Made by a program: the position numbers and the translations under genes | Notes under the pieces: model-generated | Seen by the model: only the letters and a program-made list of their open reading frames with translations | Database searches by the model: none | What the model was told of the DNA's origin: nothing | Shown: piece by piece, positions 1 to 64,000 of the stretch | How positions within the stretch are numbered: position 1 is the stretch's first letter | Layout of the letters: the number at the start of each line of letters is the position of its first letter | Origin: Candidatus Bathyarchaeota archaeon | GTDB lineage: Archaea; Thermoproteota; Bathyarchaeia; TCS64 | Assembly: GCA_963769425.1 (NCBI GenBank) | Contig: CAVYLP010000001.1 | Location: 320,001 to 384,000 of the forward strand | Direction of reading: 5' to 3' | DNA: 64,000 bases

Positions 1-678
1 GGTTTCGAGTTTAAGTTTGAGAATTTCAGAGAAGAAACACAGGCTCTACCATACATTCCACTAGAGAAGGAAATTCGATCAATTAATAGCGGGATTTGGT
101 CCGACCTATTCCTGTTTACTTCAATTGATCAAGGAGTCGGGTTTCAGATTAGCTGAGACTTTGACACTTAACACGTATCTGATATTGATTTTGAACGAAA
201 TGTAATTACTCTCAATTCACCTGCAAAGCATAGCAATCCTAGACAGTTCAGAATGTCATCAATGCTTAACGCAATGTGTTAAGGAGAACGATAGCAAGAA
301 AGGAGTTCAAGGAACGGATCTGGGATGCTAAGCCTAACTCCATCCGTTACACATTCATTGGTTAAACGTAGATACTTAGCTATTAAACTCGGAAATCCTT
401 GACTCTTGAAGTATCTCAATCAAGACCTTTAGACATTGGAAGGCAACTATGGAATATCACAGAACTAAGGACATTCTTTATACGTTAAGGAAATGCTTGG
501 ACACAAATTCAATCAAGAATACCCTAATTTATACGCATCTTGTGGGACTTCGGAAGAAGAAAATTCATACACCATTAAAGTAGCCTCAACCATCGACGAA
601 TTCACCCCGCTTCTCGAATCAGGCTTCGAGTACGTGTCCGACTTCGAGGGGAAGAAGGTGCGGAGGAAGAGGAAGTAG
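1..678 (+). pseudogene. Tyrosine recombinase/integrase, decayed, 5' end outside the window
   Basis: Segments across frames read ESGFRLAE, DIDFERNVITLNSPAKHSNPRQF, KTFRHWKAT, YHRTKDIL, MLGH and a C-terminal KVASTIDEFTPLLESGFEYVSDFEGKKVRRKRK tail typical of archaeal integrases. Multiple frameshifts and stops. Confidence 0.85.
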
Positions 679-866
679 GTCTTCAGGTCTTGAAACAACG
701 ACAGAGTATCGACTAGATCTCCAAACCATTTTTGGGTTCAACTTTTACAAGTTTTATAAAATTTACAATTTTTAATTTGGTTTTACGGAATAAATAGTTT
801 ATAATATTTTTTAGAAGAAACCAATTTGAAATTAATTTATAGTCGATTAAGAGTAGTCTTCAATTA

Positions 867-2144
867 ATGGTTGAAATCATTCGGGAATCCAGTAATTTAG
901 AACCACTTCTAAAAGGTTTCATTGACGCTACAAATACTAAATATTTTGGCAATTCCTTGAACATCCTCTTCTTAAATGGTTCCATATTAGAAGTCTTTGA
1001 AAATAGTGGGATATGCTGCTTAATCAGCATGAGCGGAGCAGATAATAAAATTGAAGAAAGCATTGATTTGATCGAGGGTAAGTCGAAAACTGACGTAGTT
1101 CCATTTATTAAAGAAATTAGTAAAGTAATTCTTCCTCGCATAATCTTGGCCTACAAGCAAAGTGTCAGTTCTGTGGATAAGAATCAAGATGAATTACATA
1201 TTACGGCAGGTATTGTTGCATCGTTTATGACTACTATGCCGGAATTAGAGGCAAAGATAAAAGAAATGACGGGATTTTTCATTAATGGAGCCTTTCTGTT
1301 CTCAGATCTATTCGTAGTAGAAGCTTACAAAGGGTTTTCAGAAATTAAGAAATCTCATCTTCGCTCTGGCATTAGTACGGGTGCCTACGAAGAAATGATT
1401 CACCAACTGTCAAAACTTGCGATAATCGAACCCAAAATCAGGATCAGTGTTTGCCCCTATTGCATGAATAATGAATTAGTAGTTTCTAAGTATCCACAAG
1501 TCAATGATACATGTCCAAAATGCGGAAATAAATGGTCGAATAGCGTGTTATATCTATTCAATGAACAATTTGGGAAAGTTAAGTCAATAAATGCGGATCT
1601 CCCCCTATTTATTTCAAGTTATTTAAAGCACCAAACTGCAATACAATCTTTAGGCGAAGAATTAACTATATTTCCTAATGCTGTCATTAAACTTGAAGGA
1701 AAAAATGTAGAAGTTGATGTATATATTCCAAGATATAATATCGGTATAGAGTGTAAAAATTATTTATCCACTTCTATACCCGACACGCCAACACGGGCTA
1801 AAAGTATCGCTGGAGAGTTAAAACAACAAATACTAAATTATAAAGAAGTTGGGATAGAAAATATTTACATAATAGCCAATCTCTCAACGAAAACTCTTGA
1901 GAGAGTTAATGTTGAATTAATTGATTCATTTAAGAAAAAGAAACTAATTATGCCTAAAGTGACAATTATTCAAGGAGATCCAAACTCGGTGATAAAACTT
2001 CTAAATGAACTGAGTGCCTCAATTAGTATGGATTTTAAAAAGAATTTCGAGACGATGTTTCAAAATATCCCTGTCTTAGATACTACAGACAATATGAATA
2101 AAAAGGAAAAATCAAAGACCGAACAATCTAAAAAAATAGATTAA
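867..2144 (+). CDS. Zn-ribbon plus PD-(D/E)XK nuclease-like protein
   Basis: CPYC...CPKC followed by EVDVYIPRYNIGIECKN (D...ExK pattern). AT-rich. Confidence 0.6.
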   Translation: MVEIIRESSNLEPLLKGFIDATNTKYFGNSLNILFLNGSILEVFENSGICCLISMSGADNKIEESIDLIEGKSKTDVVPFIKEISKVILPRIILAYKQSVSSVDKNQDELHITAGIVASFMTTMPELEAKIKEMTGFFINGAFLFSDLFVVEAYKGFSEIKKSHLRSGISTGAYEEMIHQLSKLAIIEPKIRISVCPYCMNNELVVSKYPQVNDTCPKCGNKWSNSVLYLFNEQFGKVKSINADLPLFISSYLKHQTAIQSLGEELTIFPNAVIKLEGKNVEVDVYIPRYNIGIECKNYLSTSIPDTPTRAKSIAGELKQQILNYKEVGIENIYIIANLSTKTLERVNVELIDSFKKKKLIMPKVTIIQGDPNSVIKLLNELSASISMDFKKNFETMFQNIPVLDTTDNMNKKEKSKTEQSKKID

Positions 2145-2444
2145 ATTTCTATTAAATATTTTTGTGCATACTTGTCGGGTCTTGTCTATACTTTAACTTG
2201 TGAGCATCTCGATATCATTATAGCACATATCGAAATTTTTCGATATCACTTTGAGGTACCGAACAATATCAAATTATTTGATTTAATTTATGACACACAA
2301 CCAGACCCGGCAAGCGCAGGAACTGACCCCTCGCGGCGGGACTGGAAAATTGAGATGTCAAGATATTCCAATCTCAAGACCACGCGCAAGTTAAAGAGAT
2401 GTATTTTGAAAAAATATTAATATTTATCTGAACTAAACGAGTGT

Positions 2445-3545
2445 ATGGGTGTTAAAAAGCCTGTCCCCGAAGGAATAAATGAATACATTTTTAATCAAAT
2501 TAAAACTCATCAAAATATACCTCAGTCTTTTCATACTGAAGATATTATTCGAGGTAATTTGTTATGTAAGTTTTTATCATGCACAAGCATCGAAGAGAGA
2601 TTCAATTTAAGTTTTAGAATATTTAAGAAAGTTCTATCAAGACACGCTAAAAATCAACCATTCTACGAAGTTTTAAAATATGCAGGTAAGATTGAAAGCG
2701 GAATACAGATATTCAATCCAACTCTCAGGGACCATCTAACCCACTCAGTTTATGTTTATCTTTTAGGTTTATCCGTGCTCCCGCCACAATTTCATAATCG
2801 TTTTGATCTTCAAGAAGAGAATATTGGATTTCAGTGGAAACTAGCCTCGCTATTGCATGACGTGGGAAGTCCCCCTTCGTTACTTTGTTACTCAATGAAG
2901 AGCTATTTGGATAGACTTCAAAAAGACTCAACCTTCGATTTTTTTTATCCGAAAATTTCAATTCAGAATCTAGAAACTCTACATAAAAGACCTAGAAGTC
3001 CAAATAATTCCTTCACTCTTATTGAACGCAAACTGACAGAATGGGATATTGATTTTGATATACGAGAAGAATTTAAAAAAGGCCTAAAAAAAGGCGATAT
3101 TGATCATGGTATTTTAGGCGCACTCCTAGTTTTAAAAATAATTGATGACAAATACTGTCAAAATAACCCCAATCATTATGTTCACGAAAATGAGTTCATT
3201 GAAAATGAAAGAGAGAAAGAGGCTTGGAGTAGACATTTTTTTGATGATGATGTTGTTGCTGCCGCAACAGCCATCTCAGTTCATAATATAATCGATAGAA
3301 CGGATTCAATAATCAAATTCGAAAAAACTCCCATATTATATTTATTAATTCTTGCTGATACATTGCAGGAATGGGACAGATATTCCCCAAAAGCTAGAAT
3401 GTCTGATCCCTATGCGTTATCTATTCAATTCGAAGGTGAACAACTAAATGCAGATTTACACTTGAGCAATCGGAAAAAACAATCAATACAAATGACCCTT
3501 AAAAAATTATTAATTAACGATGGACCTGAGATTGTTGTCCGATAG
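2445..3545 (+). CDS. HD-domain phosphohydrolase
   Basis: RDHLTHS, LLHDVG, DHG, VHN and ADTLQEWDR metal-binding motifs. Confidence 0.75.
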   Translation: MGVKKPVPEGINEYIFNQIKTHQNIPQSFHTEDIIRGNLLCKFLSCTSIEERFNLSFRIFKKVLSRHAKNQPFYEVLKYAGKIESGIQIFNPTLRDHLTHSVYVYLLGLSVLPPQFHNRFDLQEENIGFQWKLASLLHDVGSPPSLLCYSMKSYLDRLQKDSTFDFFYPKISIQNLETLHKRPRSPNNSFTLIERKLTEWDIDFDIREEFKKGLKKGDIDHGILGALLVLKIIDDKYCQNNPNHYVHENEFIENEREKEAWSRHFFDDDVVAAATAISVHNIIDRTDSIIKFEKTPILYLLILADTLQEWDRYSPKARMSDPYALSIQFEGEQLNADLHLSNRKKQSIQMTLKKLLINDGPEIVVR

Positions 3546-3553
3546 ATTCCTTT

Positions 3554-3574
3554 TATACGCGTATGCGCGCGCGC
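3554..3574. repeat. 21-bp perfect alternating purine-pyrimidine tract TATACGCGTATGCGCGCGCGC (Z-DNA prone)
   Basis: Read directly in the 37-bp gap between two convergent AT-rich genes. Confidence 0.85.
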
Positions 3575-3582
3575 TTTGATAA

Positions 3583-6411
3583 TTAAGGCATATTTGTCAC
3601 ATGAGAATAAATTAATGAATATAACTGTTCTAATTCTGACTTTGATACATTAAGTTGTAATATTGACGCCATAAATATATCTAACTCAATTCTACTTTTT
3701 TCACTACTCTTAAGTTGTTCTAAAATGCATTTATTATTACAACTTCGAATATTATTGAAATACTCTCCAATTAGTTTTTTTGATTCTTCTCCAATTTTAT
3801 CAAAATCAGGAATATACATATTTTTTAAATCTAATTGTTTTATTTCTAGGTATCCTCTTGTTGATTGTTTAGTAAACATTAGAAATTGTATCAAATAATA
3901 AATCGAATTAAAATATAATGTCAATGCTTTAGAAGAAAATTCATCTCCTTTGTAGAGCATTAAGAGATTTAATGGACAATATTTATCTTCGGTATATACA
4001 GCCATAGAAAATAAATTATTAGATTTTAACCATAGTCTATTTTGTATGAATAACTTACCTTTATCAGTTATATTCAATTTTTCTTTAAGAACATAATCGT
4101 GTTTTCCTGTAATATCATATACATTTATGCCGACTAGAGTTCTTAGAGTTTTTTCAACTTCCCTTTTTGATATTATTGATGTAGTAGCCGCCTTTTTATT
4201 GTAATAAGTAAGATTATCTTTAGTATCATCAGTAGGTTTAAACGTTAATAGAAACTTAACATCTTTATCAGATATTCTATCTCTAGTAAAAACAGATCTA
4301 TCGACAACACCTTTAGGTCTTAACTGATGACCATCTCTAATTAAACCACCATCCATTTTTATAGTAAAATTACTTTTCTCTAATATTTTATAAATTTTTT
4401 CTGATTGATTTTTAAAATCTATTTCATTTGTAAAAACGTACTTCATTAAATTATCTACATTGTCAAATAATTCTTTCTGTAATACTTCATAGTAGAGATA
4501 TTCTTTTTTATTATTTGATTCATTTAATTCGCTTTTAATATTTCGTACTAAATTATCAATTTCAGTACTACTCCATTCTGTTAAATCTTCTTTTAAACAT
4601 ATTATTTTTACTTTATGATCACTATCAGGAATACCTTTTTTAGCTATAAATATAATATCTGTAAATTCAGAATCTTCACTAAACGGTTTTCCCACTAAAG
4701 ATTTAATGATGTATTCAATTGAATAAGAAGTTAGGTAAAATTTTCTAAGTTTCAAGGTATCTTTTCCATGTAAAAGACTTATTGGTATTATTGCTCCTAT
4801 TTTACCTCCTACTTTTAAGACCTTATCCGTTAATACTAAAAAATGACCCCAAAGATTAATACGTCTTCCGCAAATATTGCTTGTAGACTTTTTTATAAAC
4901 TCATCTTTATACATAGGTGGAAGTTGTCTAATACTCGTAAATGGTGGATTGACAACTACACAGTTTACTTTATTTAGTAGAAATGTTTTAGGCTCTGAAA
5001 TAATTTCAACTTTATGTGGCACAAAATCATAAAGAGTTTTTGCCGATAATCTAAGTCGACGAATTTCGTCACTGATATCTCCATACGATTCTTTTATTGA
5101 TATTGGGCTTTCTAAAGATTCGATACTCAAAGAGTTCATAACTGCTATTCTAATAAAATTCGTCGGAGCACGTATATTTTTTGCAGAGAGATTTAAACCG
5201 GATAAATGGCAAGCGAACGGCATAATATCCGTTCCCGTCAAATCATTTTCAATAAATTTTTTATGTAAAATATCTTTTTGGGTTGGACTAATATCTTTAA
5301 TATTTTGATAAAGTCTTATTTTTCGTTCATAGCTTGAAACAAGAAGTGTTCCAGAGCCACACGCTAAATCCCATACCGTATCATCATATTTATCTATAGT
5401 TAAAGATGCTAAAAGGTCAGCCGAAGCGGTTTTGGTGTAATACGAGGCCAAAATCTCTCTTGTTTCTTTAGGGAGTGCATTCCCTATCAGTCTGCCATAT
5501 ACATCATGTTTCATCTCAGAAAGCTTTAATGGAATTAAACATTCAATTAGTTTATTTATTTCTTGAGTGATATCAGCATTAGAGGGGATTCTAGACACTA
5601 CTTCAATATCATAGATTGGGCGATAATCTATGGCTCTTATTCTATCAAAATAATTATTTAATTCTCCAAGATATTTTATTTTTTCTATTTCTGGTACTTT
5701 TTTTATGCCTTTTACTGAACCTGATTGTTTTGAATAAAAAAAATAAAATAGTATTTGGTTTGTGAGTATATATGCGAGTAAATCAATTGTTTGATTTCTA
5801 ATTTTTGATTTTCCTATTTTTGGGTTAGTAAGGGTAATGAATAGACCATAGTCTTTAGTTAGATGGTTTTTTATTTCATCAAGTGATTTTTCATTTTTAT
5901 AATGTTTATTCAATAACTTCGATAATGCTTTAACACTTTGTTGAATTATTGAAGATGCTGTTTCAACTCTCACAGTTGCAACTATTTGCTGATCTATTTT
6001 ATTTTTTAAAGTTGAAAATATTTCTTCTACATTCATTTTTGATTCATAACTATGCCAATTTTCAGTTAAGATTACAGATTCTACATGTATATTTAACGCT
6101 CTTTCTTTAACTTCTTGTAAAATATCAATCTTATTACTAGTAAACGAGGGATAAGAAATAACAATCATATTTGGAGTATTATACTGAATAGAATAATTAT
6201 AGACTTGAATAATTCCATCAATTAAGGTTTTAGAATCATCTTTATGATCAATTTTGACTTCCAAAATATAACTATTTTTCTCATATTTTATCAATAAATC
6301 ATAATAATTCTTCTCATTTTTTAATTCTTGTGCAACGATAAAATCCATATCTTCAAGTAATTGTAATATTGGTGCATACAGACTTCTTTCAACAGGATGT
6401 AGCGAATCCAT
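3583..6411 (-). CDS. Type IIG-like fused restriction endonuclease/N6-adenine methyltransferase
   Basis: N-terminal YDLLI...LEVK nuclease motif, motif I DLACGSG, motif IV NPPF, long C-terminal TRD-like region. 942 aa, very AT-rich. Confidence 0.85.
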   Translation of the reverse strand: MDSLHPVERSLYAPILQLLEDMDFIVAQELKNEKNYYDLLIKYEKNSYILEVKIDHKDDSKTLIDGIIQVYNYSIQYNTPNMIVISYPSFTSNKIDILQEVKERALNIHVESVILTENWHSYESKMNVEEIFSTLKNKIDQQIVATVRVETASSIIQQSVKALSKLLNKHYKNEKSLDEIKNHLTKDYGLFITLTNPKIGKSKIRNQTIDLLAYILTNQILFYFFYSKQSGSVKGIKKVPEIEKIKYLGELNNYFDRIRAIDYRPIYDIEVVSRIPSNADITQEINKLIECLIPLKLSEMKHDVYGRLIGNALPKETREILASYYTKTASADLLASLTIDKYDDTVWDLACGSGTLLVSSYERKIRLYQNIKDISPTQKDILHKKFIENDLTGTDIMPFACHLSGLNLSAKNIRAPTNFIRIAVMNSLSIESLESPISIKESYGDISDEIRRLRLSAKTLYDFVPHKVEIISEPKTFLLNKVNCVVVNPPFTSIRQLPPMYKDEFIKKSTSNICGRRINLWGHFLVLTDKVLKVGGKIGAIIPISLLHGKDTLKLRKFYLTSYSIEYIIKSLVGKPFSEDSEFTDIIFIAKKGIPDSDHKVKIICLKEDLTEWSSTEIDNLVRNIKSELNESNNKKEYLYYEVLQKELFDNVDNLMKYVFTNEIDFKNQSEKIYKILEKSNFTIKMDGGLIRDGHQLRPKGVVDRSVFTRDRISDKDVKFLLTFKPTDDTKDNLTYYNKKAATTSIISKREVEKTLRTLVGINVYDITGKHDYVLKEKLNITDKGKLFIQNRLWLKSNNLFSMAVYTEDKYCPLNLLMLYKGDEFSSKALTLYFNSIYYLIQFLMFTKQSTRGYLEIKQLDLKNMYIPDFDKIGEESKKLIGEYFNNIRSCNNKCILEQLKSSEKSRIELDIFMASILQLNVSKSELEQLYSLIYSHVTNMP

Positions 6412-6911
6412 TACTTAACTACCCTTTTTTTATCTAGATATTCCTTTAAAGATTCATTGTATATTTGAGTGTCCGATTTATCATTATCTAATCCATATTG
6501 TTTGATTCTTTTCAATAGTGATTTAGGTAACCTAAAGGTAGTTTTTACTAATTCTTCTTCGGGCAATATTTGACATATTATCATTTAAGTATTAAAAGTA
6601 TGCCGTAAATATGGCATGGACTAACAAAAGATGGTATATCAAATTAGGGTAAACTAGTTCCATTATTTTGAAAAGAAGTTGATTTTACATATTGCTCTCG
6701 TCAAATTTGTAAAACTTGTAAAACCGAATCAAACTGATTTTGGAATAGGAGATCCGTGTACAGCCTTGCCCCTAAAAAGGGAAATAACGCATATATTTAG
6801 TAGCGTCGAAGGCATTCGACCATATCTGGATCCAGTCTCAGGGCGTGCTAGCACGGTTTTTTGTGTGGAAAATATTTTCTAGTCGATGGGAGAATTGGAC
6901 GACGACACAAC

Positions 6912-7808
6912 ATGGCTGGAAAGAAGGTTGGCAAAGACTCCGGTTACATCTTCGCGAACCCCATGGTGGAGCGGAAGAGGAAGACCGTGAAGCCGGGTCA
7001 GATACTCATCGACAACCACAAGTCGGGGGTCATCGTCGCCGATAACAAGGAGAGCCCCTGGTACAAGGCAACGTACTACGCGCACGGGAGCATCCTGCAG
7101 GACGAGGAGGGCAAGCTCATCCGGCAGGCGGCGTTCGTCGAGACGATCGACGCCGACGGCGACGTGACGTGGAGCATCCTCTGGGAGCCGAGCGATGGGA
7201 AGCCCACCTACCACTTCGTAGTCGGCACTGGGAAGTGGAAGGGCATAGCCGGCGAGGCGGTCATCACGGGCACGCAGAGCCGCGCCGACGAAGGCACGAT
7301 GCCGAACTACGAGATGAACTGGGAGATCGACGAGAAGAACGACCAGACGATACCGGCGTTCGATCCCAAGGGCCCATACACGAACAAGGCTTCGAGCCTG
7401 AGCTTCCACGGACCCCACGTCACCGAGTCGATAAGGGAACTATCCAACGGGCTGAAGCTCATCATTAACACGCAGATAGGTGTTCTACTGCCTGAGGACC
7501 CGGCGGTCCCTAGCCCACGCGGTTACGCGGCCAGCAACGACAACGGGGTGACCGTGTGGAAGGATGGGGAGAGGCTCGCCGACGTGATGCTGCTCGAGGA
7601 CTGCGACGCGGAGGGCGACATGTCGTGGCTCTGCCACGTCTGGTGGTACGCGAGGGGCCGCGGGCTATACAAGTTCGTCGGAGGCACCGGAAAGTGGGAG
7701 GGCATCAGGGGCGAGGGAACGACGCTCCCCGCGATTCTCAAGCCTCGAACCGACGACTACCACTTCCTCAGATCGGGGATACAGTGGAGAATAGACAACC
7801 CCAGCTAA
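6912..7808 (+). CDS. Hypothetical protein with tandem dirigent/allene-oxide-cyclase-like beta-barrels
   Basis: Two repeats, DADGD..W...VGTGKWKGIAGE and DAEGD..W...GGTGKWEGIRGE. GC-rich. ATG at 6912 chosen. Confidence 0.6.
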   Translation: MAGKKVGKDSGYIFANPMVERKRKTVKPGQILIDNHKSGVIVADNKESPWYKATYYAHGSILQDEEGKLIRQAAFVETIDADGDVTWSILWEPSDGKPTYHFVVGTGKWKGIAGEAVITGTQSRADEGTMPNYEMNWEIDEKNDQTIPAFDPKGPYTNKASSLSFHGPHVTESIRELSNGLKLIINTQIGVLLPEDPAVPSPRGYAASNDNGVTVWKDGERLADVMLLEDCDAEGDMSWLCHVWWYARGRGLYKFVGGTGKWEGIRGEGTTLPAILKPRTDDYHFLRSGIQWRIDNPS

Positions 7809-8069
7809 GAACCGGGATTGTTTAAGATACTAAGTCTTTTTCGCCTTCACGGGAACGAATTAACTGAAATATGAAAAATTTGAATTTAATACATGGAAGT
7901 TATCACTTTGCGCTTCTACTAATTACTAATTATAATATTTTTAGGCGTATTTTTCAAAAAGAAACTTAAATATTAGACTTTATTAGCTGGAGTAAGAAAA
8001 TGTCAAAGAAATCTATAATACATCTCATTTAAAATACGCTCGCTAGGAATTATCCTAATTAGTTTGGGG

Positions 8070-9761
8070 TCAACCGTCTGTTTCTTTTTCTAAATCCTTG
8101 AACGAAATCTTCCCAATCAATGTCTTTGGCAACTCGTCAAGAAATTCCAAGTCCCGAGGAGCTTCCCAGATCAATAAATTATTCCGCCCAAATTTTAGGA
8201 TGCTCTGTTTTGTTTCTTCTGTGGCCTTTGCTTTATTTTTCAAGACGACAAATGCCTTGACGCGAGAGATTTGTAGATCATCTGGTACTCCTATGACACA
8301 TACAGAGTCGACGTCGGGATGGCTCTGAAGTGTCTTCTCGACTTGCTCAGGATACACGTTTATCCCTGATACCTTTAACATTCGTTTCAATCTTGATTTG
8401 AAATAGAAGAACCCATCCGCATCCACGCATGCAAGATCACCAGTATGCAACCAAATTCGTCCATCTGAGTGCTTTCTAAGAGTTTTTGCATTCTCTTCTG
8501 ATTGATTCAAATAACCTAACATCACATTCGGCCCAGAGACACAGATTTCGCCAACAGTATCAACTGGCAACTCGTCTTCTGTACCGGGTTTCACAATTTT
8601 TGCCAACATATCAGGAAAAGGTATGCCCATACTGCCTTCGCGATATTTGTCCAATGGCATGGCCATTATTGCACTGACCGCCTCGGTTAATCCGTAACCT
8701 TCCAACAATTGGACATTGCCGCCACCAGCTCTTACGACGGCTTCAAATTTTTCTTTGGTGCTTCTTGGCAATGTGTCTGCACCAGAGAAGGTCGCCTCGA
8801 GGCATGATAAATCTGACTTTTGAAATCCGGGATTGTTAGCTAAGGTTTCAAAAAGTGTGGGTACTCCGACCAAAAAAGTGGGACGTTTCTTCTTGACCAA
8901 TTTGGCAACTTCCTTCGGTGTAAACGTTGGAATCAGAATACTCTTTCCGCCAGCCATGAACGCGGCATTTACACAGATTCCCAAACCAAAGCCATGAAAA
9001 ATTGGCAGAATTGCTAAAACAGACTGAGTATGATTTAGATTACCCCATGCGATGACTTGCATTCCTTCTGCAATTATGTTTAGATTCGAGAGTTGAACAG
9101 CTTTCGGCGTCCCCGTCGTCCCACCCGTATACAACATAATAGCACATTCATCCGATCCCATTCGCTGCATTTCCACCGGTGGATACGATTGCTTCATCAT
9201 ATCACTCATCCAGATGACTTGGGGGTCTGCGGGCACGGGAGGTATTTTTCTCCCCATTGTGACTTTGAAGCCAAATTTTGTGATTCCTTTGAGATAATCG
9301 GAAATCCGAGCGAGAATCAGTTTTTGCACGCTGGTTTTTGCCATTCCTTCTTTGAATGGTTTATAAAACACATCAAGGGTCATTAACCATTTACTATCAC
9401 TTATTTGTAGGAAATTTTCGATCTGATTCGACGGGCTTAAGGGGTGAATGACGGAGCAGACTCCTCCAAGTTTATTCACGGCATAAATCGGAATGATCCC
9501 TTGAGGAGCTGTTGGCATCCCAATCGTAATGATATCCCCCTTCTTGAAACCGAGAGAATTTAATGCAGCTGAAAATTGATCTATTTCTTTCAGAAGATTT
9601 TCATAAGTACAGGTGGTTCCCATAAAATCCCAGGCGATAGAGTCGGGATATTTGTCACAGGATTGTTTTAGGCGTTCATAAAGGGTTATTTGAGGATATT
9701 CAACGGAATGCGGCACACTTCCATAAAATTTTCGCCATGGGGGATTTGAAAAATCAGTCAT
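8070..9761 (-). CDS. Long-chain fatty acid-CoA ligase (AMP-binding family)
   Basis: YTGGTTGTPK, EGYGLTE, WLHTGD and LPKTLIGK motifs. Confidence 0.9.
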   Translation of the reverse strand: MTDFSNPPWRKFYGSVPHSVEYPQITLYERLKQSCDKYPDSIAWDFMGTTCTYENLLKEIDQFSAALNSLGFKKGDIITIGMPTAPQGIIPIYAVNKLGGVCSVIHPLSPSNQIENFLQISDSKWLMTLDVFYKPFKEGMAKTSVQKLILARISDYLKGITKFGFKVTMGRKIPPVPADPQVIWMSDMMKQSYPPVEMQRMGSDECAIMLYTGGTTGTPKAVQLSNLNIIAEGMQVIAWGNLNHTQSVLAILPIFHGFGLGICVNAAFMAGGKSILIPTFTPKEVAKLVKKKRPTFLVGVPTLFETLANNPGFQKSDLSCLEATFSGADTLPRSTKEKFEAVVRAGGGNVQLLEGYGLTEAVSAIMAMPLDKYREGSMGIPFPDMLAKIVKPGTEDELPVDTVGEICVSGPNVMLGYLNQSEENAKTLRKHSDGRIWLHTGDLACVDADGFFYFKSRLKRMLKVSGINVYPEQVEKTLQSHPDVDSVCVIGVPDDLQISRVKAFVVLKNKAKATEETKQSILKFGRNNLLIWEAPRDLEFLDELPKTLIGKISFKDLEKETDG

Positions 9762-9902
9762 AATTACTCTTCAGCTCATATGCTAAATAAGTGTAGTTAA
9801 GGAGAAGAAACATTCAGGAAGATAAAGTCGTTGTCTGGCGTGCGTATTAATTCGCTCATTAACGCCTCAAAAGAGATTGGCTCAATGAGCGGCGCTAAAT
9901 GG

Positions 9903-11630
9903 TTAACTGAGCATCTTAGGGGTCAAAATAAAGCACACCAACAGAAAAGCCACAGTTATTATTGTCCCGATCCATGAGAGTCTGATGGCTGTTTTCACCA
10001 TGGGGTTCGATCCCTCCTTCTTTTGAATATCTCGAGCGAGTAGCAGCGTGATGACCGTGAAGGGGAGGAAAATGACGCTGAAGAGCGAGATCTTGGATAG
10101 CTTAGCAATCAATCGCGAGTCCTTGAGCTGGGCATGGTATGTCGCATCAGGTGTTACCACGCTAACTGATTCAACGTTATAAAAGCCTCCCTGCACATCG
10201 AGTTGACCCTTCTGGTACCATTTGAGGCCTTGAAGGCTCTCCGGCTGCCACTTCGACGGGGTAATCGCCGCCCCTATAGTACCCATCAACCACTCAATCG
10301 AACCGATGAACTTGACCTTCTCCCAGCCCCTCATCACCAGATAGTAGGCGAAGTACGAGACCACAATCACGAGCAGCGTCCCATTCCAATCAAGCTTGAT
10401 ACGCCGCTGACCCGTGAGGAGAATCGACACGAGGATCCACCCCATGTAGTATAACCACTGGTTGTTATAGTTGGAGAACGCCGTGAAGCCGAAGCGCCGG
10501 ATAAACTGGACCGGCTTTGACTTGGAAAAGTCATGCCCATACCCCCGCCAATCGACTAAGTAAATGACTATCATCGCCAGCATGACCGCGAAGCCGTTGA
10601 GGGCCAGGAACTGCCAGAGCCACGATAATGGGGACATATACGCACCATACGCCCGCGATATGTCATCTGGGAACCAGTTGCGGAAATGCGAAAGGTCCTC
10701 CCACAGCTGCACAGTATTCATAAGACCTGCACCCTTGAACACATCGAACGCAGTGGCGACAACGCCTACCATTCCCACTAAGAAGGCGATGAGGCTGCCC
10801 ACAAGCACCTTTTTCACAAATTGTTTTGGGATTCGTTCAGGAGGTTGACACATCACGATCCCGATGATCGAGCCTATGCATGAAACCGCCAGAAAGGGAA
10901 AGACCGGCCCCATCGGCGCTGCTAGAGCCGCTAGGAAGGGGCTGACCAGTAAATAGCCGATCGAGTCCACCCCGATCTGGGGTAAATAGATTTCACCACC
11001 TCCCGTGGTGGTTGGCTGCCACGGATACCCGGGAACAAGTTGAGACACACCTACCCACACAGGGATCGTGAGTACAACCATCACCGCAGCGATGATAAGA
11101 TAGGTCCGGATCTGATGGGATACGTTTTTCCACTGCTCCTTCCGGCTTACGACGCCTTGAATAATGCCGTTGAGGATCACGCACCACCCAATAGTGTGGA
11201 TCATTTCAAACCAATTCCACCGCCAAAGGGCTGTCTGCAGATACAGTGACCATCGATAGGTTCCTCCTAAGTCCCTCACAAATAGACCAAACGATCCATT
11301 ATAACCAGTAACGGCCTCGGTGAGCATGCCGAAGAGAACAAGCAGTACGCCAGTTACCACTTGTTGCACGATCAGGGTGTTTGTCGGTTGTCCGTTTTCC
11401 AGACGCCGATACATTGAGACCATATTCGAGATAGCGCTGACGAGCAGGAAAAGGCCGGCTAAGCCACCTAGAAACGGAAGCACCACTAGGGATACCAAGT
11501 TAATCAGAGTGAGATTTGTCACATTGGCCAACAGAGCATCTGTGTTGAGAATCCCGTTGATTACGTGTAATCCGATCATCAAAAAAATGGATAATCCACG
11601 CAAAAAATCTAGACTTGCAAATCGTTTCAT
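9903..11630 (-). CDS. Polytopic membrane protein, HGSNAT/acyltransferase-3-like N-terminus
   Basis: RFASLDFLRGLSIFLMIGLH motif and more than 10 TM helices. Confidence 0.6.
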   Translation of the reverse strand: MKRFASLDFLRGLSIFLMIGLHVINGILNTDALLANVTNLTLINLVSLVVLPFLGGLAGLFLLVSAISNMVSMYRRLENGQPTNTLIVQQVVTGVLLVLFGMLTEAVTGYNGSFGLFVRDLGGTYRWSLYLQTALWRWNWFEMIHTIGWCVILNGIIQGVVSRKEQWKNVSHQIRTYLIIAAVMVVLTIPVWVGVSQLVPGYPWQPTTTGGGEIYLPQIGVDSIGYLLVSPFLAALAAPMGPVFPFLAVSCIGSIIGIVMCQPPERIPKQFVKKVLVGSLIAFLVGMVGVVATAFDVFKGAGLMNTVQLWEDLSHFRNWFPDDISRAYGAYMSPLSWLWQFLALNGFAVMLAMIVIYLVDWRGYGHDFSKSKPVQFIRRFGFTAFSNYNNQWLYYMGWILVSILLTGQRRIKLDWNGTLLVIVVSYFAYYLVMRGWEKVKFIGSIEWLMGTIGAAITPSKWQPESLQGLKWYQKGQLDVQGGFYNVESVSVVTPDATYHAQLKDSRLIAKLSKISLFSVIFLPFTVITLLLARDIQKKEGSNPMVKTAIRLSWIGTIITVAFLLVCFILTPKMLS

Positions 11631-11733
11631 AATGAAATCACAATCCGGTGAAGCATGGAACATTTATCTGTAGTTCAGTAAATAATATCTTTCCATCACC
11701 CGCGCGACAAGTAGAGGATAAAAGCTAATTTAG

Positions 11734-11771
11734 CAGTCTAAACCGTAGTGTGAAGCTATTCCTCTGCGCCA
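11734..11771. repeat. 38-bp dispersed repeat, copy 1
   Basis: CAGTCTAAACCGTAGTGTGAAGCTATTCCTCTGCGCCA, 32/38 identical to 19971-20008. Confidence 0.85.
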
Positions 11772-11938
11772 AGTCAAACCCAAAGTCATTATTTAGACGT
11801 AATTTCTAAAAAGAGTCGAAAATATTAGAATTTATCTTTTTCATTTAGAATGATTTACTTAAAACACTTTTTATTTAAGTTATTGGATAGTATTGCAAAA
11901 ACCGTCAGTTTTAGAATAATGAATATTATTTTTTTACT

Positions 11939-12289
11939 ATGAAGATCAAACTGACAAGCGTATTTGTAGACAACCAAGGCAAGGCTCTAAAGTTTTATAC
12001 CGAGGTTTTGGGCTTCGTTAAGAAATCGGATAACACCGCAGGGAAATTCAGATGGTTAACAGTTGTTTCGCCTGAAGATCAAGACGGTACCCAGTTACAA
12101 CTCGCTCTCAACGATAATCCCGCAGCAAAATCCTACCAGGAATCTATTTTCAAGCAAGGTGTTCCCGCAGCTATGTTCGACGTTGATGACATTCAGAAAG
12201 AGTATCAGAGACTGAAGAGATTGGGAGTGAAGTTCACCATGGAGCCGACGAAAACATTACTCGCGCGCAAGCTGAAAGTGAAAAATTGA
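11939..12289 (+). CDS. VOC/glyoxalase family protein, probably C-terminally truncated
   Basis: MKIKLTSVFVD..KALKFYTEVLGF. Lacks the usual final DxxGNxxxL strand; the frame runs into a CGCGCGC tract after MEPTKT. Confidence 0.8.
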   Translation: MKIKLTSVFVDNQGKALKFYTEVLGFVKKSDNTAGKFRWLTVVSPEDQDGTQLQLALNDNPAAKSYQESIFKQGVPAAMFDVDDIQKEYQRLKRLGVKFTMEPTKTLLARKLKVKN

Positions 12290-12375
12290 TTTAGGTCTGA
12301 ATCTTGCGATCTAAAGTTTTGAAAACCTTTGCCGAACTATATATAAAGAAGAAATTTTAATTTCAATTTGATAAT

Positions 12376-12789
12376 ATGAGCGCAAGAGAAGGGACTGAAT
12401 TAAAAGAACCTGCGTCTGAGTTGTTCCGCAAGAGAGTCAAGGAACTGGGCGATTGGCGTGGCGAGACGCTTGAAAGAGTGCGCAGGCTCATCAAGGAGGC
12501 GGACCCGGAGATAGTAGAAGAGTGGAAGTGGGTGAAACCTACGTCGCCTGGAACTCCAGTCTGGTCCCACAACGGCGGCATCTGCACCGGCGAGACCTAC
12601 AAGAGTGTAGTCAAGCTCACTTTCTTCAAGGGTGCTTCGCTGGAGGATCCCGCTCACCTGTTCAACCAGCCTGGGACCGTCAGGCGCGCTATCGACATCC
12701 ATGAAGGCGACAAGATCGATGAAGCTGCGTTTAAGAAACTCATTCGCGAAGCCGTAGCTTTGAACCTCAAGAGCAAAGGGAAACGGTAG
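12376..12789 (+). CDS. DUF1801 (YdhG-like) protein
   Basis: LIKEADPEIVEEWKW..PVWSHNG..VKLTFFKGASLEDP. Confidence 0.85.
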   Translation: MSAREGTELKEPASELFRKRVKELGDWRGETLERVRRLIKEADPEIVEEWKWVKPTSPGTPVWSHNGGICTGETYKSVVKLTFFKGASLEDPAHLFNQPGTVRRAIDIHEGDKIDEAAFKKLIREAVALNLKSKGKR

Positions 12790-12991
12790 ACTTGGACCAT
12801 GAGGACATCCTGTCGTTCTCAGAGCAGCAGATGGATCACCAAGAGCCTATCAAAAATCAAGCCAGCAGCTAGTTTTGGGCATAGAAAAGTACAGGTTGAA
12901 TGCTAAACATGTGCTTGACTCACTCAACCTAGACCAGAAAAACAAAGACCTAACTGACCACTACCACAGAGAAGGACCGTAAGAACAACAA

Positions 12992-13420
12992 TTGAACCAC
13001 TCTCAATGCTCAAAGCCCGCCGTCACCAGCACCCACGTGAAGGCCTACAGTAAAAGAGCCATGGACAACCGAACCGGGAAAAGCGACCCGGATGCGAGGG
13101 TGAGCGTAGAAGAGGAGGCTTCATCCTCGGCTACCGCGTCCACACGGCCCACTGCGCCGACTCCGAGCTGCCCTTGGCATTCACGGTGGCTCCATGCAAC
13201 GAGAACGACAAGGTCTACTTCGAACCGCTGTTAGAGCGGGTTCACCGCCTCGGAGTCAAGTTCAGATCCGTTCTGGCGGATGCGCAGTATAGATCGGTGG
13301 TACGTGACGCGGCTGAGTGGCTCGAGGCTGAGCCGATCATCCCGGCTAAGAGGGACTCCCGGGTTGATGCGGTACTGTGTGTTGGCCGGGACTTCGTTGC
13401 AAGAGGTGCTAAGCAGCCAG
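12992..13420 (+). mobile_element. IS5/IS4-like DDE transposase fragment (pseudogene)
   Basis: STHVKAYS..SDPDAR, GFILGYRVH, LAFTVAPCNEND and VLADAQY across frameshifts. Truncated at a CAGACAGACAAACGCGCGCG junction. Confidence 0.8.
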
Positions 13421-13528
13421 ACAGACAAACGCGCGCGTATAAATTATTAATTAAGGAATATTTTACATTATTTAATTCTATACGAGAAAGGTATAAATGC
13501 TCAATATAATACCGCAAATGAGTTCAGA

Positions 13529-14749
13529 TTGGCGCAGATAGTCACAGCGGCTCAGAGGCGGAACTATTACTTCATCATTGGCTTAGTTGTGATGATGCAG
13601 ATCACCTCGTCGACCATCTACATGGTTCTACCACTCTTCTATGCGAGCGTAGGAGTATCGGTGGCGGAGAATGGCGTCTTAATATCGATAAGCACCTTCA
13701 TGGGGATACTGAGCGGCCTAACCGCAGGGGTTCTATCTAATAGGTACGGGAGGAAGAAGATTCTCACACTGAGCGCCATAATATACTCGGTATCCTATCT
13801 AATGCTCGAGTACATGGGCACAGATTTTGGTAGCCTGGCGCTCTCGAGGATCGTCGCCGGAATAGGATTCTACATGATGCCGGTCATGGTGACCACCATG
13901 GCGGCGGACATATTTCCGATGGGGATCCGCGGGAGGGCCATGAGTCTCTATCAGGCAACGAGCGGGGTAGGCTCGTTGATTGGGCCGCTGATCGTTCCAC
14001 TGCTAATATTTGGAACCGATTTCAGCCATTATTTCCTGTTCTCAGCCATCTCGATCATGATAAGCGGCGTCTTTATGGCCTTCATCATCAAGGAGACGCT
14101 GCCCTCGGAGCTCAAGTCCAGTGTAAACGAGTCTATCCGCAAGAAGCTGAACGTTCGGGGATTCATCACCTCTCTTAGGGGCCTCGGCGTGGTCGTTGGG
14201 ATATTCCTCGGCGCAGTCATCTTCTATAGGACAGCGTACACGATGATCGATCCGTTCCTGAGCCTCTACCTGACAGAGGTGCTCAAACTTAACCTCGACT
14301 CAGTGAGCGCTATATACGCTTCCAGAGCTATATGCTACATCGCGTTCTCCTTCGTTGGTGGCTATCTCATCGATAGGTTCAGCAAGAAGACTGTGCTTCT
14401 GATGGGCCTCGCCATGACCACGATAACCGTCATTAGCTACCCCTTCACCCTGACGTTTCCGCTGATGTTGGTCTTGAGGGCGTGGGACGCCGCTTCTACC
14501 GCCATCTTGATCACGGGGATCTACACGTCGCTGGCCGATTTACTTACGGTGGAGAAACGTGGCCTGGGTATGGGGATCTACTCGGCGACGGCGCAACAGA
14601 GTTCGACTGTTGGCTCCATATTCAGCGGTTTCCTGATTGGGGTTTATGGATTCAACTTTGTTTTCGTAACGGCTGGCATAGCATGCGCCTTATCTTTCCT
14701 GATCTTCTGGAGGTTTGTGCCGGGGGGGAAGAAAGTGGATAAATCGTGA
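13529..14749 (+). CDS. MFS transporter
   Basis: About 12 TM helices; motif A variants GVLSNRYGRK and GYLIDRFSKK. Confidence 0.9.
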   Translation: MAQIVTAAQRRNYYFIIGLVVMMQITSSTIYMVLPLFYASVGVSVAENGVLISISTFMGILSGLTAGVLSNRYGRKKILTLSAIIYSVSYLMLEYMGTDFGSLALSRIVAGIGFYMMPVMVTTMAADIFPMGIRGRAMSLYQATSGVGSLIGPLIVPLLIFGTDFSHYFLFSAISIMISGVFMAFIIKETLPSELKSSVNESIRKKLNVRGFITSLRGLGVVVGIFLGAVIFYRTAYTMIDPFLSLYLTEVLKLNLDSVSAIYASRAICYIAFSFVGGYLIDRFSKKTVLLMGLAMTTITVISYPFTLTFPLMLVLRAWDAASTAILITGIYTSLADLLTVEKRGLGMGIYSATAQQSSTVGSIFSGFLIGVYGFNFVFVTAGIACALSFLIFWRFVPGGKKVDKS

Positions 14750-15154
14750 AAATAGGATGACTTCGTGCATATCTTCAATCATCCCATAACCGAGTCCCGA
14801 ACGGTGTGGCATCGTCTATGTTGCGCGTAAATCACGTGGTGGCAACATCTCAGACGAGGTCATTCATAAGTTGTTCTCCGCGCGTGCAATGAGTATTATA
14901 CAGTGGAAAATGCGCACGCAAGCATGAGAAATCTCGGCAGCGGAAAGCAATAATTACCAACATATATATTTCTTAATAAACCTCTGAAATGATGATTTTC
15001 ATGGCTCCAAACCTTAAGAATAAAATGTTCCTAGATGGCGAGTAGGTTGACTGATGAGGCGCGCGCGGGCCATAGCCTTATCCCCCCAAACCCAAACCCC
15101 TTTTTTTTTGTGTTTTTCTTAAACCAGCGATTAGTTGATTATCAGCATGTGCAC

Positions 15155-15174
15155 GGTGGAAGTGAGGATAAGAC
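15155..15174. repeat. 20-bp direct repeat GGTGGAAGTGAGGATAAGAC, copy 1
   Basis: Exact match to 15982-16001. Confidence 0.9.
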
Positions 15175-15254
15175 ATCCGCCAGACAAATACTTTTACATT
15201 AGATGAGGCTAATGCCAAAGAAGCTTTGGAATATATTTCGAGTATTTTATGCTA

Positions 15255-15923
15255 TTAGGCTAATCCAAGTACTCTCCCAGTTAGCTCAGTCCAGTCCTTA
15301 TCGACGGCCTCCCGAATGAGAGACTTAAGACCCGAAAATACCTGAGGAGGCATCAGATTCATCCATCCCTTAGTTAGGATAACTTGGTCATCCTGCTTCA
15401 GCAGAGGGAAAAGCCACCTCACCAAGAGGGGAGTCTTTTCCTGAGGCACACTCCTCGCCATGACCCCAACAATGGACACTTGTTCATCCAACCCCGTATT
15501 CTCTCGGAGAGTCGGGTACAGATAGGTGTCCTCCTTGTAGAGGTGAATCCTAAGATGTGACCTCAAGACAGCCGTCGCCCTGGCAACCACAAGGGGATCA
15601 GTTGCAGCACTCATCACACCTAGCCCAGCGACCATATCATCCAGTTCACGATGATCAGTGACATATGTCTTAGCTAGGAGCGGCGCCACCTTATCGACCG
15701 CCGGGAAGACTGCCTCCTCCTCACCCTTTGCATGGTAATTCAAAATCTCTCCAGTGACCTTCATTCGGTTAAGAATAGGAGTAAAATCTCCGCGGGTCCT
15801 TACCGTTTTTAAGGTATCCTCATCTATCTCCAGCAAGTCCCTGCGAAATGCGTTGTGAAAGCAGCGTACTACGTCAATTGGTCCGAAGTCCGTCCATTTG
15901 TTCACATCTGTGCCCATGTTCAT
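15255..15923 (-). CDS. Hemerythrin/HHE domain protein
   Basis: HNAFRRDL, HAKGEEE, DHRELD, HLYKED. Confidence 0.85.
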   Translation of the reverse strand: MNMGTDVNKWTDFGPIDVVRCFHNAFRRDLLEIDEDTLKTVRTRGDFTPILNRMKVTGEILNYHAKGEEEAVFPAVDKVAPLLAKTYVTDHRELDDMVAGLGVMSAATDPLVVARATAVLRSHLRIHLYKEDTYLYPTLRENTGLDEQVSIVGVMARSVPQEKTPLLVRWLFPLLKQDDQVILTKGWMNLMPPQVFSGLKSLIREAVDKDWTELTGRVLGLA

Positions 15924-15981
15924 GTCGATTATCTTCTCTTAATCCCTTAAATTAAATCTGTGTGAATTAAAACTAGCATCA

Positions 15982-16022
15982 GGTGGAAGTGAGGATAAGA
16001 CTATGGTTATCACCCAAACCCC
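15982..16022. repeat. Dyad site containing copy 2 of the 20-bp repeat (GGTGGAAGTGAGGATAAGACTATGGTTATCACCCAAACCCC)
   Basis: Exact 20-mer match to 15155-15174, GATAA/TTATC dyad, and 13/14 inverted match to 15070-15083. Confidence 0.8.
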
Positions 16023-16172
16023 AGTTTTCTATCCTTCATACCTGTCTAACAATCTCCCTTCTACTCTCACATACTCTTACTCTCTCTCTGGGTCAGACAG
16101 ACAAACAGACAGGGAAACGAACAGGCAAACAAATAAGAAGTATTAAAAGAGTTAAAAAAATATTTTATTTCG

Positions 16173-17033
16173 ATGTCTGAGATTAAAGTCAATTATATTC
16201 GTTTATCTTTGTTCAGAAATATCTCTTTATTAATCGTCCTATTTGGGTGGAGCATATATAATATAATGGGTGGAATCTTTAATTCAATTTATTTTTATCA
16301 ATATTTTACACAAGGTTTTTTATACTATGAACTATTAGAGAGCCTAATTTCCTCCTTTTCAGGAATACTATTATTATTCCTACTCATTGATATTTTACGT
16401 TCGAAAGAAATTACTCAACGAAATAGACTTGAGATAGTAAGCTTGTTTTTACTTCAGATAATATATCAAATAGCAAGACCCGTCTCTATGTTATACTTTA
16501 ATTTATCATCTATAAGTTTTCAACCACTTGACATTTCTAATTATACTCTATCTATATCTATAGCTATATTTAGTATTATTTTATATATTTATATAATCAG
16601 GAATATTTCCTATGGGTTAAATTTAATTAATGAAAATATACTCATATTAATTTTCTTTATATTTACAAGTTTTTCAATATATCAATTGTTGTATTATATT
16701 AATTATTTTGAGGGTCACTTATTCTATTTTTTCCAAATTAGTTCATTTGAATTAATATATTTGGTGGCTACATTTTTTTCCCTTAAGTTGTATCAAAAAT
16801 TTAGAAAAAATGATCTATCAGACCTTGTTATGCCTATCTATCTCAGAATCGCCCTTTTTGAGTTCGGATTTATGGGTCTTGCAAGTGTATACTTTTTACT
16901 CATTAGTAATGGTCGCATTTTGTTATATGGAGGGGTGTTAATTGGTGAGATGCCCAATATCTGGAGTTTTGTATATTACATTGGTTTTATGGCATTATCT
17001 TTCTTACCCCTAAAGATTATCTTCGATAAATAA
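16173..17033 (+). CDS. Hypothetical polytopic membrane protein, very AT-rich
   Basis: 286-aa ORF with about 8 hydrophobic segments, rich in I/L/F/Y. Confidence 0.6.
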   Translation: MSEIKVNYIRLSLFRNISLLIVLFGWSIYNIMGGIFNSIYFYQYFTQGFLYYELLESLISSFSGILLLFLLIDILRSKEITQRNRLEIVSLFLLQIIYQIARPVSMLYFNLSSISFQPLDISNYTLSISIAIFSIILYIYIIRNISYGLNLINENILILIFFIFTSFSIYQLLYYINYFEGHLFYFFQISSFELIYLVATFFSLKLYQKFRKNDLSDLVMPIYLRIALFEFGFMGLASVYFLLISNGRILLYGGVLIGEMPNIWSFVYYIGFMALSFLPLKIIFDK

Positions 17034-17109
17034 AACTCCAAAGAGTTAATCAATCAAACTGCGCAATGTCCGGGCTGGGTAGAACGGTATTATGCGTGCG
17101 CACATTATT

Positions 17110-17223
17110 GTTAAGATTAATGACTCTAGGATCCCAATTTTTAGTCTCACCCCTAAGATACTTAGCGAATAATAGAGACTCTTCATTTATCAGCGTCTCT
17201 TGGGTCTGGTGCTCCCCGTTCCT
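17110..17223 (-). pseudogene. cas1: Probable C-terminal fragment of an archaeal solo (non-CRISPR) Cas1
   Basis: RNGEHQTQETLINEESLLFAKYLRGETKNWDPRV resembles the recalled Bathyarchaeia-type Cas1 tail QT.ETLINEEALLLAKYLR.E...W.PR. Recognised from memory, not searched. Confidence 0.6.
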
Positions 17224-17325
17224 GTTATCTAGACAAAGCGCAGGAATGACGCAACAGGTTAACCAAAAATTAACGTCAGAGTGCTTAAATGAGGTTGGAA
17301 GTATTCGACGCGCACGCAAACGCAC

Positions 17326-17952
17326 TCAGACATTTCCCCACTTATTGTAGTGTAGTTTATCCTTGAGCGTAACGGTCTTCTGCCTAACAGAATAGTCCAT
17401 GGGGTAGCCAATCGGAATCGCCGCTGCCACCTCATAACCATCAGGCACGCCCAGAACCTTCTTGAGAACAACCGTCTCACGAGGCACACTGGTAACCCCA
17501 TATAACCCCTCCGCAGCCATCGCCAGCATGATGTTCTCTATGCACATCCAGATAGAAGCCAAATCGTTCAGGTCATACAGAATCTCGCATTCCTTCAGAG
17601 GCTTCCTCAACCTATAGCAGACGACAAGCAGCTCCGGCGAGGTCACCAGCATCTTCACCTGAACCGGCAGCGCCTTACGATACATCTCCCTCTGCAGCTC
17701 ATCCGACCAATTGTTTAACGCCTTTTCGAGCTCCATCTCGTTCGTGATGTTCTTCCCCTTCGAGACCAGCTCCGCGACCTTTACCCTCTGCTCAGGGTCT
17801 TTAACGAGGATGAACTCCCACTGCCGGAGATGGTTATTTGACGGTGCTTTTAGCCCCGCCTCTAGAACTCTACGGAGCTTCTCTTCTTCTACGGATCTTG
17901 ACTGAAACTCCCTCACGCTTCTTCGATTGTTGACCGCTTCGTAAAACTCCAA
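17326..17952 (-). CDS. Nitroreductase family protein
   Basis: RRSVREF, APSNNHLRQWEF, IENIMLA..AEGL, IPIGYP. Confidence 0.9.
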   Translation of the reverse strand: MEFYEAVNNRRSVREFQSRSVEEEKLRRVLEAGLKAPSNNHLRQWEFILVKDPEQRVKVAELVSKGKNITNEMELEKALNNWSDELQREMYRKALPVQVKMLVTSPELLVVCYRLRKPLKECEILYDLNDLASIWMCIENIMLAMAAEGLYGVTSVPRETVVLKKVLGVPDGYEVAAAIPIGYPMDYSVRQKTVTLKDKLHYNKWGNV

Positions 17953-18192
17953 CTAAGATGCCACCTTGCTATATTCATAAGATAATGTTTGTATTAAGTT
18001 GACGAAAACGGATCCTTTTTAGTTTTGAACCTGATTTGTGGATTTGGTGTTCAAAGTGTTCTTGATGAAGATGTGGGGTGAATGAGGCATCTAATAGGAT
18101 GATCTTCTAAACAACCAAGCTCGCGATTCAGCGGATCGAAATATAAGAATAGATTTAATTCATACCCATACAATGTATAACATAGGTCAAGT

Positions 18193-18435
18193 ATGACTGA
18201 GGTTCAGGTAACCAGCAAGGGGCAGATAACCATCCCCTCGGAACTCAGACGCAAATACAACATAGAGGAAGGCGGTAGGGTCCAAGTCGTCGAGGAAGAC
18301 GGGAAGATCGTAGTCAAAAAAGCGATCAGCTTCTACGACCTCGCCGGATCAGCTGTGGGAGAAGCCACAGTCGAGGAGCTAAAAGAGACGCTGGACGAGA
18401 TGAGAAAAGACGATGAAGAAAACCAGCGTCTATGA
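18193..18435 (+). CDS. vapB: AbrB/MazE-family antitoxin (VapB)
   Basis: VTSKGQITIPSELRRKYNIEEG; overlaps the PIN gene. Confidence 0.9.
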   Translation: MTEVQVTSKGQITIPSELRRKYNIEEGGRVQVVEEDGKIVVKKAISFYDLAGSAVGEATVEELKETLDEMRKDDEENQRL

Positions 18436-18811
18436 CACGAGATACTTCGTCGAATACTTCTACTCCGGAGACGAGGAGGCTGTAAGAGCCCTAAAAAAAG
18501 ACGCGCGAGAAACAGGTGAGAAAATCGTCTCCACGGTGACCATCCATGAATTCTATAGAATAAACCTAGGCAAAGCAGGTAGAGAAGCAGCACAACTCAG
18601 ATGTAACGCCATAAGAAACGAGTTCAAGATAATTGACCTTGACTATGAGCAAGCTCTGCTCAGCGCCCAGATAAGAAACGAGGCTCCGATCCCCTTCGCA
18701 GACAGCGTTATCGCCGCCGCGGCACTATCGAGAGGCTGCCCAGTCGTTTCAGACGACAATCACTTCAAAAAGGTACAGAGATTACAAACGCGCTGGCCCG
18801 TTCCAAGGTAA
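18413..18811 (+). CDS. vapC: PIN-domain toxin (VapC)
   Basis: YDT, TIHEF, FADSVIAA and VSDDNHF acidic quartet. Confidence 0.9.
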   Translation: MKKTSVYDTRYFVEYFYSGDEEAVRALKKDARETGEKIVSTVTIHEFYRINLGKAGREAAQLRCNAIRNEFKIIDLDYEQALLSAQIRNEAPIPFADSVIAAAALSRGCPVVSDDNHFKKVQRLQTRWPVPR

Positions 18812-18924
18812 TTGTATACGGTCGAATGGGCGCGCGCGTCTAGCGTATACGTAAAAAAAATATTTGTTTGCGGATAAGACAGAAGAATGGCTTTTGAGTG
18901 AGTTCGACTCTTTAGACCTTTAAC

Positions 18925-19857
18925 TTGAGAAATACATGGAAGTATTCCGGTCCCATTTTTGATGCGCATACACACATTGGAACAATCACTGAAATATCTA
19001 GGATGATTGCCATCGAAGATGATTTTGGGATTTCAAAACAGATTGGAATTGTACATAATGAAGAAGGATTTCAGGCTGCAAAAGAGAAGTATCCAAACAG
19101 GTTCATCTTCGCAAAATATCTCTCCCTGAAAGATATAGCCAAGTACAACGTGGAACCCGTTCTTAATGAGATAGCTAAACTCAAAGATCAGGGCTATTCC
19201 CTCGCCAAGTCATGGTTTGGCCCCCGCTGGCGTGACTGGGTTGATGTTCCGAAGGATTTTCGGATTAATCACCCCAAACTAGAGCCCATTTTTCAGGCCC
19301 TAGAGGACAACGGGATACCACTCATCATTCACATGGGTGATCCCGACACCTATTACGCGACTCAGTATAAGGACTCGGAGAAATATGGTACTAAGGATGA
19401 GCACCTCAAACAGATGGAGGATGTCTTATCCAGTCACCCTAAACTAAAGTTTCAGATCCCTCACTTTGGTGCACAGCCTGAGATACATAGGTTACCCAAT
19501 CTGACTAGGTGGATGGACAAGTTTCCCAATGTCGTAGTCGATACAGCTTCGTCAAGATGGATGGCCCGAGAGTTGAGCAAGGACTCGAGGAAGGCTCGGG
19601 AATTCATGTTAAGGTACTCGGATAGGGTCCTGTTTGGGACCGACATCGAATCCGATCAGGATGACCGTGATTACTTCTCTGGCCGATACGTTGCGCAGAG
19701 AATTCTGTGGGAGACAAATGAACGAGATACTCCACTGCCTTTCCCTGACGCTGACACTAAGGATACTGGTGGAACGGTGATCAATGGTCTTGATCTACCT
19801 CTTTCAAGTCTTGAAAAGTTGTATTGGGAGAATGCAAGGCGATTATATATGGTGTAG
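18925..19857 (+). CDS. Amidohydrolase_2 family metal-dependent hydrolase
   Basis: DAHTH, IIHMGD, PHFG, LFGTD, LYWENARRL. Confidence 0.85.
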   Translation: MRNTWKYSGPIFDAHTHIGTITEISRMIAIEDDFGISKQIGIVHNEEGFQAAKEKYPNRFIFAKYLSLKDIAKYNVEPVLNEIAKLKDQGYSLAKSWFGPRWRDWVDVPKDFRINHPKLEPIFQALEDNGIPLIIHMGDPDTYYATQYKDSEKYGTKDEHLKQMEDVLSSHPKLKFQIPHFGAQPEIHRLPNLTRWMDKFPNVVVDTASSRWMARELSKDSRKAREFMLRYSDRVLFGTDIESDQDDRDYFSGRYVAQRILWETNERDTPLPFPDADTKDTGGTVINGLDLPLSSLEKLYWENARRLYMV

Positions 19858-19970
19858 AAACGATGCCTTCGAACTAGCATAAGTTACTATATTCTTTATT
19901 CGCTAGCGATATATTGCCTAATTCTTTTCCACGCGCGCTAATTATCACAAATTTAGGAATCAAATTCTGC

Positions 19971-20008
19971 CAGTCTAAACCAAGATGTGGAGCTCTTCCT
20001 CTGCGCCA
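19971..20008. repeat. 38-bp dispersed repeat, copy 2
   Basis: CAGTCTAAACCAAGATGTGGAGCTCTTCCTCTGCGCCA. Confidence 0.85.
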
Positions 20009-20257
20009 TTCAAAATAAATGAATGGGGCAGTTTAAAGGCATATTTTTAATATTGAGGAGATATTAATTGAGCTTGAATTCTGCTTTCAAATTTGATTTT
20101 CTATGAGCGTTCGTATTGGTGCGTTATCAACCTAATCTCCTCTTCAGGATTCCCGCAACGTTCAAGTCGAAGTCCCAAAGGTAATAGATGTGAAACTATC
20201 GGAACCCATTTACTGTATATCTTAAGGATCCAACTTAATCCTAGTCATCGACGCCGA

Positions 20258-21217
20258 TTATAGCTGCTCAGACCAACTGACCGTGTATTGGGCACTGTTA
20301 CCATCGATGACGGTCACCGTGTTGTGCCTCCGCATAGTAATGAACTTGATCGTTCCGCTGTAACCAGCCCCAAATATTATACCATCGTCGTTGATACTTA
20401 CACTAGAACCGTCGATTATAACGCGCTCGTTAAACGGTGCGATGGCGTCGCGACCCGCCCACACACGCGTGACCGTCAGCTCCACCTGGGACGGGTTAGA
20501 GAAGAAGAGGGTGTACGTCCACGTTCCGGTTGCCTGGTCGAAGATGCGTGAAGTCTGAAAAACGTCTGGCACCAGCAAGTCCTGGGCACCACCGAAGCTG
20601 ACGCCGGCTGGAGGCACCACCGCCGGGTCAGCGTTTGTCTCCCCAGACGAGGTCACCATCATGAACAACAGCGGAAGAAGGACGGCGCCGATCACCGCGG
20701 CCCTGAAGAACCTCCTCCCCTGGAACTGACCTATCTTCTGGTACCGCGGCAGCCGCGCGACGACCAAGAAGATACCAGCCGAAAATATTATCGCCGCACG
20801 CACCGTAAGTAGCATCACTAACCCACCGCCTTGGTCGACACCGACGATCCAATCCAGGTAGCGGTCAATGAACCCAAGGCCCGACGTGCCCACAAACAGC
20901 GCCAAAGCCGCCGGCAACACCCCGAAAAAGATGATCGAGGAGATGAGCAGGATGGATACCGCACCTAACCAGCCTCGCCTGCCAGACCTGAGGTAGAGAC
21001 ACGTGATCAGTGGCAAGAAGAAGACAAGCAGCACGAATGGAATCGGATATTGGATGGTGTACATGTTGAAGAAGATGACCGCGGTCGCAAGCCAGGCCAG
21101 GATGACCAACGCATAGATCACACGTGCCCTCCGCTCCCACGCCGGCATCTTCGATTCGGGCTTAGCCGTGACTTTTTGGTCTCCGGGGTCTGGCATCGGC
21201 GAGGGTGAATTAGACAT
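20258..21217 (-). CDS. Membrane protein with C-terminal extracellular beta domain (paralog of 21446-22621)
   Basis: About 5 TM helices; PAWERRARVIYA; SRIFDQATGTWTYTL. Confidence 0.7.
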   Translation of the reverse strand: MSNSPSPMPDPGDQKVTAKPESKMPAWERRARVIYALVILAWLATAVIFFNMYTIQYPIPFVLLVFFLPLITCLYLRSGRRGWLGAVSILLISSIIFFGVLPAALALFVGTSGLGFIDRYLDWIVGVDQGGGLVMLLTVRAAIIFSAGIFLVVARLPRYQKIGQFQGRRFFRAAVIGAVLLPLLFMMVTSSGETNADPAVVPPAGVSFGGAQDLLVPDVFQTSRIFDQATGTWTYTLFFSNPSQVELTVTRVWAGRDAIAPFNERVIIDGSSVSINDDGIIFGAGYSGTIKFITMRRHNTVTVIDGNSAQYTVSWSEQL

Positions 21218-21445
21218 GACTAATACTTCTATTCATTTTGAAGATTTATCATTTTTTTGTGATGCATAGAGTCGAATATGTGGCTTCTTCGAAGACATGA
21301 GGCATATTATTCAAGGACTCGATATCAATGACGTTTTGGCATAACACGCCGTGGGTCGAATTATTAAGCTCGATATGGGAGTAAAATGTTGGGTCCAGTA
21401 TACAATAAGGGCCCAAGTTGCCTAGGATGAAGGTGTGAAACAATA

Positions 21446-22621
21446 GTGGAACTCTGGCCATTGCTTTCGATCCTCTCAGTCGCACTGATACTCATCCCGC
21501 TCATCAAAGGCAGGAGGGACGGGAAACTCACCCGACGAAAGGCGGCGGCTATCTTGGTTGCAGCCCCGATCCTGTTCGTGGTCAGCGGTCTTCTCCTCAT
21601 GAACACCGTCGTCAACCCCGCCGACAGCATCCAGTACCAAGTCGGTAGGGCACTCTGCCTCGCCGCCTCACCAACACTCATGTTATCGGGAATCTTCATA
21701 TACCTCGCAGCACCCCACGAAGACAAAAAGCCCACAACGGTGCAACCACTCCCCGCTGAGCACCCCGAGGAGAAACCGCGGGCCTCTATACCGAGGTGGG
21801 AAAAACAGGCACGTAAAATCTATGGAGCCACAGCGCTCCTGCTAATCGGGCTGCTCTTAGCCACGTTGAGTCCCCTCATGATCTTCGCAGTGGGGCTAAT
21901 CCCGTACATCATCTTCTTCATCTACCTCTTGAGGGGCAAACGAAGCCTAGTCGCGTCGCTGTTCTTTCTACTTGTATGGTATGGATGGTTCTCGGCCGTC
22001 AGCGAATCGATGTCGCCGATACACTTCACCCAACTCTTCACGGAGGTCACGAGAAACGCGCCCTACTTCGGCCCGCTGGGGTATAACATATGGTGGATGT
22101 TCTACTCCGTAGTGATGTTCTCGGGCGTAGTCATGCTGCTCCTCAGCTCATTGTCGGGCGTCAAGAGGATAGAGAAGGTGATGGCGAGGGTATTCACCAC
22201 GAAGACGTGCGCACTGATTCTCACCGTGCCGATGATCTTGATGTTCGCGTTGCCTCCCGGCCTCGTGACGAACCCGAGCATGCGTCACCCTTCCATCGTG
22301 GTCGTGCAGGCGGGCGAGATAAATATAATCGAGGGTAGGACGGAACGATATTTTAATGATACGAGCGGGGAGTGGGTGTACTCTATCGCCGTCAGTTATA
22401 ATGGACACCTACTACTCACGAACATCTCCTTGGGTGGCGTAGTTATCTCCCCACCGTTTGATAATAACACGGTCAGGATAACTGAAGATAATAGCGACGT
22501 CACGACAAATTTCCCTAACAGCGGAGTCATTCTGATCAGGGACAAGACACTCGTTAACTGGGTATCCCTCGTTAGTGAGAATTCTATGGGTGAGGCGATT
22601 TACGGCATCGGCTGGTTTTAA
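21446..22621 (+). CDS. Membrane protein with C-terminal extracellular beta domain (paralog of 20258-21217)
   Basis: About 8 TM helices; PRWEKQARKIYG; ERYFNDTSGEWVYSI. Confidence 0.7.
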   Translation: MELWPLLSILSVALILIPLIKGRRDGKLTRRKAAAILVAAPILFVVSGLLLMNTVVNPADSIQYQVGRALCLAASPTLMLSGIFIYLAAPHEDKKPTTVQPLPAEHPEEKPRASIPRWEKQARKIYGATALLLIGLLLATLSPLMIFAVGLIPYIIFFIYLLRGKRSLVASLFFLLVWYGWFSAVSESMSPIHFTQLFTEVTRNAPYFGPLGYNIWWMFYSVVMFSGVVMLLLSSLSGVKRIEKVMARVFTTKTCALILTVPMILMFALPPGLVTNPSMRHPSIVVVQAGEINIIEGRTERYFNDTSGEWVYSIAVSYNGHLLLTNISLGGVVISPPFDNNTVRITEDNSDVTTNFPNSGVILIRDKTLVNWVSLVSENSMGEAIYGIGWF

Positions 22622-22721
22622 TTACTGAATATTTTTCAGAACGAGATACTTATTTCGATACGTTGCTATGGACGAAATGACGATTTCATACGGGGACTTC
22701 TTTAATTACCGTTGCTAGTTG

Positions 22722-23204
22722 TCAACTCTTTTTGTCGGTGCTTCCACCCGCGCCTGCGTTGTGTTCGGTCTTTACATGGTCTATGATTTTGGCCAGCTGA
22801 TCGTAGGGGCTTTTCATGACACCAAATATGTCACCCGCGCCGATGGCGTTCATAGACGATACTAGGATGAAGGAACACGCCGCCTCGCCCCCGTTGGCCT
22901 TGTAGCGTACCCTGAGATAGGGCGTTCCCCATACCCTATCCGCCTTTGCTTCATGAACACCATCTATCGCGATTGTGAAGCTTCCTTCGTTCCTCAGTCC
23001 TTCATCTATCTTATCCGAGTAGTCGGTGGGTTTGGCGGTCATGAACTTGCCGCCGGGATACTTTACGTAGACTAGCCTTTGACTCGTGAGGATAAGCTGC
23101 CCCTTCATGGCCTGACCCATCCCAGGTTTTTCTTTAGGGTAGAAGCCTACCTCAACCTTCGCCACTACATTCTCAGAATCCAATCGCTTCCACGTATACC
23201 CCAC
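22722..23204 (-). CDS. Hypothetical protein, PH/GRAM-like fold
   Basis: GQLILTSQRLVY motif typical of PH-like domains. Confidence 0.55.
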   Translation of the reverse strand: MGYTWKRLDSENVVAKVEVGFYPKEKPGMGQAMKGQLILTSQRLVYVKYPGGKFMTAKPTDYSDKIDEGLRNEGSFTIAIDGVHEAKADRVWGTPYLRVRYKANGGEAACSFILVSSMNAIGAGDIFGVMKSPYDQLAKIIDHVKTEHNAGAGGSTDKKS

Positions 23205-23279
23205 TGGGCGGATCGGCTTTAAGTATTATCATCAATGGTATGAAAAAATTCCATATACCTTGATGTTCATCTGCTTTTC

Positions 23280-23699
23280 TCAATTTGTTGGAGACTTAAC
23301 CTTTTTTGAAAACCATGCGCCCAATACCGCAAAGAAAGCGTAGATTAAAACACCGAACGCGGCCATGATTAACAGGTTGACGGGCAGATAATATACTGAC
23401 TGAAGGGATACCCCCAGCAGAGGCCTCTTAGTACTGTTGCCAACCACCAAAGCCAGAGAAACAACGGCTACGGAGACGAGTGCCATGATCGCGCCTTTTA
23501 TGGCGACACGCTTAAAACCGAGCCCGGCGTAGCCCCAGCCCATGTAAACTACCATCGCTACTATGATCAAGCCGAAGACTATCTGGCCGGTTGAGTAAGA
23601 GGATAGGGGAGGCAGAAGCCCGGAGAGGATAAGCCCGCATTCAAACGCGGCCAATGCCCCAGATAATAGATAAAAGTAAAGTGACTTCATCATCTCCAC
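23280..23699 (-). CDS. Hypothetical 4-TM membrane protein
   Basis: Four hydrophobic segments. Confidence 0.65.
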   Translation of the reverse strand: MEMMKSLYFYLLSGALAAFECGLILSGLLPPLSSYSTGQIVFGLIIVAMVVYMGWGYAGLGFKRVAIKGAIMALVSVAVVSLALVVGNSTKRPLLGVSLQSVYYLPVNLLIMAAFGVLIYAFFAVLGAWFSKKVKSPTN

Positions 23700-24050
23700 G
23701 CTATCCGTTATAGAGGATGCGTAGAAAAAGTTTGCATCTTAGTACGCACGGTCTGTCAGAGGTGCAGTGATTTTACGTCTTCTAAGGAAATGTTATTAAA
23801 ATTGCTTTGTGGAATAATAAAAATCCGTGTTAATTCTGAAAGACTTCATAAAACTATTAGAGCTAGAATTTAACAATACCACGCAATAATGTATAGATAC
23901 AGTTTCTATAATCCACAAAGCAATTAAAATCAAATATTTACTTGTATGTAAAATGTCCAATCGATGGCCCTCAATCAATGTGCTTGATTAAGATAAATCG
24001 AAGATTGTAAGAAGTGCACAGGTGATGCATCACTGATACAGTCAATACGA

Positions 24051-26492
24051 GTGTGGCACGAGAAACATCATTTGAAGACCAGTATCATGCTCGTATTATC
24101 ATGTTTCCTCATCTGCTCAGTACTACCCCCGACACCCTCAGGACAGGCGTCAATCAGTGAAGCGACGACGGTAGTACACGCGATCGCTGAATCCACAGAC
24201 CACATCGTAAAAAGGTTCAACACCACTGTGACGATCATCGATGAGAAGACCATCCACGTCTCCATCGACTACGGCTTCAAATGGCTCGATGCGGACCACT
24301 CCCGGGACACGTGGTACGTCTACACCGGCGACAACGCCTATGGCATCACAACAGAGGACAAGAAAGGGCCTCTGAACTACGGCACAAACTACAAAGTCGA
24401 GAATGGGTGGCTCCCGGTAAAACTGAGAACGGAGATCAATGCCGGAGAAAGCTGCTACTTCACGGTCAACTACTACGCCGAGAACCGAGTCACAAACGAC
24501 GGGCAGAGTCTACTAGGGTCATACCATGTGGCAATGTGGATTATGTGGGATCTCTCACCCAAGGAGGTCGTGTCAGTAAGAATCATCATACCGGGATGGT
24601 TCTCCGTCAGAAGGTATGATCCATCTTTCCTAGAGGCTGAACATACACAGGAAGGTGGAACCGTGCTCTCCACCCACGCTCAGAACGTAAGCTACGACAC
24701 GAACTACTACCTTAACGCGGACCTATTCGCGAAGCAGGATACGGGGAACCTGGAATACGTGCCGAGTGTCGAAATCAATAAGTGGACAAGCACAGTCATG
24801 GCGGGAGTACCAACCCCCGTCGTCCTCGCCGTAATGAACCTCGGCAACGGCACGGCGCATTTGGTAAACGTCACTGTCGCCGCCTCACCTACCATGAGCC
24901 TCCGTGGCGTAGGCCTTCCCGCGGTGGGGGAATTACGCCCATTTGAGGCTAGGTATCTGCGATTCACAGCTAACGCCTCATACCCCCATTCATCCTACAT
25001 ATACGTAAAGTTCGCTTATACAGACGGCAACGGTATCACAAATATCCAATATAGAAACTGCACCATTAACGTGACGCGCCGAATCTACGACACTATCGCG
25101 GCCTGCAACGTGGCGCCTGACTACATCGAGACCTCAAAGGAGACATCCCTCAACTACGTGGTGGCACCCATTCATCAGGCCGACATCTCGGCCTCCCTGA
25201 TACGACCGGACGGCAGCGTATACACCAGGGTAAGCCACAATATCACGTATGGATCCTTCACCGTGAGGTTCACCCCAGACACCTCGGGGAACTGGACCGC
25301 GTCTCTGTATGTGCCCGAGACCGATGACTGCAAGGCCGTCCGAATGAACACTACCTTTCTCGTCCACCCGACGGACCTATACTCCGGCCAAGTACTCTCA
25401 TCGGACAACAAACGACTCGTCGCCTCATACGACGCTGAGGGTGTCTACACCTTCACCAACAACGGTGTGGAGGTGGAGCAGTCACCAGTCTTCGACGTCA
25501 ACCTTTACACCATTCTTCCTACGCAGGACACCACCCTCCTCAGCATAGAACCAATGCCAATAAGCCTCACCTACACCGACAGCGGTCTCAGGGCAAAGTT
25601 CAGCCCCCTAGAGTTGAACCCAGGTGAAAACTACACCATTGTGGTACGCTTCAACGTGAAGATACTGACTCTCCCAACCATGACCAAAAACTTCAACGGG
25701 ACACTCAGCGACATACCTCCCAACTTCCTCAAGTACACAGATTACGCGAAGTACTGGGAGACGAACGACACATCGATCAAGCAACTATCCCTCTCCCTCA
25801 CTGCCAACCAACCAACCGTGGCGGGTAAGATCCAGGCAATCTACTTCTGGGTCGCGGATAACATAGAGTATGACCACGAGAAATATGACGCGTCGATGAG
25901 TGGTAAGCCGACGGTGCAGTATACCGCACCCCAGACGCTGTCGCTGAGGAAGGGAGTCTGCGAAGACATCTCCAACCTCTTCATAACCCTCTGCCGCGCA
26001 TCGGGAATACCCGCTATCGCGATCACCGGCAACGCCTACAACGGGGTGAACGGGAGCGACAACATTAAAAATGGACATGCGTGGTCCGCTGCATACGTGC
26101 CTAGGTACGGGTGGGTTGAGGTTGACGCAACGTGGAAGGAATTTGCAAAGCTCGACGATGTCCATATTGCCAGGAGCAGAAACAGGGAAGCTCCAGGAGG
26201 CGATGGCTATTACTGGTGGGGCGTTAACAACGCGACGGCATACAATGATCACCTTTTCCTTACCCGAATAACTATATCTAACCAGACTTCCAACGCGATG
26301 AAGCCAATTAACGGGACCGCCACCATTGACGGCGGATACCACACCATCAACGAGTTGGATACCAACACGTTGATCGGCGTCGCAATATTTGTGGCAATAG
26401 TCACAGTGATCATCGTCACGCCATTCATAGTCTTGAAGAGAAGGAGAGCCAAGCGAGACGCCCCGACAGGTCCGTCCCCAGTGAAGGCATAG
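24051..26492 (+). CDS. Secreted, membrane-anchored transglutaminase-like domain protein
   Basis: Signal peptide, Ig-like modules, catalytic GVCEDIS/GHAW/VDATW triad, C-terminal TM plus KRRR, many NxS/T sequons. Confidence 0.85.
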   Translation: MWHEKHHLKTSIMLVLSCFLICSVLPPTPSGQASISEATTVVHAIAESTDHIVKRFNTTVTIIDEKTIHVSIDYGFKWLDADHSRDTWYVYTGDNAYGITTEDKKGPLNYGTNYKVENGWLPVKLRTEINAGESCYFTVNYYAENRVTNDGQSLLGSYHVAMWIMWDLSPKEVVSVRIIIPGWFSVRRYDPSFLEAEHTQEGGTVLSTHAQNVSYDTNYYLNADLFAKQDTGNLEYVPSVEINKWTSTVMAGVPTPVVLAVMNLGNGTAHLVNVTVAASPTMSLRGVGLPAVGELRPFEARYLRFTANASYPHSSYIYVKFAYTDGNGITNIQYRNCTINVTRRIYDTIAACNVAPDYIETSKETSLNYVVAPIHQADISASLIRPDGSVYTRVSHNITYGSFTVRFTPDTSGNWTASLYVPETDDCKAVRMNTTFLVHPTDLYSGQVLSSDNKRLVASYDAEGVYTFTNNGVEVEQSPVFDVNLYTILPTQDTTLLSIEPMPISLTYTDSGLRAKFSPLELNPGENYTIVVRFNVKILTLPTMTKNFNGTLSDIPPNFLKYTDYAKYWETNDTSIKQLSLSLTANQPTVAGKIQAIYFWVADNIEYDHEKYDASMSGKPTVQYTAPQTLSLRKGVCEDISNLFITLCRASGIPAIAITGNAYNGVNGSDNIKNGHAWSAAYVPRYGWVEVDATWKEFAKLDDVHIARSRNREAPGGDGYYWWGVNNATAYNDHLFLTRITISNQTSNAMKPINGTATIDGGYHTINELDTNTLIGVAIFVAIVTVIIVTPFIVLKRRRAKRDAPTGPSPVKA

Positions 26493-26695
26493 GGTTCGAT
26501 CTTCACATGCCATATATTTATTAATAGAAAATAATAATTCTAAAAAATGACTACGTAATTCTTATTAAAATACTGAAAGGCGGGGATTCCTAATAATAAT
26601 TTAGATCCTCTAGAACGGAATAAATCTACGATCTATTTCACACATTATAGTGCTTGTTTTTATGCATCATGCATCACTAATAGTCTAGAGGCTAA

Positions 26696-27112
26696 TTGAG
26701 TCACCTTCAACCGAACAAGATACGCGCATTCTGGGACCAACTGCAAACCGAGCTTAAGAAGGGCAATCTTGATCTCGAGACCTGGGCGCTTGAACCAACG
26801 GGCGGCCACTTCTATGCGCGCGGCGTCTCTGATCGGGTGTTCATAGAGGGGAAGGGGATCAAGGGCATCCGCACTGTGGGGTTCCCGGAGTTCGAGAAGG
26901 CGGCCAAGCACTACAACGACTACATCGACGGTGTGGCTGGCGTTAAGCAGAAGCTTAGGGACGAAGTCGGCTACAACACCTCGTACATCTTGACACTCAT
27001 ACACCACGCCATTGAAGTAGAGAAAACTATCCCAACGGAGCTTGAGCCCGAACCGCCGCCGAAGCCAGAGAAGATCCGCGTCAGACACTACAGAAGTAGA
27101 CGCGGCGCCTAA
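26696..27112 (+). CDS. Hypothetical protein
   Basis: 138-aa ORF with coding-like GC; Pro-rich then basic C-terminus. Confidence 0.6.
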   Translation: MSHLQPNKIRAFWDQLQTELKKGNLDLETWALEPTGGHFYARGVSDRVFIEGKGIKGIRTVGFPEFEKAAKHYNDYIDGVAGVKQKLRDEVGYNTSYILTLIHHAIEVEKTIPTELEPEPPPKPEKIRVRHYRSRRGA

Positions 27113-27277
27113 TAGAACAATATCATTTCCGTAAAGAGAGGCTAGAATAGAATTCTAACACTTGTTTAGATCTTCATCAAGCATTGATTACCACCAGGGA
27201 ATAGACCGATCCCACGAGACCTCCGTCAACAGCAGCGACATCAATGCCTTACCTACAGCGACGCCGAGAAAAGAATT

Positions 27278-27440
27278 GGCTTACTGAATTTTTTTCCGTT
27301 ATGACTAGCTACTTGCGCAAGGGGGACATGAAAACAACTCCTTTTCATTAAATCGTAGTTGGATTAGAAGGCTTACGAATTTTTTTTTATGTATCATATG
27401 CCACGTTGACAAGGAAGACTTGAAAAAAGCTCCTTTTTCA
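27278..27440. repeat. Imperfect tandem duplication (about 70-bp unit, 92-bp spacing)
   Basis: GGCTTAC(T)GAATTTTTTT...CAAGG..GAC.TGAAAA.A.CTCCTTTT(T)CA at 27278 and 27370. Confidence 0.65.
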
Positions 27441-27468
27441 CGACTAAAATTCTAAGAATTCCAAAAAT

Positions 27469-27633
27469 TTACTCGTCTTCGGGGCTTGACATGATTCTCA
27501 GTTTGAGCTCCTCACGCGGGAAGGCGCCGACGGGAATATTCATACCGGACTTCAGGCTAACGACGAAGTCCCCGCCCAGTATCTTGGAAGGGTCCTTCTC
27601 CTGCATCCGCTCTATCCTCTCGTAGACACTCAA
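27469..27633 (-). CDS. Small hypothetical protein (54 aa), not in the ORF track
   Basis: TTG start after a GGTGG RBS-like motif; MSVYERIERMQEKDPSKILGGDFVVSLKSGMNIPVGAFPREELKLRIMSSPEDE. Confidence 0.5.
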   Translation of the reverse strand: MSVYERIERMQEKDPSKILGGDFVVSLKSGMNIPVGAFPREELKLRIMSSPEDE

Positions 27634-27670
27634 CCATGCCACCCGCCGTTTTATCTATCACCCGCGGAAA

Positions 27671-27919
27671 CTACGCCTTAACCTGGTTAAACGCCCCGCA
27701 TTTTGGGCACTTGTAGACGGCGTCGGGTACCTGCATCCTTAGAAGAGATTTCAGCAGGACGTGATTACACTGACCACACACGTAGTTTAGGGCGCCCTTC
27801 CCTGCGATGAATGGCTCCATCTTTCTCTCCTTGGGTGAGTTATCCCTACTCTGGAACGCGCTCCCACCCATCGGTAATGTTGGAAGAACAACCATCTTGA
27901 ATGTGAATATGTGGTCCAT
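27671..27919 (-). CDS. Small Zn-ribbon protein (paralog A)
   Basis: CGQC...YKCPKCGAFN; shares ERKMEPF with 28783-29043. Confidence 0.8.
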   Translation of the reverse strand: MDHIFTFKMVVLPTLPMGGSAFQSRDNSPKERKMEPFIAGKGALNYVCGQCNHVLLKSLLRMQVPDAVYKCPKCGAFNQVKA

Positions 27920-28314
27920 GTAATCTCCAAATAATAGTGTGTCTTCGTTTCTTATAAAGAAACGTATTAAAAACACATCTGTTTAGACCCATTTTTTAAT
28001 TAGTTTGTTGAAAATGAGACGAGGTGGGAGAATTCTTTGTCGTCATACGCTAAATCGAACGTGTGTCTCAAAGCGGCGAGCTTCGAAACCGTCAGGCGAA
28101 GACTAAATCTTCGCGTGCTTCCTCTTCTTCTTGTCCTTTTTCGGTAAAACCATCTTTCTCAAAGCGACGACCTCCATAAGATCTGCCCCCAGGACAAGCC
28201 TAGAGACGAATGCGTACGACGAATAGAGAATCCCATAAAATCCCAGCCTATATTATCTGGCTCTCACTTTTAAAGCTGCGTTAAAATCGCCGTAAATAAA
28301 TGCGATATGTGAGA

Positions 28315-28632
28315 TTAAGCGTTGAAAAGCGCCCTCTTGAGGCTCGACTTCTCGGCGTTTAGGCTATCGATCCTATCAGAGATGCTCCTCATCTTTCCAC
28401 GATACGCGTTCAGGAACACTTTCACGTCGGCGCTGTTCTTTCTCAGTTCAACAAACGTACCAGTGTCCTCGGGGGAACTCACTACTATCTTCCCGCCGCT
28501 ATTATGCGCGTTTTCGAGGACCCGGATCTCACGCTTAACGCGCAGATACTCCTCGCCGTGTTCTATGTCCTTGATCTTGGACTCAATCTCAAGCACCCTG
28601 AGTAATGTGGTGTTACGCTGGGAGAACGACAT
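28315..28632 (-). CDS. Hypothetical coiled-coil protein
   Basis: 105 aa with heptad-like charged helices. Confidence 0.6.
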   Translation of the reverse strand: MSFSQRNTTLLRVLEIESKIKDIEHGEEYLRVKREIRVLENAHNSGGKIVVSSPEDTGTFVELRKNSADVKVFLNAYRGKMRSISDRIDSLNAEKSSLKRALFNA

Positions 28633-28782
28633 AGCACTACTATGCGCCCGGCTCTTATAGACCTTTCAACAAATGTAATCAAATAGCCTCTTTTTGCTGT
28701 TTTTTTTAAATTTCAATATGAAAGAACACTCTTTTTTGATATGGTTAATATAACCCGCGAGGACCTATGTTGAGGATAGAGC

Positions 28783-29043
28783 ATGAACAACCAAAACACG
28801 TTCAAGATGAGGATCTTACCGTCGAAGCCTATTGAGGGCACGATATTCAGCAAGGATAACTCCACGCAGGAGAGGAAGATGGAACCGTTCGTAATCGGTG
28901 AGGGTGTAATGGATTACCAGTGCGGGAGCTGCGGCCACTTCATGCTCAGGTCTCTTCGCCCAGCGCAGGTGACCCAAGCGATCTACAAGTGCCCCAAGTG
29001 CGGGAACTACAACCAGGTCGAGCCTTACGTGAAAAAGCACTGA
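28783..29043 (+). CDS. Small Zn-ribbon protein (paralog B)
   Basis: CGSC...YKCPKCGNYN. Confidence 0.8.
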   Translation: MNNQNTFKMRILPSKPIEGTIFSKDNSTQERKMEPFVIGEGVMDYQCGSCGHFMLRSLRPAQVTQAIYKCPKCGNYNQVEPYVKKH

Positions 29044-29184
29044 CTCATCTTTACGATATTCTAAGAAGCATCTATTAAGACAAGTTCTAGGGGTATATTT
29101 GAGAGAAGGCTACGATAAAAATCAGTCACATAGCCAGTACATTTTAACCAGAAAGATTAGCCTGCCAGAAAAAGCGTTGATAGA

Positions 29185-29550
29185 CTAATTTCGTCCTTCT
29201 CGGAGGTCGCGGAGTATCTGGTCGTATTGCTCCTTTGTAACTTCGCCTCGAGCGTACCTCTGTCTGAGGATCTCCTCCGACTCGGTTGAGATACCCATTC
29301 CATAGCCCCGATGACTCATGGGGGCCCGGAAAGTGAACCTGAGCACCATCATCACCAAGAAGACCACTAGGATGAACCCTAGTATCCCGGCTCCGATCAT
29401 CCAGACGCCTCCCCACCTCATCATGGGCATGCCGTAGTAGCCCCCAGTGTAAAACGCTGGTCGGGTTAAGGCCGAGAAGAACCATATCGAGCCCACGATC
29501 AGGAACAACACTCCGAACCCGATCATAGTCCACCTCATAGGATGCATTCG
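29185..29550 (-). CDS. SHOCT-domain membrane protein
   Basis: Two TM helices, G/M-rich linker, C-terminal EILRQRYARGEVTKEQY. Start uncertain. Confidence 0.85.
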   Translation of the reverse strand, partial: RMHPMRWTMIGFGVLFLIVGSIWFFSALTRPAFYTGGYYGMPMMRWGGVWMIGAGILGFILVVFLVMMVLRFTFRAPMSHRGYGMGISTESEEILRQRYARGEVTKEQYDQILRDLREGRN

Positions 29551-30006
29551 ATACATTACTATCAAAGGGCAACCGAAACACGCCATCCTATAAACCGATG
29601 TTTAAAACAGGGGCAGAAAACGACCCCTTCTGGATGTATCTGGTTAAACTGATACAGGTTTGTGGGCCAGCCATACACTTTGTATATCCCTGACCCTCAT
29701 CTGAAACCTAGTAGTCGATGAACTTTTTCGACAACACCCTGTAGTGAGTACTTGGACTGCGGCGCCCCTGAAGATCTGAAGGACTCAGGCGATTAACCTG
29801 GGAGATTATCATATTAATCCTTAGGAAGCCGCTTAAGCCCGCTCGACCTGTTAACGCTTATCCTTTTTTTATTTTCTCTTCATAATAACTTTATTAGCGC
29901 CGCGGTACCCCTCTAGGCGGCTGAGGGACGCCACGCGGGCCCCCGTTGGATGATTTCTGACAGAACGCCCAAGGGACAATGCCCCCGCCGAATGGATGCG
30001 ATAAAA

Positions 30007-30279
30007 ATGGAGTACAAGGGCATAGTCATGAACTACGGCGTCGGCGCCAAGATGCAGTACCCGCATAGGATGATAATCATGGTTCCAGGGGCCACGCCCA
30101 GCGAGGCGAAGGGGCTGGTCGGATCGACGGTAGCCTGGCCATATGACGAACCGAAGATCTTCGGCAGGATCACGCGGTTCCACGGCGTCCGCAAGGGCTA
30201 TCTGCTCGCAACCTTCAGAAGGGGGCTACCCGGGGACTCCATCGGGAAGGCCGTGAAGATAACCAAACCCGAAGCCTAG
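30007..30279 (+). CDS. rpl35ae: 50S ribosomal protein eL33 (L35Ae)
   Basis: KGIVMNY..G...QYP, LVG..V.W, GRITRFHG..G...A.FRRGLPG..IG..V pattern. Confidence 0.85.
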   Translation: MEYKGIVMNYGVGAKMQYPHRMIIMVPGATPSEAKGLVGSTVAWPYDEPKIFGRITRFHGVRKGYLLATFRRGLPGDSIGKAVKITKPEA

Positions 30280-30715
30280 ATTATTTCTCACTGAAACCGA
30301 GAAAACGGTTAGCCAAACATTCTAAAATAAAGTCGAAGAGTCACTTTGGGGGTTCAGATTTTATTTCATGTTTGGGCTTTAATTTGAGATCGTATCTTAC
30401 CAAATCGGATAAACTGTCAAACTCCTGTCCGCAAACATGGCATTTGAAGGTGCGTTTCTTTTTCTCTGTTTCCATCTCTTACCACAATTTGAAAGATGTT
30501 GTTAATTATTAATAAACAGGTTAGAAATGGGAGTGGAGTCTGCATTGTTGTTATTAGTTTGAGGTTTCGTCTTTTCTCTCCTTTTTTTGAAAACCTCAAA
30601 CTGTTGATTTTTCGGTCCAATGAATACTATAAACTTGAAACATTAAATATTATCCCTCTGAAAGAGCGGGTATTATTGCCTAAATTTATTAGTTTAAAAT
30701 AGCCCTAAAATTTCG

Positions 30716-30961
30716 TTATCCTACTAATTCCCCAATTAATACAATCGATTCAAGTTTTTCTTCTCCATGTGGTGCCATGGATAATCCCTCACTGATATCT
30801 TGTCCCGCTTTATGCATGCTGAAATGGTCGCCGTTCCCCCATAATCGACTTCCAGTGACATCATAGACTTTCCCATTGTTAGCAATGTACGCGGGCTTAC
30901 CATTCTTGCCATCGTACTGTTTTAACTGTTCAAGTGTAAATTTTTTTAATTCGCTCATCAA
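30716..30961 (-). CDS. Cytochrome b5-like heme/steroid-binding protein
   Basis: FTLEQLKQYDGKNGKPAYIA..GKVYDVT...H.AG.D...APHG. Confidence 0.9.
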   Translation of the reverse strand: MMSELKKFTLEQLKQYDGKNGKPAYIANNGKVYDVTGSRLWGNGDHFSMHKAGQDISEGLSMAPHGEEKLESIVLIGELVG

Positions 30962-31085
30962 ACTCCCTTGACATTGAATAAAAGTAATGTAAATAAAAGT
31001 ACTGGATCTGCTAATTCCATTTTCAAAGATGCCTTTATACTTTATTGCCTTATATCAAACAATGTATCAAATTATTTGAGGAAAA

Positions 31086-32054
31086 TTGGCATCAAGATCT
31101 CTTTTAAATCAACTATTGTTACCGATTAAGACCGATATTAATTGGGTCGAGAAAAAAATCAAAAAACTCACAAACAATAATGGCATAATCCCAAATGATG
31201 ATTTAACCAGGTATATTACTGGAGGAAAACGCCTGAGATCAGCCATTGTTCTCCTTATAGGTAAGATGCTTAACGCAGAGATGGAACCTTTCTATAGCCT
31301 TGCAGCCTCAATAGAATTGCTACACAGCGCAACACTTGCTCACGATGACCTCATAGATGGAGGTAACATGAGGAGAAACCAAGCAATAAGTAACTCACTA
31401 TCACTCCCAATCTCCCTCCTCGCTGGTGACTATCTACTAGCCCGGTCAACATCCGAGCTAGCAAGCCTAAATGATCCCACTCTATTGAAGATCCATTCAA
31501 ATACACTCCTGATGACGTGTGAAGGAGAATATCAGCAATGGCGCTTATCAGGGAAGGCTCTTAGTAAACAGACCTATTACGACATCATTCAGAAAAAAAC
31601 AGCTTCACTTTTCGCTGGATCAGCAGAGATGGCGGCTGTATTATCGGGGACCGACTCCAAGACACGTATTAAACTAAGGGACTATGGATTAGAACTCGGG
31701 ACGCTTTACCAGATTGTAGATGACATCCTAGACTTAATCGGAGATGAGGAAGTTCTAGGTAAAACCCTGAGACTGGACCTCAGGAGAGGCACCTACACTT
31801 TACCAATGATCATCTACCAAGAACATCAACATGGTGAACAGATTCGACCCTCTGGCGAGTTAACCGACTTCCAGATAGCCACAATCATTAAGGCCTTAAA
31901 GAAGTCCGGGGCGCTAGAAGCCTCCTTGAGAGAGGTGGAACATTACGCGGTATCCTGCAAGAAGTCGTTAAGTGGACTACCAGAAGGCATACCTCATAAC
32001 GCGCTCGCGTCGCTAACAGACTACTTGATGGATCAGGTAAAGTCTACTCAATAA
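31086..32054 (+). CDS. Trans-polyprenyl diphosphate synthase (long chain)
   Basis: GGKRLR, FARM HDDLID..RR, KKTA, SARM DDILD. Ala at position -5 of the FARM. Confidence 0.9.
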   Translation: MASRSLLNQLLLPIKTDINWVEKKIKKLTNNNGIIPNDDLTRYITGGKRLRSAIVLLIGKMLNAEMEPFYSLAASIELLHSATLAHDDLIDGGNMRRNQAISNSLSLPISLLAGDYLLARSTSELASLNDPTLLKIHSNTLLMTCEGEYQQWRLSGKALSKQTYYDIIQKKTASLFAGSAEMAAVLSGTDSKTRIKLRDYGLELGTLYQIVDDILDLIGDEEVLGKTLRLDLRRGTYTLPMIIYQEHQHGEQIRPSGELTDFQIATIIKALKKSGALEASLREVEHYAVSCKKSLSGLPEGIPHNALASLTDYLMDQVKSTQ

Positions 32055-32058
32055 CAAT

Positions 32059-32751
32059 TCAAGTTTTAGTAGCCCAAACCAGACCCGCGGTTTCGAAGCT
32101 AAGCCGCCTACTATTAACTCCCTTAAAGCCGAACTCCATGAGGGCCTCCTCAAACTCGTCTATCCAACGAGTCTTCCTAATGAGGTCACTCAAACCCTTG
32201 TTGAAAACGGTGTGCCACTCCGGATATAGAATCGACCCGACTTGGTTCATCCCCCAAACGTAGATTGACCAGAAGTTAAGATACAGTGGATTGATGGGTT
32301 GGGTGAAGTCATGAGCGATGAAGACTCCACCCCTACGAAGATGCGATACAACATTATTGAGCAGGAGCTCGGGGTCGACGTATTTTGCTAGGTACGATGA
32401 GACGATGACATCGAACTCTCCCTGAAGACTAACGGTCTCTGCATTACCTAAGATCGGTTGAGCGTTGATCCAGGGGTTTTCTTTAAGGCGCTCACGGTAG
32501 ACCGCGAGGTAATCCTCGGTGATGTCTACGCCGACGATCTCCGCGGTGGGGTACTTTTTCGCAAGGTACTCGGTGACTATACCTGTGCCGCAGCCGAGGT
32601 CAAGTATCCTCCCCGATTGAGGCACCAGCTTCAGCATCTCCTCTTTCCAGTAGGAATCTAGCCCAAGCGTGAATGTCTGAACTACTTTATCGTAGCTATT
32701 ACCCGTCTCCGAGAAGAAGGAGCTGACCAGCCTCTCCCTGTTAACGCCCAC
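32059..32751 (-). CDS. Class I SAM methyltransferase, UbiE/MenG-like
   Basis: FF.....YD......TLG.D..WK, ILDLGCGTG, GNAE, HDFTQP. Confidence 0.8.
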   Translation of the reverse strand: MGVNRERLVSSFFSETGNSYDKVVQTFTLGLDSYWKEEMLKLVPQSGRILDLGCGTGIVTEYLAKKYPTAEIVGVDITEDYLAVYRERLKENPWINAQPILGNAETVSLQGEFDVIVSSYLAKYVDPELLLNNVVSHLRRGGVFIAHDFTQPINPLYLNFWSIYVWGMNQVGSILYPEWHTVFNKGLSDLIRKTRWIDEFEEALMEFGFKGVNSRRLSFETAGLVWATKT

Positions 32752-32804
32752 CAGCGCGCACCCCTATTGACAAACGTCACATGATTTCCGGGGTTTATAC
32801 ATAT

Positions 32805-33770
32805 TCATAGGAGACTCCTGACCAGTCTCAAGGAATCCCTGAGACCTATCCTAATACCCATCCTCCGAGAGTTCCTAAGTATGACCAGTGCATCAATGAG
32901 GCCAGGTGATTTTCTAGCCGCAATCTTATCGACCACCCTGCGCTCCCTCTCCATCCAGTTAAACTCTTTCAAAATCGCCCTAGTATAGCCTTCTGGATCC
33001 TCCCAGTTACGCATGAGCAACTTCGCACAAGTCATCCCGGATATCACACCATCACCAGCCAAGGGGCCAACACACCCGATAGCCTCACCCACCCCCCAAA
33101 CATCGGGAATCCCCTTCACAAAGAAGGGCTTTGAGCCAATGGGCCCAGTGAGGCGCATCTGGCCGCTGCATCCACAGATTATCTCGGAGAAGTTGTCACC
33201 AATCCATTCCAGATGACTAAATAGCTCCTCAGGATCACCGTACAGACTCCCACATCCAACATGACATTTCCCGCCTCCAAGGGGAAAGCACCAAGCGTAA
33301 CCTCCGCCCCCGGGCTTAATTTTCAACTCTGGTGCTATCTTTGATGCTAGTCTCAACTGTTTACAATTAATGATGACATCGTATTTGATCGGGGGGAGGA
33401 AAGCTCTAGCTACCCCTGTGGCATCAATCACCCTATCATAATTCTTCGGGTTAAGAGGTGTGTAATGAACCTCAACATTTTCTGAAAGATCATTCACGAA
33501 ACGAGGCTTGTCGAAGGTCATTATCTCCGCTGGTACTCTCACATCATCGAATATCACTGAGTTGAACCTCTCCAGAATGTATTCATCGGGATCAAGGCCA
33601 GCCTCATTCACCAGATCAGAAAACTCCCTCGAGGTCCCCCATGCACATGGGTGAAGACCACACAGTGTTTGCCTCTTTATCTCATAGACGTCTACGTGAT
33701 AATCTTCCTTACTGAGTAGTCTTAGGAGGTAGGAGCCGGCTATGCCCATCCCTGCAATCGCGATTCTCAT
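32805..33770 (-). CDS. Geranylgeranyl-reductase-family FAD oxidoreductase
   Basis: IAGMGIAG, DATG, GYAWCFP, VGEAIGCVGPLAGDG. Confidence 0.8.
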   Translation of the reverse strand: MRIAIAGMGIAGSYLLRLLSKEDYHVDVYEIKRQTLCGLHPCAWGTSREFSDLVNEAGLDPDEYILERFNSVIFDDVRVPAEIMTFDKPRFVNDLSENVEVHYTPLNPKNYDRVIDATGVARAFLPPIKYDVIINCKQLRLASKIAPELKIKPGGGGYAWCFPLGGGKCHVGCGSLYGDPEELFSHLEWIGDNFSEIICGCSGQMRLTGPIGSKPFFVKGIPDVWGVGEAIGCVGPLAGDGVISGMTCAKLLMRNWEDPEGYTRAILKEFNWMERERRVVDKIAARKSPGLIDALVILRNSRRMGIRIGLRDSLRLVRSLL

Positions 33771-33773
33771 TTT

Positions 33774-34472
33774 TTATCCTCCAATCAGAAAACCGGATAG
33801 TGCCAGGATCGCGAGGAGATAACTCGTTAAACAGAGGAGCTGCAATGCTCGCTCCGGCTTTTGTGCAAAGATCTTTAGTGTAGGATCCTCTTGGGATTGT
33901 TTCCTGATTAGTCGAGAATGTCGGGATAGGGTGATCTCGATCGCTGAGATTAATGTGGCAAGAAACGCCCAGGGGATGAAGGAGTATCCGATAGTCAGGG
34001 TGTTAACATAAGATCCCACCAATACCGGAATAAATCCGAAGGAAATCGAGAACCAAAAGTCGTTATGGAAGAAGCCATTCAGGAACCTCCCGTTGGGGTA
34101 GGCATAGGTGAAGAATGATTGCAATGGAATCATCCAGAGTAGGTGCCAAGCCCCGAGCATAATCATCCAATAAACTCCCAGGAGGATCCCTCCAACTAAT
34201 GCAGAGACGCCTAAAATGGTGAGCGTCCTCGGGGTCAGCTGTTTAACATAGATGCTCCCTCTGCCTGGAATTTGATCGAATGAGTGAGCAGCTAAACCAA
34301 GACCAAGAAAATAGGCAATGGTTATGCCGACTACCGCATCCCACCTAGTAACACCACCTAATCCAAACCCAATTGCCAGGAAGCTCAGGCTCATCAGGGT
34401 GTAGGGTAAGTGTAGAATGGTCCAGAGCTCCGCCCACTTGGAGCCAGTCGCTTGGTACCAGGTTTGACCCAT
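33774..34472 (-). CDS. UbiA-like membrane prenyltransferase-family protein
   Basis: LHLPYT, AAHSFDQ..GR, YP....GFFHNDFWF; about 7 TM helices; operon context. Confidence 0.55.
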   Translation of the reverse strand: MGQTWYQATGSKWAELWTILHLPYTLMSLSFLAIGFGLGGVTRWDAVVGITIAYFLGLGLAAHSFDQIPGRGSIYVKQLTPRTLTILGVSALVGGILLGVYWMIMLGAWHLLWMIPLQSFFTYAYPNGRFLNGFFHNDFWFSISFGFIPVLVGSYVNTLTIGYSFIPWAFLATLISAIEITLSRHSRLIRKQSQEDPTLKIFAQKPERALQLLCLTSYLLAILALSGFLIGG

Positions 34473-34750
34473 TCTCTTAAAACTAGATACAATGAATTAA
34501 ATAAACTACCATGAAAATTGCAAGGGATGTAATTAAAAAGAGATTTTAGATATTCAACGAGGTAAAGTTTCTCTTGAGTCGCGCAGACTTGGTCTTGTAG
34601 ATGCTCCCTTCATAGCAGTTGGGGATATAGATGGAGATTTCGGCGTCTCTAATTTGAAAATTTGATAGTATTTTCAATTAACATCCATGCTTTGGGCTAA
34701 ATACATAAACAATAAAATCAGCGCTCTGTTTCAAAACATGGTAAAGTCTC

Positions 34751-34951
34751 TTGGCTATAGATCCTATCTGTGGAATGACGGTAGACGAAAAGACAGCGAA
34801 GTGGACGACAACCTACAAGGATAAGACGTACTACTTCTGTGGACCAATATGTAAAGAGGAATTTGACTCAAACCCAGAAAAATATGTTCTCCAGGGGCTA
34901 AAAAACCTACAAAAACAGAATAAAACCATGTCAGCTAACGATTTTACGTAA
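34751..34951 (+). CDS. YHS domain protein
   Basis: DPICGMTV...YYFC...CKEEF..NPEKY. Confidence 0.9.
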   Translation: MAIDPICGMTVDEKTAKWTTTYKDKTYYFCGPICKEEFDSNPEKYVLQGLKNLQKQNKTMSANDFT

Positions 34952-34983
34952 CATATATTATCTAAGGTTCCCAAACGAAAAAC

Positions 34984-35286
34984 ATGACCGCAGATTTATC
35001 ACTCAAGATGGGTATGCGCAGACTCTGGTCAGACCACGTGTTTTGGACCAGAATGTACATCGTAGCAGCGGCCGCCGGGACCCCCGACGCAGAAGCAGCT
35101 GCAGGTAGACTCCTCAGAAACCAGGAGGACATCGGTAACGCAATCGTCCCATATTATGGGAAAGCAGCTGGGACAGGGCTCACAGACCTTCTGAAGCAGC
35201 ACATTATGATTGCTGTTGACAGACCCAAAGCCATAGCGGCCGATATGCTAGGTTATTATCTGCTGGTGCAACATTCTAAATATTAG
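34984..35286 (+). pseudogene. Truncated four-helix (hemerythrin/ferritin-like) protein
   Basis: MRRLWSDHVFWTR..RLLRNQEDIGNA..YYG..LT.LLKQHI is the N-terminal half of a recalled family. Similarity stops at GAC|AGAC (about 35220). Confidence 0.55.
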
Positions 35287-35306
35287 TTTTATCGAAAGAA
35301 TCAACT

Positions 35307-36248
35307 ATGAAGCTAGGATTCTACACGAACTACGACGAGAAGACGGTAGAGTTCGCACAAAAGGTTGGCTTTCGCTCGATGGAGCTCTCGACGTGGCCCG
35401 ACTCGAGCCTAAACGCCGACAAGGTCACAGACAGACGAATCAAGGAGGTAAAGAAGGACCTCAAGGACCACGACATCGAGATATCCGCCCTCGGCTACTA
35501 CCCCAACTACCTCGAACCCAACAAGACCAACGCGAAGGAAGCCACCCGATACTTCTACAAGGTGATGGAGCTCGCCAACAGGATGGACGTCGACGTCGTC
35601 TGCACCTTCGCGGGACGATACCCCGAGAAGTCGATAAAGGAGAACATACCCCTCTTCGAGGAGGCCTTCACACCCTTCTGCGCGGAAGCCGAGAAGCGGG
35701 GCATCAAAATCGCAATCGAGAACTGCCCAATGATGGACAGATTCTACCTCCGCGGCGAGAACATCGCAATAAGCCCAGAGGTCTGGGACGAGATGTACAA
35801 GGTCGTAAAGTCAAAGTCCCTCGGCATCGAACTCGACCCAAGCCACATGATCTGGCAGAGAATCGACTACGTGCAGGCCATCTACGACTACGGGGACCGC
35901 ATCTTCCACATCCACGCCAAGGACATGGAGATCAACCACAAGGTACTCAAACGCGTCGGTATCATAGGGCAAGCCTTCGGGGAGACAGTCGGCCTCGGCC
36001 ACGGCTGGTGGAGGGCGCGCCTACCCGGCTGGGGAGAGATGGACTGGCCGAAGTTCCTCACCGCCCTCATAGAGACAGGCTACAAGGGCAACATAGACAT
36101 TGAGCATGAGGACGACGTCTTCGCCGCGGCATACGCGAAGGAGCACATCGACACAGAGTCCGGCATCGTCGAGATGTATGGCCGCGAGGAGAAGGGACTA
36201 ATCCTGGGCTACAACACCCTCTCCAAGCTGATGCCCGTGGAAGATTAG
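35307..36248 (+). CDS. Sugar phosphate isomerase/epimerase (xylose-isomerase-like TIM barrel)
   Basis: IENCP, DPSH, HIHAKD, PGWG, IEHED. Confidence 0.9.
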   Translation: MKLGFYTNYDEKTVEFAQKVGFRSMELSTWPDSSLNADKVTDRRIKEVKKDLKDHDIEISALGYYPNYLEPNKTNAKEATRYFYKVMELANRMDVDVVCTFAGRYPEKSIKENIPLFEEAFTPFCAEAEKRGIKIAIENCPMMDRFYLRGENIAISPEVWDEMYKVVKSKSLGIELDPSHMIWQRIDYVQAIYDYGDRIFHIHAKDMEINHKVLKRVGIIGQAFGETVGLGHGWWRARLPGWGEMDWPKFLTALIETGYKGNIDIEHEDDVFAAAYAKEHIDTESGIVEMYGREEKGLILGYNTLSKLMPVED

Positions 36249-36314
36249 TCACGCGAAAAAGGCTCGCTTTTTTATTTATATAAATACATCTAAATCCAAG
36301 CAAGTCATCAGATA

Positions 36315-36800
36315 ATGCCCGGAGGAGTCGCAGTGATAGGTCCGATACAGGTCGAGATTCTCAGACGCTTACACGACTCCCCAGACGGCATACCCCTCGA
36401 CACCCTCCTGAAGGAGTACAGGTACAAGCAGGGGGGCGAGAGAAGTCTCTCAAGACTCGAGAAGTCGGGCAACATCAGAATAACGAATGGGGTCGTTCAC
36501 TTTGAGAACTTCCCCCCCGAGATGGAGACACGCGTCACGATAAAGGCGTACTCCGCCGAGCAGCTCGAGGAGTTCGACGACCTCACAAGGATGAACCTCC
36601 TCTACCTCTACCAGGACGAACTCGCAAAATATCAGGACGGGATCGTACCAGCGAATGCTCTACCACATGGGGTACGTCGAAGCCTACAGCACCTCGGCGT
36701 CATAAAGTGGAAGATACTCGAGCTCACGGACCTCGGCCGCAGGCTCCTAGGCGAGATAATGTCGAGGACGACGCCGATGCAGCAGGCGATAGGATACTAA
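36315..36800 (+). CDS. Hypothetical protein with winged-helix-like repeats
   Basis: LSRLEKSGNI and LQHLGVI..LELTDLGRRLL patterns. Confidence 0.55.
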   Translation: MPGGVAVIGPIQVEILRRLHDSPDGIPLDTLLKEYRYKQGGERSLSRLEKSGNIRITNGVVHFENFPPEMETRVTIKAYSAEQLEEFDDLTRMNLLYLYQDELAKYQDGIVPANALPHGVRRSLQHLGVIKWKILELTDLGRRLLGEIMSRTTPMQQAIGY

Positions 36801-36858
36801 AAATCAACTGGAACCCTCCTCGGGTTTTCAGAAAATAAACAGATAAAAAAAACGTTAA

Positions 36859-36874
36859 CGCGGGTATCCCCGCG
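36859..36874. terminator. GC hairpin CGCGGG-TATC-CCCGCG downstream of the CxxC-x17-CxxC gene
   Basis: Inverted repeat next to an A-tract (T-tract on the minus strand) between convergent genes. Confidence 0.4.
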
Positions 36875-36894
36875 CTCATGGCTCACTTTACGGC

Positions 36895-37065
36895 TTAGAA
36901 CCTTCTCGGTGGCCTGTGCTTGGCGAAGCACTCTTGACAGTAGACCGGACGGCCCTCTGTCGGCTTGAAGGGGACTTCCGTCTCCTTACCGCAGTCAGAG
37001 CACGTTACCTTGTGCATCTCGCGTGGTCCACTGTTGAAGCTGCTTCGTCTATCTCTATAACCCAT
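36895..37065 (-). CDS. CxxC-x17-CxxC zinc-binding small protein (56 aa), not in the ORF track
   Basis: MGYRDRRSSFNSGPREMHKVTCSDCGKETEVPFKPTEGRPVYCQECFAKHRPPRRF. Confidence 0.9.
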   Translation of the reverse strand: MGYRDRRSSFNSGPREMHKVTCSDCGKETEVPFKPTEGRPVYCQECFAKHRPPRRF

Positions 37066-37157
37066 TTCATTCACTCCTTTGCTGTATAGCGGTCACCTAG
37101 AAGGCTCCCAATATACACGCATGCCATCACGCGCCCGCCTTTTAAAGATAATGTATG

Positions 37158-38378
37158 TTAAACCCGCTCCAGAGTTGAGTTCCTTCTTTGCATGACCTTA
37201 TCAACAATCCTGCGGAGTCCCTCGTAGTCGGCCCTCAGGAAGTCGGAGTCGTCGAAGCCCTCCAACTCCGGCGGGATAACGCCCCTAGCCTTCGCCTCCT
37301 TAAGCTGAAGCCTAAGACGAGCCGCCTCGGAGATCACCTTCCTCCGCTCAATGTTCGCCGGAGGATCCTGAACAAGTTCGCTCATGAGGTAGGCCTCCGC
37401 CCTGGTACCGATCGGTTTAACGTATGAGGCGTCGTCCGGGATTCCCCCGAAGGAGGCGTCGTGGGGCTCAAGCTGATACCAGTAGGCGAGGCTGGAGTAG
37501 TCCTGCTGAAGCATATTACTGCTGCCGTGCTCAATTGTGACCCGAATGTCCTCGGTGAAGGGGATGGGGTCGGGAATGTGCAGCCTATAGGCGCAGTACT
37601 TGCTGTTCATCTTGTCCCCGACGGTGAGGCCGTGGAAGGGTGCGGAGAATGGGCCGTTCTCCCAGTACCAGCCCCCCTGGAAGTAGTCCTCGGTGCCGGT
37701 CCCCTTGATGCTGGGCTCCGCCTCGCCGTCCACCCAGATCATCTCGTCCCCCTCCAGCATCTGGCGGCTCCCCTTATCGTACTCCTGCATACTGAGGACG
37801 ACACCGCAGTAGTGGCCCCGCCCTTTGGCCTCCAAGATTGTGTAGTTCTCGCCAATCGTGGTGGGGTTCTCCCTTCTCCACTTGGCGTGGAACCTAGGCA
37901 CGTTTTCGTCGACCTCAGTTTCATGTATCTGTATGCCGAAGTATAGGTGTGAGATATCGACCTCGCCGATGTTCCTCGCCTCAAATCGTGCCCCCTTCGT
38001 GAAGGGCATCGGCCAGTAGCTGTAGAAGCCGCCGCTCGTCACGCCCTGTATCAGGCTCGTGTTCTGGGCGTACTCGCTGAATCCGACTCCGAAGAAGTCC
38101 CCGAAGGGGGTCTCGACGCTCGGATTCTCCTCACCATCCCAGTAGAAGCGGAGGATGAGCTTCCTATAAACGTCCTTGTCTGGGCACATCACAGTGAACC
38201 AGGCGCGGGATACCCACCCCGAGCCCTTCACCTCACCGAGCTTAACCGTCTTCCCAGCGGGGACGGGGATAAAGTCCATGTTGCCGCCGGTGGGATCACT
38301 ACTGGAGAGCTGCTTCGTTTTCCACGTCTTTAAACCGGGTAAGTCTGATGCACCAAAACCGCCGACGCTTGAGAACAT
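37158..38378 (-). CDS. DUF2961 / GH172 glycoside hydrolase family
   Basis: SSSDPTGGN.D, LRFYWDGEE.PSVE.P.GDFFG, EGDE, GTGTEDYF. Confidence 0.9.
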   Translation of the reverse strand: MFSSVGGFGASDLPGLKTWKTKQLSSSDPTGGNMDFIPVPAGKTVKLGEVKGSGWVSRAWFTVMCPDKDVYRKLILRFYWDGEENPSVETPFGDFFGVGFSEYAQNTSLIQGVTSGGFYSYWPMPFTKGARFEARNIGEVDISHLYFGIQIHETEVDENVPRFHAKWRRENPTTIGENYTILEAKGRGHYCGVVLSMQEYDKGSRQMLEGDEMIWVDGEAEPSIKGTGTEDYFQGGWYWENGPFSAPFHGLTVGDKMNSKYCAYRLHIPDPIPFTEDIRVTIEHGSSNMLQQDYSSLAYWYQLEPHDASFGGIPDDASYVKPIGTRAEAYLMSELVQDPPANIERRKVISEAARLRLQLKEAKARGVIPPELEGFDDSDFLRADYEGLRRIVDKVMQRRNSTLERV

Positions 38379-38549
38379 AGTAGAGTCTTAGATCGATGGA
38401 AGTATGAACATTTTGGGGTCAGAGAACACCATGACTATATGAGAAACTATTATTACATGGGTTTAAAATCAAATAAAGTAATTTTATGTCTTCAATATAT
38501 TTTTGAATGTAGTTTAAGATCCTTTCATGATAGGAGTCGACCATTCGTG

Positions 38550-39032
38550 GTGAAGGTTTTCGTTGTTTATGACACAAAGTATGGCAACACTAAACTCGTA
38601 GCAGAGAAGATCGTGGATGGAATGAGGGTGGTTAAAGGAATAGAGACTGCTATCTCTGATGTCAAGGATGTCGACATTAAGGAGGTAGCTAGTTCGGATG
38701 CGGTACTGATAGGGTCACCGAACCATTTTGATGGACCCGCCCGCGGGATTGTCGCGTTCATCGATAAACTCGGTAAATTTGATAATAAGATGAAGGGAGT
38801 TGCGGTTTACGATACGCACTTGGCCGAGGATAAGGGTGCGTACATTAAAATGGAAAAGAAGATAAGCGAAAAAGTTCCGGGCTTGAAGCTGATGACTCCT
38901 AGCTTATCGATTAAAGTTGACGGAATGAAGGGTCCAATCCCAGAGGGCGAACTATCTAAATGTGTAGAGTTCGGAAAGAAAATAGCGAATCAAATCAAAT
39001 GTGATGGCTTTCCAAAACGCACGCGCAATTGA
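38550..39032 (+). CDS. Flavodoxin family protein
   Basis: VYDTKYGNTKLVAE, IGSPN. GTG start inferred. Confidence 0.85.
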   Translation: MKVFVVYDTKYGNTKLVAEKIVDGMRVVKGIETAISDVKDVDIKEVASSDAVLIGSPNHFDGPARGIVAFIDKLGKFDNKMKGVAVYDTHLAEDKGAYIKMEKKISEKVPGLKLMTPSLSIKVDGMKGPIPEGELSKCVEFGKKIANQIKCDGFPKRTRN

Positions 39033-39097
39033 ACACGGATTCCGTTAACTCTAAAAGTATAGGTAGTTCATGAGGAAATTGTATAAGGTAATAAAAA

Positions 39098-40085
39098 ATG
39101 ACTGAGGCTCAACAATTTGTGGAGAAAGAGGTAGAATGGCTCGTCGATGATATCCCCGTATTCGGTACTCTGACGCGACCAAAAACGGAGAAGCCACACT
39201 CAGCGGTAGTCTTCGTAGCAGGCAGTGGCCCAACGGACCGAGACTGGTGCTCACCGCTCCTACCTGGAAAAAACGGCAGCGCCAAACTACTGGCTGCGGA
39301 ACTGGCGGCTAAGGGCATGATAACACTGCGTTACGACAAACGGGCTTCCGGGCCACATGTCAGAGAGAACATCCCCAAGATGATAGGCAAAATAAGCATG
39401 CAGAGTCACGTCGACGAGTTATCTGGAGCAGTAAAAACTCTACTCGCCGAGGGACTGACGGACCCGCGTAACCTGTTTGTACTCACCAATAGCGAAGGGA
39501 CGATCCACGCCTTGAACTATCAGCTTCAGGCGAAGGACAACCAGTTTAAGGGACTGGTGCTTACGGGTGCCCCCGGAAGATCCATTGGCGACGTGGCGCG
39601 AATGCAGGTTGATGCCCAGGTGAAATCGTTGCCATACGCCGAAACAATCATGAAGCATTACGATGAGGCGATCGCCTCTTTCATTGAGGGAAAACCGGTG
39701 ATTCCAGATGCGAGTCTTCCAGAAGGCATCAAGATGCTGCTGAGTAGTTTAACGGTTCCAGCTAACCTCCCTTTTGCGCGTGAACTATGGGCTTACAATT
39801 CATCAGAGTATATTTGGAAATGTAAAGGAGCCGATGTTGATCATTATTGGCAAGAAAGACGTTCAAGTAGATTGGGTGTTGGATGGCCAGGCCCTAGAAA
39901 GGGCGACTGCGAATGGAGGAAATGCATCCTTCGTTTACCCCGAAAACGCGAACCACGTTCTTAAACACGAGGAGACGCCCCGAGATAAACTAACTGCTGA
40001 AGCTTCTCTACATTACAATGAAGAAGGTCGCATTCTTGATAGAGACGCAGTGAATGCGATAAATGATTGGTTGTCTGATAAGTGA
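39098..40085 (+). pseudogene. Alpha/beta hydrolase split by a +1 frameshift near 39813
   Basis: AGSGPTDRD, RYDKR and nucleophile TNSEG; GKKDVQV and NHVLK lie in the second frame. Confidence 0.8.
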
Positions 40086-40145
40086 GGTTTTAATTTCAAT
40101 CAGCAAGTTCAAATGTTAACCGGTGTTCCCTCGACGAGCAAATAC

Positions 40146-41354
40146 TCATTTGGTCAGTGTGTAGATTTGTCCATCCTGGGTGCTGAGGTAAATTTCTCCA
40201 CCGTCATCGATGCCAAACGATGTGATTCGGAGGCCACTATTCACGAGTTCACTGACCTGAATCGTTGAGTTAGTCCCTTGGGTGAGTGCCCATATTCGGC
40301 CAGATACGTAGTCGCCGAAGATGTATCGACCTTGAAGACCCGTTAACAGAGTACCCCTGTAGACGTATCCACCGATGACCGCGCTGTTACCTTGTGTGTG
40401 ATTATAGACGTAGATCGGCGCCTCGTACAGTGAGGAGTCGCAGTTGGTTTCCGAGTAGCAGAGGTTCCCCTCCATGACGTTCCAACCATAGTTCCCGCCA
40501 CTATTCACGAGGTCTATCTCCTCCTGCCTATCCTGGCCCACGTCTCCGACCCACAGGAGACCCGTCTCCGCATCGAAGCTAAACCTCCACGGATTCCGCA
40601 GCCCATATGCGTAGATCTCCTCCCTGAACCCGTCCTTGTTGCCAGCGTATGGATTGTCTGGCGGAATAGAGTAATTCATATTAGGGGTTGTGCGGTCGAC
40701 GTCTATCCTGAGTATTTTGCCGAGTAGGATGGATCTATCCTGTCCGTGATCAAATGGGTCCCCCTCGGGGCCGCCGTCGCCGACGCCTATGTAGAGGTAC
40801 CCGTCGCTCCCGAAGGCGAGTTGCCCTGCCTTATGCCATGTATTTGGTTGGGGTATCTCGAGGAGGATCTTCTCACTGTTTATGTCCACTTTAGTTTTGT
40901 CTGTTGCGTTTACGGTGAATCTAGCGACGACGGTTCGGTTCGGGTTAGGGGCAGTATAGTATATGTAGAGCTGACCATTCTCTGCGTATTTGGGATGGAA
41001 AGCTAACCCGAGTAGCCCCCATTCACCTCCGCTTAAAACTCTCGATGTTATGTTTAGGAAGGTTCCTGAGACCCAGTCTCCTGATGTATTTTTCTGTAGG
41101 AGTTTGATGGTTCCGGCCTGCTCGATTATGAATAATTGGCCTGAAGGGGCGGGTGTTCTAACGATGCCGAGGGGGCTAGTGAACTTCGTTGAATTGAATA
41201 CCCTCGTGAGCTTGATTTGCTCTGCGTTGGGGGAAGAAGTGTGTAGTATATAGAATGTGGCTATGCTTAGCGTTATGGTGAATACCAAGATGATGAGCAG
41301 GGCGGATATCCACTTGTTCAATTTCTCATCGTCGGGATTGTCTGGTGAATGCAA
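40146..41354 (-). CDS. PQQ-dependent glucose/sorbosone dehydrogenase family, membrane-anchored
   Basis: GLLGLAFHP, GQLAFG.DG.LY, YGLRNPWR.SFD, GGNYGW. Confidence 0.9.
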   Translation of the reverse strand: MHSPDNPDDEKLNKWISALLIILVFTITLSIATFYILHTSSPNAEQIKLTRVFNSTKFTSPLGIVRTPAPSGQLFIIEQAGTIKLLQKNTSGDWVSGTFLNITSRVLSGGEWGLLGLAFHPKYAENGQLYIYYTAPNPNRTVVARFTVNATDKTKVDINSEKILLEIPQPNTWHKAGQLAFGSDGYLYIGVGDGGPEGDPFDHGQDRSILLGKILRIDVDRTTPNMNYSIPPDNPYAGNKDGFREEIYAYGLRNPWRFSFDAETGLLWVGDVGQDRQEEIDLVNSGGNYGWNVMEGNLCYSETNCDSSLYEAPIYVYNHTQGNSAVIGGYVYRGTLLTGLQGRYIFGDYVSGRIWALTQGTNSTIQVSELVNSGLRITSFGIDDGGEIYLSTQDGQIYTLTK

Positions 41355-41458
41355 TCATATACACTCGATTGAGCGAGAGAGGATATCCAGAAACGAGGAA
41401 GACTCTGAAAATACTCTATATTATTATATCTTCAAACAGATCGACGCCATTTAACTGA

Positions 41459-42409
41459 CTAACTTCTTCCTTGTTCCTTCATGAGCCTGAGGGCCTGCTC
41501 GCGGGTGGGTATGGGTGCAACAGCTCCTAGGCCGGTTGCTGTGAGTGCGCCAACGGCGTTGGCGAAGGAGGCGACCCTCCTAGGAGCCCATTTCTCCATC
41601 GTTGCGAGTACGAAGGCGCCGTCGAAGGCGTCCCCAGATCCAGTCGTATCGAGGACATTAACACTGAATCCGGGTGAGGTGAATGATTCGTCACCATTTG
41701 AAACGAGACACCCCTCTCCGCCGTGCTTGACTACGACTGTGCCGACGCCGAGACGCCTCAACTTCTCAACCGCCCGTTTGGGCTCCGCAATGTTGTATAG
41801 GGTCTTCATGTCCTCCATGCTCGCGAAAACGATGTCGCTCAAGGAGAAGGCCTCCTCGCAACTCTCACGTGCGAGAGGCGTCGGCCAGAGCTTCGGCCTC
41901 ATGTTTATGTCGAAGCTGATGAGTGCTCCCTGCCCCTTCGCTTCCCTCATCGCCTGCAGAGATGCCTTCCTAAGCCCCTCACCTACAGCTAGGGTTATTC
42001 CACTGTTGTGTAATGCCTTTGCCTGCCTAACATATTCAACGTCTAGGTCAGCTGGACTGAACCTGCTTGCGGATGCTCCCGCCCTATAGTAGGTGAAGTC
42101 ATGCCCACCTTCAGGTTTCAGACTGATGAAGTAGACCGCGGTGAAGCCGGCTGGCTCCCTGATGACCCGGCTCGCGTCGACGTTCTCCCTTGCCCAGAGA
42201 TCTAGGAAGCTGGCTCCGAATGAGTCCCCGCCTAACCTGCAAATGTAGCCGGCGCTCCCACCTAAGCGGGCAACCGCAACTATGAAGTTGCTTGTGTCAC
42301 CGCCCCAGCCTCTCTTGAAGGACTCGACTGCGCCTAGGTGGCCAAGATCGGAGGCGCAGAACTCCGCCATCGGCTCGCCGATGCTGAGAATCTCAGGGGT
42401 GCCCATCAT
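41459..42409 (-). CDS. PfkB-family sugar kinase (KDG kinase-like)
   Basis: IGE, GGDTSN, FDINMRPKLW, DTTGSGDAF. Confidence 0.9.
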   Translation of the reverse strand: MMGTPEILSIGEPMAEFCASDLGHLGAVESFKRGWGGDTSNFIVAVARLGGSAGYICRLGGDSFGASFLDLWARENVDASRVIREPAGFTAVYFISLKPEGGHDFTYYRAGASASRFSPADLDVEYVRQAKALHNSGITLAVGEGLRKASLQAMREAKGQGALISFDINMRPKLWPTPLARESCEEAFSLSDIVFASMEDMKTLYNIAEPKRAVEKLRRLGVGTVVVKHGGEGCLVSNGDESFTSPGFSVNVLDTTGSGDAFDGAFVLATMEKWAPRRVASFANAVGALTATGLGAVAPIPTREQALRLMKEQGRS

Positions 42410-42485
42410 AGGGGATCATCTAATCTCTCGGATAAGCGATTGGGTGACGCTTATTACTCCAGAGGGGTAGGATCAGGGGACCGGT

Positions 42486-43358
42486 ATGAAGATCGAGGGG
42501 ATAATCACCGCATTAATCACCCCCTTCGACGACGAGGGCGAGGTCGACGAGGAGGCGCTCAAGAAGCTTATCGACTTCCAGGTGAAGGGTGGCGTAAATG
42601 GGCTCTTCCTCTGTGGGACAGCGGGGCTCGGCGCGATAATGAGGCATGACCAGCGTGTCGAGGCTTTCATGATAGCGGCGAAGCACTCTCACGGTAGGAT
42701 ACCGATTGTGGCACACGTGGGGGCACCGAGCACCGAGGAGACGGTGAGCCTCGCCAAGCAGGCTGAGGCAGCTGGGGTCGACGCCTTGGGATGCGTTACG
42801 CCCTATTATGTCACCCCAGACGATGAGTCGATGCTTACACATTACAAGGCGGTTCTGGCATCGGTGAAGCTCCCCGTTTATGTCTATAACATTCCGCGAA
42901 ACGCCGTCAACAACGTCTCCCCCGATCTAATGAAGAAGCTCGTGGAGGCGGGAATCGCAGGTGTGAAGGATAGTAGCAGGGACTTCGTCCAGGTGATGGA
43001 GTATCTGCAGGCTCTCCCGCCGACATCGACGGTGATCTGTGGAACGGACAGCTACATTCTACCCGCGCTCCTCATGGGGGCGAAGGGGGCCATAACGGGG
43101 TATGCCAACGCATTCCCGGAGATCTACGCTCAACTTTGGAAAGCCTACAAGGATGGAAAGTCGGAGGAGGCGAGGCAGCTCCAGTTCAGGGTCAACACTC
43201 TGAGGAAGCTCCTGCAGAAGCCTGCGATCTCACCACACTACGAGGCATTACGCTTGAGGGGCATCGACTGCGGGAACCCGAGGGCGCCGCTCAGGGCGAT
43301 GACGGAGAAGGAGACACAAGGTCTCAGAGAGCAGCTGACAAAGCTCGGTGTACTGTAA
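42486..43358 (+). CDS. DHDPS/N-acetylneuraminate lyase family aldolase (KDG aldolase-like)
   Basis: ALITPF, GTAG, YNIP, Schiff-base GVKDSS; divergent from the kinase gene. Confidence 0.85.
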   Translation: MKIEGIITALITPFDDEGEVDEEALKKLIDFQVKGGVNGLFLCGTAGLGAIMRHDQRVEAFMIAAKHSHGRIPIVAHVGAPSTEETVSLAKQAEAAGVDALGCVTPYYVTPDDESMLTHYKAVLASVKLPVYVYNIPRNAVNNVSPDLMKKLVEAGIAGVKDSSRDFVQVMEYLQALPPTSTVICGTDSYILPALLMGAKGAITGYANAFPEIYAQLWKAYKDGKSEEARQLQFRVNTLRKLLQKPAISPHYEALRLRGIDCGNPRAPLRAMTEKETQGLREQLTKLGVL

Positions 43359-43688
43359 AATTCTTTTATTCATGTCGGAAAAGGTCTCAGATTATCATCT
43401 ACAATCTTTTTTATAGGTTGGTTCATAAGTAAAGGTCAATCCCGCCTCGGTGAATTTCTCAGCAGCAAAACTACGGCTCAAGACGACGCTGAAAATGGGG
43501 GAGGTGAAAACGAGTTGGATAAGACTACTGTAATCTGCACTAATTGTGGGAATAGGTTCGAGACAAATTCTCCCTTCCCTAAGACGACGTGCCCGGTTTG
43601 CCGCTATAAGACGAATGTCAAAAATATTGATATGAAAGCCCACTGATAGATTGCCGGGGGTCTTTTCCCCCAATTTAAATGAATGTGG

Positions 43689-44861
43689 CTACTCGAAGCC
43701 GTGCCACATTCTCTCGAATACGCCGACGGCCTCGTCTCTGTTCATGCTCCTCGGGTTGACTGAGAGGAGCCTACCTATCCTCATTGTCTCGTCGGCCATG
43801 AGCGGTATCTCGTCGTGCTTTATGTCGAGCTCCTCGAGGCTGAGCGGGATGCCGAGGTCATTGTTGAGTCTCGCCACCGCGTTGACCGCCTCGTAGGCTG
43901 CTTCTCTGACATTCATGCCGCTGGTATCCTCGCCGAGGGCCTCGGCGACGTCCGCGAGCCTCTCGGGTATGGCGAGGAGGTTGTACTCCATTATGAATGG
44001 GAGCGCCGTAGCGCATGTGAATCCGTGTGGTAGCTGCTTCATGACGGCGAAACCGTAGGCGAGGGCGTGTCCTCCGCATGTGCTCGAGTTGGCGATCGAC
44101 AGCCCGCCGAGCATGCTCCCCATGCTCATGTTGGCGCGTGCCTCGACGTTGCTTCCCTGTGCATAGGCGAGGCGAAGGTAATCCGAGATTAGCCTCATGG
44201 ACTGTAGGGCGACGGCGTCGGCGAAGGTGTTGTTCTTCTGGGACATGTAGGCCTCGATGGCGTGGCTCAGGGCGTCCATACCCGTGTTTGCGGTGACCTT
44301 CTGGGGTAGGCTCAGCGTGAGGGCTGGGTCTATGAGGGCCGTGTCGGGCATGATGTAGGGGTGGGTTATCCCCGTCTTCATCTCCTTGTGGGTGACGACG
44401 AGTGTAGCTGTCGCCTCGCTGCCCGTGCCGCTTGTCGTCGGTATTGCTAGGAGCGGGACCCCCCTACTTGCGAGCGGGACGCCTCCCACGTAGTCTTTGA
44501 AGTCCCCTGGGTTTTTGCGCATCAGAGCGGCGACCTTCGCCATGTCGAGGCTGCTCCCCCCGCCGACGCCCACGACGGAGTCGTATTGCTTCTTCCTCGC
44601 GAACTTGGTGAGGGCCTCGGCGACGGGCATCGTCGGCTCGGGTTCGACCTTGTCCCAAATGTCGACTTCGAACCCCTCAGATGTGAGGGGGTTCTGTACC
44701 TTGTCCACGATCTTGAGCTTCATCACGGTCTCATCCGTGACGAGCAGAATCTTCTTCCCCCCGAGTTGCTTCGCCTCATCGGCGACCTTGTCTACTGCAC
44801 CGACCCCGAAGAGGGTCTTGCGGGGGGCTAGAAGCGTTCTCAGAATTCCCATGTCCGCCAT
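43689..44861 (-). CDS. Iron-containing alcohol dehydrogenase
   Basis: GGGSSLDMAK, PTTSGTGSE, DALSHAIE, HALAY, PHG. Confidence 0.92.
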   Translation of the reverse strand: MADMGILRTLLAPRKTLFGVGAVDKVADEAKQLGGKKILLVTDETVMKLKIVDKVQNPLTSEGFEVDIWDKVEPEPTMPVAEALTKFARKKQYDSVVGVGGGSSLDMAKVAALMRKNPGDFKDYVGGVPLASRGVPLLAIPTTSGTGSEATATLVVTHKEMKTGITHPYIMPDTALIDPALTLSLPQKVTANTGMDALSHAIEAYMSQKNNTFADAVALQSMRLISDYLRLAYAQGSNVEARANMSMGSMLGGLSIANSSTCGGHALAYGFAVMKQLPHGFTCATALPFIMEYNLLAIPERLADVAEALGEDTSGMNVREAAYEAVNAVARLNNDLGIPLSLEELDIKHDEIPLMADETMRIGRLLSVNPRSMNRDEAVGVFERMWHGFE

Positions 44862-44912
44862 GGCTATCTCAGGTCTCTAGCACGGCTCAGGGTTATTTCT
44901 CGTTTGTGAGGC

Positions 44913-45860
44913 TCATTCTAGTTTGAGGAGCCTAGCCGCGTTGCCGTAGAATATCTTGCCGACATCTTCCTCCCCAACCCCTATTGCGCGGACCTCCCTG
45001 AGCTGCTCGCGTAGGTAGTCGACGCTGAAGCCGCGGGGGAAGTAGCTGGAGTCGGTGCCAAAGACTATGCGGTCTGGGCCGACGGTCTCTAGACATTTCA
45101 GGAACAGATCACGGAGGGTGAGTCTGTAGGGCATCCACGCCATCCACTGGTTGCTGCCAGAGGTGTCGATGAGTACGTTTGGGCAGGCCCAGCAGAGCTG
45201 GAGGAGCTCCCGGAAGTAGCAGGCGCCGAAGTGGGGGATGACGAAGTTTAGCGTAGGGAAGCTCGCGGCTATGTCCCAGAGACTCAGTGGGTCGAGGTTG
45301 TGAAGGCTCCGCGCGGGGCCTCCCCCTCCGCCGAGGACGCCGAAGTGAATGAGCACGGGGACTCCTAGTTTCTCAGCCATCTCCCAAACGGGGTACCCGG
45401 CCTTGTCATCCACTGGGCGTGTGAGGCCCGAGGCTATGAGCTTGAAACCCCTGAGGCCAAGAGTCTTCACACCACGCTCCAGCTCCGCCGCGGCGCCCTC
45501 GGAGAAGAGGTCGTGGTGGGCGAAGCCTGTGAACCTGTCTGGGTGCATCTTGACTATCCCTGAGAGGTTGTCGTTGCCTCCACCCATGACGAAGTTGACT
45601 CGGGTCAGTCCCTTCGCGTCCATGTCGGCGATCCATCGCTCAGCCTGCTCCGAGTCGCTGTGGATCCCGGTCTCCGGGGCGTCGAATCCCCACTTCTTCC
45701 TCCACTCGTCCCTGTACTTGGCCGAGTTCTCGATGATGATCTTCGCCTTGGTCTCACCGTACCGCTGGGTGATTGTCTGAGTGTAGCCTGCCCTCGATTC
45801 GGCTCGCTGGATTGGGAAGTGGGCGTGGAAGTCTAGCACCTTGAGTCCGTGGAGGTCCAT
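44913..45860 (-). CDS. Amidohydrolase_2 family protein
   Basis: DFHAH, LIHFG, PHFG, FGTDSS. Start reassigned to MDLHG at 45860. Confidence 0.85.
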   Translation of the reverse strand: MDLHGLKVLDFHAHFPIQRAESRAGYTQTITQRYGETKAKIIIENSAKYRDEWRKKWGFDAPETGIHSDSEQAERWIADMDAKGLTRVNFVMGGGNDNLSGIVKMHPDRFTGFAHHDLFSEGAAAELERGVKTLGLRGFKLIASGLTRPVDDKAGYPVWEMAEKLGVPVLIHFGVLGGGGGPARSLHNLDPLSLWDIAASFPTLNFVIPHFGACYFRELLQLCWACPNVLIDTSGSNQWMAWMPYRLTLRDLFLKCLETVGPDRIVFGTDSSYFPRGFSVDYLREQLREVRAIGVGEEDVGKIFYGNAARLLKLE

Positions 45861-45968
45861 TGCATCAGCTCGACGGGGATTAATGGGGCATTCGCCTCGA
45901 TTTAAAGAGTTTATTCGGGCTCGGGGAAAGCGGTAATAACCCGGTTTACGCACAACGTCATCGGAGAA

Positions 45969-46460
45969 GTGATCTGGTTGTCTGAGAAAGTCGAGTCGCT
46001 TAAGTCGATTGCAAACGTTGCCCTCGGAAGGTTCGATGTGACGATGAAGGATCTCAAGGAGTCGGAGGTAGAGTGGAAGCCGGTTGAGGAGGCGAACAAC
46101 ATCAGGTGGATACTGATGCACCTCTCTCAGCAGTGGAACGTCGGGTTCCCGAGGACATTCAAGGGTGACAACAACTACAAGCCCGCGGGGTGGCCCGACG
46201 ACTACGTCGGGAGTAAGTCGATCACATATACTCAACTGATGAACGATTTGTCGAAGGGCAAGGCGGCGGTCCTCGAGGGATTCAGCAAACTCAAAGCGGC
46301 TGATCTGAACGTGGAGGTTCAATCGTACAGTGGCATGGTGAAGCGGTACGACAGGTTGTTGAGGCAGATCTCAGAGATCATCCACCATGAGGGTCAGATC
46401 GCGTACATCCGCGGCGCAATCACTAGGAAGAGGCAGAAGGACAGCCACTTTCTCGCTTAA
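45969..46460 (+). CDS. DinB family protein
   Basis: NNIRWILMH ... IIHHEGQIAYIR. Confidence 0.8.
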   Translation: MIWLSEKVESLKSIANVALGRFDVTMKDLKESEVEWKPVEEANNIRWILMHLSQQWNVGFPRTFKGDNNYKPAGWPDDYVGSKSITYTQLMNDLSKGKAAVLEGFSKLKAADLNVEVQSYSGMVKRYDRLLRQISEIIHHEGQIAYIRGAITRKRQKDSHFLA

Positions 46461-46682
46461 CCTTTTAATTACTTAATTTAAAATATTTAACTATCAATAT
46501 GTTGCTTGAATAAACATCCAGCTTGAGTATCGTTTCGTTAAACAAATGGGACTCAGTATGCTTGTTGGGTTGATATTGGAAACATCTCTACGTGCATTAA
46601 CTAGGTTAAGATATTAATATCCCATTTTCCCATCTCTCTTTTCAGCTAATATTCAAGAAAAATTTAAAAAAGGGTGCAAACC

Positions 46683-48037
46683 TTGGTCGATAAAAAAAAT
46701 ATGCTAGCGATAATATTACTAGTCTCAGGCTTGATCATAGGAGCAGGAATCGGGTACTTCACCATCCCAAAAGAGGCGGGGAAAACAATGATTCCGTACA
46801 TTCGTTGATTACCCCCCCTTAAGGAACGTCAGCTGTCAAACTTGGCTACATCGCATCGGACACGACAGCACTAGAGGTCGGCAAACCGTACCATGAGCAA
46901 ATTATAGCGGCTGACCTAAACAAATACGCTGAGCTCCTCGGATACGTGACCTCAGCCAATTTGGGCAAGGTTACTTTCTCGTACCTAATCGACGATGCTC
47001 AGGGTCAGGACAACACTCACCTCGAGAAGGTGCAGGGCTTCAAGTCCGCGGGAATCACAATACTTGAGGGTGGTGGCTGGTCGAGCCAGGCTCAGTCGGC
47101 CCTCAGCTACGTTAACGAAAATGGCATGCTGATGTGGAGCTCATCCTCAACCTCCCCAGCCCTCGCAATAGCTAACGATAACCTCTTCCGCATGTGCGCC
47201 GCCGATACCCACCTCGCACCCGCCATGGTGAACGTCATGTGGGCAGCGGGTGTAAGGAGCATCGTCATATTCCAACGCGGCGACTCATGGGGCGACGGCA
47301 TCGTCAACCTTCTGGTCCCCCTCTGGACGGCTAAGGGTGGAACGGTTGCAGGCAATAAAATCAGGTACGCGACTAATGCGACAGAGTTCGCTAACTATCT
47401 AACGGTGGCTGACCAGCAGGTTGCATCCGCCGTCGCAGCCAACGGCGGTGAGACACATGGAGTCGGTGTCGTTATGCTGGCCCTCGATGAAATCTCCGTC
47501 ATCCTCAAGCAGGTGAGCAACTACTCGAACGTTTACAACGTCCACTGGTGGGGCAGCGACGGCACGGCGAAGAACCAGAGGGCCATGGATGATGCCCCCG
47601 ATGAGGCGAACCACATCGGCTTCTACAGTTTATTAGCGCGTCCGGAGATAACCCCACTCTACAATAGCCTCGAGAATAGGTATGAGAATCTTACCAAGCA
47701 GCAGTACAGTTCCTATCAGGCTTACTCCTACGACATCTCTCTTGTGATCAGTAACACGATTTACCAGACCCAGAGCACGTCAGGCGCCGTACTGGTGCCG
47801 CTGCAGAAACCCACCGCTGATCGTACGTTTGGTGCAGCGGGCTCCTGTCGACTTGATGAGTTCGGTGACCGACTTGGCCCATCATATGATATCTGGTGGT
47901 TCGAACCCAGCGCCACCAAGGCTTCAGTGAGTCGCATAGTGGGTCAGTACAACCCTGATGCTGAGGAGATGAAGGAGGGTGAGGGGACGGTCTTCTTCCC
48001 AGTTGAAGACTTCGGACCCAGACCCATCGGGCCATAA
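46683..48037 (+). pseudogene. ABC transporter substrate-binding protein (LivJ-like), disrupted N-terminus
   Basis: TM anchor IIGAGIGYF from 46683 stops early and then frameshifts. KLGYIAS, SSTSPALAIANDNLFR and RGDSWGDG follow in the downstream frame. Confidence 0.8.
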
Positions 48038-48173
48038 AATCTATTAAAAAAATATCCATTTTTTCTTTGCTTTTCCGTAGATAAACTTGGACCTACATTC
48101 GCAGACTGTGTAATAATTCGTGCTCATCTCATACAGAGTTTTTATTCTGTATGTTTCTTTGACCTAAACACTT

Positions 48174-48677
48174 TTAGAATTTGACCTCAGTGGACTTCTT
48201 TCCCGTCAGATCCTCGATGGCGATCCAACCTATGGTTGTTCGTTCGATCTCCACGTCCTTTCCTATTCTGGTCTTGTGGGGGTCGACTTCGCCGGTGGGG
48301 GACAGCTTCTCCTGGCGGGCGAACATGAAGCTCATTATCCTCCTCTTCTCAGCCGTGTCCTTGGCGAGATGGACGGTGCCCTCGAACATGGCTGTGACGT
48401 AGAGGTGGTTGCACTTCCCCTCAACGTAGCCGTGGTCGATTATTGCCTGACCCCAGACGTGTGGGTTGGCCTTCATGTAGTCCATCTTCTTTCCCTCGGA
48501 GGCGCAGTGGAAGTAGAGGCGTCTTCCGTCGGGGTCGTAGGCGTGGCTGAGGCTGACGAGGTAAGGGACGTTGTCCTTGCACATTGCGACGGTGATGTAT
48601 TGAGTCTCCTTGAGGACCCGCTCAAGCTTCTCCGGGTCGGTTACCGCGCGGTCCATGCGCCTCATGTGGTACTTCAT
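48174..48677 (-). CDS. Pyridoxamine 5'-phosphate oxidase / NimA family protein
   Basis: MRRMDR, PYLV, LYFHCASEGKK, NPHV, LTGK. Confidence 0.88.
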   Translation of the reverse strand: MKYHMRRMDRAVTDPEKLERVLKETQYITVAMCKDNVPYLVSLSHAYDPDGRRLYFHCASEGKKMDYMKANPHVWGQAIIDHGYVEGKCNHLYVTAMFEGTVHLAKDTAEKRRIMSFMFARQEKLSPTGEVDPHKTRIGKDVEIERTTIGWIAIEDLTGKKSTEVKF

Positions 48678-49083
48678 GGGTCTTCGACTTTAATCCGGCG
48701 TTGAGTGATAAAAGGCAGGCGGGTGTGTACAGAGACTCGATAAGGGTTAGTTTTCTACACTTGATCTTCGTTTGGGACCTAAATTCAAGATGCGGTTATC
48801 ACCCAGAAGGGTTCTGAGTCAAATCGATGAAGTGATCTTAGCTACCGAGGTTTAGCCAAACATTGTAGGCAAGCTTCTCCTTACCTGAGTACGTAATCAA
48901 GCCTACTGAGTCGTCTAAGCTCAAGTCGTGCAGCTAAAACCATCCGATGACGCTGAGGCTAACTCCACGGTCCCAAAGTAGATGTAAGAGTCGAAAAGAG
49001 GGGATTTCTCGTTTAACATAGTTTTAAATGAACACTAAAATTCTAGTAATCACTAGTATGCCCAATTCATGGGTGAGGAAAAA

Positions 49084-49905
49084 ATGAAGATTGGACTTTT
49101 CACGATGCCCTACATGCGTCTGCCTCTCGAGAGTGCCTTCAAGGATGCGTCACATTTCGGCTACGACGGGGTCGAACTATGGGGAGGTCGCCCACACGCT
49201 TACTCCTTCGATCTTAAGGCAGGTGGAATCTCTGAGATCAAGGAACTCTCCAGAAAATATGGTCTGCCGATCATCGGTTTCACTCCGGAGATGAACATGT
49301 ACCCGTACAACATGATGATTGGCTCCGAGGCGATGCGACGCGATAGCCTCGATTATGTCAAGCTCTCCATGGATATGGCGAAAGAGATGGACGCGGGCTT
49401 TACTCTGATCTCCGCCGCCCACGCCGGCTATGAGGCCACACGACAGGAGTACTGGCCACGTCTGATCAAGAACCTCAGGGAACTCGCCAGCCACGCCGAA
49501 GACATCGGCATCGACTTGGTCCTGGAGCCCCTCACAATGTACGAGAGCAATGTGGTCGTCACCTGCAACGATCTAGTCGCGGCGCTGGACGAAGTCGGCT
49601 CTGAGAGGCTTTTCGGAATGTGTGACATCTGCCCGCCTTTCTGCAACCGTGAGCCTATAATGTCCTACTTTGAGAAACTGGGAAATCGTCTGCGCCACAT
49701 GCACATCATCGACAGCGACGGACAGTCGGACGCCCACATGATGCCTGGAGAAGGGAAGATTCCGTTGCGCCAGCTCTTCCGCGAGATAGAAGCAACCGGC
49801 TACGGTGGTTACTGCACAATCGAGCTGATCTCAGCCATCATGAATGAGCCAACACTGGGGTCCTCACTCGCGATCGAGCGAGTCAGGGATCTGCTTAAGG
49901 AATAG
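49084..49905 (+). CDS. frlC: Fructoselysine 3-epimerase
   Basis: Close to recalled E. coli FrlC: [61 protein letters not shown]. Confidence 0.85.
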
Positions 49906-50028
49906 AAAAATCGTTGAATTCTACTTAGCCTAGATATGCTAGTTGGGTGGATCAGCTCCATGATTCTGGCTGCTTCCCGAGAATTAATCCCCTTTAAGCA
50001 AAAATCGAGTAAGGTTATTTTCGTTGAA

Positions 50029-51018
50029 CTAGATTTTGGCTGTGTTTATAGTCTCTGGGGAGAAGAAATCCTCCACCTTGAAAGGTGATTCGACTAATCC
50101 TTGCTCACTTGAATAGTTAATGAATGCCTCGAGGGTCTTACGGCTCTTTTCGACGCCGTAGGGCCAGTAGTCCTCACCCATAATTTGCGTGGTTTTCTCA
50201 AGCTCAGAGATCATCCAGGGTAGCATGTATTTGAGGGCACTTTGCGCACTCATCTCCCTCGCACAGATATCCTTACTCTCCGCGAAGGCCTTGTATAGGC
50301 TGTACGCGAGCCATGGGTGTTTCTCGTAGATTTCTCGTTTGACGACGATGAGGTGCATTATCGGGAATATTCCTGTTCGCTGATAATATTCGGTCTCCAC
50401 ATCCCGGTAGTTTGGGAACAGGCGAGTGACATTAGGTGACCTCTTACGGAAGCTATCCGGTTCCCTGGCGCCAATCAGGGCGTCGATCTCCCCGCTATTC
50501 AGCATCTCACTCAGGGTCCCGGCTTCCATGTTGGTGATTTGAAGTCCTTTGATGGGCTTGGTTTCCACCCTCTGTTTTCTCCCCGGTTCGTTGAGCCCGC
50601 CAGTGACCCATTTGATATCAGTTGGCTTTACTCCATAGTCATGCTCGAGGAAGCCCCTGATCCAGGTGTTCGCGGTCATTGTGTAATCTGGTACGCCTAC
50701 CCTTCTGCCTTTCAGGTCCTCTGGGCGCTTGATCCCCGAGTGGCTGTTGATGAAGATGGAGGAGTGGCGGAAGAATCGTGAAGGAAAGACGGGTATCCCC
50801 ACAAAGCGGTGATCTCCCCTTCCTAAGAGGATAGACATTGCACCTAGTGAGAACTCGGATGCATCGAACTCTCCGTGCACCGCCATCCTCCAGAAAAGCT
50901 CCTCTGGGGGCAGGGTGACGTAGTTCAGGTCGACACCCTCAGGCTGAACCTGACCACTCGCCAACGGCCAGGTTCGGTCGTATGGCCCACAGGCCAATGT
51001 GATTTTAATTTTCGACAA
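50029..51018 (-). CDS. 4,5-dihydroxyphthalate decarboxylase-like / periplasmic-binding-fold protein
   Basis: TLACGPYDRT, EFDASEFS, PVFPSRFFRH, TGIFPIMH, DYWPYG. Confidence 0.8.
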   Translation of the reverse strand: MSKIKITLACGPYDRTWPLASGQVQPEGVDLNYVTLPPEELFWRMAVHGEFDASEFSLGAMSILLGRGDHRFVGIPVFPSRFFRHSSIFINSHSGIKRPEDLKGRRVGVPDYTMTANTWIRGFLEHDYGVKPTDIKWVTGGLNEPGRKQRVETKPIKGLQITNMEAGTLSEMLNSGEIDALIGAREPDSFRKRSPNVTRLFPNYRDVETEYYQRTGIFPIMHLIVVKREIYEKHPWLAYSLYKAFAESKDICAREMSAQSALKYMLPWMISELEKTTQIMGEDYWPYGVEKSRKTLEAFINYSSEQGLVESPFKVEDFFSPETINTAKI

Positions 51019-51024
51019 TTTTAT

Positions 51025-52683
51025 TCACCGGCTTCCTTCCGCCTCGTAAACGATTTCGCCGTTTAGCATCGTCATCTCGGCCCTCATATCTTTGAGTTTC
51101 TCAGTTGGCGCCGAGTATAGGTCGGTGTCCCAGACAACTAGGTCGGCGTACTTTCCGGGCTCAAGTGAGCCGATCCTGTCCTCCATGAAGAGGTGCTTAG
51201 CATTCCATATAGTGTACGTCCTCAGGGCCTCCTGAACCGTGAGCCTCTCCTTGGGGCAGAGTACATTCCCCCCGAAGGTCTCGCGTGTCACGGCCGCCCA
51301 GAGGCCAACGTTGGCGCTTATGGGACCCGACGGGTAGTCGTGGCTGTTGCCTACAGGAATCCCCTTCGAGATGAAGGTCTTCAGGGGTTTGACGCAGGCG
51401 CCTCTTTCGCCGAGGAAGCGGATGTAGGTGTCGCCCTCGAAGTGGATGAAGGTCGACTGGACGTTGGCCATGACGCCGAGTCTCTTGACACGGTCGATGG
51501 CTTCGGGTGTCGGGTAGTAGATGTGTATGATCTGGTGGCGGGGATCGGGTCGTGGGTTGAGCTTCATGGCGTTCTCTATACCGTCGAGGACCCAGTCGAT
51601 GGCCTTGTCACCGATCGTGTGTGTACACGTCTGGAATCCGGCGTCGTGGAAGAGGCGGATCGCCTCCATGAGGTCCTCCTTCTTCCACTTGGTGCGGCCG
51701 AAATTCTCGGGCTCCCCAACATAGGGTTCGTAGAAGTAGCCGGTCTTTGGCACGACGCCGCCGTCGAGGCTGAGTTTGACTCCCCCGACCCTGAACATGT
51801 CGTCCCCATAAGTTGAGATGTGCTGAATGGTCTCCTTAGCCTGGTCCACAGTTCTCACGAAGCCGTAGAGGGCATATACCCTTGCGGTGAGCTCACCCCT
51901 CATCCGAGTGTTCTCGTAAGCTACGAGGTCATCCGGCTCCGCTGCCCCAACCACCGCGTCGACGACTGTCGTCATGCCCTCAGCGTTATAGTCGTGGCAG
52001 GCTTTGACGATGGCCTCCTCCTTCCTCTTTGTTGTGATCTTCGGCATCATCTCCTCGAAGGGGTTTGCCGAGGGAAGGATTGTCAAGAAGACTCCAGTAG
52101 GCTCACCGTTCTCATCCTTGTACACCTTTCCGTACTCCGGGTCCGGAGTGTCTCTGTTGACTCCTGCTATCTTGAGTGCTAGACTGTTGGCGGCGACCTT
52201 CTGGTAGACTCTGCCGAGGTAAACCGGGTTATCGGGAGCCGCCTCGTCTAGATCCCATCGGTTGGGGTACCTCTTCTCCTTGAGGAGGTTCTCGTCCCAG
52301 CCCCACCCGAAGACCCATTCACCCTTAGGTGTCTCCTTGGCCTTCTGCGAGACTGCTTCGATTATATCTTGAATTGATTTGACCTTAGGGTACCATAGGT
52401 CGATTCCAAATAGAGCATTGAGACCGTATCGAAGGAAGTGCTCGTGTGAGGTAATTAGCCCAGGAGTTACACATCTGCCGTCTAGAATGATCAAATTTGT
52501 TTGTTTGCCGATATATTTTTTTACGTCCTCGTTTGTGCCAACGTAGGCAATTCTCCCATATTTTATTGCTAAGGCTTGGGCGATTGTGTCCTTCTCATCG
52601 ACCGTGATTATCTTCCCTTCTTGAAGGACTGTGTCAGCTCCAATTGTTTCTGCGATCTTTGGCAGATCCATAACCCAACTCAA
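51025..52683 (-). CDS. Amidohydrolase_3 (YtcJ-like)
   Basis: PGLITSHEH, GWGWDE, KLSLDG, HTIGD, GSLEPGKYADL. Confidence 0.9.
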   Translation of the reverse strand: MSWVMDLPKIAETIGADTVLQEGKIITVDEKDTIAQALAIKYGRIAYVGTNEDVKKYIGKQTNLIILDGRCVTPGLITSHEHFLRYGLNALFGIDLWYPKVKSIQDIIEAVSQKAKETPKGEWVFGWGWDENLLKEKRYPNRWDLDEAAPDNPVYLGRVYQKVAANSLALKIAGVNRDTPDPEYGKVYKDENGEPTGVFLTILPSANPFEEMMPKITTKRKEEAIVKACHDYNAEGMTTVVDAVVGAAEPDDLVAYENTRMRGELTARVYALYGFVRTVDQAKETIQHISTYGDDMFRVGGVKLSLDGGVVPKTGYFYEPYVGEPENFGRTKWKKEDLMEAIRLFHDAGFQTCTHTIGDKAIDWVLDGIENAMKLNPRPDPRHQIIHIYYPTPEAIDRVKRLGVMANVQSTFIHFEGDTYIRFLGERGACVKPLKTFISKGIPVGNSHDYPSGPISANVGLWAAVTRETFGGNVLCPKERLTVQEALRTYTIWNAKHLFMEDRIGSLEPGKYADLVVWDTDLYSAPTEKLKDMRAEMTMLNGEIVYEAEGSR

Positions 52684-52786
52684 TTTAATCGACTAATCGG
52701 TGCCTTATCCACCGATAATACTTTTGACGTTAATAACGAATATTCATTCATCTTGAGATAAATTGGTTACCAGCAAGTAGGTGAAT

Positions 52787-54226
52787 CTAGGCTTTTCCCT
52801 TGAGCTTCTCGGCACTCGCCCTGGCGAGCTCTAGTGGGGGTCTCCGCTCCGTGTCCGGCCTGTAGACGTTGGCGCCGAGGCGCTTCCTTTGCTCCTCCTT
52901 GGCCTTGGCGAGGATCTCGGGATTGGTCATGAGGTCGAGGACGCTGCCCGCCATCGTCTTCGCGGCGAATATGAGGCTCTTGTGGCCGATAGTTGAGCCG
53001 GCGGCGGCGACGAACTGCCAGCTGTGACCGGGGGCGCCGAGTATGTTGCAGGCGGTGCCGAACTCCATGGTGGGCACGTTCCAGCTGACGTGGCTGACGT
53101 CTGTGCTGCCGGGGCTGACCTCGCCGTCGTCCCAGGCGTCGAGGATGTCGGTGGGGAGGTCGACGTCGGCGTACCTCTCCCAGTTCGGCATCTTCGACTT
53201 CTTGAGGGTTTCGATCTTGTTTTCCTTGGGGAAGGTCTTGGCTATCTCGGCGGCGAAGTGGAGCTCCTCCGGGGTGTAGGTGGGTGCGCCGACCTGCCTC
53301 ATGTTGGCGACGACGAGTTCGCTCAGTGCCCTGCTTGGGATCTTGTTGTAGCTTCCGCGGTCCATCTCTATCTTGAGGGTGGTCTCGGTCATGAGGGCGG
53401 CGCCTTCGGCGATCTTCTCGACGCGTTTGTAGATGGATTCTAGCTGGTCCATTTCGGGGGCTCGTACGTAGTACCAGCTGCGGGCGTAGTCTGGGACGAC
53501 GTTTGGCTGGCCGCCCCCGGCTTCGATTACGTAGTGGATGCGGGCTTTTTCGATGATATGTTCGCGTAGGTAGTTGACGCCGACGTTCATGAGTTCAACA
53601 GCATCGAGGGCGCTGCGGCCCTGCTCGGGGTTAGCGGCGGCGTGTGCAGTCTTGCCGTAGTAGTTGAACTTGGCGTGTATGGTGGCGGTGCTGCTGGATA
53701 AGCTGGCAACATTTAGGGAGCCGGGGTGGTGGCTGAGGCAGGCGTCGACGCCGTCGAAGAGACCGGCGGCGACCATGAATATCTTTCCCTGAAAGTTCTC
53801 CTCGGCGGGGGTGCCGTAGAAGCGTATAGTGCCCTGCTGCTCACTCTTCTCTAGGGCGTAACGAACAGCAATTGCTGCGCTCATGGCTGTGGTTCCGTGG
53901 ATGTTGTGACCGCAGCCGTGACCCATGCCTCCTTCTATGAGGGCTTCTTGGTGGGGCACGACCTTGTTGCTGATGCCGGGGAGGGCATCGTATTCGCCCA
54001 TAACGCCGATTGTGGGCTTCCCCTGGCCCCATTCCGCGGTAATCGCGGTTGGCATGCCTGCTACTCCGAGTTTGACTTTGAATCCGTGTTTCTCAAGGGT
54101 GTCTGCGATTAATTTACTGCTCTTTTCCTCGAGTAGCCCATACTCAGCGAAACCCCAGATATCGTCGCTGATTTTAGCTAACTGGTTTTTGTTATTCTCG
54201 ATCCAGGTCCACGCAGTTTCCTTCAA
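52787..54226 (-). CDS. M20 amidohydrolase (AbgB-like)
   Basis: EYDALPG, HGCGHN, GTPAEE, GRSALDAVELMN, GSTDV. Confidence 0.9.
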   Translation of the reverse strand: MKETAWTWIENNKNQLAKISDDIWGFAEYGLLEEKSSKLIADTLEKHGFKVKLGVAGMPTAITAEWGQGKPTIGVMGEYDALPGISNKVVPHQEALIEGGMGHGCGHNIHGTTAMSAAIAVRYALEKSEQQGTIRFYGTPAEENFQGKIFMVAAGLFDGVDACLSHHPGSLNVASLSSSTATIHAKFNYYGKTAHAAANPEQGRSALDAVELMNVGVNYLREHIIEKARIHYVIEAGGGQPNVVPDYARSWYYVRAPEMDQLESIYKRVEKIAEGAALMTETTLKIEMDRGSYNKIPSRALSELVVANMRQVGAPTYTPEELHFAAEIAKTFPKENKIETLKKSKMPNWERYADVDLPTDILDAWDDGEVSPGSTDVSHVSWNVPTMEFGTACNILGAPGHSWQFVAAAGSTIGHKSLIFAAKTMAGSVLDLMTNPEILAKAKEEQRKRLGANVYRPDTERRPPLELARASAEKLKGKA

Positions 54227-54324
54227 GATAATAAACCATCAAGAATTTTTACTTTAAGGGTAAAAAGCTATGCACGCACACCCATTGAAGAGTTCCCCTA
54301 TTGTAAGGACCGGTTGCCTTCCCT

Positions 54325-55182
54325 TTATAGTGCTAAAAATATGCTGATGATTATGGGGATGTCAGTTCCGGCGTGGAACAGAACCGAGCCCATGATACTA
54401 TCCGTTCTCTGCGAGATATACCCCCAAGCGAGACCGAGGAAGAACGTGAGGATCACGAAGAAGTAGGGCTCAGGGGTGTAAGCAACGCTCAGGTGTATAG
54501 TACAGAAGACGATCGCCTGCAGGAGGTTAGCGAGTTTAGGTCCGAAGAGCGCCTCATACTTTTTTAGAAATAACCCACGGTACATCGACTCCTCCAGTAA
54601 TCCGTTTGAGAGTACGAATACCAAGATCCAAGGGGCCCACTCGATTACTTTGGAACTCATGTTCTGAGCTCCGAACAATAACGTGGCAACTGGGACTGAA
54701 GATATTGCAAAAAATGCGAAGGCAACTATACCTACAAGAAGTCCAATTCTGAATTTTCCCCACTTGACATATATTGAGCCCAGATCATCTCCAGATATCC
54801 TTGTCAATGCTATTATGGGTATGATAGTCAGTAGCGCTGCTAGCGCCTTTTCAAGGGCTATAGACTCCGTAGTTAGCTGGTATGATATGAACTGGAAAAC
54901 CAGCCATTGAAGTAGGAATGCTGCTCCCCCGATGAAGAAGGAGAATAGGACCGGCCAATATTTGTTGAATTGACTGCTTTTTCGCAGGGTTATTACGAGG
55001 ATGAGGGATACAATGGGGACCGCTATTTTGTAGATAGCGCGGATTACGACTGGGACTGGGATATTGTTCATTTGTAGCGGACCCAATGCAAATATGCCGT
55101 ATAATGTGAGGAACAACAATGATCCTAGATTATTTCTTGGGTTTTTCGATGACGTTTTCAATATTACTTGTTCTCCCTTCAA
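54325..55182 (-). CDS. CPBP (CAAX) intramembrane metalloprotease
   Basis: EESMYRG, FCTIH, LFHAGTD. Confidence 0.88.
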   Translation of the reverse strand: MKGEQVILKTSSKNPRNNLGSLLFLTLYGIFALGPLQMNNIPVPVVIRAIYKIAVPIVSLILVITLRKSSQFNKYWPVLFSFFIGGAAFLLQWLVFQFISYQLTTESIALEKALAALLTIIPIIALTRISGDDLGSIYVKWGKFRIGLLVGIVAFAFFAISSVPVATLLFGAQNMSSKVIEWAPWILVFVLSNGLLEESMYRGLFLKKYEALFGPKLANLLQAIVFCTIHLSVAYTPEPYFFVILTFFLGLAWGYISQRTDSIMGSVLFHAGTDIPIIISIFLAL

Positions 55183-55442
55183 CTCATTTTAATCGATTAG
55201 AATGTAAATCTACCTAGTTCGACAATGTACGCGCGCCACGGTAAAATGCCTCAGTGAAAATGTAGTGTAATGATTTTCTTGAGTGCGGCCTGGGTCAATA
55301 TTTTAGAGGCATTAAGCGCGCTTTGAATAAGTTCCAGCCAGACAATAAGTATTAGGATGTGATAATGGCACAAGCCTAGAAAAAATCGGATACGCGCCAC
55401 CAAAAATTTAAACAACTTACTAATTTAATTTAATCGGTTATA

Positions 55443-55700
55443 ATGGGAGAAGAGAAAAAGAGGCCGAAGAAGGCACTCAACAAAGCGAAAGAGATACTGG
55501 ATAATAAGGTAAATAGAAAGAGAATCGATTTTTTAGTAACTTATGAAGTTGAGGGATCCAGATCCAAGAAACAGAAGGTACACGCCTATTCGAAAGAAGA
55601 GGCGGAGGAGATATTGACCACGAAGCTAGATTCACAAGTATCAGCTGGGGAGATCAACGGTTTTAAAATCATCTCAGTAGAAATTGAAAATACACCGTAA
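55443..55700 (+). CDS. Hypothetical small protein
   Basis: 85-aa ORF. Confidence 0.5.
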   Translation: MGEEKKRPKKALNKAKEILDNKVNRKRIDFLVTYEVEGSRSKKQKVHAYSKEEAEEILTTKLDSQVSAGEINGFKIISVEIENTP

Positions 55701-55808
55701 TAACGTATTCATAAATTTTAATCCAAGAGGTGCGTTGCTAAGTAAAAACAATATTTGAAGGATAAGATATTAAAAGAAAATAATTCCCAAACTGGGGGGT
55801 TATATTCT

Positions 55809-56009
55809 TTATTTTCTCCGAGTTAAAGAAAGAACGGCAATGACTAAGAAAGCAATACCAGTGTAGAGTTCATTACCAGTCAAAAACCAGACCACCGCTG
55901 CTATTATTGCCGCGGGTAGGAAGAATAGAAGAGCCCCAGCCACCATGATGATAATAACCCCAATTAAAACGAGGACCCCTAAGGCAACGATTGTCTCAAT
56001 TCCACTCAT
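55809..56009 (-). CDS. Small membrane protein
   Basis: Hydrophobic 66-aa ORF in an operon. Confidence 0.7.
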   Translation of the reverse strand: MSGIETIVALGVLVLIGVIIIMVAGALLFFLPAAIIAAVVWFLTGNELYTGIAFLVIAVLSLTRRK

Positions 56010-56049
56010 TAGGTATCACTTTTCCAGTTTTATTCCCGCTAGATAGTAG

Positions 56050-56211
56050 TCATTTACCTGTGACTACGTCTCTTCCCTGAATGAGCCTGATGACTACCAC
56101 GATTACGGCGATAACTAATAATACATGAATTAAGCTACCACCGATTCCACCGATTAGCCCAAGCAGCCAGAGAACAACGAGGACTACGGCGACCGTCCAG
56201 AAAAGGTCCAT
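56050..56211 (-). CDS. lmo0937-family (DUF5670) membrane protein (53 aa), not in the ORF track
   Basis: MDLFWTVAVVLVVLWLLGLIGGIGGSLIHVLLVIAVIVVVIRLIQGR. Confidence 0.85.
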   Translation of the reverse strand: MDLFWTVAVVLVVLWLLGLIGGIGGSLIHVLLVIAVIVVVIRLIQGRDVVTGK

Positions 56212-56216
56212 TTAAA

Positions 56217-56489
56217 TCAGCCCCTGTGAGCGTGCTCGATTTTGTCTTTCTCTTTCTCGAGCCCCTTCTTGATCTTATCCGCGCCCTTTCTAACTCCCTT
56301 AACTACGGCCTCTCCAGCATCCTCCGCCTTTTGCTCTACGCTCTTATTATCGTTGATTCCCTTTTTTACGCCTTTACCAAACGCTTTGGCGGTGTTGCCT
56401 GCCTTTTCAGCGCTCTTCCCCACGGCTTCTCCGATTGCCTTCGCATTTTCCTCTATTGTCTTTTTCTTGTTCGTTGACATTTTCATCAA
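56217..56489 (-). CDS. LEA/hydrophilin-like repeat protein
   Basis: Amphipathic repeats EENAKAIGEAVGK and EQKAEDAGEAVVKG. Confidence 0.7.
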   Translation of the reverse strand: MMKMSTNKKKTIEENAKAIGEAVGKSAEKAGNTAKAFGKGVKKGINDNKSVEQKAEDAGEAVVKGVRKGADKIKKGLEKEKDKIEHAHRG

Positions 56490-56519
56490 ACCTCAATTAT
56501 TTCCATAATATCGTTTTTT

Positions 56520-56910
56520 TTAAATATTCTTGATTTTATCTTTCTCTATCTGGATTTCACCCTTAATGTCGTCGACGCCATCGATCACTACCTTAACTAA
56601 GGCTTCACCTGCTTCCTCAGCCTTTTGCTCTAAAGGCTTAGCATCATCGATTCCCTTCTTTATCCCGTCCCCAAACGCCCCAGCGGCCTTACCCACCTTT
56701 TCGGCGCCTCCATCACGCCCTTAATTACGGCCTCTCTGACGTCCCCAACTTTTTCCTCTAAGGGCCTATTCTCATCCATTCCCTTCTGGATTCCTTCTCC
56801 AAATGCCTTCACTGCCTTGCACGCCATTTTTGCGTTCTTTCCAACGACTATACCAATTTCCTGCGCTGTCTCCTCGATGGTTTTGTTGTCTGCATGTTGT
56901 AACTTGTCAT
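56520..56910 (-). pseudogene. Frameshifted paralog of the LEA-like protein (three repeats)
   Basis: NKTIEETAQEIG..KAFGEGIQKG, then GAFGDGIKKG..LEQKAEEAGEALVK in another frame. Confidence 0.7.
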
Positions 56911-56939
56911 TTTTATTATCAATCCTTCGAACTTACTCA

Positions 56940-57030
56940 CACTATAGTGGTACTACGTAGTATATATACTGATGTATACCACGATAGGTATATATGGTGG
57001 TATTAAGTGGTATATTGTGTAGCTGTGGTA
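56940..57030. promoter_or_regulatory. Divergent promoter region with five GTGGTA/TACCAC boxes and overlapping palindromes
   Basis: GTGGTA at 56947, 56997, 57007 and 57025; TACCAC at 56977; palindromes CACTATAGTG, TACTACGTAGTA and AGTATATATACT. Confidence 0.6.
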
Positions 57031-57185
57031 TGAGAAAAATTACATTGAGCCTGCCTGACGAATTGGAAAATGAGCTTAGGTTAAGGACTGAGGTCGATTA
57101 TGCTGGAATCAAGGGTGGACTATCCATCATTGTGATTCAGGCTCTCCGTGAGTGGTTTAGGAATCATCCTCGGGAGCAGAGTTAA
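57030..57185 (+). CDS. Ribbon-helix-helix (CopG-like) regulator
   Basis: MRKITLSLPDELENELR...LSIIVIQALREWF. Confidence 0.8.
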   Translation: MRKITLSLPDELENELRLRTEVDYAGIKGGLSIIVIQALREWFRNHPREQS

Positions 57186-57293
57186 GACTTTTTTTCCGCA
57201 CGCGGATTGTGAATTTTATGGCATTCAATAACAATTACTCGATAATGACAATAATACACAATATATCCGGTAATCACTCGGGAGGATTTTAAG

Positions 57294-57686
57294 TTGTATC
57301 GGATGATTTCCCACTCCTGCATCAATCACATTATTGTTCCGATTTTTGATCGGCTAGGAAGTGAGGAAAATGTTGATTCCGAGCATGAAATTTGCTTAAT
57401 GATAAGACGCAATGAACATCTGAGAGACCATTTTAATGACCCTAGATTGAGAAAGAAGTTCGATGAGATACTTGATTATCGTGGGGTACGTTTTACCCTG
57501 TCAAAATTTGGATCTCGCCTCGAAATCTCAAATGAAAAGATAATGGATTCCGTTCCTTGGTGGATGGATCGGTTAAAGGAATCAAAGCCGAGTCTGTATA
57601 ATGCAATCGATCTCGAACCAGCTGGCAGAATCTGGTTTGGTGCTGTCTTAGTAGACATGGTTGCTCTGCTTCGTGAATATTTATGA
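57294..57686 (+). CDS. Hypothetical protein
   Basis: 130-aa ORF directly upstream of the UbiB gene. Start uncertain. Confidence 0.5.
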   Translation: MYRMISHSCINHIIVPIFDRLGSEENVDSEHEICLMIRRNEHLRDHFNDPRLRKKFDEILDYRGVRFTLSKFGSRLEISNEKIMDSVPWWMDRLKESKPSLYNAIDLEPAGRIWFGAVLVDMVALLREYL

Positions 57687-57696
57687 TGTGACTAGA

Positions 57697-59340
57697 ATGG
57701 TTAAAACGCATCTTTATAGTCGTCGTAGACGTGCTCAGGAAATCTCTGCTATACTAACGAAGTATGGTTTTGAGATAGTGTTATTAGACATTTTCCAGGG
57801 CAGAATAAAGGAAAGGTTTCATAGATACGATACCATCCCTGCACCGGAAATTATTCCTATAGTCATTCCAGACATTATTCCGAAACTGGTCCCGAAAGTC
57901 ATCAAGTCGAAGATTCTCAGACAGGATCCTAATCTTGCAAATCTCAACATCTATAGACGTTTCCGTCTAGCCATACAAGAGCTCGGTCCAGTATTCGTCA
58001 AATTTGGACAGATCATGAGCACCCGCCAGGAATCGTTGCCAGTCGAATTGATAAAAGAGTTGAAGATGCTTAATGATAAAGTAGAGCCGGTGCCATTTGA
58101 AGAGATTAAGGCAATAATTGAGGAGTATGCCCCAATCGAGAAGAGCTTTGCCTATTTGAATGAGATTCCCTTTGCGGCGGCGAGTCTCAGTCAAGAACAT
58201 GAAGCAAAATTGAAAGACGGCTCAGACGTCGTGCTAAAGGTACAACGTCCCGGAATACGAGAGAAAGTCGCTATAGATTTAAGCATACTCAAATTCATAG
58301 CCAAAAAGTTCGACTCATTATATGACTTAAATATCTACAATTTCCCCGGGATAGTTGAGGATTTTTCTAAACAGATTACCTCTGAACTCGACTTCACTAG
58401 AGACGGAAAAAATGCTGAACTTTTAGCAAAGAATATGGAGGGAATGAAGGGCATTCGAATTCCTAAAATCTATTGGGAGTTTTCCGGAAGTCGTCTACTA
58501 GTTATGGAGCACATGTATGGCGTTCGGATAGATGATGTTGTTGCCCTAAAAAGCATGGGGATTGATACTCGTGACGTCGCACGTAATGGTTTACACGCCT
58601 ATCTTAAGCAGATATTTCAGGACGGTTTCTTCCATGGGGACCCGCATCCGGGTAATCTTCTGGTTACCCAGAATGGTGATATTGTATTCCTAGATTTTGG
58701 TTTGATAGGGGTACTTCGCCCTGAGAAAAGGGATTTATTACTAAGAATGCTAACCGGGGTTCTCAATGCCGATGTTGACGAGTTAGTTCGTGTGTTTAAT
58801 GAATTGGGCATGAAGATTAATGACGCATTGGTCGAGTCTTTTAAGGATGAACTCTATGTTAATCTCCTTGAGGGTCAAAATGTCAAAATTATTGATCCTA
58901 AGAAACCAGATACTGAAGCCTTCTTAGCGATTACCAATACACTGCGAAAGTATCGTCTTCGAATTCCGATGGTCGCTATGCTGATGATTAAAGTAATTAT
59001 GATGGTCGGTGACTATAGTTTGGATATCTGGCCCGAGTTTAATTTCCTAGTTGAGGTTAGACCTTATTTAACGGAAATTGTAAAGGACAGGATTATTGGC
59101 CAAGTGGAAAAGACTGTTTATAATCTCCCCGACACAGCACAGGAAGTTGCTCAGATGCCACGTAGCGTTAACGAAGCAAGCAGGGTTCTAACAAACGGAA
59201 ATCTTATTGTTAGATTAACAGACGATGACGTTGATCGTCTTGGAGATCGTATTGGGACCGCTGTGAAGAGTGGAGCTAACAGGATTTTATTTGGTATCAT
59301 TATTCTCTCCGGTGTAATCTTGTATCTGTTCTTCAGGTAA
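57697..59340 (+). CDS. AarF/UbiB (ABC1) family kinase
   Basis: LGPVFVKFGQ, AAASLSQ, LKVQRP, ELDF, HGDPHPGN, DFG; C-terminal TM. Confidence 0.92.
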   Translation: MVKTHLYSRRRRAQEISAILTKYGFEIVLLDIFQGRIKERFHRYDTIPAPEIIPIVIPDIIPKLVPKVIKSKILRQDPNLANLNIYRRFRLAIQELGPVFVKFGQIMSTRQESLPVELIKELKMLNDKVEPVPFEEIKAIIEEYAPIEKSFAYLNEIPFAAASLSQEHEAKLKDGSDVVLKVQRPGIREKVAIDLSILKFIAKKFDSLYDLNIYNFPGIVEDFSKQITSELDFTRDGKNAELLAKNMEGMKGIRIPKIYWEFSGSRLLVMEHMYGVRIDDVVALKSMGIDTRDVARNGLHAYLKQIFQDGFFHGDPHPGNLLVTQNGDIVFLDFGLIGVLRPEKRDLLLRMLTGVLNADVDELVRVFNELGMKINDALVESFKDELYVNLLEGQNVKIIDPKKPDTEAFLAITNTLRKYRLRIPMVAMLMIKVIMMVGDYSLDIWPEFNFLVEVRPYLTEIVKDRIIGQVEKTVYNLPDTAQEVAQMPRSVNEASRVLTNGNLIVRLTDDDVDRLGDRIGTAVKSGANRILFGIIILSGVILYLFFR

Positions 59341-59527
59341 TTTTAATAGTTAAAAGGAAATTGAGCTATCTGAATGAGCGCCCTTTCGCGGCTGCCAGCC
59401 TCAGTTAGGCACGCTAAGCAAATCTGAAATATAGAAGATTCATCGTATTGAAGGTACAACGCCCGGGAATTTGGGAGTAAGCGCGCGCCATTTTTGGTTT
59501 ATTAACAGCGCCACTTATCTTACAATC

Positions 59528-59698
59528 ATGAGTAAAGACGAAGTAAAGGGTAGAGGTAAGAAGATAAAGGGACAGATCCGTGAAGAAATCGGAAAAATAA
59601 CCGATAACAAAACGGAGCAGGTCAAGGGCAAGATTGAGCAGGTCGAAGGGAAGGTTCAGGAGGAAGTCGGGAAAATAAAGAGGAAGGCTAAAGATTAG
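59528..59698 (+). CDS. csbD: CsbD family stress protein
   Basis: DEVKG..KKIKGQIREEIGKITD....KGKIEQVEGKVQEEVGK. Confidence 0.88.
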   Translation: MSKDEVKGRGKKIKGQIREEIGKITDNKTEQVKGKIEQVEGKVQEEVGKIKRKAKD

Positions 59699-59936
59699 AG
59701 GCCTTCAAACACCCCTTTTAAATATATCTCATTTTTTTACCGATAGGAGGAACTGAGATGCATAAAATTTGGTAAAAACTAACATATTTCGCTGCATATA
59801 TTCAATCAATGGGCGAAGCATGTTGGACTGCTATATTGAAGCTGCCAAAAAAGATGCAGAGAATACTCGCCTATAAGCACACATTCTAGAACATGTATTC
59901 CTCGCCACGAACAATAGATCACTGGAGAATAATACA

Positions 59937-60869
59937 TTAAACTGCGTAGGGATCATGGCCCTGTAACATTCTCGCAACTGCCCTCGAAGAAAAGATTCTA
60001 AGCACAACGAAGGCGACCAAGAACACGATCAAGATTCCAGCTGCTAAGTAGGGAAAATTGCTCGCGAGTGTTGAAAATGAATTTGGATTAAGGTAGGCCC
60101 CAAGCCCAACACCGAACGCCATTAAAGATAACGAGAGAAGGAACGATAACTTCCACAGGATCGGCGGTGCCCGAGAAGCTCTTTTCGCCTCAATATGTCT
60201 CTTCACCTCACCTACACCCAAAACCAGGGACATACCCAGAACACCGATTATACATGGAGCCCAAAAGTTGATGCCAAGTTTTGGTTGGTAAAAATCGATG
60301 AAAGTCTTAAACCCAAACACACTTAGGATTGCCATAAACAGGAGAAGAGAGGCTGACCCAACAAGAATCCCAGTGTCCAAAATACCGCCTGAATAGAAGG
60401 GACCGTATATTCTTCTCCAGGGCCTGACAGTGTAATCCGCCATATCCTCAGCCGTTTTTCTTGTGAGCTCCACCGGGTCGTTTTGGTACATGTATACCCT
60501 GGTTTTGATATCGAATGCGATTTTCTTGCCGTCGTGATCGTATCTGGCCTTCTTCACCATCCTCGAGAAGGGGTAGAGCCACTCAACTCCGCGGTCCTTT
60601 GCGGTGTTGAGGCTATCAAGTAGAACATGGGAGAAAGCCCCCAGTGCTAGGTATGGATTAATCAGATAAATGATGCCAATGAAGGCGAAGTTGTGGCATA
60701 GCGCGCGGTGGAGTTGATGGTCTCGGAAGTAGTCTTTGCTGAAGAAACCATACTCCCTATCAATATCTGGGAGTACTGACCCGATGGCAGCTAACCAAAT
60801 TATGTCCCATCTCCCAAAGAAGAGGGCCCCGATTAGTGCACCAAACATGAAATGTGTGGGAAGATTCAT
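59937..60869 (-). CDS. YdjM-like membrane metal-dependent hydrolase
   Basis: MNLPTH, LPDID, HRALCHN, SHVLLD, GV.WLYPF. Confidence 0.8.
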   Translation of the reverse strand: MNLPTHFMFGALIGALFFGRWDIIWLAAIGSVLPDIDREYGFFSKDYFRDHQLHRALCHNFAFIGIIYLINPYLALGAFSHVLLDSLNTAKDRGVEWLYPFSRMVKKARYDHDGKKIAFDIKTRVYMYQNDPVELTRKTAEDMADYTVRPWRRIYGPFYSGGILDTGILVGSASLLLFMAILSVFGFKTFIDFYQPKLGINFWAPCIIGVLGMSLVLGVGEVKRHIEAKRASRAPPILWKLSFLLSLSLMAFGVGLGAYLNPNSFSTLASNFPYLAAGILIVFLVAFVVLRIFSSRAVARMLQGHDPYAV

Positions 60870-61038
60870 GAGTTCTTACCTACTTGCGATTTGTCAGAGT
60901 TGAATCACCCTAGCCACTCGAATAAACAATTATTTGGAATGATTCAATGTATTATTTATGCATTTATTGATGAGCGTCTATCGGAAATGAAATAATAAAT
61001 ATCGTGCACGATAGTGTTTGAATCTAGGGTAAGTCGCG

Positions 61039-61551
61039 TTGGTTGATGAAATAAACACAACTTCCTTTGTAAGTGCAATAGATAATGAAGTGGATGAGAT
61101 ATCACAGAGGATTCTAGAAGAGCTTGAAAATGCAACGTCCACAGATTTATCCGACGCATCATATGCAAAGACGATATTACAGTTATCTGATATTAATTTC
61201 ACGAAACGAGTGCTTAAACAAGTTGAGAGCGTAGCATCTGAAGATAAAAATGAGGTCGGAAAAAGAGCAATAATCAAGGTACTATTGCTCTCTACATGGT
61301 TGCAGAGACTCTACTTTATCATAAGATCCTCGATAATGGGACTGATAAGTGGGATAGTCACCGCTCTCATAATCTTGTTTTTTGGTACGATAAATGTCGT
61401 TGGCGGAATATTCATCGGTATTTTTGTATTCGTGTTTTCCCTCGTCATTACAAGATTATTTGATGCACAACTCATTAAAGCCACGAAAAAGATTGTTGAA
61501 ACTATGACCAATCACAAAACTGTCCGCGATTTTATCATGAACCACTTCTAG
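61039..61551 (+). CDS. Hypothetical membrane protein
   Basis: Acidic N-terminal helices followed by two TM helices. Confidence 0.65.
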   Translation: MVDEINTTSFVSAIDNEVDEISQRILEELENATSTDLSDASYAKTILQLSDINFTKRVLKQVESVASEDKNEVGKRAIIKVLLLSTWLQRLYFIIRSSIMGLISGIVTALIILFFGTINVVGGIFIGIFVFVFSLVITRLFDAQLIKATKKIVETMTNHKTVRDFIMNHF

Positions 61552-61567
61552 GTAACGAATGTTTTAT

Positions 61568-62260
61568 CTAGTCATCCACTTCACGAGCATGTAGATTTCT
61601 AGAATTTTTCGTAAAAAGCCTCTGCCATATAGTAATTTTCTTGGAATGATAGTGAGTCTCGGTTCGATGTTTAATCACGTCCTCAAGAACCTGATAATCG
61701 TATGTGAGGTTAATTGTGGATGAGCCTGCACGAGTGCGCACACTGAACACCACGACTCTGTATGGTCCTGCTTCTAAATTCAGTGTCTTCGTATCCTTCG
61801 AGGAGTTTAGGGTGTAATAATCTACAGATCCCAAACTCTTCAATAGATCAGGTAGTCTTGGGACCAGCAGAGATGTGACAATCGGAATCGAAAGACCACT
61901 ACTTAAAAACGCGGTAGCGCCAGCCGCACCGAGTGTTAATACTATACTTTTATAGAAACTATCCCAGCTGGACTGTTTCATCACCGCTACTAACGAAACC
62001 TGCTTTGTGCTTGACCACTGAACCTTTACTGTCTGTCCTTGCGAGAGTGAAAAATCTATTTTCTTGAAGGTAACCGCGCCAAGAGGGACGTTCTCGGATA
62101 CTACTTTGTGAGTCTTAGTGACATACTCCTTTTCAGTATGTTGGACATCGATAATAATCGGATTAGAGTAATCTAATGAAGGTATAATTGGCAATGCAAA
62201 TAATCCAATTATCAATAGGACGCAAAAACCCACTACTAAATAAATTAAATAAATTTCCAC
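61568..62260 (-). CDS. Hypothetical membrane-anchored protein
   Basis: N-terminal TM; beta-rich domain with an internal hydrophobic insert. Confidence 0.6.
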   Translation of the reverse strand: MEIYLIYLVVGFCVLLIIGLFALPIIPSLDYSNPIIIDVQHTEKEYVTKTHKVVSENVPLGAVTFKKIDFSLSQGQTVKVQWSSTKQVSLVAVMKQSSWDSFYKSIVLTLGAAGATAFLSSGLSIPIVTSLLVPRLPDLLKSLGSVDYYTLNSSKDTKTLNLEAGPYRVVVFSVRTRAGSSTINLTYDYQVLEDVIKHRTETHYHSKKITIWQRLFTKNSRNLHAREVDD

Positions 62261-62375
62261 ACTAACTCACTTGACAAATATTATGATTATATAGTAAATA
62301 TATGAAACCTTTTCATCGTAAGATGCGCGAGTACATTGCCATGCTCATGTTTCAAGTGCCCTTTATATGGAGTAA

Positions 62376-63993
62376 ATGAATAAACTAAACATGAACCAAC
62401 GAAAGCGCCTCGAAGACATCGGTGCGATTTTAATAAAATACGGTTTCGAAGAAGTTGTTAAGGAGATAATTCCAATCACCGCGAGGCTGAGGCTGAGAGG
62501 GCTTCGGCCTCTAATTAGAGAAGAGGATACCTACGTACGACTACGCGAAGCTCTAGGCGAGCTAGGTCCAACTTTTATTAAATTTGGACACTACATGAGG
62601 ACACGCCCAGATCTTCTCCCACCAGAGCTAGTCAAGGAGCTCGAATTATTACCCGATAAAATCAAACCAATCCCCTATGAGGAGGTGAAGAAAATCATAG
62701 AGGAGAAGATTGGCAATGTTGATGAAATATTCACTGATATAAAAGAGGAGCCGCTATCATCCGGGAGCCTAAGCCAGAAACACGTCGCCACACTAAAAGA
62801 TGGGAGACAAAGTCGTCCTCAAGATCAAGAGGCCTGAGATATCAGATGAAATTGACACAGATCTCAAGGCCCTTGACACAATAGCTATTCACGCTGGAAA
62901 GATCTCTGATGAGCTGAAACTCTTCAACTTCCCTGAGGTGGTGAAGGAGTTCTCAATAGAGATCCAGAAGGAACTCGACTTCGTGGAGGAGGGTAAGAGC
63001 GCCGAACTCCTTTCGAAGGATATGGAAGAGTACACAAAGATACGTGTGCCAAGGATCTACTGGAAGTACACAAGTGAAGACCTACTCGCGATCGAATATG
63101 TCGAAGGAATAACAATAGATCACGTGGAAGAGATTGCTGCAATGGGGGTCGACACTGGGGAACTCGCACTCCTCTGCTTCCGCTCCTACCTTAAACAAAT
63201 CTTCCTCGATGGATTCTACCACGGAGACCCGGAACCAGAGAACCTAATTGTAACAAAGAAAGGTGAACTCTTCTTCATAGACTTCGGCCTGATGGGGGTA
63301 CTCCGCCAAGGGAAGAGAGACATGTTTACTCGACTCATGATCGCGATATTTGAAGACGATACAGATGAGGTCGTAAGGTCACTGGAGGGACTCGGACTAC
63401 GGGGTAGAAGCGAAGATAAAGAACTCCTTAACGACGACATATACGTTGTTCTGAAGGAAGCGAAAGTTAAAACCAGTTATGTAAGTGGCAATAAACTCGC
63501 AAGCATCATAACAGCCGTCAGGAAACGCGATCTTGAACTCCCAATGCAATCGATGCTAGCAATTAATACTCTACTCAAGGTAGATTTCAACACGAAGTCC
63601 CTATATCCAGACTTTAAGCTCATGGATGAGACAAATACTTACCTGAGCGAAGTTGCTAGAAAGAGGGTCGTGGACCTCGGTAACATTAGAAAGAGTGGGT
63701 TATCTTTCCTAGATACTATACAAAGCTCAAAAGACTTGCCTCAACACATGAACGATGCCCTACTAACTATAACAGAGGGACCGATTCGTTTCAAACTCGA
63801 CTACGAGAACCTAGACAACCTGGCGAAAAGCGTCGATAACGCGACCTATAGGATCCTCGTCGCCGTAGCGCTGGTAATTCTCTCATACCAAAACATCACA
63901 ATTTTCAATTTCCCCATAAGCACGTTGATTGCCTATTTGTTGGCTGTGTCACTCGGTGCCTTCGCAATATACAAGTTATTTCTAAGTAAATGA
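62376..63993 (+). pseudogene. Second AarF/UbiB kinase, +1 frameshift near 62803
   Basis: LGPTFIKFG in the first frame; LKIKRP, ELDF, HGDPEPEN and DFG in the second. An extra G in GATGGGAGAC. Confidence 0.85.
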
Positions 63994-64000
63994 TCATTGA

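Follow-up and report, generated by a model that had tools for sequence, protein, structure and literature searches.

The window analysed here is a stretch of 64,000 nucleotides from a Candidatus Bathyarchaeota archaeon (contig CAVYLP010000001.1, positions 320,001 to 384,000). A tRNA-Ser(CGA) gene lies 221 nt ahead of it (C1:319694-319779), and the window opens directly downstream with broken reading frames on the plus strand (1..678) that had been initially annotated as a tyrosine integrase. By resemblance, these frames may carry an integrase-like motif, and no integrase family was detected in their fragments at 1-153 and 493-675 (E<=1). Copies of the 3′ end of the tRNA (TTCCTCTGCGCCA) recur at 11734-11771 and 19971-20008, with an identical core of 13 nt and similarity over about 20. 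The first belongs to an att-like repeat (11734..11862, plus strand) in which a degenerate tRNA-Ser 3′ part, ending with TTCCTCTGCGCCA at 11759-11771, is joined to sequence that follows tRNA-Ser in the relative G009; the second is an att-like pseudo-tRNA repeat (19971..20049, plus strand), and metagenome contigs of two runs lose their likeness to the window just past 20008. This downstream sequence forms part of both att-like repeats, and the tRNA-Ser that it follows in G009 is intact; a partial copy of relatives' sequence from downstream of tRNA-Ser is also found at 7940..7983 (plus strand). The borders of a tRNA-targeted element are those seen here, an intact tRNA on one side and a 3′-end repeat on the other. 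Integration at tRNA-Ser explains the mosaic structure of the first 20 kb but leaves the tracts, the subject of this analysis, unaccounted for.

These tracts are CG-rich runs of alternating purines and pyrimidines (RY tracts), for which 24 positions had been listed, and such a run is found at all 24. Judged against crude gene calls (greedy longest ORFs of at least 100 aa), the intergenic placement claimed for them holds for 21 and fails for the three at 12262, 13429 and 39017, which lie inside ORFs. The tract at 3554..3574, between convergent ORFs 2445-3545 (plus) and 3583-6411 (minus), is a perfect alternation of 21 nt ending in (GC)5, and several of those listed are short, measuring 6 nt (11701 and 55316) or 7 nt (55391 and 62323).

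Among the solo tracts are CACGCGCA (2381..2388), outside the region comparable with the relative G002, and GCGTGCGTAT (9838..9847) and GTACGCACG (23742..23750), both in window-specific DNA. At 6755..6778 (plus strand), CGTGTACA-GCCTTGCCCCTAAAAA is a decayed solo end of the insertion sequence ISx described below, and at the orthologous position G002 has CGCGCGC-TGCCTTGTCCCTAAAT. CGCGCG (11701..11706) is followed 28 nt downstream by the first pseudo-tRNA repeat, and CGCGCGCA (12262..12269) sits in the 3′ end of a glyoxalase-family ORF (11939-12289), 55 nt from the end of a block of conserved gene order. Within a transposase-pseudogene ORF, ACGCGCGCGTATA (13429..13441) closes a fragment of a second insertion sequence, ISy (12888..13440, plus strand), which consists of part of the left end (12888-13018) followed by a DDE_Tnp_1 fragment (13018-13414). 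A cluster in non-coding scrap DNA comprises TGCGCGTA (14822..14829) and CGCGCGTGCA (14879..14888); ATGCGCACGCA (14910..14920) then stands 9 nt ahead of a gene fragment (14929..15052, plus strand) that duplicates the promoter and first codons at C4:139500-139622 with 89% identity. This fragment stops 7 nt short of GCGCGCGCG (15059..15067), its full copy having no tract there, and on the other side of that tract a genus-repeated element (15068..15233) has matches that begin at 15067/15068, directly at the tract, which thus separates a truncated gene fragment from a repeat element.

Further along, TATGCGTGCGCACAT (17091..17105) precedes a repeat (17110-17224) that begins 5-20 nt on, ACGCGCACGCA (17308..17318) lies 2 nt from position 17320, where a block ends at the stop codon of a nitroreductase gene, and GCGCGCGCGT with GCGTATACGTA (18830..18853) lies 32 nt before another block end at 18885. 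Inside aligned blocks lie CACGCGCGC (19930..19938), kept in G002 and G009 and read through by contigs, and ATATACACGCATGC...CACGCGCC (37111..37135), where CGCGC corresponds to CTTGC in G002. ACGCACGCGCA (39017..39027) occupies the 3′ end of a flavodoxin-like ORF (38439-39032) in window-specific DNA, and TATGCACGCACAC (54269..54281) is at a block end common to G002, G007, G009 and G011. There follow ATGTACGCGCGC (55225..55236), in a tract cluster of window-specific DNA, GCGCGC (55316..55321), 41 nt ahead of a repeat (55362-55730), and ATACGCGC (55390..55397), within that repeat. A 455-bp window-specific insertion starts directly after CGCACGCG (57197..57204; CGCGCG in G002), a diverged 116-nt duplicate of a portion of gene 57661-59340 breaks off at GCGCGCGC (59481..59488), and ATGCGCG (62323..62329) lies 4 nt past the last block end.

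The CG tracts between genes are real and non-random. The comparison with dinucleotide-shuffled DNA that the initial annotation had proposed gave an excess in intergenic and a deficit in coding sequence. For RY runs of at least 7 nt with at least two CpGs, the 14.7 kb of intergenic DNA in the window hold 25, against 10.0 ± 2.7 in 200 shuffles (largest value 18), and the 49.3 kb of coding DNA hold 32, against 56.0 ± 6.3 in 40 shuffles. Genome-wide, 450 kb of intergenic DNA (40 shuffles) contain 96 alternating C/G runs of at least 7 nt (35.9 ± 5.0 shuffled), 26 of exactly 8 nt (6.9 shuffled) and 19 of at least 9 nt (2.9 shuffled); coding runs of 6, 7, 8 and 9 or more nt number 423, 106, 33 and 10, against 928, 277, 77 and 33 shuffled, a 2-3 fold depletion. 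This depletion inflates the intergenic-to-coding ratio and, together with the crudeness of the gene calls, lends something to the view that the pattern is compositional, arising from CpG-rich patches or from codon usage that makes coding DNA look tract-poor. The probability of such an artefact is nevertheless close to nil: the intergenic excess survives shuffling of each piece separately, the rho(CG) odds ratio is 1.01, the tract flanks are of average composition, and CG stands out among dinucleotide repeats (TA runs reach 1.2-2.2x, CA/TG about 1.2x and GA/TC 0.3-0.7x). In addition, alternation is over-represented within G/C-only runs; among those of at least 8, a hand count covering the 200 of 219 runs listed found alternation of at least 7 in 4 of about 16 non-coding and about 1 of 75 coding runs. 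GC-rich patches are not the source of the tract excess.

The whole of this excess is held by low-GC variable regions (45 tracts observed, 3.6 expected), such that tract enrichment is 12x at a regional GC below 0.50 and 1.0x at 0.55 or above. The initial annotation had named an equal frequency in core intergenic DNA as a finding that would refute its cassette proposal, and the core is at chance (25 tracts vs 26 expected). A within-genome repeat ends at most 8 nt away at 35 of 196 tracts, vs 43 of 704 control positions matched by intergenic piece (odds ratio 3.3, P=2e-6), and repeats that span the tract are rarer than at controls (12/196 vs 92/704, P=0.008). In 16 of the 35 repeat-end tracts, the partner copies share the C/G tip, and at the other 19, the tract is where a homologous sequence stops. 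Tracts are densest between convergent genes (0.32 per kb, compared with 0.19 for tandem and 0.18 for divergent neighbours); distances to gene starts match random expectation, no distance to gene starts or ends is preferred, and no shared motif was found in the tract flanks.

These distributions bear on the possibility that the tracts are a cis-acting signal of foreign DNA, for example a binding site for an element protein or a supercoiling-sensitive RY box. Such a signal would suit the limitation of the excess to low-GC islands, the solo state of most tracts in flanks without a common motif and the retention of tract 19930 in two relatives. It would also suit the distribution of the ISx transposase, which is mostly missing from tract-rich genomes outside the genus, a homologue being found in one of five tract-rich and one of five tract-poor genomes by a single protein query in sets unmatched for GC. 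With no favoured distance to gene starts or ends, and with tracts enriched at repeat ends and truncation points, we consider a cis-acting signal unlikely.

The initial annotation had instead taken the tracts for the core sequences or scars of an undescribed system that recombines cassettes in the manner of an integron, its enzyme being either a tyrosine integrase or solo Cas1. Single window genes do turn up in other contexts in relatives. Moreover, when gene-order block ends were taken from the alignment with a collinear relative (G002:C33; n=32), 4 of the 32 lay at most 5 nt from a listed tract (null 0.95, P=0.016), and 18 of 21 listed tracts were either unaligned or on the boundary of a block, where 67% would be expected (P=0.053). 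However, the count for the same list is still 4 of 32 at a distance of up to 35 nt (null 3.3, P=0.43), and with tracts defined objectively, as alternating C/G of at least 6 nt, none of the 32 block ends comes within 35 nt (null 1.6), so the expectation that breakpoints between relatives would fall on tracts is not borne out. Because the breakpoints miss the tracts, the cassette proposal is largely refuted. Metagenome contigs agree: of the 28 rows listed, 10 for sides of joints and 18 for loose ends, 1 is at most 20 nt from a tract, and contigs lose likeness instead at 11734, 11769 and 20008, on the edges of the tRNA-like repeats. Window genes lie on both strands (54 crude ORFs, 28 plus and 26 minus). 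As to enzymes, Cas1 matches occur only at C4:211375-212170 and C6:728135-728584, none of them in the window, and a PF00589 search of the genome gave a sole match at C4:282254-282769, outside the window. An Rfam search of the window gave no match; attC is not known to be an Rfam family. Finally, the tracts that can be traced are the outermost inverted-repeat bases of insertion sequences with DDE transposases. A cassette system is thus very improbable; what survives of the initial interpretation is the tie to flexible, mobile DNA.

The two related insertion sequences concerned are ISx, of about 1.26 kb with ends GCGCGC-TGCCTTGTCCCTAAAT, and ISy, of about 1.2 kb with ends GCGCGC-N5-TGTTTAGAAATTAAAT. 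Each has terminal inverted repeats at both ends and is accompanied by non-autonomous derivatives, MITEs of about 130-600 bp, and the genome carrying the window (G000) contains about 15 MITE/IS copies. The transposase scores 62.8 bits against DDE_Tnp_1 (cut-off 23), a family with six matches in G000, including 13111-13392 in the window, and it falls under every NCBIfam family cut-off (IS1182 72.8/270, IS5 49.4/140 and 44.2/110, IS4 24.3/115). By these profile scores, the ISx/ISy transposase is predicted to be an IS5/IS1182-like DDE_Tnp_1 protein, a superfamily member outside any named family. In G000, GCGCGC adjoins both ends of ISx and of its MITEs, and the same is true in a named Bathyarchaeota MAG. 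When 18 distinct ISx ends were sampled from 10 of the 18 genomes of the genus, 12 adjoined alternating C/G of 5-10 nt and a further 4 a degenerate RY form of it, the remaining 2 having neither; for ISy, a C/G run of 5-8 nt is found at both ends of three copies and at the sole readable end of a fourth.

At five of five junctions, the tract is missing from uninterrupted sites in relatives. These are the two ends of a MITE at C6:89.6 kb (uninterrupted in G008), the two ends of a MITE at C6:853.7 kb (five relatives on one side, four on the other) and one ISy end of G008 (uninterrupted in G000). It follows that the tract arrives with the element. Since both junctions at C6:89.6 kb accompany a 383-bp replacement, and since the flanks at C6:853.7 kb are not adjacent in relatives, neither is a clean empty site, and no clean filled/empty site pair was found. 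No direct repeat indicative of a target-site duplication lies past the C/G tip, whose palindromic nature would hide a duplication of 2-4 nt.

The same junctions weigh on the proposal that the tracts pre-exist as fragile or preferred targets, Z-DNA-prone (CG)n in AT-rich DNA, for several kinds of mobile DNA. Insertion would then split or duplicate the tract, so that tracts come to flank the insert, and inserts do have tracts on both sides. The C/G runs at ISx ends vary over 5-10 nt, a wider spread than would be expected if the tip were fixed at 6 nt and its neighbours random, short tract-bounded scraps lie just outside IS ends in relatives, and the 455-bp insertion directly follows a tract (57197) that is also in G002. 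That the insertion point is tract-free in relatives in all five cases, and that core intergenic DNA has no tract excess, makes a pre-existing target improbable.

We favour the reading that the tracts are a transposon tip signature, with its remnants, in a mobile-DNA-rich island of the low-GC variable genome, and we give it about an even chance. A traceable tract is the outermost 6-8 bases of an ISx or ISy terminal inverted repeat and moves as part of the element, the transposase presumably cutting at the GCGCGC tip. Insertion into a gene or into a second element brings the disrupted sequence up against the tract. Truncation, nested insertion and deletion may have produced solo tips and tract-scrap-tract clusters, to which most window tracts would belong. 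The window mosaic would have two causes, namely integration at tRNA-Ser(CGA), leaving att-like copies of the tRNA 3′ end, and insertion and deletion associated with IS and MITE copies. Support for tips within the window comes from the tract at 13429, which closes the ISy fragment, the tract at 15059, which starts a genus-wide repeat, and the decayed ISx end at 6755-6778. Against the tip explanation, a recognisable ISx or ISy inverted repeat stands beside 18 of 196 intergenic tracts in G000; an element end has been traced for only about 10-18% of tracts, the majority being solo. ISx transposase homologues being found outside the genus in as many tract-poor as tract-rich genomes (one of five each), the 5-10 nt spread of run lengths at ISx ends and the want of clean empty sites and of a visible target-site duplication also count against tips. 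Profile HMMs built from relatives' ends found no extra decayed ends (at least 5 bits in 10 and 4 of 392 flanks), and no inverted-repeat pair anchored on a window tract was among the best 25 of 37 pairs. Recognisable element ends being so few, about 80% of the tracts are assigned to tips by inference only.

For the solo tracts, there is the further idea that they are footprints or filler left by end joining, at breaks caused by transposon excision or other illegitimate recombination. The genome carries a cluster for Ku, the LigD primase-polymerase and a ligase-phosphoesterase. The 19 tracts that cut off paralogous sequence would fit, their full copies being tract-free and no inverted repeat adjoining them, as would an extra 17-nt piece with ACGCACGCGCG that G002 has in otherwise collinear DNA. 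Set against this, a C/G run occurs in 0 of 6 indels of at least 4 nt inside 16 aligned blocks, and no site was found at which one genome carries an element where another has a solo tract, so that end-joining footprints have a low probability in our estimation. The specific claim that solo (CG)n tracts are a record of archaeal Ku/LigD end joining, with breaks at GCGCGC-tipped transposons or at Z-DNA-prone sites, is likewise a speculative one that we think will probably not hold.

The analysis removes a candidate new mechanism of gene capture and leaves two ordinary ones, DDE transposons and tRNA-gene integration. Bathyarchaeota-type archaea are mostly uncultured. A GCGCGC tip common to two of their insertion-sequence families can provide a simple marker of mobile DNA and variable islands. 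Many island tracts are without a traceable element, in a genome with a complete Ku/LigD end-joining cluster. If solo tracts were repair footprints, they would offer a rare sequence-level view of archaeal end joining and would show where in the flexible genome excisions and illegitimate joins had taken place.

Several known systems invite comparison. RY boxes and Z-DNA-prone alternating purine-pyrimidine tracts occur in promoters, such as that of Halobacterium bop, and the likeness here lies in short runs of this kind in non-coding archaeal DNA. The tracts differ in having no fixed position relative to gene starts, an excess limited to islands and an enrichment at repeat ends; with random distances to gene starts and the highest density between convergent genes, the promoter RY box was rejected. 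Integrative elements insert at archaeal tRNA genes, as in Sulfolobus chromosomes, and the window resembles them in its tRNA-Ser(CGA), its 3′-end copies and the contig breaks at the edges of those copies, but differs in having no intact integrase that could be recognised and in its short shared core. Archaeal integrons, as portrayed by Ghaly et al. (2022, PMC9668308), consist of tandem short ORFs, mostly in one orientation, with IntI tyrosine recombinases and with attC sites that lie between the ORFs and fold as single strands. The window shares with integrons the recurrence of single genes in different neighbourhoods of related genomes; an integron cassette array was rejected on the mixed ORF strands (28 plus, 26 minus), the lack of a detectable integrase and breakpoints that lie off the tracts. 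The literature reached by our search held no relevant description of insertion-sequence inverted repeats tipped with GCGCGC, and returned unrelated silkworm MITEs only. ISx and ISy differ from IS4/IS5/IS1182-type elements in the GCGCGC(GC) outermost bases common to two families with unlike inner repeats, in showing no visible target-site duplication and in their sub-cut-off NCBIfam scores, but they share with them the single DDE_Tnp_1 transposase gene, the terminal inverted repeats, the many copies and short non-autonomous derivatives, the occurrence at rearrangement points and the insertion polymorphism between genomes.

At all 24 of the window coordinates listed by the initial annotation there is, as it reported, a CG-rich alternating purine-pyrimidine (RY) run, and three of these tracts fall within ORF calls, which are length-based and crude (a codon-usage caller missed low-GC genes and was hence replaced). 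RY runs of at least 7 nt with at least two CpG number 25 in the intergenic DNA of the window, against 10.0 ± 2.7 expected (200 shuffles, largest 18), and 32 in its coding DNA, against 56.0 ± 6.3. The intergenic excess extends genome-wide, such that 450 kb of intergenic DNA contains 96 alternating C/G runs of at least 7 nt (35.9 ± 5.0 in shuffles) and 19 of at least 9 nt (2.9 expected). Coding DNA of the whole genome holds two- to threefold fewer alternating C/G runs than dinucleotide shuffles (423 versus 928 for 6-nt runs), and this scarcity is a separate avoidance. The enrichment is specific to CG, with TA runs at 1.2–2.2-fold, CA/TG runs at about 1.2-fold and GA/TC runs depleted; rho(CG) is 1.01, tract flanks have average base composition, and a hand count among the rows listed found an alternating stretch in about one quarter of non-coding G/C-only runs of length at least 8, versus about 1 in 75 coding ones. 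The shuffle excess, the CG specificity, the average flanks and the alternation among G/C-only runs lead us to reject a compositional artefact, and general microsatellite slippage is rejected since only CG repeats are strongly enriched. The tract observation is real and statistically strong.

The source genome comprises 2.55 Mb in six contigs and has an archaeal SSU rRNA (1463 bits). The window, at positions 320001-384000 of contig C1, has a G+C content of 46.7% versus 52–57% for the contigs, and tRNA genes lie just outside it, almost exactly at its bounds: tRNA-Ser(CGA) at C1:319694-319779 and tRNA-Ile(GAT) at C1:384104-384181. A tRNA search within the window found none, and an Rfam search of it gave no matches. 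Most of its genes have accessory metabolic roles, and both strands are used: the crude calls give 28 ORFs on plus and 26 on minus.

When intergenic DNA was binned by G+C measured over the 20 kb around it, with 20 shuffles per bin, runs of at least 7 nt were far in excess where regional GC was below 0.50 (45 observed versus 3.6 expected), in excess at 0.50–0.55 (26 versus 7.2), and at expectation at 0.55 or above (25 versus 26.3). The tracts belong to the variable, low-GC fraction of the genome and, from these counts, are no general terminator, promoter or chromatin signal; the initial annotation had named equal frequency in core intergenic DNA as the finding to look for against its proposal, and core intergenic DNA has no tract excess. 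The tracts resemble the RY boxes of haloarchaeal promoters. A promoter or terminator signal is rejected on this lack of core excess and on the absence of any preferred distance between tracts and gene starts or ends; convergent gene pairs have 0.32 tracts per kb between them, tandem pairs 0.19 and divergent pairs 0.18. The 9-mer GCGCGCGCG is patchy over 71 genomes of the class, GC content being uncontrolled, with mostly 0–4 matches per genome and many in the source genome, its sole congener among the 71 and a few others. That the tracts are a signal carried by foreign DNA itself is a possible reading.

The best-supported reading, to which we give an even chance of being correct, is that the tracts are a signature of transposon tips in an island rich in mobile DNA. 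A motif in a tract flank led to ISx, an approximately 1.26-kb insertion sequence whose 278-aa transposase matches DDE_Tnp_1 (62.8 bits), is IS1182/IS5-like, and scores under every cut-off of the NCBIfam families. Its ends read GCGCGC-TGCCTTGTCCCTAAAT on both sides; they are shared by MITEs (short non-autonomous derivatives) of about 500–600 bp and are identical in an ISx copy of a named Bathyarchaeota MAG. The nearest named locus for one transposase of the source genome is in a Candidatus Bathyarchaeota MAG. Among 18 distinct ISx ends from 10 of 18 genus genomes, 12 adjoin an alternating C/G run of 5–10 nt, four adjoin a degenerate RY version (e.g., GCGCACACGT) that looks like the weaker tracts of the window, and two adjoin no run. 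A second family, ISy (about 1.2 kb), ends in GCGCGC-N5-TGTTTAGAAATTAAAT, and a C/G run is present on both sides of three copies and at the sole end that could be read in a fourth. Since the inner repeats align by eye between ISx and ISy, we treat the families as related. In the window, a fragment of ISy occupies 12888-13440 and has the tract at 13429 at its end.

Across the genome, 35 of 196 tracts have the end of a within-genome repeat no more than 8 nt away, compared with 43 of 704 control positions drawn from the same intergenic pieces (odds ratio 3.3, P = 2e-6), and repeats span tracts less often than controls (12/196 versus 92/704, P = 0.008). Partner copies carry the same tip at 16 of the 35 repeat-end tracts; at the other 19, paralogous sequence is cut off at the tract and the full copy has none. 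Examples of such truncation in the window are the gene fragment 14929-15052, which stops 7 nt short of the tract at 15059, and a 116-nt diverged copy that terminates at 59481. A genus-wide repeat starts directly at 15067/15068. A mismatch scan recognised an adjacent ISx or ISy repeat at only 18 of the 196 tracts, and nhmmer profiles built from relatives' ends matched at 10 and 4 of 392 tract flanks and added nothing, so that neither explains the tract majority. Of 37 inverted-repeat pairs in the window, the 25 listed include none with a tract as anchor. Outside the genus, the ISx transposase occurred in one of five tract-rich and one of five tract-poor genomes; this comparison, made with GC content uncontrolled, is uninformative and gives no sign that tract richness follows the transposase. 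Given few recognised repeats and these null searches, an origin as tips or remnants of elements is demonstrated for about one tenth to one fifth of the tracts, and for the remainder we infer it.

Do such runs arrive with the elements or precede them? Tracts could possibly be preferred targets or fragile sites. At all five junctions for which relatives offer an uninterrupted sequence, the insertion point lacks a C/G run, which disfavours the tract as an insertion target. These junctions are both ends of a MITE at C6:89.6 kb (host gene intact in one relative; the case involves a 383-bp replacement), both ends of a MITE at C6:853.7 kb (compared with five and four relatives, in which its two flanks are non-adjacent), and one ISy end of a relative compared with the source genome; no clean filled/empty site pair was found. 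With these caveats, the five run-free junctions argue that the tract comes with the element. Of 19 element ends searched from relatives, eight matched the source genome, none of them at a solo tract, i.e., one with no recognisable element end beside it.

Tracts might also be footprints or filler left by end joining, a possibility favoured by the Ku, LigD-polymerase and ligase-phosphoesterase cluster that the genome encodes and opposed by the absence of C/G runs from all six indels within blocks aligned to a relative. This cluster, at C6:594018-597486, is complete and of bacterial type: it comprises a LigD primase-polymerase domain (220 bits), Ku (131 bits) and a fusion of an ATP-dependent ligase with the LigD 3′-phosphoesterase domain. 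Ku was matched in one of 14 control genomes, Bacillus subtilis, and no paper in the library searched combines non-homologous end joining, LigD and bathyarchaea.

The initial annotation had read the tracts as sites of a candidate new integron-like cassette system, with a tyrosine integrase or solo Cas1 as candidate enzymes. Sixteen blocks of 78–95% identity align contig C33 of the relative G002 collinearly with window 6718-62319, with many window-specific segments in between. Contrary to the expectation that breakpoints fall on tracts, not one of the 32 block ends has an alternating C/G run of at least 6 nt at 35 nt or closer (null 1.6). When the listed tracts are used instead, four of 32 block ends have one at 5 nt or closer (null 0.95, P = 0.016), and the number is still four at 35 nt (null 3.3, P = 0.43); of 21 of these tracts, 18 fall at a block boundary or outside the aligned DNA, versus 67% expected (P = 0.053). 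Contigs of four metagenome runs, compared over 11000-20500, gave five joints plus loose ends (18 rows listed); the runs matched 0.05–0.10 of the stretch's words and the records are all contigs, so gaps and depth are uninformative. Among the joints and loose ends listed, 15083 is the one position with a tract 20 nt away or less, and the tract at 19930 is read through. Cas1 is absent from the window, and the search could not confirm any integrase. Breakpoints, enzymes and ORFs on both strands thus leave the cassette system unsupported. Elsewhere in the genome, Cas1 matches occur at C4:211375-212170 and C6:728135-728584, one split into two adjacent frames and the other TGA-interrupted.

Across its first 20 kb, the window is a mosaic that may have another source. 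The positions 11734, 11769 and 20008, where similarity to metagenome contigs falls away, each mark the edge of an att-like copy of the tRNA-Ser 3′ end; in these copies the core TTCCTCTGCGCCA is followed by sequence that, in a relative, comes after an intact tRNA-Ser. The tRNA-Ser gene lies 221 nt upstream of the window start, and broken reading frames begin directly past it. Together, the copies, the upstream gene and the adjacent broken frames point to integration at a tRNA gene, which resembles tRNA-targeted integration in Sulfolobus. In a low-GC segment adjoining tRNA-Ser, the minus-strand ORF 3583-6411 encodes 942 aa that include an N6-adenine DNA methylase domain; its product is possibly a restriction-modification fusion enzyme belonging to an integrated element.

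Other features of the window are as follows. In three metagenome runs, contigs bypass the hemerythrin-domain gene 15255-15923 by connecting about 15181-15233 with about 15978-15982, so the two short genus-wide repeats flanking that gene are neighbours elsewhere. A PIN-domain (vapC-like) gene pair at 18012-18885 is absent from G002 contig C33, and in one metagenome contig 18012 is connected to 18885. Inverted arms at 27672-27734 and 28965-29027 (63 nt, 73% complementary, 1230 nt apart, with small ORFs inside) may mark another insertion sequence, and none of the C/G tracts listed lies at their tips. Another copy of the segment 55362-55730, which is some 360 nt long and holds an 85-aa ORF, lies at C4:385757-386120, and 11 of 17 other genus genomes searched have the segment too, in one of them 30 nt from an ISx end. 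An ABC1 kinase-like gene at 62376-63993 is probably frameshifted, its overlapping ORFs 62376-62837 and 62800-63993 matching successive parts of the family profile.

Compared with integrons, including archaeal ones as described by Ghaly et al. 2022 (PMC9668308), the window differs in orientation, integrase and breakpoint behaviour. In the defining features that were tested, ISx and ISy with their MITEs agree with insertion sequences of the IS4/IS5/IS1182 type, apart from the lack of a visible target duplication and of a named-family score.

Follow-up and report, generated by a model that had tools for sequence, protein, structure and literature searches.

Four truncated genes in a block mosaic of a Bathyarchaeota genome, and CG-tipped insertion sequences as a possible source of the motif beside two of them

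Four genes in a 64,000-nt stretch of a Candidatus Bathyarchaeota archaeon genome (contig CAVYLP010000001.1, positions 320,001 to 384,000; hereafter the window) are cut short, which raises the question of whether the short motifs CGCGCG and CAGAC, placed at the cut points by an earlier note on this DNA, betray a recombination system. All four truncations were confirmed, at or within a few nucleotides of the places first proposed. Measured against a consistent set of full-length homologs, each stump is clearly too short, and its similarity breaks off within a conserved domain; what is left is 106 of 128 aa of a VOC protein, 66 of 200 profile positions of an IS transposase, 34 of 325 aa of Cas1 and 79 of about 168 aa of the product of a gene starting at 34984. 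No single motif is common to the four breaks.

The VOC/glyoxalase-family remnant (11939..12256, plus strand) comprises codons 1-106 of a normally 128-codon gene and covers positions 2-102 of 121 in Pfam Glyoxalase. Its protein matches the 128-aa homologs through residue 106 (...MEPTKT, nt 12256), after which 10 unrelated codons keep the frame open up to the stop at 12287-12289, and the DNA match to intact metagenomic genes ends at ...GACGAAAAC. The tract CGCGCGC at 12262-12268 begins 6 nt from this break, in keeping with the proposed loss of the C-terminal part. The IS fragment matches only positions 51-116 of 200 in Pfam DDE_Tnp_1 (E=9.8e-6), and all of its matches to same-genus copies stop at 13413-13414, in agreement with the stop expected at about 13413. 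For cas1, BLASTP and DNA alignment delimited a 3′-terminal remnant of the last ~34 conserved codons (17122..17224, minus strand); residues 35-68 of the frame at 17050-17325 (minus strand) align at 82% identity with residues 288-321 of a 325-aa Cas1 in a related genome (G012:C80; Pfam Cas_Cas1, 1.8e-41). Its 5′ break at 17224 is real, but the other end, which the earlier note had read as a second truncation at 17091, is the natural end of the gene. The motif proposed for this break, TAGACA...AGCGCAGG, is neither CGCGCG nor CAGAC. The fourth remnant (34984..35220, plus strand) holds codons 1-79 of about 168 of a conserved gene that has no assigned function and no Pfam or NCBIfam family; most of its homologs have 168-170 aa, the similarity stops at D79 (nt 35220) as had been proposed, and the frame goes on for 21 unrelated codons to 35286. 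One 156-aa homolog is 100% identical over residues 24-79 and has a different continuation. The nitroreductase gene (17326..17952, minus strand) is intact (Pfam Nitroreductase 2-167 of 167), and the position of its stop codon inside TCAGACA is without meaning.

The nearest alternating CG tract of at least 6 nt is 6 nt away at the VOC break, 16 nt at the IS break, 1278 nt at the cas1 break and 795 nt at the 34984 break. Two of the four breaks are thus within 20 nt of a tract, a distance at which a random window position falls with P=0.015 (nominal P for two of four breaks, 0.0014). The motif itself is enriched: CGCGCGC gave 19 overlapping matches at 10 loci in the window versus 3.6 ± 2.2 expected, a count reached in 0 of 100 shuffles, and genome-wide CGCGCG is 3-4-fold over-represented in intergenic DNA. 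CGCGCG is present near the VOC and IS breaks and absent at cas1 and 34984. CAGAC is not supported as a junction motif, being neither enriched nor tied to CG tracts, and a 5-mer picked after the breaks had been seen. CAGAC or GTCTG coincides with the 34984 break and is 4 nt away from the IS break, but 39 and 20 nt away from the other two; we estimate that four intervals of +/-6 nt should have about 2 5-mers in common. CAGACA occurs at 34 sites versus 26.3 ± 4.7 expected (9 of 100 shuffles reach 34), its Markov-1 observed/expected ratio in intergenic DNA is 0.89, and CAGAC is within 20 nt of 2 of 20 CG tracts versus 1.57 expected (P=0.47).

The CG tracts are 6-12 nt long and, in intergenic DNA, mostly solitary, such as GCGCGCGCG at 15059..15067 and those at 18830-18838 and 19932-19938, the last conserved in two other genomes (G002 and G009). 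They are densest in convergent spacers (0.62/kb) and sparsest in divergent spacers (0.36/kb), which shows that they are not promoter-linked. On this point the earlier note was right to argue for recombination products rather than transcription signals: the gene fragments are products of DNA rearrangement. Up to 25 nt from the tracts, no position-specific conservation was detected; of 362 intergenic tract flanks, only 31 could be placed in any repeat cluster, and a search for an extended conserved recombination site around the tracts found none.

Two resident IS families carry the CG motif at their ends. IS-B is represented by four full copies of 1.21 kb in related genomes, with terminal inverted repeats at both ends (family ends CGCGCGC-TAGGCTGTTTAGAAATTA). 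The left ends are CGCGCGC in three copies and CCCGCGC in one; the right ends are GCGCGCG in two, GCGCGCGCG in one and GCGCGCA in one, reading ...TTTCTAAACAAC/GTAT/AGCGCGCG or, in the last copy, GCGCGCA. Its 321-aa transposase (ORF of L045) matches DDE_Tnp_1 at 5-197 of 200 together with DUF772, and the 1274-nt IS-A (family ends GCGCGC-TGCCTTGTCCC) has the same two domains. Both transposases score below the NCBIfam cut-offs for every named IS family, including the IS1182 and IS5 models, and on sequence they are a distant branch. A MITE of ~510 nt (the GCGCGCTGCCTTGTCCC repeat) is present in 14 copies of at least 270 nt in the source genome (G000), query included; five elements could be delimited in full (506-1133 nt; three are ~510 nt), and the MITE has inverted repeats of ~45 nt and no ORF or Rfam match. 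It has the first ~25 nt of its repeat and its GCGCGC tip in common with the transposase-encoding IS-A, and by this likeness it is a derivative of family A. No copy of the MITE lies in the window. On one metagenome contig (L051), a family-A repeat starts 4 nt past the stop codon of an intact VOC gene.

Tip lengths are uniform, 6 nt in most family-A ends (a few mutated to GCGCGT or ACGCGC) and mostly 7 nt in family B, which fits the tip being part of the element. The four IS-B copies have no direct repeat outside their CG tips, and no filled/empty site pair was found for the IS or MITE insertions, so that a tip and a target-site duplication look alike here. These elements resemble IS5/IS1182-type insertion sequences and their MITE derivatives in the DDE_Tnp_1 plus DUF772 transposase, in terminal inverted repeats of ~28-45 nt, in many copies that include decayed ones and solo ends, in non-coding ~510-nt derivatives with the same repeats and, as in such IS with adjacent deletions, in copies at synteny breaks. 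They differ in that the repeats open with an alternating CG run, a feature that we do not know from any described IS family.

The IS fragment of the window is a decayed, IS5/IS1182-like IS-B copy (12888..13414, plus strand) that has lost ~55 nt on the left, the inverted repeat among them, and its 3′ part from 13415; a ~225-nt internal deletion at about 13018 shifts its frame. In run X3, the loose end at 12888 reads on into the IS-B left repeat. Beyond the break, 13415..13437 (plus strand) consists of AGCCAGACAGACAAAC followed by GCGCGCG(C), and then by unrelated AT-rich DNA upstream of an MFS gene. Most simply, CGCGCGCG after the IS break would be the right tip of the element itself, which an internal deletion of about 385 nt left behind; because only the 7-8 nt at 13430-13437 match the IS-B right end clearly, the preceding 15 nt aligning poorly by eye, the tip is a putative one. 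It is all that the copy may retain of its inverted repeats, the left one being absent. A solo remnant of an IS-B inverted repeat, TTCTAAACAACCAAGCTCGCG, lies at 18105..18125 (minus strand) upstream of a MazE/PIN pair and is the sole match with E<1 in an nhmmer scan of the window with the TIR-B profile (E=0.0021). At the 12262 tract, the same profile gave only E=7.3, and the tract is not recognisably part of a repeat. It lies in a junction segment (12257..12323) between the VOC stump and the next block, whose first 10 nt, CGCGCGCAAG, are identical to the left tip of one IS-B copy (L046). The segment had no match in 40 related genomes, and an exact 20-mer scan of genome contigs gave only 4 unrelated bacterial sites. 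The CG tract next to the VOC stump may have been the tip of an element that is now gone.

CG tracts are also enriched at transposon DNA: 16 of 181 intergenic tracts are at IS or MITE DNA or no more than 30 nt away from it, versus 4.3 ± 2.0 at random intergenic positions (maximum 11 in 500 draws). These are only about 9% of the tracts. Since the other 165 (about 91%) lie away from recognisable IS or MITE DNA and their flanks have no shared sequence, the present genome-wide excess is not accounted for by transposon tips.

The setting of the stumps is a mosaic. A 36-kb contig of another genome (G002:C33) is collinear with 61 kb of the source genome in 18 blocks separated by 17 junctions, and the GC content swings from 26% to 61% across the window. 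Homology comes in gene-sized blocks with sharp edges, which are reused in differing neighbourhoods and orders in related genomes; the region is put together from such blocks, shuffled between genomes that belong to the same genus. The DUF1801 block (12324..12876, plus strand; gene 12376-12789, Pfam DUF1801) is common to other genomes of the genus as a unit; it is 94% identical to G002:C33:1387-1940 and has the same left edge as its start in G012:C70. A solo family-A repeat is found exactly where the match between G002 and this block stops. The nitroreductase block, which is common with G002:C33 from 17320 and 95% identical to G002:C33:2054-2747, follows the DUF1801 block after 113 nt in G002 and after 4.4 kb in the window. 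A 5-kb block (30291..35261) with the truncated 34984 gene at its right end is absent from the collinear contig. As published, the hyperplastic strain-specific regions of Sulfolobus islandicus are similar in being long stretches that contain the majority of strain-specific genes, IS elements and remnants of genes next to a syntenic core (PMC3718332); they belong to another lineage, and the blocks here are often single genes.

We lean, with somewhat better than even confidence, towards the reading that resident CG-tipped IS and MITE elements explain the motif and that the stumps reflect transposon wear and tear, with no new recombination system. The window would lie in a hyperplastic accessory region in which genomes of one genus gain, lose and reshuffle gene-sized blocks among themselves, and the four stumps would be pseudogene remnants at block edges, produced by transposon insertion and by deletions that may be IS-mediated or illegitimate. 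CGCGCG would be the outermost terminal inverted repeat sequence of resident IS5/IS1182-like elements and not a free-standing recombination signal. The 13430 tract would then be the right tip of the same decayed copy after internal deletion, and the 12262 tract the tip of an element that has since disappeared, the VOC 3′ end having been removed by that element's insertion or by a deletion next to it. Deletions without a CG tract would have produced the cas1 and 34984 stumps, and CAGAC would be a coincidence.

Alternatively, the tracts may have been there before, as Z-DNA-prone palindromes or as insertion targets of the CG-tipped transposases, with truncations starting at these fragile or preferred sites; we hold this to be unlikely. 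Z-DNA-prone (CG)n tracts are known deletion hot spots, and the alternating runs beside deletion endpoints at two of four breaks resemble them; stable Z-DNA, however, needs runs longer than the 6-12 nt found here. The intergenic excess of mostly solitary tracts speaks for pre-existing sites. So does junction J14, where a window-specific segment of 455 nt (57203-57657) sits exactly where G002 carries CCGCGCG, and J7, where G002 has an extra 16-nt ACGCACGCGCGAAGAC at an otherwise alignable spot. Moreover, IS copies without a duplication outside the tract would allow the tract to be the duplicated target. On the G002:C33 side, 4 of 34 block edges are within 10 nt of a tract of at least 6 nt versus 0.49 expected, a comparison that overstates the excess since the null covered all positions and not intergenic ones only; on the window side, by contrast, it is 0 of 34 (4 of these edges lie just beyond the window's end) versus 0.61 expected. 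Uniform tip lengths per IS family also fit a repeat rather than cuts through tracts of varying length. If instead the stumps came from unrelated deletions, the motifs would mean nothing for them and the adjacency would be coincidence plus after-the-fact choice. Both motifs were indeed chosen after the breaks were seen, CAGAC is no commoner than chance would give, tracts are missing at two breaks and the window-side edges are not near tracts. We nevertheless consider this quite improbable, because a motif covering 1.5% of window positions is found no more than 20 nt from two of the four breaks, and one of the two is in an IS whose family ends in exactly this motif.

A dedicated cassette exchange using CGCGCG, or a 30-nt motif (TATCAGGTGGAAGTGAGGATAAGACTATTGA), as its recombination site would account for single-gene, sharp-edged blocks reordered in related genomes, as in integrons. 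In 9 genomes whose upstream DNA is unrelated, the start of an amidohydrolase block is nearly constant (to within ~30 nt by BLAST), and most of the 9 have CG-type tracts 10-60 nt upstream; the 30-nt motif occurs in 14 copies, co-oriented within clusters and flanking single genes. We judge such a system very improbable, as no integrase or recombinase was found among 63 window ORFs of at least 80 aa or among 27 ORFs at three clusters of the 30-nt motif, the distance from tract to block edge varies with nothing conserved around the tracts, gene orientation is mixed, and the 30-nt motif has no consensus fold. An integron proper was considered and rejected, neither an IntI-type tyrosine recombinase nor attC-like sites having been found; there is likewise no platform-anchored array. 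Assembly chimeras, with contigs of related strains joined at repeats, seem scarcely credible. The source genome is metagenome-assembled (6 contigs, 91% completeness, 4.9% contamination) with the GC swings described above, no independent contig bridges 12256-12324 or 13414-13546, and the junctions rest on one assembly, as no public run contained more than 5% of sampled words. Against this, 61 kb are collinear with a contig of an independent genome, the junction segments are unique sequence and not repeats that mislead assemblers, and chimerism would not yield an internal 225-nt deletion or read-through tails of 10-21 codons.

Beyond the transposon reading that we prefer, a bolder one, which we regard as improbable, is that the solitary GCGCGC tracts are scars or landing sites of lineage-specific CG-tipped transposases, whose transposition would seed palindromic hot spots that, with the 30-nt motif, drive the shuffling of single-gene blocks. 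If this were true, single-gene block shuffling across an archaeal genus would amount to cassette exchange without an integrase.

Comparison with homologs showed that the four gene truncations are real stumps. The VOC product of 116 aa matches positions 2-102 of the 121 of Pfam Glyoxalase, and its homologs (best 120) are nearly all 128 aa long, with a query coverage of 91%. The alignment is identity-rich up to ...KFTMEPTKT (residue 106, nt 12256), beyond which the homologs read PGSTIAVFDDTCGNLIQLTQLG and the window reads LLARKLKVKN followed by a stop. At the DNA level, the alignment with intact metagenomic genes ends at ...GACGAAAAC, and the closest intact loci in the metagenome scan are 88% and 83% identical. 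Since similarity is lost after nt 12256 and a CGCGCGC tract (an alternating-CG run of at least 6 nt) starts 6 nt away at 12262, the truncation of this gene next to the tract, as claimed in the earlier note, is borne out. The 67-nt segment after the break has no relative in any genome searched, and an exact 20-mer from 12265-12284 gave 4 hits in genome contigs, all from unrelated bacterial MAGs and at chance level. In the IS transposase, the frame at 13174-13509 matches DDE_Tnp_1 positions 51-116 of 200 as well as internal parts of the IS1182, IS5 and ISH3 models. Same-genus IS copies match the window at 12888-13018 and 13018-13414, with about 225 nt extra in between, and their matches all end at 13413-13414, which confirms that the transposase stops at about 13413. 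The window copy has thus lost these 225 nt internally and also lacks the left 55 nt; one contig from sequencing run X3 continues from 12888 into the left repeat that the window copy is missing. A tract lies 16 nt and CAGAC 4 nt from this break.

In the cas1 remnant (17122-17224, minus strand), 34 residues align at 82% identity with positions 288-321 of a protein of 325 aa (G012:C80) that is Pfam Cas_Cas1 (1.8e-41). The remnant is truly broken at its 5′ side, at 17224, but on the 3′ side it stops where the gene normally does, which is not a truncation. Remnants of about 100 nt from the cas1 3′ end recur at several loci and genomes (window 17122-17224, C4:206428-206527 of the same genome G000, and hits in the related genomes G009, G011 and G014); the two in G000 have breaks within about 16 nt of one another, and the hits in the three related genomes end at the window’s cas1 break. 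The 34984 gene has homologs of mostly 168-170 aa, and comparison with them places the loss of similarity at D79, which is nt 35220, as proposed; against one 156-aa protein, residues 24-79 are 100% identical, after which that protein reads LVAAAKAGD.... CAGAC sits on this break. The nitroreductase gene, whose stop the earlier note placed inside TCAGACA, is complete and 95% identical to its counterpart in genome G002. A CG motif thus lies at the VOC and IS breaks but not at the cas1 and 34984 breaks, where the nearest tract of at least 6 nt is 1278 nt and 795 nt away, respectively.

The IS fragment at 12888-13414 belongs to an IS5/IS1182-like family, here called IS-B, of which we delimited four full copies of 1.21 kb each in the related genomes G016 and G002. 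The left end reads CGCGCGC-TAGGCTGTTTAGAAATTAAATA (CCCGCGC in one copy) and the right end ...TAATTTCTAAACAACTAT-GCGCGCG, with GCGCGCGCG in one copy and GCGCGCA in another. The transposase has 321 aa with DDE_Tnp_1 and DUF772 domains and scores too low to reach the cut-off of any NCBIfam IS model. A cas1 gene in G016:C13 has a full IS-B some 150-200 nt upstream. A second family, IS-A, is represented by G000 C3:52070-53343 (1274 nt, DDE_Tnp_1 and DUF772). Family-A tips also bound a non-coding MITE of about 510 nt, with inverted repeats of about 45 nt starting GCGCGC-TGCCTTGTCCCTAAATTGAT. With the query included, MITE copies of 270 nt or more number 14 in G000 (for example C6:853725-854234, C3:349312-349826 and C6:89664-90169). 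Rfam found nothing on the element at two of these loci, only two tRNAs nearby, and in the other 17 genus genomes the MITE gave only matches of up to about 105 nt to its ends. A search with the family-A tip motif returned 33 hits with at most 3 mismatches and 16 with at most 2, one of which (C6_345849) looked spurious and was left out of the family-A profile. Within each family the tips are uniform in length, which fits their being part of the repeat.

Other repeats of both families give supporting context for reading the two CG-adjacent breaks as possible element tips. A solo IS-B repeat remnant lies in the window at 18105-18125 (E=0.0021), a solo IS-A repeat lies in G002 exactly at the end of the match to the window’s DUF1801 block, and an intact VOC gene on metagenome contig L051 is followed, 4 nt past its stop codon, by the start of an IS-A-type repeat. 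The sequence at 12262 opens with 10 nt, CGCGCGCAAG, that are identical to the left tip of a single IS-B copy (L046), and similarity past these 10 nt is insignificant (family-B repeat profile, E=7.3). The same profile gave E=9.1 at 3566, and the family-A profile reached at best E=0.96 on the window. After the IS break, the sequence reads AGCCAGACAGACAAAC-GCGCGCG and then passes into unrelated AT-rich DNA. On the simplest reading, this sequence would be where that IS copy ends on the right, with a clear match to the IS-B end of only 7-8 nt. IS positions ~810 to ~1195, as numbered from the alignment with related copies, would have gone in an internal deletion of about 385 nt, leaving the right tip in place. 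The left and right flanks of a MITE and of IS-B copies never occur together in another genome searched, and no pair of filled and empty sites was found; tip, target-site duplication and footprint are the candidate readings of the tract at these ends.

The tracts are enriched well beyond these elements. CGCGCGC has 19 overlapping hits at 10 loci in the window versus 3.6 ± 2.2 expected. Genome-wide, GCGCGC and CGCGCG are 2.1-fold and 2.7-fold denser in intergenic than in coding DNA, with Markov-1 observed/expected ratios of 3.9 and 3.0 intergenic and 0.64 and 0.37 coding, and the remaining GC-only hexamer palindromes reach only about half their coding density in intergenic DNA; these figures are approximate, as the coding mask, which covered 85% of the genome, came from crude calling of ORFs, greedy by length and with a minimum of 90 aa. 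The tracts cluster in particular genome regions. Their density is 0.62/kb in convergent, 0.46/kb in tandem and 0.36/kb in divergent spacers; being lowest in divergent spacers, it rules out promoter elements. No conserved flanks or extended motif were found around the tracts. Intergenic tracts at or near IS or MITE DNA number 16 of 181 (9%) versus 4.3 ± 2.0 expected, which is significant, and only 31 of 362 tract flanks fall in any repeat cluster; with so few of either, transposon ends do not explain the genome-wide excess of solitary tracts, for which footprint, target and protein-binding site are candidate readings.

A general role of CG at junctions was not upheld when the window was compared with G002:C33, a 36-kb contig collinear with G000:C1:326718-387987 in 18 blocks. 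No window-side block edge lies within 10 nt of a tract of at least 6 nt (0/34, 4 of these edges being just past the window end; null 0.61), and 2/34 lie within 60 nt (null 2.6). On the G002:C33 side, the count within 10 nt is 4/34 (null 0.49, P=0.002), a result flattered by a null taken over all positions. At junction J14, window 57203-57657 is a 455-nt window-specific segment exactly where G002:C33 has CCGCGCG and then 5 nt. The other proposed junction motif, CAGAC, proved to be noise. CAGACA occurs at 34 sites in the window versus 26.3 ± 4.7 expected, a count reached in 9 of 100 shuffles, and its genome-wide intergenic Markov-1 ratio is 0.89; CAGAC lies near 2 of 20 CG tracts versus 1.57 expected (P=0.47). 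By our own estimate, about two shared 5-mers are expected among four small windows when a motif is picked after inspection, and a 5-mer of this kind is too short to serve as evidence.

Between the blocks are 17 gaps, whose lengths run from 103 nt to 6.6 kb for the window side and from 2 nt to 5.9 kb for G002. Gaps J1 and J2, both window-specific, contain the VOC stump and the IS fragment. J2 has the cas1 stump at its right end, and the 5-kb gap J7 (30291-35261) likewise has the 34984 stump at its right end; there G002 has an extra 16-nt ACGCACGCGCGAAGAC amid otherwise alignable DNA. Single-gene blocks keep their edges across many genomes; in 9 genomes whose DNA upstream of the block is unrelated, the amidohydrolase block begins at nearly the same position (GGAATGGCTTTTGAG; BLAST starts within about 30 nt). 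The window is G000:C1:320001-384000. Its genome is archaeal (archaeal SSU model, 1463 bits) and comprises 6 contigs totalling 2.55 Mb, at about 54% GC; completeness is 91% and contamination 4.9%. Per-kb GC across the window ranges from 26% to 61%, and Pfam assigns the 63 ORFs of at least 80 aa to accessory, metabolic and detoxification-type genes, along with a methylase and a MazE/PIN pair. An ABC1-kinase gene at 62376-63993 is split, probably by a frameshift, into two overlapping frames (62376-62837, profile positions 2-55; 62800-63993, positions 54-243), and an intact paralog lies at 57661-59340.

Several other repeats accompany the blocks. A conserved intergenic motif of about 30 nt, TATCAGGTGGAAGTGAGGATAAGACTATTGA, has 14 copies in G000, in the same orientation within clusters (window 15155-15174 and 15982-16001; C1 at 3.4, 7.2, 11.2, 94.6 and 314.6 kb; C4 at 188-192 and 411 kb; C6 at 70-72 and 905 kb), and many in same-genus genomes, often close to contig ends. 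The hemerythrin gene has a perfect 20-nt copy on either side, and neighbours of the motif are stress/detoxification-type genes (OsmC, SnoaL, DinB, ferritin, nitroreductase, VOC). A second module, TAGATGAGGCTWATRCCAAAG...TTTGG, accompanies five copies, downstream in four and upstream in one. The motif showed no consensus fold and no Rfam match, and no integrase was found near its clusters or among the 63 window ORFs. A second inter-block element, CAGTCTAAACCNTAGTGTGAAGCTNTTCCTCTGCGCC, brackets the 8-kb stretch at 11.7-20.0 kb (window 11727-11862 and 19971-20008) and recurs between G002 blocks (G002:C33 1-23, 1231-1264, 2999-3049 and 4179-4303). The 38-nt repeat at 11734 and 19971 was rejected as a tRNA/att site, as neither a tRNA nor an Rfam family was found in the window. 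Low-complexity C/A-rich runs also occur at block borders, at 15067-15099 (CCCCCCAAACCCAAACCCC, then T9) and 16085-16131 (CAGACAGACAAACAGACAGGGAAACGAACAGGCAAACAAA); the former is seen again at C6:905 kb and C3:53 kb, where it follows copies of the 30-nt motif.

Seven public sequencing runs, with no RNA run among them, each contained 0.05 of the sampled words, and no public run contained more. Contigs from four runs were fragments of relatives ending at block edges, which covered VOC (to 12256), DUF1801 and IS parts; none bridges 12256-12324 or 13414-13546, and therefore the two CG-adjacent junctions rest on one assembly. An assembly chimera is nevertheless unlikely because the region is collinear with G002 and the junction sequences are unique. 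Taken together, these results confirm part of the observation, with four true stumps and a genuine CG motif at two of them, and support part of its interpretation: the stumps are rearrangement products, with the CG motif best read as a transposon end. The earlier argument for recombination products rather than transcription signals thus stands as to rearrangement and the tracts not being promoter elements, but the motif itself is read as a transposon end. The process is an ordinary one, seen in undescribed elements; the parts of the literature available to our search held nothing on CG-tipped IS or on CG tracts at junctions in these archaea. Descriptively, the analysis contributes two IS5/IS1182-like families that had not been described, an expanded MITE tipped with CG runs from an uncultured archaeal genus, and a map of single-gene block reshuffling between genomes of the genus. 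Its main value is a correction, namely that a breakpoint motif can simply be the tip of a transposon inverted repeat. For studies of genome plasticity in this group, the conserved 30-nt motif and the excess of solitary GCGCGC tracts in intergenic DNA offer modest leads.

What the first reader, a model, noticed from the sequence alone, without database searches (positions are those of the whole stretch)
15059..16100. Dyad GGATAAGAC site present as whole and half copies around a hemerythrin cassette
A full site, GGTGGAAGTGAGGATAAGACTATGGTTATCACCCAAACCCC, lies at 15982-16022. Its left 20 bp recur exactly at 15155-15174. A right-half-like CCATAGCCTTATCCCCCCAAACCC lies at 15070, directly after a (CG)n tract, and is also a 13/14 inverted repeat of 15993-16006. 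Degenerate copies occur at 43502-43527 (AGGTGAAAACGAGTTGGATAAGACTA) and 18872. This resembles attL/attR-type halves or terminal inverted repeats around a cargo gene of about 0.9 kb. GGATA/TATCC cores recall casposon TIRs and type I-E CRISPR repeats, which is notable with a cas1 remnant about 1.1 kb away (inference only). No target-site duplication was seen.
Basis: partly seen in the sequence, partly recalled or inferred. Interest (0 to 1): 0.75.

Follow-up and report, generated by a model that had tools for sequence, protein, structure and literature searches.

The report
Cassette-boundary repeat around a hemerythrin gene
The two identical 20-base sites are worn copies of a repeat known only from one group of Bathyarchaeia, where it marks the joints between single-gene units that occur in different orders in different genomes; here two copies bracket a hemerythrin gene.

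Summary
The core observation holds. GGTGGAAGTGAGGATAAGAC is exact at 15155-15174 and 15982-16001, around a hemerythrin gene (15255-15923, minus strand). It is not a dyad, an att pair or an inverted terminal repeat. No cas1 lies nearby; the broken gene is a DDE transposase.

The 20-mer is the invariant core of a repeat found in one genus. Copy number is 0-121 per genome: 14 in this genome, and none in the 43 genomes searched outside the genus. Named records with an exact match are all Bathyarchaeia.

Read on the other strand, the repeat is the "head" that sits about 20 nt before the start codon of amplified DUF4760 membrane-protein genes (up to 92 hits per genome). Heads stand in co-oriented arrays (158 same, 6 opposite) inside integrase islands next to tRNA genes.

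Head-to-head units assort singly: in 11 of 11 homologous pairs, homology stops at the heads. The hemerythrin unit itself recurs in a metagenome contig at 87% identity, with homology starting and ending at the two head cores and different neighbours.

This genome has no intact DUF4760 gene, only one remnant, so its heads look like relics.

Best reading: recombination between heads, homologous or site-specific, shuffles the cassettes. No recombination event was observed directly.

The parts
15978..16006 (-). Head copy H1. It lies 58 nt 5' of the hemerythrin start codon, in the same orientation as the gene.
   Evidence: Exact 20-mer. nhmmer E=2e-10. Homology to metagenome locus L179 begins at 16004, at the edge of this core.
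16007..16022 (-). Outer flank of H1, of the (CCCAAA)n / (GGGTTT)n type. This is one of several alternative left flanks of heads.
Evidence: Similar flanks (ggtttgggtttggggCCATA + core) occur at several other heads.
15947..15957 (-). AT-rich TATA-like box of the hemerythrin gene itself, at -34..-24 from the ATG, between H1 and the gene.
   Evidence: Sequence. Its position equals the genome-wide AT peak at -36..-26 in 607 upstream regions. The stretch is conserved in L179 and L180. That it acts as a promoter is inferred.
15255..15923 (-). Hemerythrin-domain gene (222 aa), the cargo of the unit.
   Evidence: Pfam PF01814, E=3e-11. Relatives at 56-86% aa identity in 7 metagenome loci.
15191..15233 (+). 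Motif B, a second repeat that accompanies heads. It has imperfect inverted arms (CCAAAG 15215-15220 / CTTTGG 15224-15229, inside longer 11-nt arms in the family consensus) around a short spacer. It is followed by a T-rich run on the plus strand.
   Evidence: nhmmer E=1.5e-9; 8 strong copies in this genome, all inside head clusters and co-oriented with them. As ssDNA, 15150-15250 folds better than shuffles (z=-2.4). B plus the hemerythrin 3' end are conserved together in G012:C13, L179 and L180.
15155..15174 (-). Head copy H2 (core only). It lies 80 nt 3' of the hemerythrin stop and has no gene after it.
   Evidence: Exact 20-mer. Homology to L179 ends exactly at 15155.
15105..15154 (-). Sequence following H2. 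It replaces the usual leader of DUF4760 genes. Together with H2 (15105-15174) it is 96% identical to C1:94567-94636 of the same genome.
   Evidence: The twin copy lies 55 nt inside a partial tRNA-Pro 3' copy that ends a decayed integrase element.
15059..15099 (+). Module D: a (CG)n tract, then the first 14 bases of a head in the opposite orientation (CCATAGCCTTATCC), then (CCCAAA)n.
   Evidence: Recurs at 93-97% identity in G016, G011 and G012 loci. In L084 the same module is flanked by (GGGTTT)n and folds as a strong hairpin (z=-3.8). Its function is unknown.

Best explanation
The 20-mer is the invariant core of a genus-specific repeat that I call a 'head'.

Anatomy (shown). There a head reads: a short left junction (mostly CTCAATA, sometimes CCATA); the core GYCTTATCCTCACTTCCACC; TGAYWCTAAYC; a Shine-Dalgarno-like AGTGA (AGGTGA in a variant form of the head); and, 4-8 nt on, ATGGTTGA. 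That ATG is the start codon of a DUF4760 membrane-protein gene.

Distribution (shown). These genes are amplified to dozens of copies in some species. They stand with unrelated small genes in co-oriented arrays inside integrase-bearing islands next to tRNA genes. A stretch from one head to the next behaves as a cassette: the same unit is found in other arrays and other species with different neighbours, and the homology stops at the heads.

This window (shown). In this genome the DUF4760 genes are gone. One 55-aa remnant is left, and 14-16 heads survive. Two of them bracket a hemerythrin gene that has its own TATA-like box. The 15155/15982 pair therefore marks the two joints of a hemerythrin cassette in a decayed array.

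Mechanism (inferred). Heads are kept uniform because they carry the expression signals of the DUF4760 family. Being near-identical and co-oriented, they are also the places where recombination deletes, inserts and reshuffles units. I think homologous recombination or unequal crossing-over is the more likely route. A dedicated recombinase is the main rival.
For: Distribution:
- 14 copies with up to 3 mismatches in this genome; reversed-pattern control 0.
- Copies with up to 2 mismatches in 12 of 17 other genomes of the genus, 1-121 per genome; 0 of 43 genomes searched outside the genus.
- All 77 named stretches with an exact match are titled Bathyarchaeia or Bathyarchaeota MAGs.

Anatomy:
- 69 aligned copies show 1.4-2.0 bits per position over the core, dropping to about 0 within 6 nt on one side.
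- ORFs starting about 20 nt after heads begin MVD/MVE, and the two scanned belong to Pfam DUF4760 (E=1e-10 and 5e-9).
- DUF4760 genes of G001 and G010 carry a variant head with AGGTGA 7-8 nt before the ATG.

Arrays:
- Adjacent heads within 5 kb: 158 in the same orientation, 6 opposite.
- 153 distinct head-to-head segments, median 680 nt.
- Of 215 distinct heads in relatives, 75 are followed by a DUF4760-like ORF, 34 by another ORF of 80 aa or more, and 106 by none. Unrelated genes that lie in the arrays include a universal stress protein, a nitroreductase and a PLP decarboxylase.

Independent assortment:
- In 11 of the 11 best homologous segment pairs I examined (84-96% identity, 2-kb flanks included), homology is confined to one unit plus at most 48 nt.
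- Window against L179: 87% identity from 16004 to 15241, then 15241-15155 matches L179 5934-6023. In L179 an alpha/beta-hydrolase gene sits in between, and the neighbours on both sides differ.
- L180 also has head, hemerythrin, motif B, head.

Relic state here:
- DUF4760 family search: 0 hits in this genome against 92 in G012.
- One N-terminal remnant at C1:7321-7485, directly after a degenerate head.
- Heads here carry 0-3 mismatches and have lost the ATGGTTGA box in 14 of 15.

Island context:
- tRNA genes next to integrases beside arrays.
- Integrase pseudogene pieces at window 77-544 and beside tRNA-Pro on C1.
Against: - No recombination event was seen directly. No empty-site allele turned up in 17 relatives.
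- The 'joints' in public runs are short matches to B-A composites of other loci (sides of 23-27 nt).
- Heterologous units share only about 22-33 nt at their heads. That is short for homologous recombination.
- The core is better conserved than the coding sequence behind it, and half of the heads have no gene behind them. A mere leader would not be expected to show this.
- The core contains no AT-rich box like the genome's usual one, so its role in expression is not shown.
- The integrase-iteron platform in front of arrays fits a dedicated recombinase better.
- Some hemerythrin homologues have no heads nearby (L182; G016:C13).
Confidence: 0.55

Rival explanations
1. The heads, perhaps together with motif B, are sites of a dedicated site-specific recombination system that works like an integron without hairpin attC sites. 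A zinc-ribbon tyrosine recombinase with an iteron-bearing platform captures circular single-gene units at the first head and excises them between heads. The copies in the window are then disused sites.
For: - In G002:C34 an intact 441-aa recombinase (PF00589 E=4e-19, plus an N-terminal zinc ribbon) is followed by about 440 nt holding four GATACTCTTAAACA iterons, and then by a 15-kb array that runs away from it.
- A genome-wide scan of 5 genomes finds iteron clusters at only 4 places, all directly in front of arrays.
- Three G012 platforms are alike for about 500 nt up to and including the head core, then continue into different first cassettes.
- Pieces of the same recombinase family lie beside arrays in G012:C69 and G012:C44, 3-7 kb from heads on G016:C8, and at window 77-544.
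- The part of the head after the core (TGATACT..) resembles the iteron.
- Motif B has 11-nt imperfect inverted arms and a spacer of about 5 nt. This is the architecture Cortez et al. used to search for tyrosine-recombinase sites (PMC2958812, passages read).
- The head sequence is uniform within a genome but differs between species groups, as with chromosomal integron attC sites.
Against: - The core has no dyad symmetry.
- As single-stranded DNA it folds no better than shuffles (z from -1.2 to +1.4, ten folds of five heads).
- No integron integrase reaches the family cut-off (TIGR02249: 0 of 5 genomes).
- Three other integrases next to arrays are unrelated to each other (23% identity).
- The zinc-ribbon family also sits beside tRNA genes like an ordinary island integrase, and it occurs in G006, which has neither heads nor DUF4760.
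- Motif B accompanies only a minority of heads.
Confidence: 0.27
2. The head is purely a regulatory element: a promoter and operator, or an untranslated leader bound by a regulator or an RNA, shared by the DUF4760 family and co-opted by other genes. Its position at unit boundaries is then a by-product of tandem gene duplication. The copy at 15982 would help express hemerythrin.
For: - Fixed distance to the start codon, and a Shine-Dalgarno-like box inside the head.
- The TTATCC of the core lies about 37 nt before the ATG. That would suit a TATA box with a short leader (reasoned).
- H1 lies in the right orientation 58 nt before the hemerythrin gene, also in L179 and L180.
Against: - 106 of 215 heads in relatives and 11 of 15 here have no ORF of 80 aa or more behind them.
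- H2 points into a gene-free stretch and then a convergent gene.
- Hemerythrin has its own AT-rich box at the usual distance.
- Duplication alone does not explain single units recurring among unrelated neighbours in other species.
Confidence: 0.1
3. The repeat is a small non-autonomous mobile element (MITE- or REP-like) that inserts by itself into intergenic DNA.
For: All copies I mapped are intergenic. Copy number is very uneven between species. Boundaries are sharp.
Against: There are no terminal inverted repeats, no target-site duplication and no hairpin. Orientation in clusters is almost uniform (158:6). The repeat is coupled to a start codon.
Confidence: 0.05
4. One reading: halves of an att site, or terminal inverted repeats of a casposon-like element tied to cas1.
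For: Direct repeats around a cargo gene. An inverted partial copy at 15070.
Against: No Cas1 in the window. The nearby broken gene is a DDE transposase. There are 14 copies in this genome and hundreds in the genus. No tRNA in the window. No repeat array beside the genome's cas1.
Confidence: 0.01

Closest known systems
Chromosomal integron cassette arrays and CALINs (clusters of attC sites lacking an integrase), also reported in Archaea (Ghaly et al. 2022, PMC9668308; passages read)
   Same: - Co-oriented repeats less than 4 kb apart separate mostly single small genes of mixed function.
[quoted passage not shown]
- Units recur with other neighbours.
- Most arrays have no adjacent integrase.
- Some arrays start beside a tyrosine recombinase and a non-coding platform.
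   Different: - The repeat is a linear sequence motif without the attC hairpin.
- No IntI-type integrase was found.
- The repeat is fused to the start codon of one amplified gene family.
- Many cassette genes lie on the other strand.
Multigene surface-protein loci of Mycoplasma (vsp/vpma type), with a highly conserved 5' region on each gene and an adjacent Xer-like recombinase. Recalled from memory; no paper was read here.
   Same: A gene family whose members share a near-identical upstream region and N-terminal membrane segment while the rest diverges. A tyrosine recombinase lies next to the locus. Recombination occurs within the conserved 5' region.
   Different: There the sites are inverted and the outcome is phase variation by inversion. 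Here the heads are direct repeats (158:6), unrelated genes are interspersed, and the predicted DUF4760 domain follows a positively charged stretch after the membrane helix.
pdif modules of Acinetobacter plasmids: gene modules bounded by 28-bp XerC/D sites. Recalled from memory; not read here.
   Same: Discrete gene modules bounded by short conserved sites move between contexts without a transposase of their own.
   Different: pdif sites are 11-6-11 inverted-arm sites and flank modules in inverted orientation. The head core has no such symmetry; only motif B does.
tRNA-targeting integrative elements of archaea (review PMC8371274; passages read)
   Same: The arrays lie in islands that begin with a tRNA gene and an integrase. 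One decayed example in this genome (tRNA-Pro, C1:92467-94695) holds a head near its far end.
   Different: The att repeats of such elements are copies of the tRNA 3' part and occur twice per element. The head is not tRNA-like and occurs many times.
Casposons
   Same: Nothing beyond short repeats flanking cargo.
   Different: No Cas1, no terminal inverted repeats, no target-site duplication.

Membership tests
Integron attC array / CALIN | Two or more sites less than 4 kb apart in one orientation, between short ORFs | tested here: met
   158 of 164 adjacent pairs within 5 kb are co-oriented. Median unit is 680 nt.
Integron attC array / CALIN | The site folds as an imperfect single-strand hairpin (paired R''/L'' with L'/R', extrahelical bases) | tested here: not met
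   Ten ssDNA folds of five heads, both strands: z from -1.2 to +1.4. None is clearly better than shuffles.
Integron attC array / CALIN | An IntI-type integrase in the genome | tested here: not met
   TIGR02249: best 58.8 bits against a cut-off of 265; over the cut-off in 0 of 5 genomes. These are incomplete MAGs, so absence is not proven.
Integron attC array / CALIN | Conserved RYYYAAC ... GTTRRRY end boxes | tested here: inconclusive
   The head ends CTCAATA ... GGTTGAY resemble these boxes but miss a defining base on each side (read). The consensus of the boxes is recalled.
Casposon | Cas1-family casposase inside the element | tested here: not met
   PF01867 at E<=0.1 hits only C4:211375-212170 and C6:728135, and nothing in the window.
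Casposon | Terminal inverted repeats and a target-site duplication | tested here: not met
   The two full copies are direct repeats. The flanks differ.
CRISPR repeat | Regular short spacing of repeats in an array | tested here: not met
   Spacing is 0.15-4.2 kb. No direct-repeat array in the 16 kb around the genome's cas1.
att sites of a tRNA-integrating element | Two direct repeats that copy the 3' part of a tRNA gene, with an integrase inside | tested here: not met
   No tRNA in the window. The 20-mer has many copies. Such an element exists elsewhere in this genome.
MITE / REP-like element | Terminal inverted repeats or a palindrome, and random orientation | tested here: not met
Leader of the DUF4760 gene family (Pfam PF15956) | Lies at a fixed short distance 5' of a DUF4760 ORF | tested here: inconclusive
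   Met for 75 of 215 heads in relatives and for the variant heads. Not met for either copy in the window, nor for any of 15 in this genome. This genome has 0 DUF4760 hits and one remnant.

The most novel reading that the evidence does not exclude
One genus of Bathyarchaeia runs a cassette-capture system that does the work of an integron with different parts. A 20-30-bp linear double-strand site (the head, with the palindromic motif B as a possible crossover site) takes the place of the folded attC. A zinc-ribbon tyrosine recombinase with an iteron platform takes the place of IntI/attI. The site also supplies the ribosome-binding region and start codon to what is inserted. The system has amplified one membrane-protein family to about 90 copies and carries genes such as hemerythrin between species.
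Probability: 0.25. Interest if true: 0.85.

Novelty: new variant of a known kind. Interest (0 to 1): 0.6.

Why it matters
Integron-type cassette arrays are the best-known way for prokaryotes to collect and reshuffle single genes. In Archaea they have so far been recognised only through attC hairpins. Here, arrays with the same outward behaviour are built on a repeat that has no hairpin and would escape attC-based searches: co-oriented sites, units of about 0.7 kb, mixed cargo, and units that assort singly across species.

If a recombinase acts on these heads, this is a second, independent solution to cassette capture, found in a widespread soil and peat archaeal group that cannot yet be cultured.

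If not, it is a clear natural case of a gene family's leader acting as a recombination hot-spot that drags unrelated genes along.

Either way it explains why gene order in these genomes is so poorly conserved. It also gives a simple sequence marker for their variable islands.

Tried and rejected
Hypotheses tested and rejected:
- attC-like hairpin: rejected by folding.
- Integron integrase: none over the cut-off.
- Cas1/casposon: rejected.
- CRISPR array beside the genome's cas1: none.
- tRNA-derived att site in the window: none.
- Known RNA family: none at gathering score in the window; none at E<=1 in 14800-16250; only two chance-level miRNA matches in the platform L103:1800-2720.
- Defence-system models: no PADLOC hit for 6 proteins, comprising 2 DUF4760, 2 integrases, 1 neighbour and hemerythrin.

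Searches that did not settle the question:
- One cognate integrase beside all arrays: the three first seen are unrelated.
- Empty-site allele or synteny. Window 13500-18900 was searched in all 18 genomes of the genus. Only the nitroreductase gene recurs (80-95%), each time in another context. The homologue of the 286-aa membrane gene in G002:C36 has a different upstream region without a head.
- Public runs. Only 4 runs hold small shares (0.06-0.09) of window 13600-17300. Laid, they show contigs with the hemerythrin gene at about 98% identity in two peat runs. The four 'joints' from 15181-15233 to 15978-15982 have sides of only 23-27 nt and, in one, 18 foreign letters. I read them as B-A composites of other loci, not as excision products. 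Parts without cover are not evidence.
- Hemerythrin homologues without heads: G016:C13 and L182. Of the 7 metagenome loci I mapped 4; L183-L185 (short contigs, 56-58% identity) were not mapped.
- Covariation in a putative closing stem of the head: looked at by eye, no sign, not tested formally.

Literature:
- 'DUF4760' gives 1 paper (listing seen only).
- 'Bathyarchae' + 'integron' gives 8 papers, none on this by title or abstract.
- 'Bathyarchae' + 'intergenic repeat' gives 0.
- The archaeal dif sequence could not be compared with motif B. The paper gives it only in a figure (PMC2958812, passages read).
- Supplements are closed. Data S1/S3 of Ghaly et al. might show whether genomes of this genus were counted among their attC clusters.

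Protein-homologue, structure, atlas and complex tools were not used.
Full report
1. The observation

GGTGGAAGTGAGGATAAGAC is exact at 15155-15174 and 15982-16001, both on the plus strand and 827 nt apart. With up to three mismatches these are the only two matches in 64 kb, against 0.01 expected.

Between them lies one ORF, 15255-15923 on the minus strand. It is a hemerythrin-domain protein (PF01814, E=3e-11).

CCATAGCCTTATCC at 15070 is a 13/14 reverse complement of 15993-16006. By itself it is within chance, but the 41 nt around it recur in other genomes.

- The GATAA..TTATC dyad is private to one copy.
- The copies at 43502 and 18872 are not supported. The first is a Shine-Dalgarno sequence plus the start of a small zinc-ribbon ORF.
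- There is no cas1 in the window. The broken gene 1.5 kb away is a DDE transposase.

2. A repeat family confined to one genus

The window's genome holds 14 copies with up to three mismatches, against 0 for the reversed control. nhmmer finds the same 14 at E<=4e-7 and three weaker ones. They are intergenic wherever I mapped them. They are clustered, and co-oriented within each cluster.

Among 60 other genomes, 12 of 17 in the same genus have copies with up to two mismatches, from 1 to 121 per genome. None of the 43 outside the genus has any. An exact scan of one genome per prokaryote species returned 77 stretches. All are titled Bathyarchaeia or Bathyarchaeota MAGs.

3. What the repeat is

A gene ends. 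About 10-30 nt later comes CTCAATA (less often CCATA). Then the core GYCTTATCCTCACTTCCACC, then TGAYWCTAAYC, then CAGTGA, a few bases, and ATGGTTGA. I call this a head.

The ORFs that start at that ATG are 170-200 aa long, with an N-terminal membrane helix. They are Pfam DUF4760.

In 69 aligned copies the core carries 1.4-2.0 bits per position. Information falls to zero within 6 nt on the outer side.

In G001 and G010, which scored 0 and 1 for the 20-mer, DUF4760 genes carry a diverged head. It keeps TTATCCTCA.TTC and has a canonical AGGTGA 7-8 nt before the ATG. So the head is old, tied to this gene family, uniform within a genome and different between species groups.

As single-stranded DNA, heads fold no better than shuffled sequence. 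No Rfam family matches.

4. Arrays of units

Adjacent heads within 5 kb are co-oriented in 158 of 164 cases. There are 153 distinct head-to-head segments, with a median of 680 nt.

Of 215 distinct heads in relatives:
- 75 are followed by a DUF4760-like ORF;
- 34 by another ORF of at least 80 aa;
- 106 by none, often because the next gene is on the other strand.

Other genes that follow heads or lie in the arrays include alpha/beta hydrolases, a nitroreductase, a PLP decarboxylase, a universal stress protein, a weak SnoaL-like match and, by eye, flavodoxin-like, DinB-like and EthD-like proteins. A few unrelated ORFs begin with the head's own ATGGTTGA.

DUF4760 hits per genome run from 0 to 92. 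They track head counts only loosely. This genome has 0.

5. Units assort singly

I compared all head-to-head segments with each other. For the 11 best pairs from different contigs or species (84-96% identity) I aligned them with 2 kb of flank on each side. In 11 of 11 the homology covers one unit, from head to head, plus at most 48 nt. The neighbouring units are unrelated.

The window's own unit passes the same test:
- In metagenome locus L179, window 16004-15241 (head core, leader, hemerythrin gene) matches at 87% identity.
- L179 then holds an alpha/beta-hydrolase gene that the window lacks.
- After that, window 15241-15155 (motif B and the second head core) matches at 87%.
- On both outer sides the sequences differ: a transketolase gene and a nitroreductase gene in L179, a membrane-protein gene and an MFS transporter gene in the window.

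L180 has the same order: head, hemerythrin, motif B, head. L181 has a degenerate head after the gene, and L182 has none. Three further short loci were not mapped.

This is the strongest evidence that the two 20-mers are the joints of a movable unit.

6. Where arrays live

Integrases lie at the upstream end of several arrays, and tRNA genes lie beside those integrases. Examples are tRNA-Leu in L054 and L056. Three of these integrases are unrelated to each other. So arrays are cargo of ordinary tRNA-linked islands.

One family stands out. In G002:C34 a 441-aa tyrosine recombinase with an N-terminal zinc ribbon is followed by about 440 nt of non-coding DNA. That DNA holds four GATACTCTTAAACA iterons at spacings of 41, 19 and 47 nt. 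Then comes the first head of a 15-kb array.

A scan of five whole genomes finds such iteron clusters at four places only, all in front of arrays. One of them, on G012:C69, is beside a truncated copy of the same recombinase fused to another gene.

The three G012 platforms are alike for about 500 nt up to and including the head core. They then run into three different DUF4760 genes. The platform has no long ORF.

The recombinase family occurs in 11 of 18 genomes of the genus.

7. This genome holds relics

- No DUF4760 gene was found.
- tblastn with 36 family members finds a single 55-aa N-terminal remnant at C1:7321-7485, right behind a degenerate head.
- 14 of 15 heads have lost the start box, and 11 have no ORF behind them.
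- Pieces of the zinc-ribbon recombinase, with an in-frame stop, lie at window 77-544.
- Another piece lies beside tRNA-Pro at C1:92467-92543. A partial copy of that tRNA's 3' end (32 of 37 bases) lies 2.1 kb further on, with a head 55 nt inside it. That head plus 50 nt is 96% identical to window 15105-15174.

8. The locus, piece by piece (minus strand, right to left)

- 16022-16007: a (GGGTTT)-type outer flank.
- 16006-15978: head H1.
- 15957-15947: an AT-rich box, 34-24 nt before the ATG. This is where the genome's upstream regions are AT-rich in general.
- 15923-15255: hemerythrin.
- 15233-15191: motif B.
- 15174-15155: head H2.
- 15154-15105: the sequence shared with the tRNA-Pro element.
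- A run of A.
- 15099-15059: module D. It holds the first 14 bases of a head in the opposite orientation, between (CCCAAA)n and (CG)n.
- 15052-14929: a 124-nt copy (89%) of the upstream region and first codons of a gene on contig C4, cut short by a stop.

The region is a patchwork of repeat modules and gene stumps, as expected of a decayed array.

9. Mechanism

Shown:
- The repeat family, its anatomy and its link to DUF4760.
- The co-oriented arrays.
- Homology of units ending at heads.
- The island and platform context.
- The relic state in this genome.

Inferred: that recombination takes place in the heads, and by what means.

I favour homologous recombination or unequal crossing-over between heads that are kept uniform for expression of the DUF4760 family (0.55). 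DUF4760 heads share 50-100 nt including the N-terminal codons. The head contains the ribosome-binding and start region. The core shows neither the symmetry nor the fold of known recombinase sites.

Against this, heterologous units share only 22-33 nt. The core is better kept than the gene. The iteron platform with its recombinase looks like an insertion point. So a dedicated site-specific system remains a serious rival (0.27), perhaps with motif B as the crossover site.

A purely regulatory element (0.10), a MITE-like element (0.05) and the casposon idea (0.01) fit worse.

10. Comparison and novelty

The arrays behave like chromosomal integron arrays or CALINs, which are known in Archaea (PMC9668308, passages read). 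But they fail two defining tests, the attC fold and the IntI integrase, so I do not file them there.

They also recall Mycoplasma surface-gene loci and pdif modules (both recalled, not read here).

My searches found nothing on this repeat or on DUF4760 arrays in Bathyarchaeia. Supplements that might list attC clusters in this genus were closed.

I rate it a new variant of a known kind. For the window itself, the finding is two relic joints around a hemerythrin cassette.

11. Limits

- All genomes are incomplete MAGs, one per species, so copy counts are lower bounds and kin are not independent.
- My loci were chosen because they hold the repeat, except in the whole-genome scans.
- ORFs were called mechanically.
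- No expression data and no direct recombination product were available.

Noticed in passing
window 77-544: Pseudogene pieces of a zinc-ribbon tyrosine recombinase. They are 58% identical to residues 348-398 and 50% identical to residues 249-288 of the intact 441-aa protein of G002:C34, and carry an in-frame stop. A cluster of heads lies 5-7 kb upstream of the window start (C1:313137-315071).
   Followed up: partly
window 12992-13509: Fragmented DDE_Tnp_1 transposase (PF01609, E=9.8e-6 for 13174-13509).
   Followed up: partly
window 14929-15052: A 124-nt copy (89%) of the upstream region and first codons of a gene at G000:C4:139500-139622. Here the reading frame stops after 6 codons, just before the (CG)n tract. 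The C4 gene's N-terminus looks like that of an aldehyde dehydrogenase (recalled resemblance, not tested).
   Followed up: partly
window 17122-17224: Another repeat of about 100 nt, between the membrane-protein gene and the nitroreductase gene. It matches many places in this genome and in at least 6 other genomes of the genus at 73-83% identity. It was not characterised.
   Followed up: no
window 15993-16106: A CT-rich stretch ending in CAGACAGACAAAC-type repeats. It is 71% similar to G000:C4:214308-214421, where it also follows a GGGTTTGGGG-GATAAGAC-..-CCCCAAATCC palindrome.
   Followed up: partly
window 17326-17952: The nitroreductase gene recurs at 80-95% nucleotide identity in 6 other genomes of the genus. 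Each time the context differs, and homology ends about 60 nt before the start and 6 nt after the stop. In G012:C15 a head lies 86 nt before its start.
   Followed up: yes
window 18193-18811: MazE/AbrB-type antitoxin (PF04014, E=2e-13) and PIN-domain toxin (PF01850, E=4e-16), a pair with overlapping ORFs.
   Followed up: partly
G000:C1:92467-94695: A decayed integrative element. It consists of tRNA-Pro(ggg), a recombinase N-terminal remnant, two ORFs, a head, and a 32/37 copy of the tRNA 3' end.
   Followed up: partly
L082:1469-1905; L103:1985-2119; L087:1993-2073; L059:8768-9130: Clusters of the 14-nt iteron GATACTCTTAAACA at conserved spacing, in front of head arrays. In L059, L087 and L103, arrays run away from the cluster on both sides.
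   Followed up: partly
G012 (whole genome): 92 six-frame hits to DUF4760 in one 3.1-Mb genome, mostly in tandem. Members share N-terminal modules (MVDAQTIGV.., MVDLSEIQAAYYM.., MVD.SLLQSASYV..) joined to different C-terminal parts. Truncated N-terminal stubs are common.
   Followed up: partly
L084:545-605 (G012:C80): (GGGTTT)n - CCATAGCCTTATCC - (CCCAAA)n: a strong hairpin (z=-3.8) with the first 14 bases of a head in its loop. Window 15059-15099 is a one-armed version. It may mark a break point inside the head after CTTATCC, but this is unexplained.
   Followed up: partly
G000 whole genome: Runs of alternating CG (7-mers) are enriched outside long ORFs: 172 of 373 lie in the 18% of the genome not covered by mechanically called ORFs. 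Many stand next to heads and gene ends.
   Followed up: partly
G000:C4:211375-212170: A Cas1 gene split into two frames. No direct-repeat array was found within C4:204000-220000.
   Followed up: partly

What the first reader, a model, noticed from the sequence alone, without database searches (positions are those of the whole stretch)
17091..17250. Orphan solo-Cas1 C-terminal fragment with no CRISPR array or PolB
About 38 codons match my recollection of the C-terminus of Bathyarchaeia solo Cas1 proteins. No other cas gene, array or casposon PolB is in the window. The fragment is bracketed by junction motifs and sits beside a very AT-rich cargo gene and the dyad site. This suggests the relic of a Cas1-driven mobile element distinct from classical casposons.
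Basis: partly seen in the sequence, partly recalled or inferred. Interest (0 to 1): 0.7.

Follow-up and report, generated by a model that had tools for sequence, protein, structure and literature searches.

The report
Dead tail of a solo Cas1 gene
The flagged stretch is the broken-off last 34 codons of a stand-alone Cas1 gene, one of many such tail-only relics in this archaeal lineage, and it looks like debris of mobile DNA rather than of a CRISPR system.

Summary
Observation confirmed. Window 17223..17122 (minus strand) encodes 34 residues that are 88% identical to the C-terminus of ~343-aa Bathyarchaeota Cas1 proteins (12 hits, E 5e-10 to 3e-7). It has no catalytic domain and is a dead relic.

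The genome holds six such tails, one frameshifted full-length cas1, no CRISPR array, no Cas2 and no protein-primed PolB. In five related genomes, 40 of 44 partial cas1 copies keep the 3' end and lack the 5' end.

The window's relic sits at the edge of a 4.44-kb block that the closest relative lacks. It carries a ~95-nt leader that starts with GCGTGCGCGTC 8 nt behind a nitroreductase stop codon. The same leader and the same break point head a clean 2.86-kb insertion with a ~13-bp target duplication elsewhere in the genome. So the relic moved as part of mobile DNA.

Whether Cas1 itself or a DDE insertion sequence with (GC)n ends moved it is not settled.

Interest is moderate to high at lineage level and low for the fragment itself.

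The parts
17122..17223 (-). Last 34 codons of a solo cas1 gene (RNGEHQ...WDPRV), cut off from the rest of the gene
   Evidence: tblastn P0002 residues 307-340, 88% identity. 12 Cas1 hits, E 5e-10 to 3e-7. Alignment A1.
17050..17325 (-). Stop-to-stop frame of 91 codons that holds the relic. The natural stop is lost, and the frame runs about 19 codons past the usual Cas1 end.
   Evidence: No family hit for the parts outside the tail.
17307..17317 (-). Outer end of the leader: GCGTGCGCGTC on the minus strand, 8 nt behind the nitroreductase stop codon and 2 nt from the synteny break at 17319/17320
   Evidence: The exact 11-mer occurs 4 times in the 2.55-Mb genome. Two of these are the outer ends of the two leader-plus-tail copies.
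17224..17306 (-). Leader between the CG-rich end and the cas1 tail. It contains CCTGCGCTTTGTCTAG (17229-17244), the junction shared with the copy at own C6:279 kb.
   Evidence: The pattern is found only in L045 and L047 among 58 loci. The local alignment was reached by 0 of 500 shuffles.
17093..17101 (.). Inverted copy of the CG-rich motif (TGCGTGCGC) just behind the cas1 tail. It forms a 9-bp perfect inverted repeat with 17310-17318.
   Evidence: Marginal alone (9 of 100 shuffles).
16173..17033 (+). Very AT-rich 286-aa multi-pass membrane ORF of unknown family, convergent with the relic
   Evidence: GC 17.5-30%. No Pfam, NCBIfam, PHROGs or Atlas match. Its 5' part is 83% identical to a contig end in G007.
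12877..17319 (.). 4.44-kb block absent from the closest relative G007, which has 113 unrelated bases there. The relic is at its right edge.
   Evidence: L048 834-1387 = window 12324-12876. L048 1501-2194 = window 17320-18012, 94-95% identity.
12992..13509 (+). Broken remnant of a DDE transposase at the left part of the block, from the same IS family as the intact copy next to cas1 in L006
   Evidence: PF01609, 9.8e-6. tblastn 66-76% identity to the L006 transposase. ORFs.
17326..17952 (-). Nitroreductase gene, the host-side neighbour. In six genomes homology ends about 6 nt behind its stop codon.
   Evidence: PF00881, 1.2e-22..

Best explanation
SHOWN. Window 17223..17122 is the non-functional last 34 codons of a stand-alone cas1 gene from a large Bathyarchaeia-specific Cas1 clade. 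It is joined on its 5' side to a ~95-nt leader whose outer end (GCGTGCGCGTC) lies 8 nt behind the nitroreductase stop codon. It is followed by an inverted copy of the CG-rich motif. The same leader end and the same break point occur in a second copy in this genome. That copy forms the left end of a 2.86-kb insertion with a ~13-bp target-site duplication that overlaps the stop codon of a glycosyltransferase gene. Three relatives lack that 2.86-kb insert; two have an empty site and the third, G020, carries a different ~330-bp insert there.

INFERRED. The leader-plus-tail composite is the end piece of a deletion derivative of a cas1-bearing mobile unit (left end, HTH gene, cas1, cargo, right end). 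An internal deletion from just inside the left end into cas1 produced it. It was then copied to new sites, landing directly behind stop codons. The most likely mover is a full-length solo Cas1 acting in trans as a casposase-like integrase without its own polymerase. In the window the relic now does nothing. It only marks the edge of a patchwork of acquired DNA: IS remnant, MFS transporter, hemerythrin gene and AT-rich membrane gene.
For: - Identity of the relic.
- Six tails and one frameshifted full copy in the genome.
- In five other genomes, by my tally of the 54 rows: 6 intact full copies, 1 frameshifted full copy (2 rows), 2 rows that are second pieces, and 44 partial places. Of the 44, 34 reach residue 336 or beyond and 40 reach residue 322 or beyond of 343. 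Four do not.
- All 5 extra partial copies found by whole-protein tblastn in the flanks of 80 metagenome loci are also C-terminal.
- The catalytic E/H/D..E motifs are kept in full-length relatives. These genes have no arrays and no Cas2.
- The block with the relic is absent from G007.
- Sister copy: clean insertion with the duplication ATTATAACTAAAA / ATAATAACTAGAAAA, against a single copy in G007 and G017.
- Shared leader end and junction.
- A third copy in G007:C26 has the same break codon and a CG motif a few nt behind an apparent stop codon.
- A (GC)3 hexamer lies within -50..+40 of the 5' break in 13 of 35 truncated copies. Expected values are 1.27 at random positions, 3.7% at ordinary gene starts and about 12% per 120 nt behind ordinary stop codons.
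- Casposons have a median 15-nt duplication and target the 3' ends of genes (PMC4046053, passages read).
Against: - No full-length cas1 unit with defined ends or duplication was found.
- Copies within and between genomes are at most about 82% identical in DNA, and homology stops at the start and stop codons. Recent transposition is therefore not seen.
- No target duplication flanks the window's own relic, and the comparison with G007 is not a clean empty site.
- Smith-Waterman tests found no general direct or inverted repeats around 26 stubs.
- The (GC)n motif is the outer end of the inverted repeats of a real DDE IS next to cas1 in L006, and it abuts the truncated cas1 in L015.
- The motif behind cas1 stop codons (11 of 70) is no more frequent than behind other genes in the same loci, 14.3%.
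- Replication of the 5'-junction enrichment in the metagenome loci is weak: 2 of 8 against 0.33 expected.
- The right end of the 2.86-kb insertion has 36 extra nt beyond its CG motif, so the ends are not symmetric.
- No relative was found in IMG/VR.
Confidence: 0.45

Rival explanations
1. The rearrangements are driven by an insertion sequence, not by Cas1. DDE transposons and their miniature derivatives, with (GC)n outer ends, insert into or next to solo cas1 operons. They cause adjacent deletions that start exactly at the IS end and run variable distances into HTH-cas1. IS-flanked segments then move cargo together with cas1 tails. In this reading Cas1 is a passenger or a decaying defence gene.
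For: - L006: an intact DDE transposase (PF01609 2.7e-25, PF05598 1.5e-16) has ~26-nt inverted repeats with outer GCGCGC. Its right end directly abuts a 5'-truncated HTH gene followed by full cas1.
- The same repeat signature abuts the truncated cas1 in L015 and forms a miniature pair at own C6:30995/31679.
- A remnant of the same transposase lies in the window's block.
- Nested deletions with one fixed end at a transposon terminus are a classical IS effect (established knowledge, not tested here).
- (GC)3 motifs behind stop codons are common in these islands generally, 12-14%.
Against: - Only 2 of the CG-capped junctions carry this IS's repeat signature, and only 1 of the loci holds its transposase near cas1.
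- At several junctions (L007 stub, L026, the window) there is no room for an IS between the upstream gene and the truncated cas1.
- A ~13-bp duplication is longer than what I recall for IS5-like elements (recalled, not tested).
- It does not by itself explain why almost only 5' truncations are seen.
Confidence: 0.3
2. Plain in-place decay in recombination hot spots. Solo cas1 genes arrive by horizontal transfer in variable islands and are eroded by ordinary deletions. Tails are seen more often because the last ~30 residues are the most conserved and therefore the easiest part to detect. In this reading the relic never moved as such.
For: - The tail ETLINEE..LFAKYLRGE is nearly constant even between subfamilies of 40-50% overall identity, so short old tails remain detectable.
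- Several tails carry stops or indels.
- Gene order around cas1 and around the nitroreductase gene is scrambled gene by gene between genomes.
Against: - Among long (about 100 aa or more), high-identity (72-87%) partial copies, 8 keep the C-terminus and none is N-terminal only. One contig-edge piece was set aside (my tally). Detection bias cannot give that.
- The window and C6 copies share a non-cas1 leader end and junction.
- The C6 copy is inside an insertion with a target duplication.
Confidence: 0.15
3. The tail is kept because it works. N-terminally truncated Cas1 pieces or tail peptides would be made and would bind full-length Cas1 or its partners, acting as inhibitors of integration, as truncated transposases do for some transposons.
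For: - The frame 17325..17050 is open for 91 codons with a GTG start.
- 6 of the 12 partial copies of about 100 aa or more have no stop in frames of 107-271 codons.
- In L038 a 135-codon stop-to-stop frame ends in the Cas1 tail.
- Differences between tails are mostly at third codon positions.
Against: - The window's frame has lost the natural stop, and its upstream 35 codons match nothing.
- Other own-genome tails carry an in-frame stop or deletions.
- No expression data: no RNA run held the stretch.
- No Rfam family.
- Third-position variation is equally expected if the tails were cut recently from different functional genes.
Confidence: 0.05
4. Remnant of an ordinary CRISPR-Cas locus that decayed at this place.
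For: Cas1 is the hallmark of CRISPR adaptation modules. The best solved relative is a CRISPR-associated Cas1 (4n06, 9.1e-27).
Against: - No array in the genome.
- No array near the 41 loci L001-L041 then held or near the 80 metagenome loci.
- No Cas2 above cut-off.
- The flanks are a nitroreductase gene and an AT-rich membrane gene.
- The closest relative lacks the whole block.
Confidence: 0.03

Closest known systems
Casposons (Cas1-solo group 2 elements; Krupovic et al. 2014, PMC4046053, passages read)
   Same: - A stand-alone Cas1 with the catalytic residues kept, and no CRISPR array.
- Several copies and relics per genome.
- A sister copy of the relic lies in an insertion with a ~13-bp duplication (casposon median 15) that overlaps the 3' end of a gene. 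Casposons target the 3' ends of tRNA and aEF-2 genes.
- HTH genes lie next to cas1.
   Different: - No PolB of any kind was found beside cas1 in the loci examined, and no PF03175 hit in the genome.
- By profile score the Cas1 clade is nearer a CRISPR-type Cas1 than the solved casposase. No tree was built.
- No terminal inverted repeats or duplications were defined for a full-length unit.
Cas1-solo group 1 of Methanomicrobiales (PMC4046053, passage read)
   Same: Stand-alone cas1 confined to one archaeal lineage, outside CRISPR loci.
   Different: Group 1 lacks the full set of active-site residues and shows no sign of horizontal transfer, according to that paper. The Bathyarchaeia clade keeps E, H and D..E. 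It is multi-copy, patchy and surrounded by relics.
Miniature or deletion derivatives of DNA transposons (MITE-like elements), and IS-mediated adjacent deletions
   Same: - A nested series of copies that keep one end and lose variable amounts from the other.
- A short conserved end motif at the break.
- Two copies share one break point at different sites.
   Different: - The retained coding piece is Cas1, not a DDE transposase.
- It is unsettled which enzyme acts on the ends.
- The ends of the 2.86-kb insertion are asymmetric.
CRISPR adaptation module (Cas1-Cas2 with an array)
   Same: Same protein family (PF01867, 7.6e-45 for P0003). The C-terminal ..LRG....P tail also aligns with a solved CRISPR Cas1 (8d3l).
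   Different: No Cas2, no array, no effector genes nearby.

Membership tests
Cas1 (PF01867) | Significant match of the protein to the Cas1 profile | tested here: met
   Met for the parent family: P0003 scores 7.6e-45 over residues 8-284. All 12 relatives of the peptide carry PF01867. The 34-codon relic itself lies beyond the model's end and gives no Pfam hit.
Cas1 (PF01867) | Catalytic residues (E141, H208, D218, D221 of E. coli Cas1; PMC4046053) | tested here: not met
   The window's fragment lacks the whole catalytic domain, since only residues about 307-340 remain. Full-length relatives keep IEGK, GFLH and DFQE, aligned to 4n06.
Casposon | Family B DNA polymerase gene in the element | tested here: not met
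   No PF03175 hit in the genome at E<=1. No polymerase is among the recurrent neighbours of cas1. PF00136 was not searched.
Casposon | Cas1 of the casposase clade | tested here: inconclusive
   The profile hits casposase 6opm at 1.2e-14 but a CRISPR Cas1, 4n06, at 9.1e-27. No phylogeny was built.
Casposon | Terminal inverted repeats | tested here: inconclusive
   A 9-bp perfect inverted repeat brackets the window relic (9 of 100 shuffles reach it). The 2.86-kb sister insertion has GCGTGCGCGTC at the left end and GACGCGCGC 36 nt inside the right end. None is defined for a full-length unit.
Casposon | Target-site duplication of about 14-15 bp, at a gene's 3' end | tested here: inconclusive
   The sister copy has a ~13-bp duplication (11 of 13 identical) overlapping a stop codon, with empty sites in G007 and G017. 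None was found around the window's own relic.
CRISPR-Cas adaptation module | CRISPR array and cas2 beside cas1 | tested here: not met
   No array in the genome. None in the 41 loci L001-L041 then held or the 80 metagenome loci. Best Cas2 hit 15.1 bits against a cut-off of 23.8.
DDE insertion sequence or MITE with GCGCGC-N-TGTTTAGAAATT ends | The family's inverted-repeat signature at the ends of the unit | tested here: not met
   The signature is absent from the window relic and from the C6 sister copy. It is present at L006, L015, L033 and five further places in the own genome. Only the (GC)n part is shared.

The most novel reading that the evidence does not exclude
Bathyarchaeia carry a polymerase-less, IS-like transposon family whose transposase is a CRISPR-type Cas1. 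In this reading it has short CG-rich ends, lands directly behind stop codons with a ~13-15-bp duplication, carries cargo genes, and gives rise to a nested series of 5'-deleted, tail-only derivatives. The window's fragment would be one of these. That would be a living intermediate between casposons and the CRISPR adaptation module: a Cas1 integrase that moves DNA without PolB, Cas2 or repeats.
Probability: 0.3. Interest if true: 0.85.

Novelty: new variant of a known kind. Interest (0 to 1): 0.6.

Why it matters
Cas1 is thought to have come from a transposon (the casposon) before it was recruited for CRISPR spacer capture. Known stand-alone Cas1 genes are either casposon integrases that travel with a DNA polymerase or inactive lineage-specific genes.

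Here a very large environmental clade keeps the catalytic residues and has no array, Cas2 or PolB. The search found 2134 proteins at E<=1e-10 and 510 metagenome loci. The genes sit in strain-variable islands and leave dozens of tail-only relics per genome.

If these genes move DNA, they would be the simplest Cas1 mobile elements known. They would make the step from integrase to adaptation enzyme testable in the laboratory. If they do not, the one-sided decay pattern still needs an explanation, and the active solo Cas1 genes still need a function.

For annotation, such tails should be marked as pseudogene relics. They are also useful markers of island borders.

Tried and rejected
- Pfam, NCBIfam and PDB searches with the 91-aa frame alone: no hits.
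- PHROGs and PADLOC on cas1 neighbours and the AT-rich ORF: nothing except a weak Shedu-like hit for one C4-island protein.
- ESM Atlas for the AT-rich ORF: best score 0.87, no family.
- IMG/VR scan with the Cas1 alignment: 69 pattern matches, none confirmed.
- Rfam on window 15000-19000 at E<=1: no match.
- General search for direct or inverted repeats flanking 26 stubs against shuffles: no consistent signal.
- blastn-short among 400-nt flanks of all copies: no shared flank, except the downstream gene of the second subfamily.
- My first idea, that AT-rich islands always follow the cas1 3' end, did not hold across 38 loci.
- My idea that the CG motif behind the cas1 stop codon marks a right end was dropped. 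The control showed the same frequency behind other genes: 11 of 70 against 14.3%.
- The 50-nt bin profile of CG pentamers was not convincing.
- The TA-pair region 18013-18884 is not a clean insertion relative to G007.
- The L007 island replaces a 3.4-kb high-GC segment of the own genome, so it gave no empty site.
- Public runs: none held half of the words of window 16000-18100; the best share was 0.18. Laying 4 runs gave short contigs, no joints and no empty-site form. Run X1 has contigs that cross 17033-17157 and 17295-17445 with 3 differences each, but it may be the source sample, so it is no independent support.
- Literature: six full-text searches (cas1+Bathyarchaeota+casposon; Cas1-solo; cas1+Bathyarchaeia; stand-alone/standalone/solo/orphan cas1). 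They returned no paper describing solo Cas1 of Bathyarchaeia.
- Papers read: I read passages only of PMC6393860, PMC4046053 and PMC10848311; for the rest I saw only the search listings. The supplements of PMC4046053 (Table S1 and Figure S2, on repeats and duplications) could not be seen and may bear on the comparison of ends.
- Not done: no Cas1 phylogeny, no structure prediction, no complex prediction, no search of protein representatives.

Full report
**1. What is at the coordinates**

The region 17034-17325 is the gap between two convergent genes. One is an AT-rich 286-aa membrane ORF (16173-17033, plus strand; GC 17.5-30%). The other is a nitroreductase gene (17326-17952, minus strand; PF00881, 1.2e-22).

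On the minus strand a stop-to-stop frame runs from 17325 to 17050, 91 codons. Its middle part, 17223..17122, matches the last 34 residues of Bathyarchaeota Cas1 proteins.
- A search for longer proteins gave 12 hits among 48 candidates, E 5.0e-10 to 3.3e-7. All carry PF01867. One is named Cas1 of Candidatus Bathyarchaeota by NCBI.
- The alignment puts the match at the extreme C-terminus.
- tblastn gives 88% identity to P0002 residues 307-340.

The peptive alone finds nothing in Pfam, NCBIfam or PDB. This fits the Pfam model ending at residue 284 of the 343-aa relative P0003. The piece has no catalytic domain.

**2. The parent family**

A profile of the relatives hits solved Cas1 structures. The best is Archaeoglobus Cas1 4n06 (9.1e-27). 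The casposase 6opm scores 1.2e-14. The IEGK, GFLH and DFQE motifs align with the catalytic positions.

The clade is large: 2134 proteins at E<=1e-10 and 510 confirmed metagenome loci. Of 38 genome loci, 36 are titled Bathyarchaeia or Bathyarchaeota. The two exceptions are L023 and L025.

The genes are solo.
- No CRISPR-like array lies in the own 2.55-Mb genome.
- None lies in the 41 loci held, nor in the 80 metagenome loci.
- There is no Cas2 above cut-off and no PF03175 polymerase.

Recurrent neighbours are an HTH protein upstream and two small unknown proteins. In a second subfamily there is also a 121-aa HExxH protein downstream. None of these has a family in Pfam, PHROGs or PADLOC.

**3. 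Many tails, few heads**

The own genome has:
- one full-length cas1 broken by two frameshifts (C4:211335-212363);
- five other C-terminal pieces, besides the window's;
- one divergent N-terminal half.

A whole-protein six-frame search in five other genomes gave 54 rows. By my tally these are 6 intact copies, 1 frameshifted copy (2 rows), 2 second pieces and 44 partial places. Of the 44, 34 reach residue 336 or beyond and 40 reach residue 322 or beyond. They start anywhere from residue 43 to 315. Four do not reach the end.

Among long, high-identity pieces the count is 8 C-terminal to 0 N-terminal, with one contig-edge piece set aside. Easier detection of the conserved tail therefore does not explain the asymmetry. 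The 5 extra partial copies found in the flanks of metagenome loci are also tails.

DNA similarity between copies is at most about 82% and stops at the start and stop codons. Differences between tails are mostly at third codon positions. The tails were therefore cut from different functional genes and did not multiply recently.

**4. The window's relic is part of a unit that was copied**

Against the closest relative G007 (94-95% identity in shared genes), window 12877-17319 is missing. G007 has 113 unrelated bases there instead. Homology resumes at 17320, 6 nt behind the nitroreductase stop codon.

Read in the cas1 direction, the sequence from that break starts with TT then GCGTGCGCGTC. About 95 nt later comes CCTGCGCTTTGTCTAG, then the cas1 codons, then an inverted copy of the CG motif at 17093-17101.

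A second tail, at own C6:279033-279080, has the same features.
- It has the same 11-mer at its outer end. The 11-mer occurs 4 times in the genome, and by my arithmetic about 2 are expected by chance.
- It has the same junction sequence before the same cas1 codon (0 of 500 shuffles reach the alignment).

That copy is the left end of a 2.86-kb segment (L045 4834-7697) carrying an ABC-transporter operon. G007, G017 and G020 lack the segment. The site is a single ATTATAACTAGAA in G007. In the own genome it is duplicated as ATTATAACTAAAA and ATAATAACTAGAAAA, overlapping the stop codon of a glycosyltransferase gene. G020 has a different ~330-bp insert at the same spot, beginning GTGCGTGTG.

A third tail, in G007:C26, has the same break codon and a CG motif a few nt behind an apparent stop codon. 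Its leader is only marginally similar (6 of 500 shuffles).

The leader-plus-tail composite was therefore copied as a unit. At least once it was part of an insertion with a ~13-bp duplication.

**5. The CG-rich motif**

Across 35 truncated copies, a strict (GC)3 hexamer lies within -50..+40 nt of the point where cas1 homology begins in 13 cases. Only 1.27 are expected at random positions of the same loci. Often the motif directly abuts the cas1 sequence, at different codons.

Controls gave 3.7% at ordinary gene starts and 11.9-14.3% within 120 nt behind ordinary stop codons in these loci. A sample of the own genome gave 3.3%. Two conclusions follow.
- The motif behind cas1 stop codons (11 of 70) is not specific to cas1.
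- The enrichment at the 5' break is real. Replication in the metagenome set is weak, though: 2 of 8 against 0.33 expected.

In L006 the motif is the outer end of the ~26-nt inverted repeats of an intact DDE insertion sequence (PF01609, PF05598). That IS sits directly against a 5'-truncated HTH gene followed by full cas1. The same repeat abuts the truncated cas1 of L015. A broken transposase of this family lies in the window's block at 12992-13509. Only 2 junctions carry this IS signature. At several others there is no room for an IS.

**6. Reading**

Shown:
- a dead Cas1 tail;
- a solo, apparently active parent family;
- one-sided relics;
- a shared leader and break point in two (perhaps three) copies;
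- one clean insertion with a ~13-bp duplication behind a stop codon;
- a relic that marks the border of strain-specific DNA.

Inferred: the composite is the end of a deletion derivative of a cas1-bearing mobile unit, and a full-length Cas1 moved it. The duplication length and the choice of gene 3' ends recall casposons (median 15 nt; tRNA and aEF-2 3' ends; PMC4046053, passages).

The main rival is that DDE insertion sequences with (GC)n ends made the deletions and moved the DNA. I put Cas1-driven movement at about 0.45 including the shown parts, IS-driven at 0.3, plain decay at 0.15, a functional tail at 0.05, and a decayed CRISPR locus at 0.03.

**7. Comparison and novelty**

The family works like a casposon integrase might, but it fails the casposon membership test on PolB. 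The test is undecided on clade, inverted repeats and duplication. The family fails the CRISPR adaptation test on array and Cas2.

It differs from Cas1-solo group 1 by keeping the active site (PMC4046053). I found no description of it in the four full-text searches.

I rate it a new variant of a known kind. The fragment itself is an ordinary pseudogene relic. The lineage-wide pattern is what deserves follow-up.

Noticed in passing
It recurs dozens of times in 12 of 17 other genomes of the genus, sometimes in runs spaced 0.6-1.1 kb apart (G007:C34). It looks like a shared ribosome-binding or start region, or a cassette border. Its reverse complement lies between the leader end and the tail in the G007:C26 copy.
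   Followed up: partly
window 12992-13509: Broken DDE transposase (PF01609) of the same IS family as the intact element beside cas1 in L006. It is followed at 13430 by a (GC)n motif plus a TATA-like box upstream of the MFS transporter gene.
   Followed up: partly
window 18193-18811: MazE-like antitoxin and PIN-domain toxin pair. The region 18013-18884 is replaced by 346 unrelated bases in the closest relative G007.
   Followed up: partly
window 17320-18012: The nitroreductase gene behaves as a single-gene block. Six genomes share only this ~690 bp. Each has different DNA from about 6 nt behind the stop codon and upstream of the start.
   Followed up: partly
L010 11006-11371, L016 10556-10924, L022 3582-3950: A conserved 121-aa protein with an HELYHH (HExxH-like) motif directly follows cas1 in a second Cas1 subfamily. 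It is retained beside 5'-truncated cas1 copies. It has no Pfam, PHROGs or PADLOC family.
   Followed up: partly
L042 (own C4:203000-217000) and L007 6716-12753: Low-GC islands around cas1 hold defence-like genes. The own C4 island has a weak Shedu/SduA-like protein. In L007 a NERD nuclease-domain protein and a RelA/SpoT-domain protein lie between a cas1 stub and a full cas1.
   Followed up: no
own genome C6:728068-728602 (L046 5069-5603): The only N-terminal cas1 piece in the genome: residues 7-183, 42% identity to P0003, one in-frame TGA. It belongs to a divergent type and has no CG motif at its break.
   Followed up: partly
own genome C6:30995 and C6:31679: Inverted pair of the IS end signature (GCGCGC-N-TGTTTAGAAATT) 684 bp apart. 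It looks like a miniature derivative of the DDE IS.
   Followed up: no
window 16085-16135: Run of CAGAC/AAACAGAC-like short repeats between the 30-nt motif and the AT-rich ORF. A 10-bp direct repeat AAAGAGTTAA flanks that ORF (16146-16155 and 17040-17049), which could be chance in AT-rich DNA.
   Followed up: no
loci L004-L041 and L066-L145: (GC)3 hexamers lie within 120 nt behind 12-14% of long ORFs in cas1 neighbourhoods, against 3.3% in a 195-kb sample of the own genome. This suggests the motif marks borders of acquired segments generally.
   Followed up: partly
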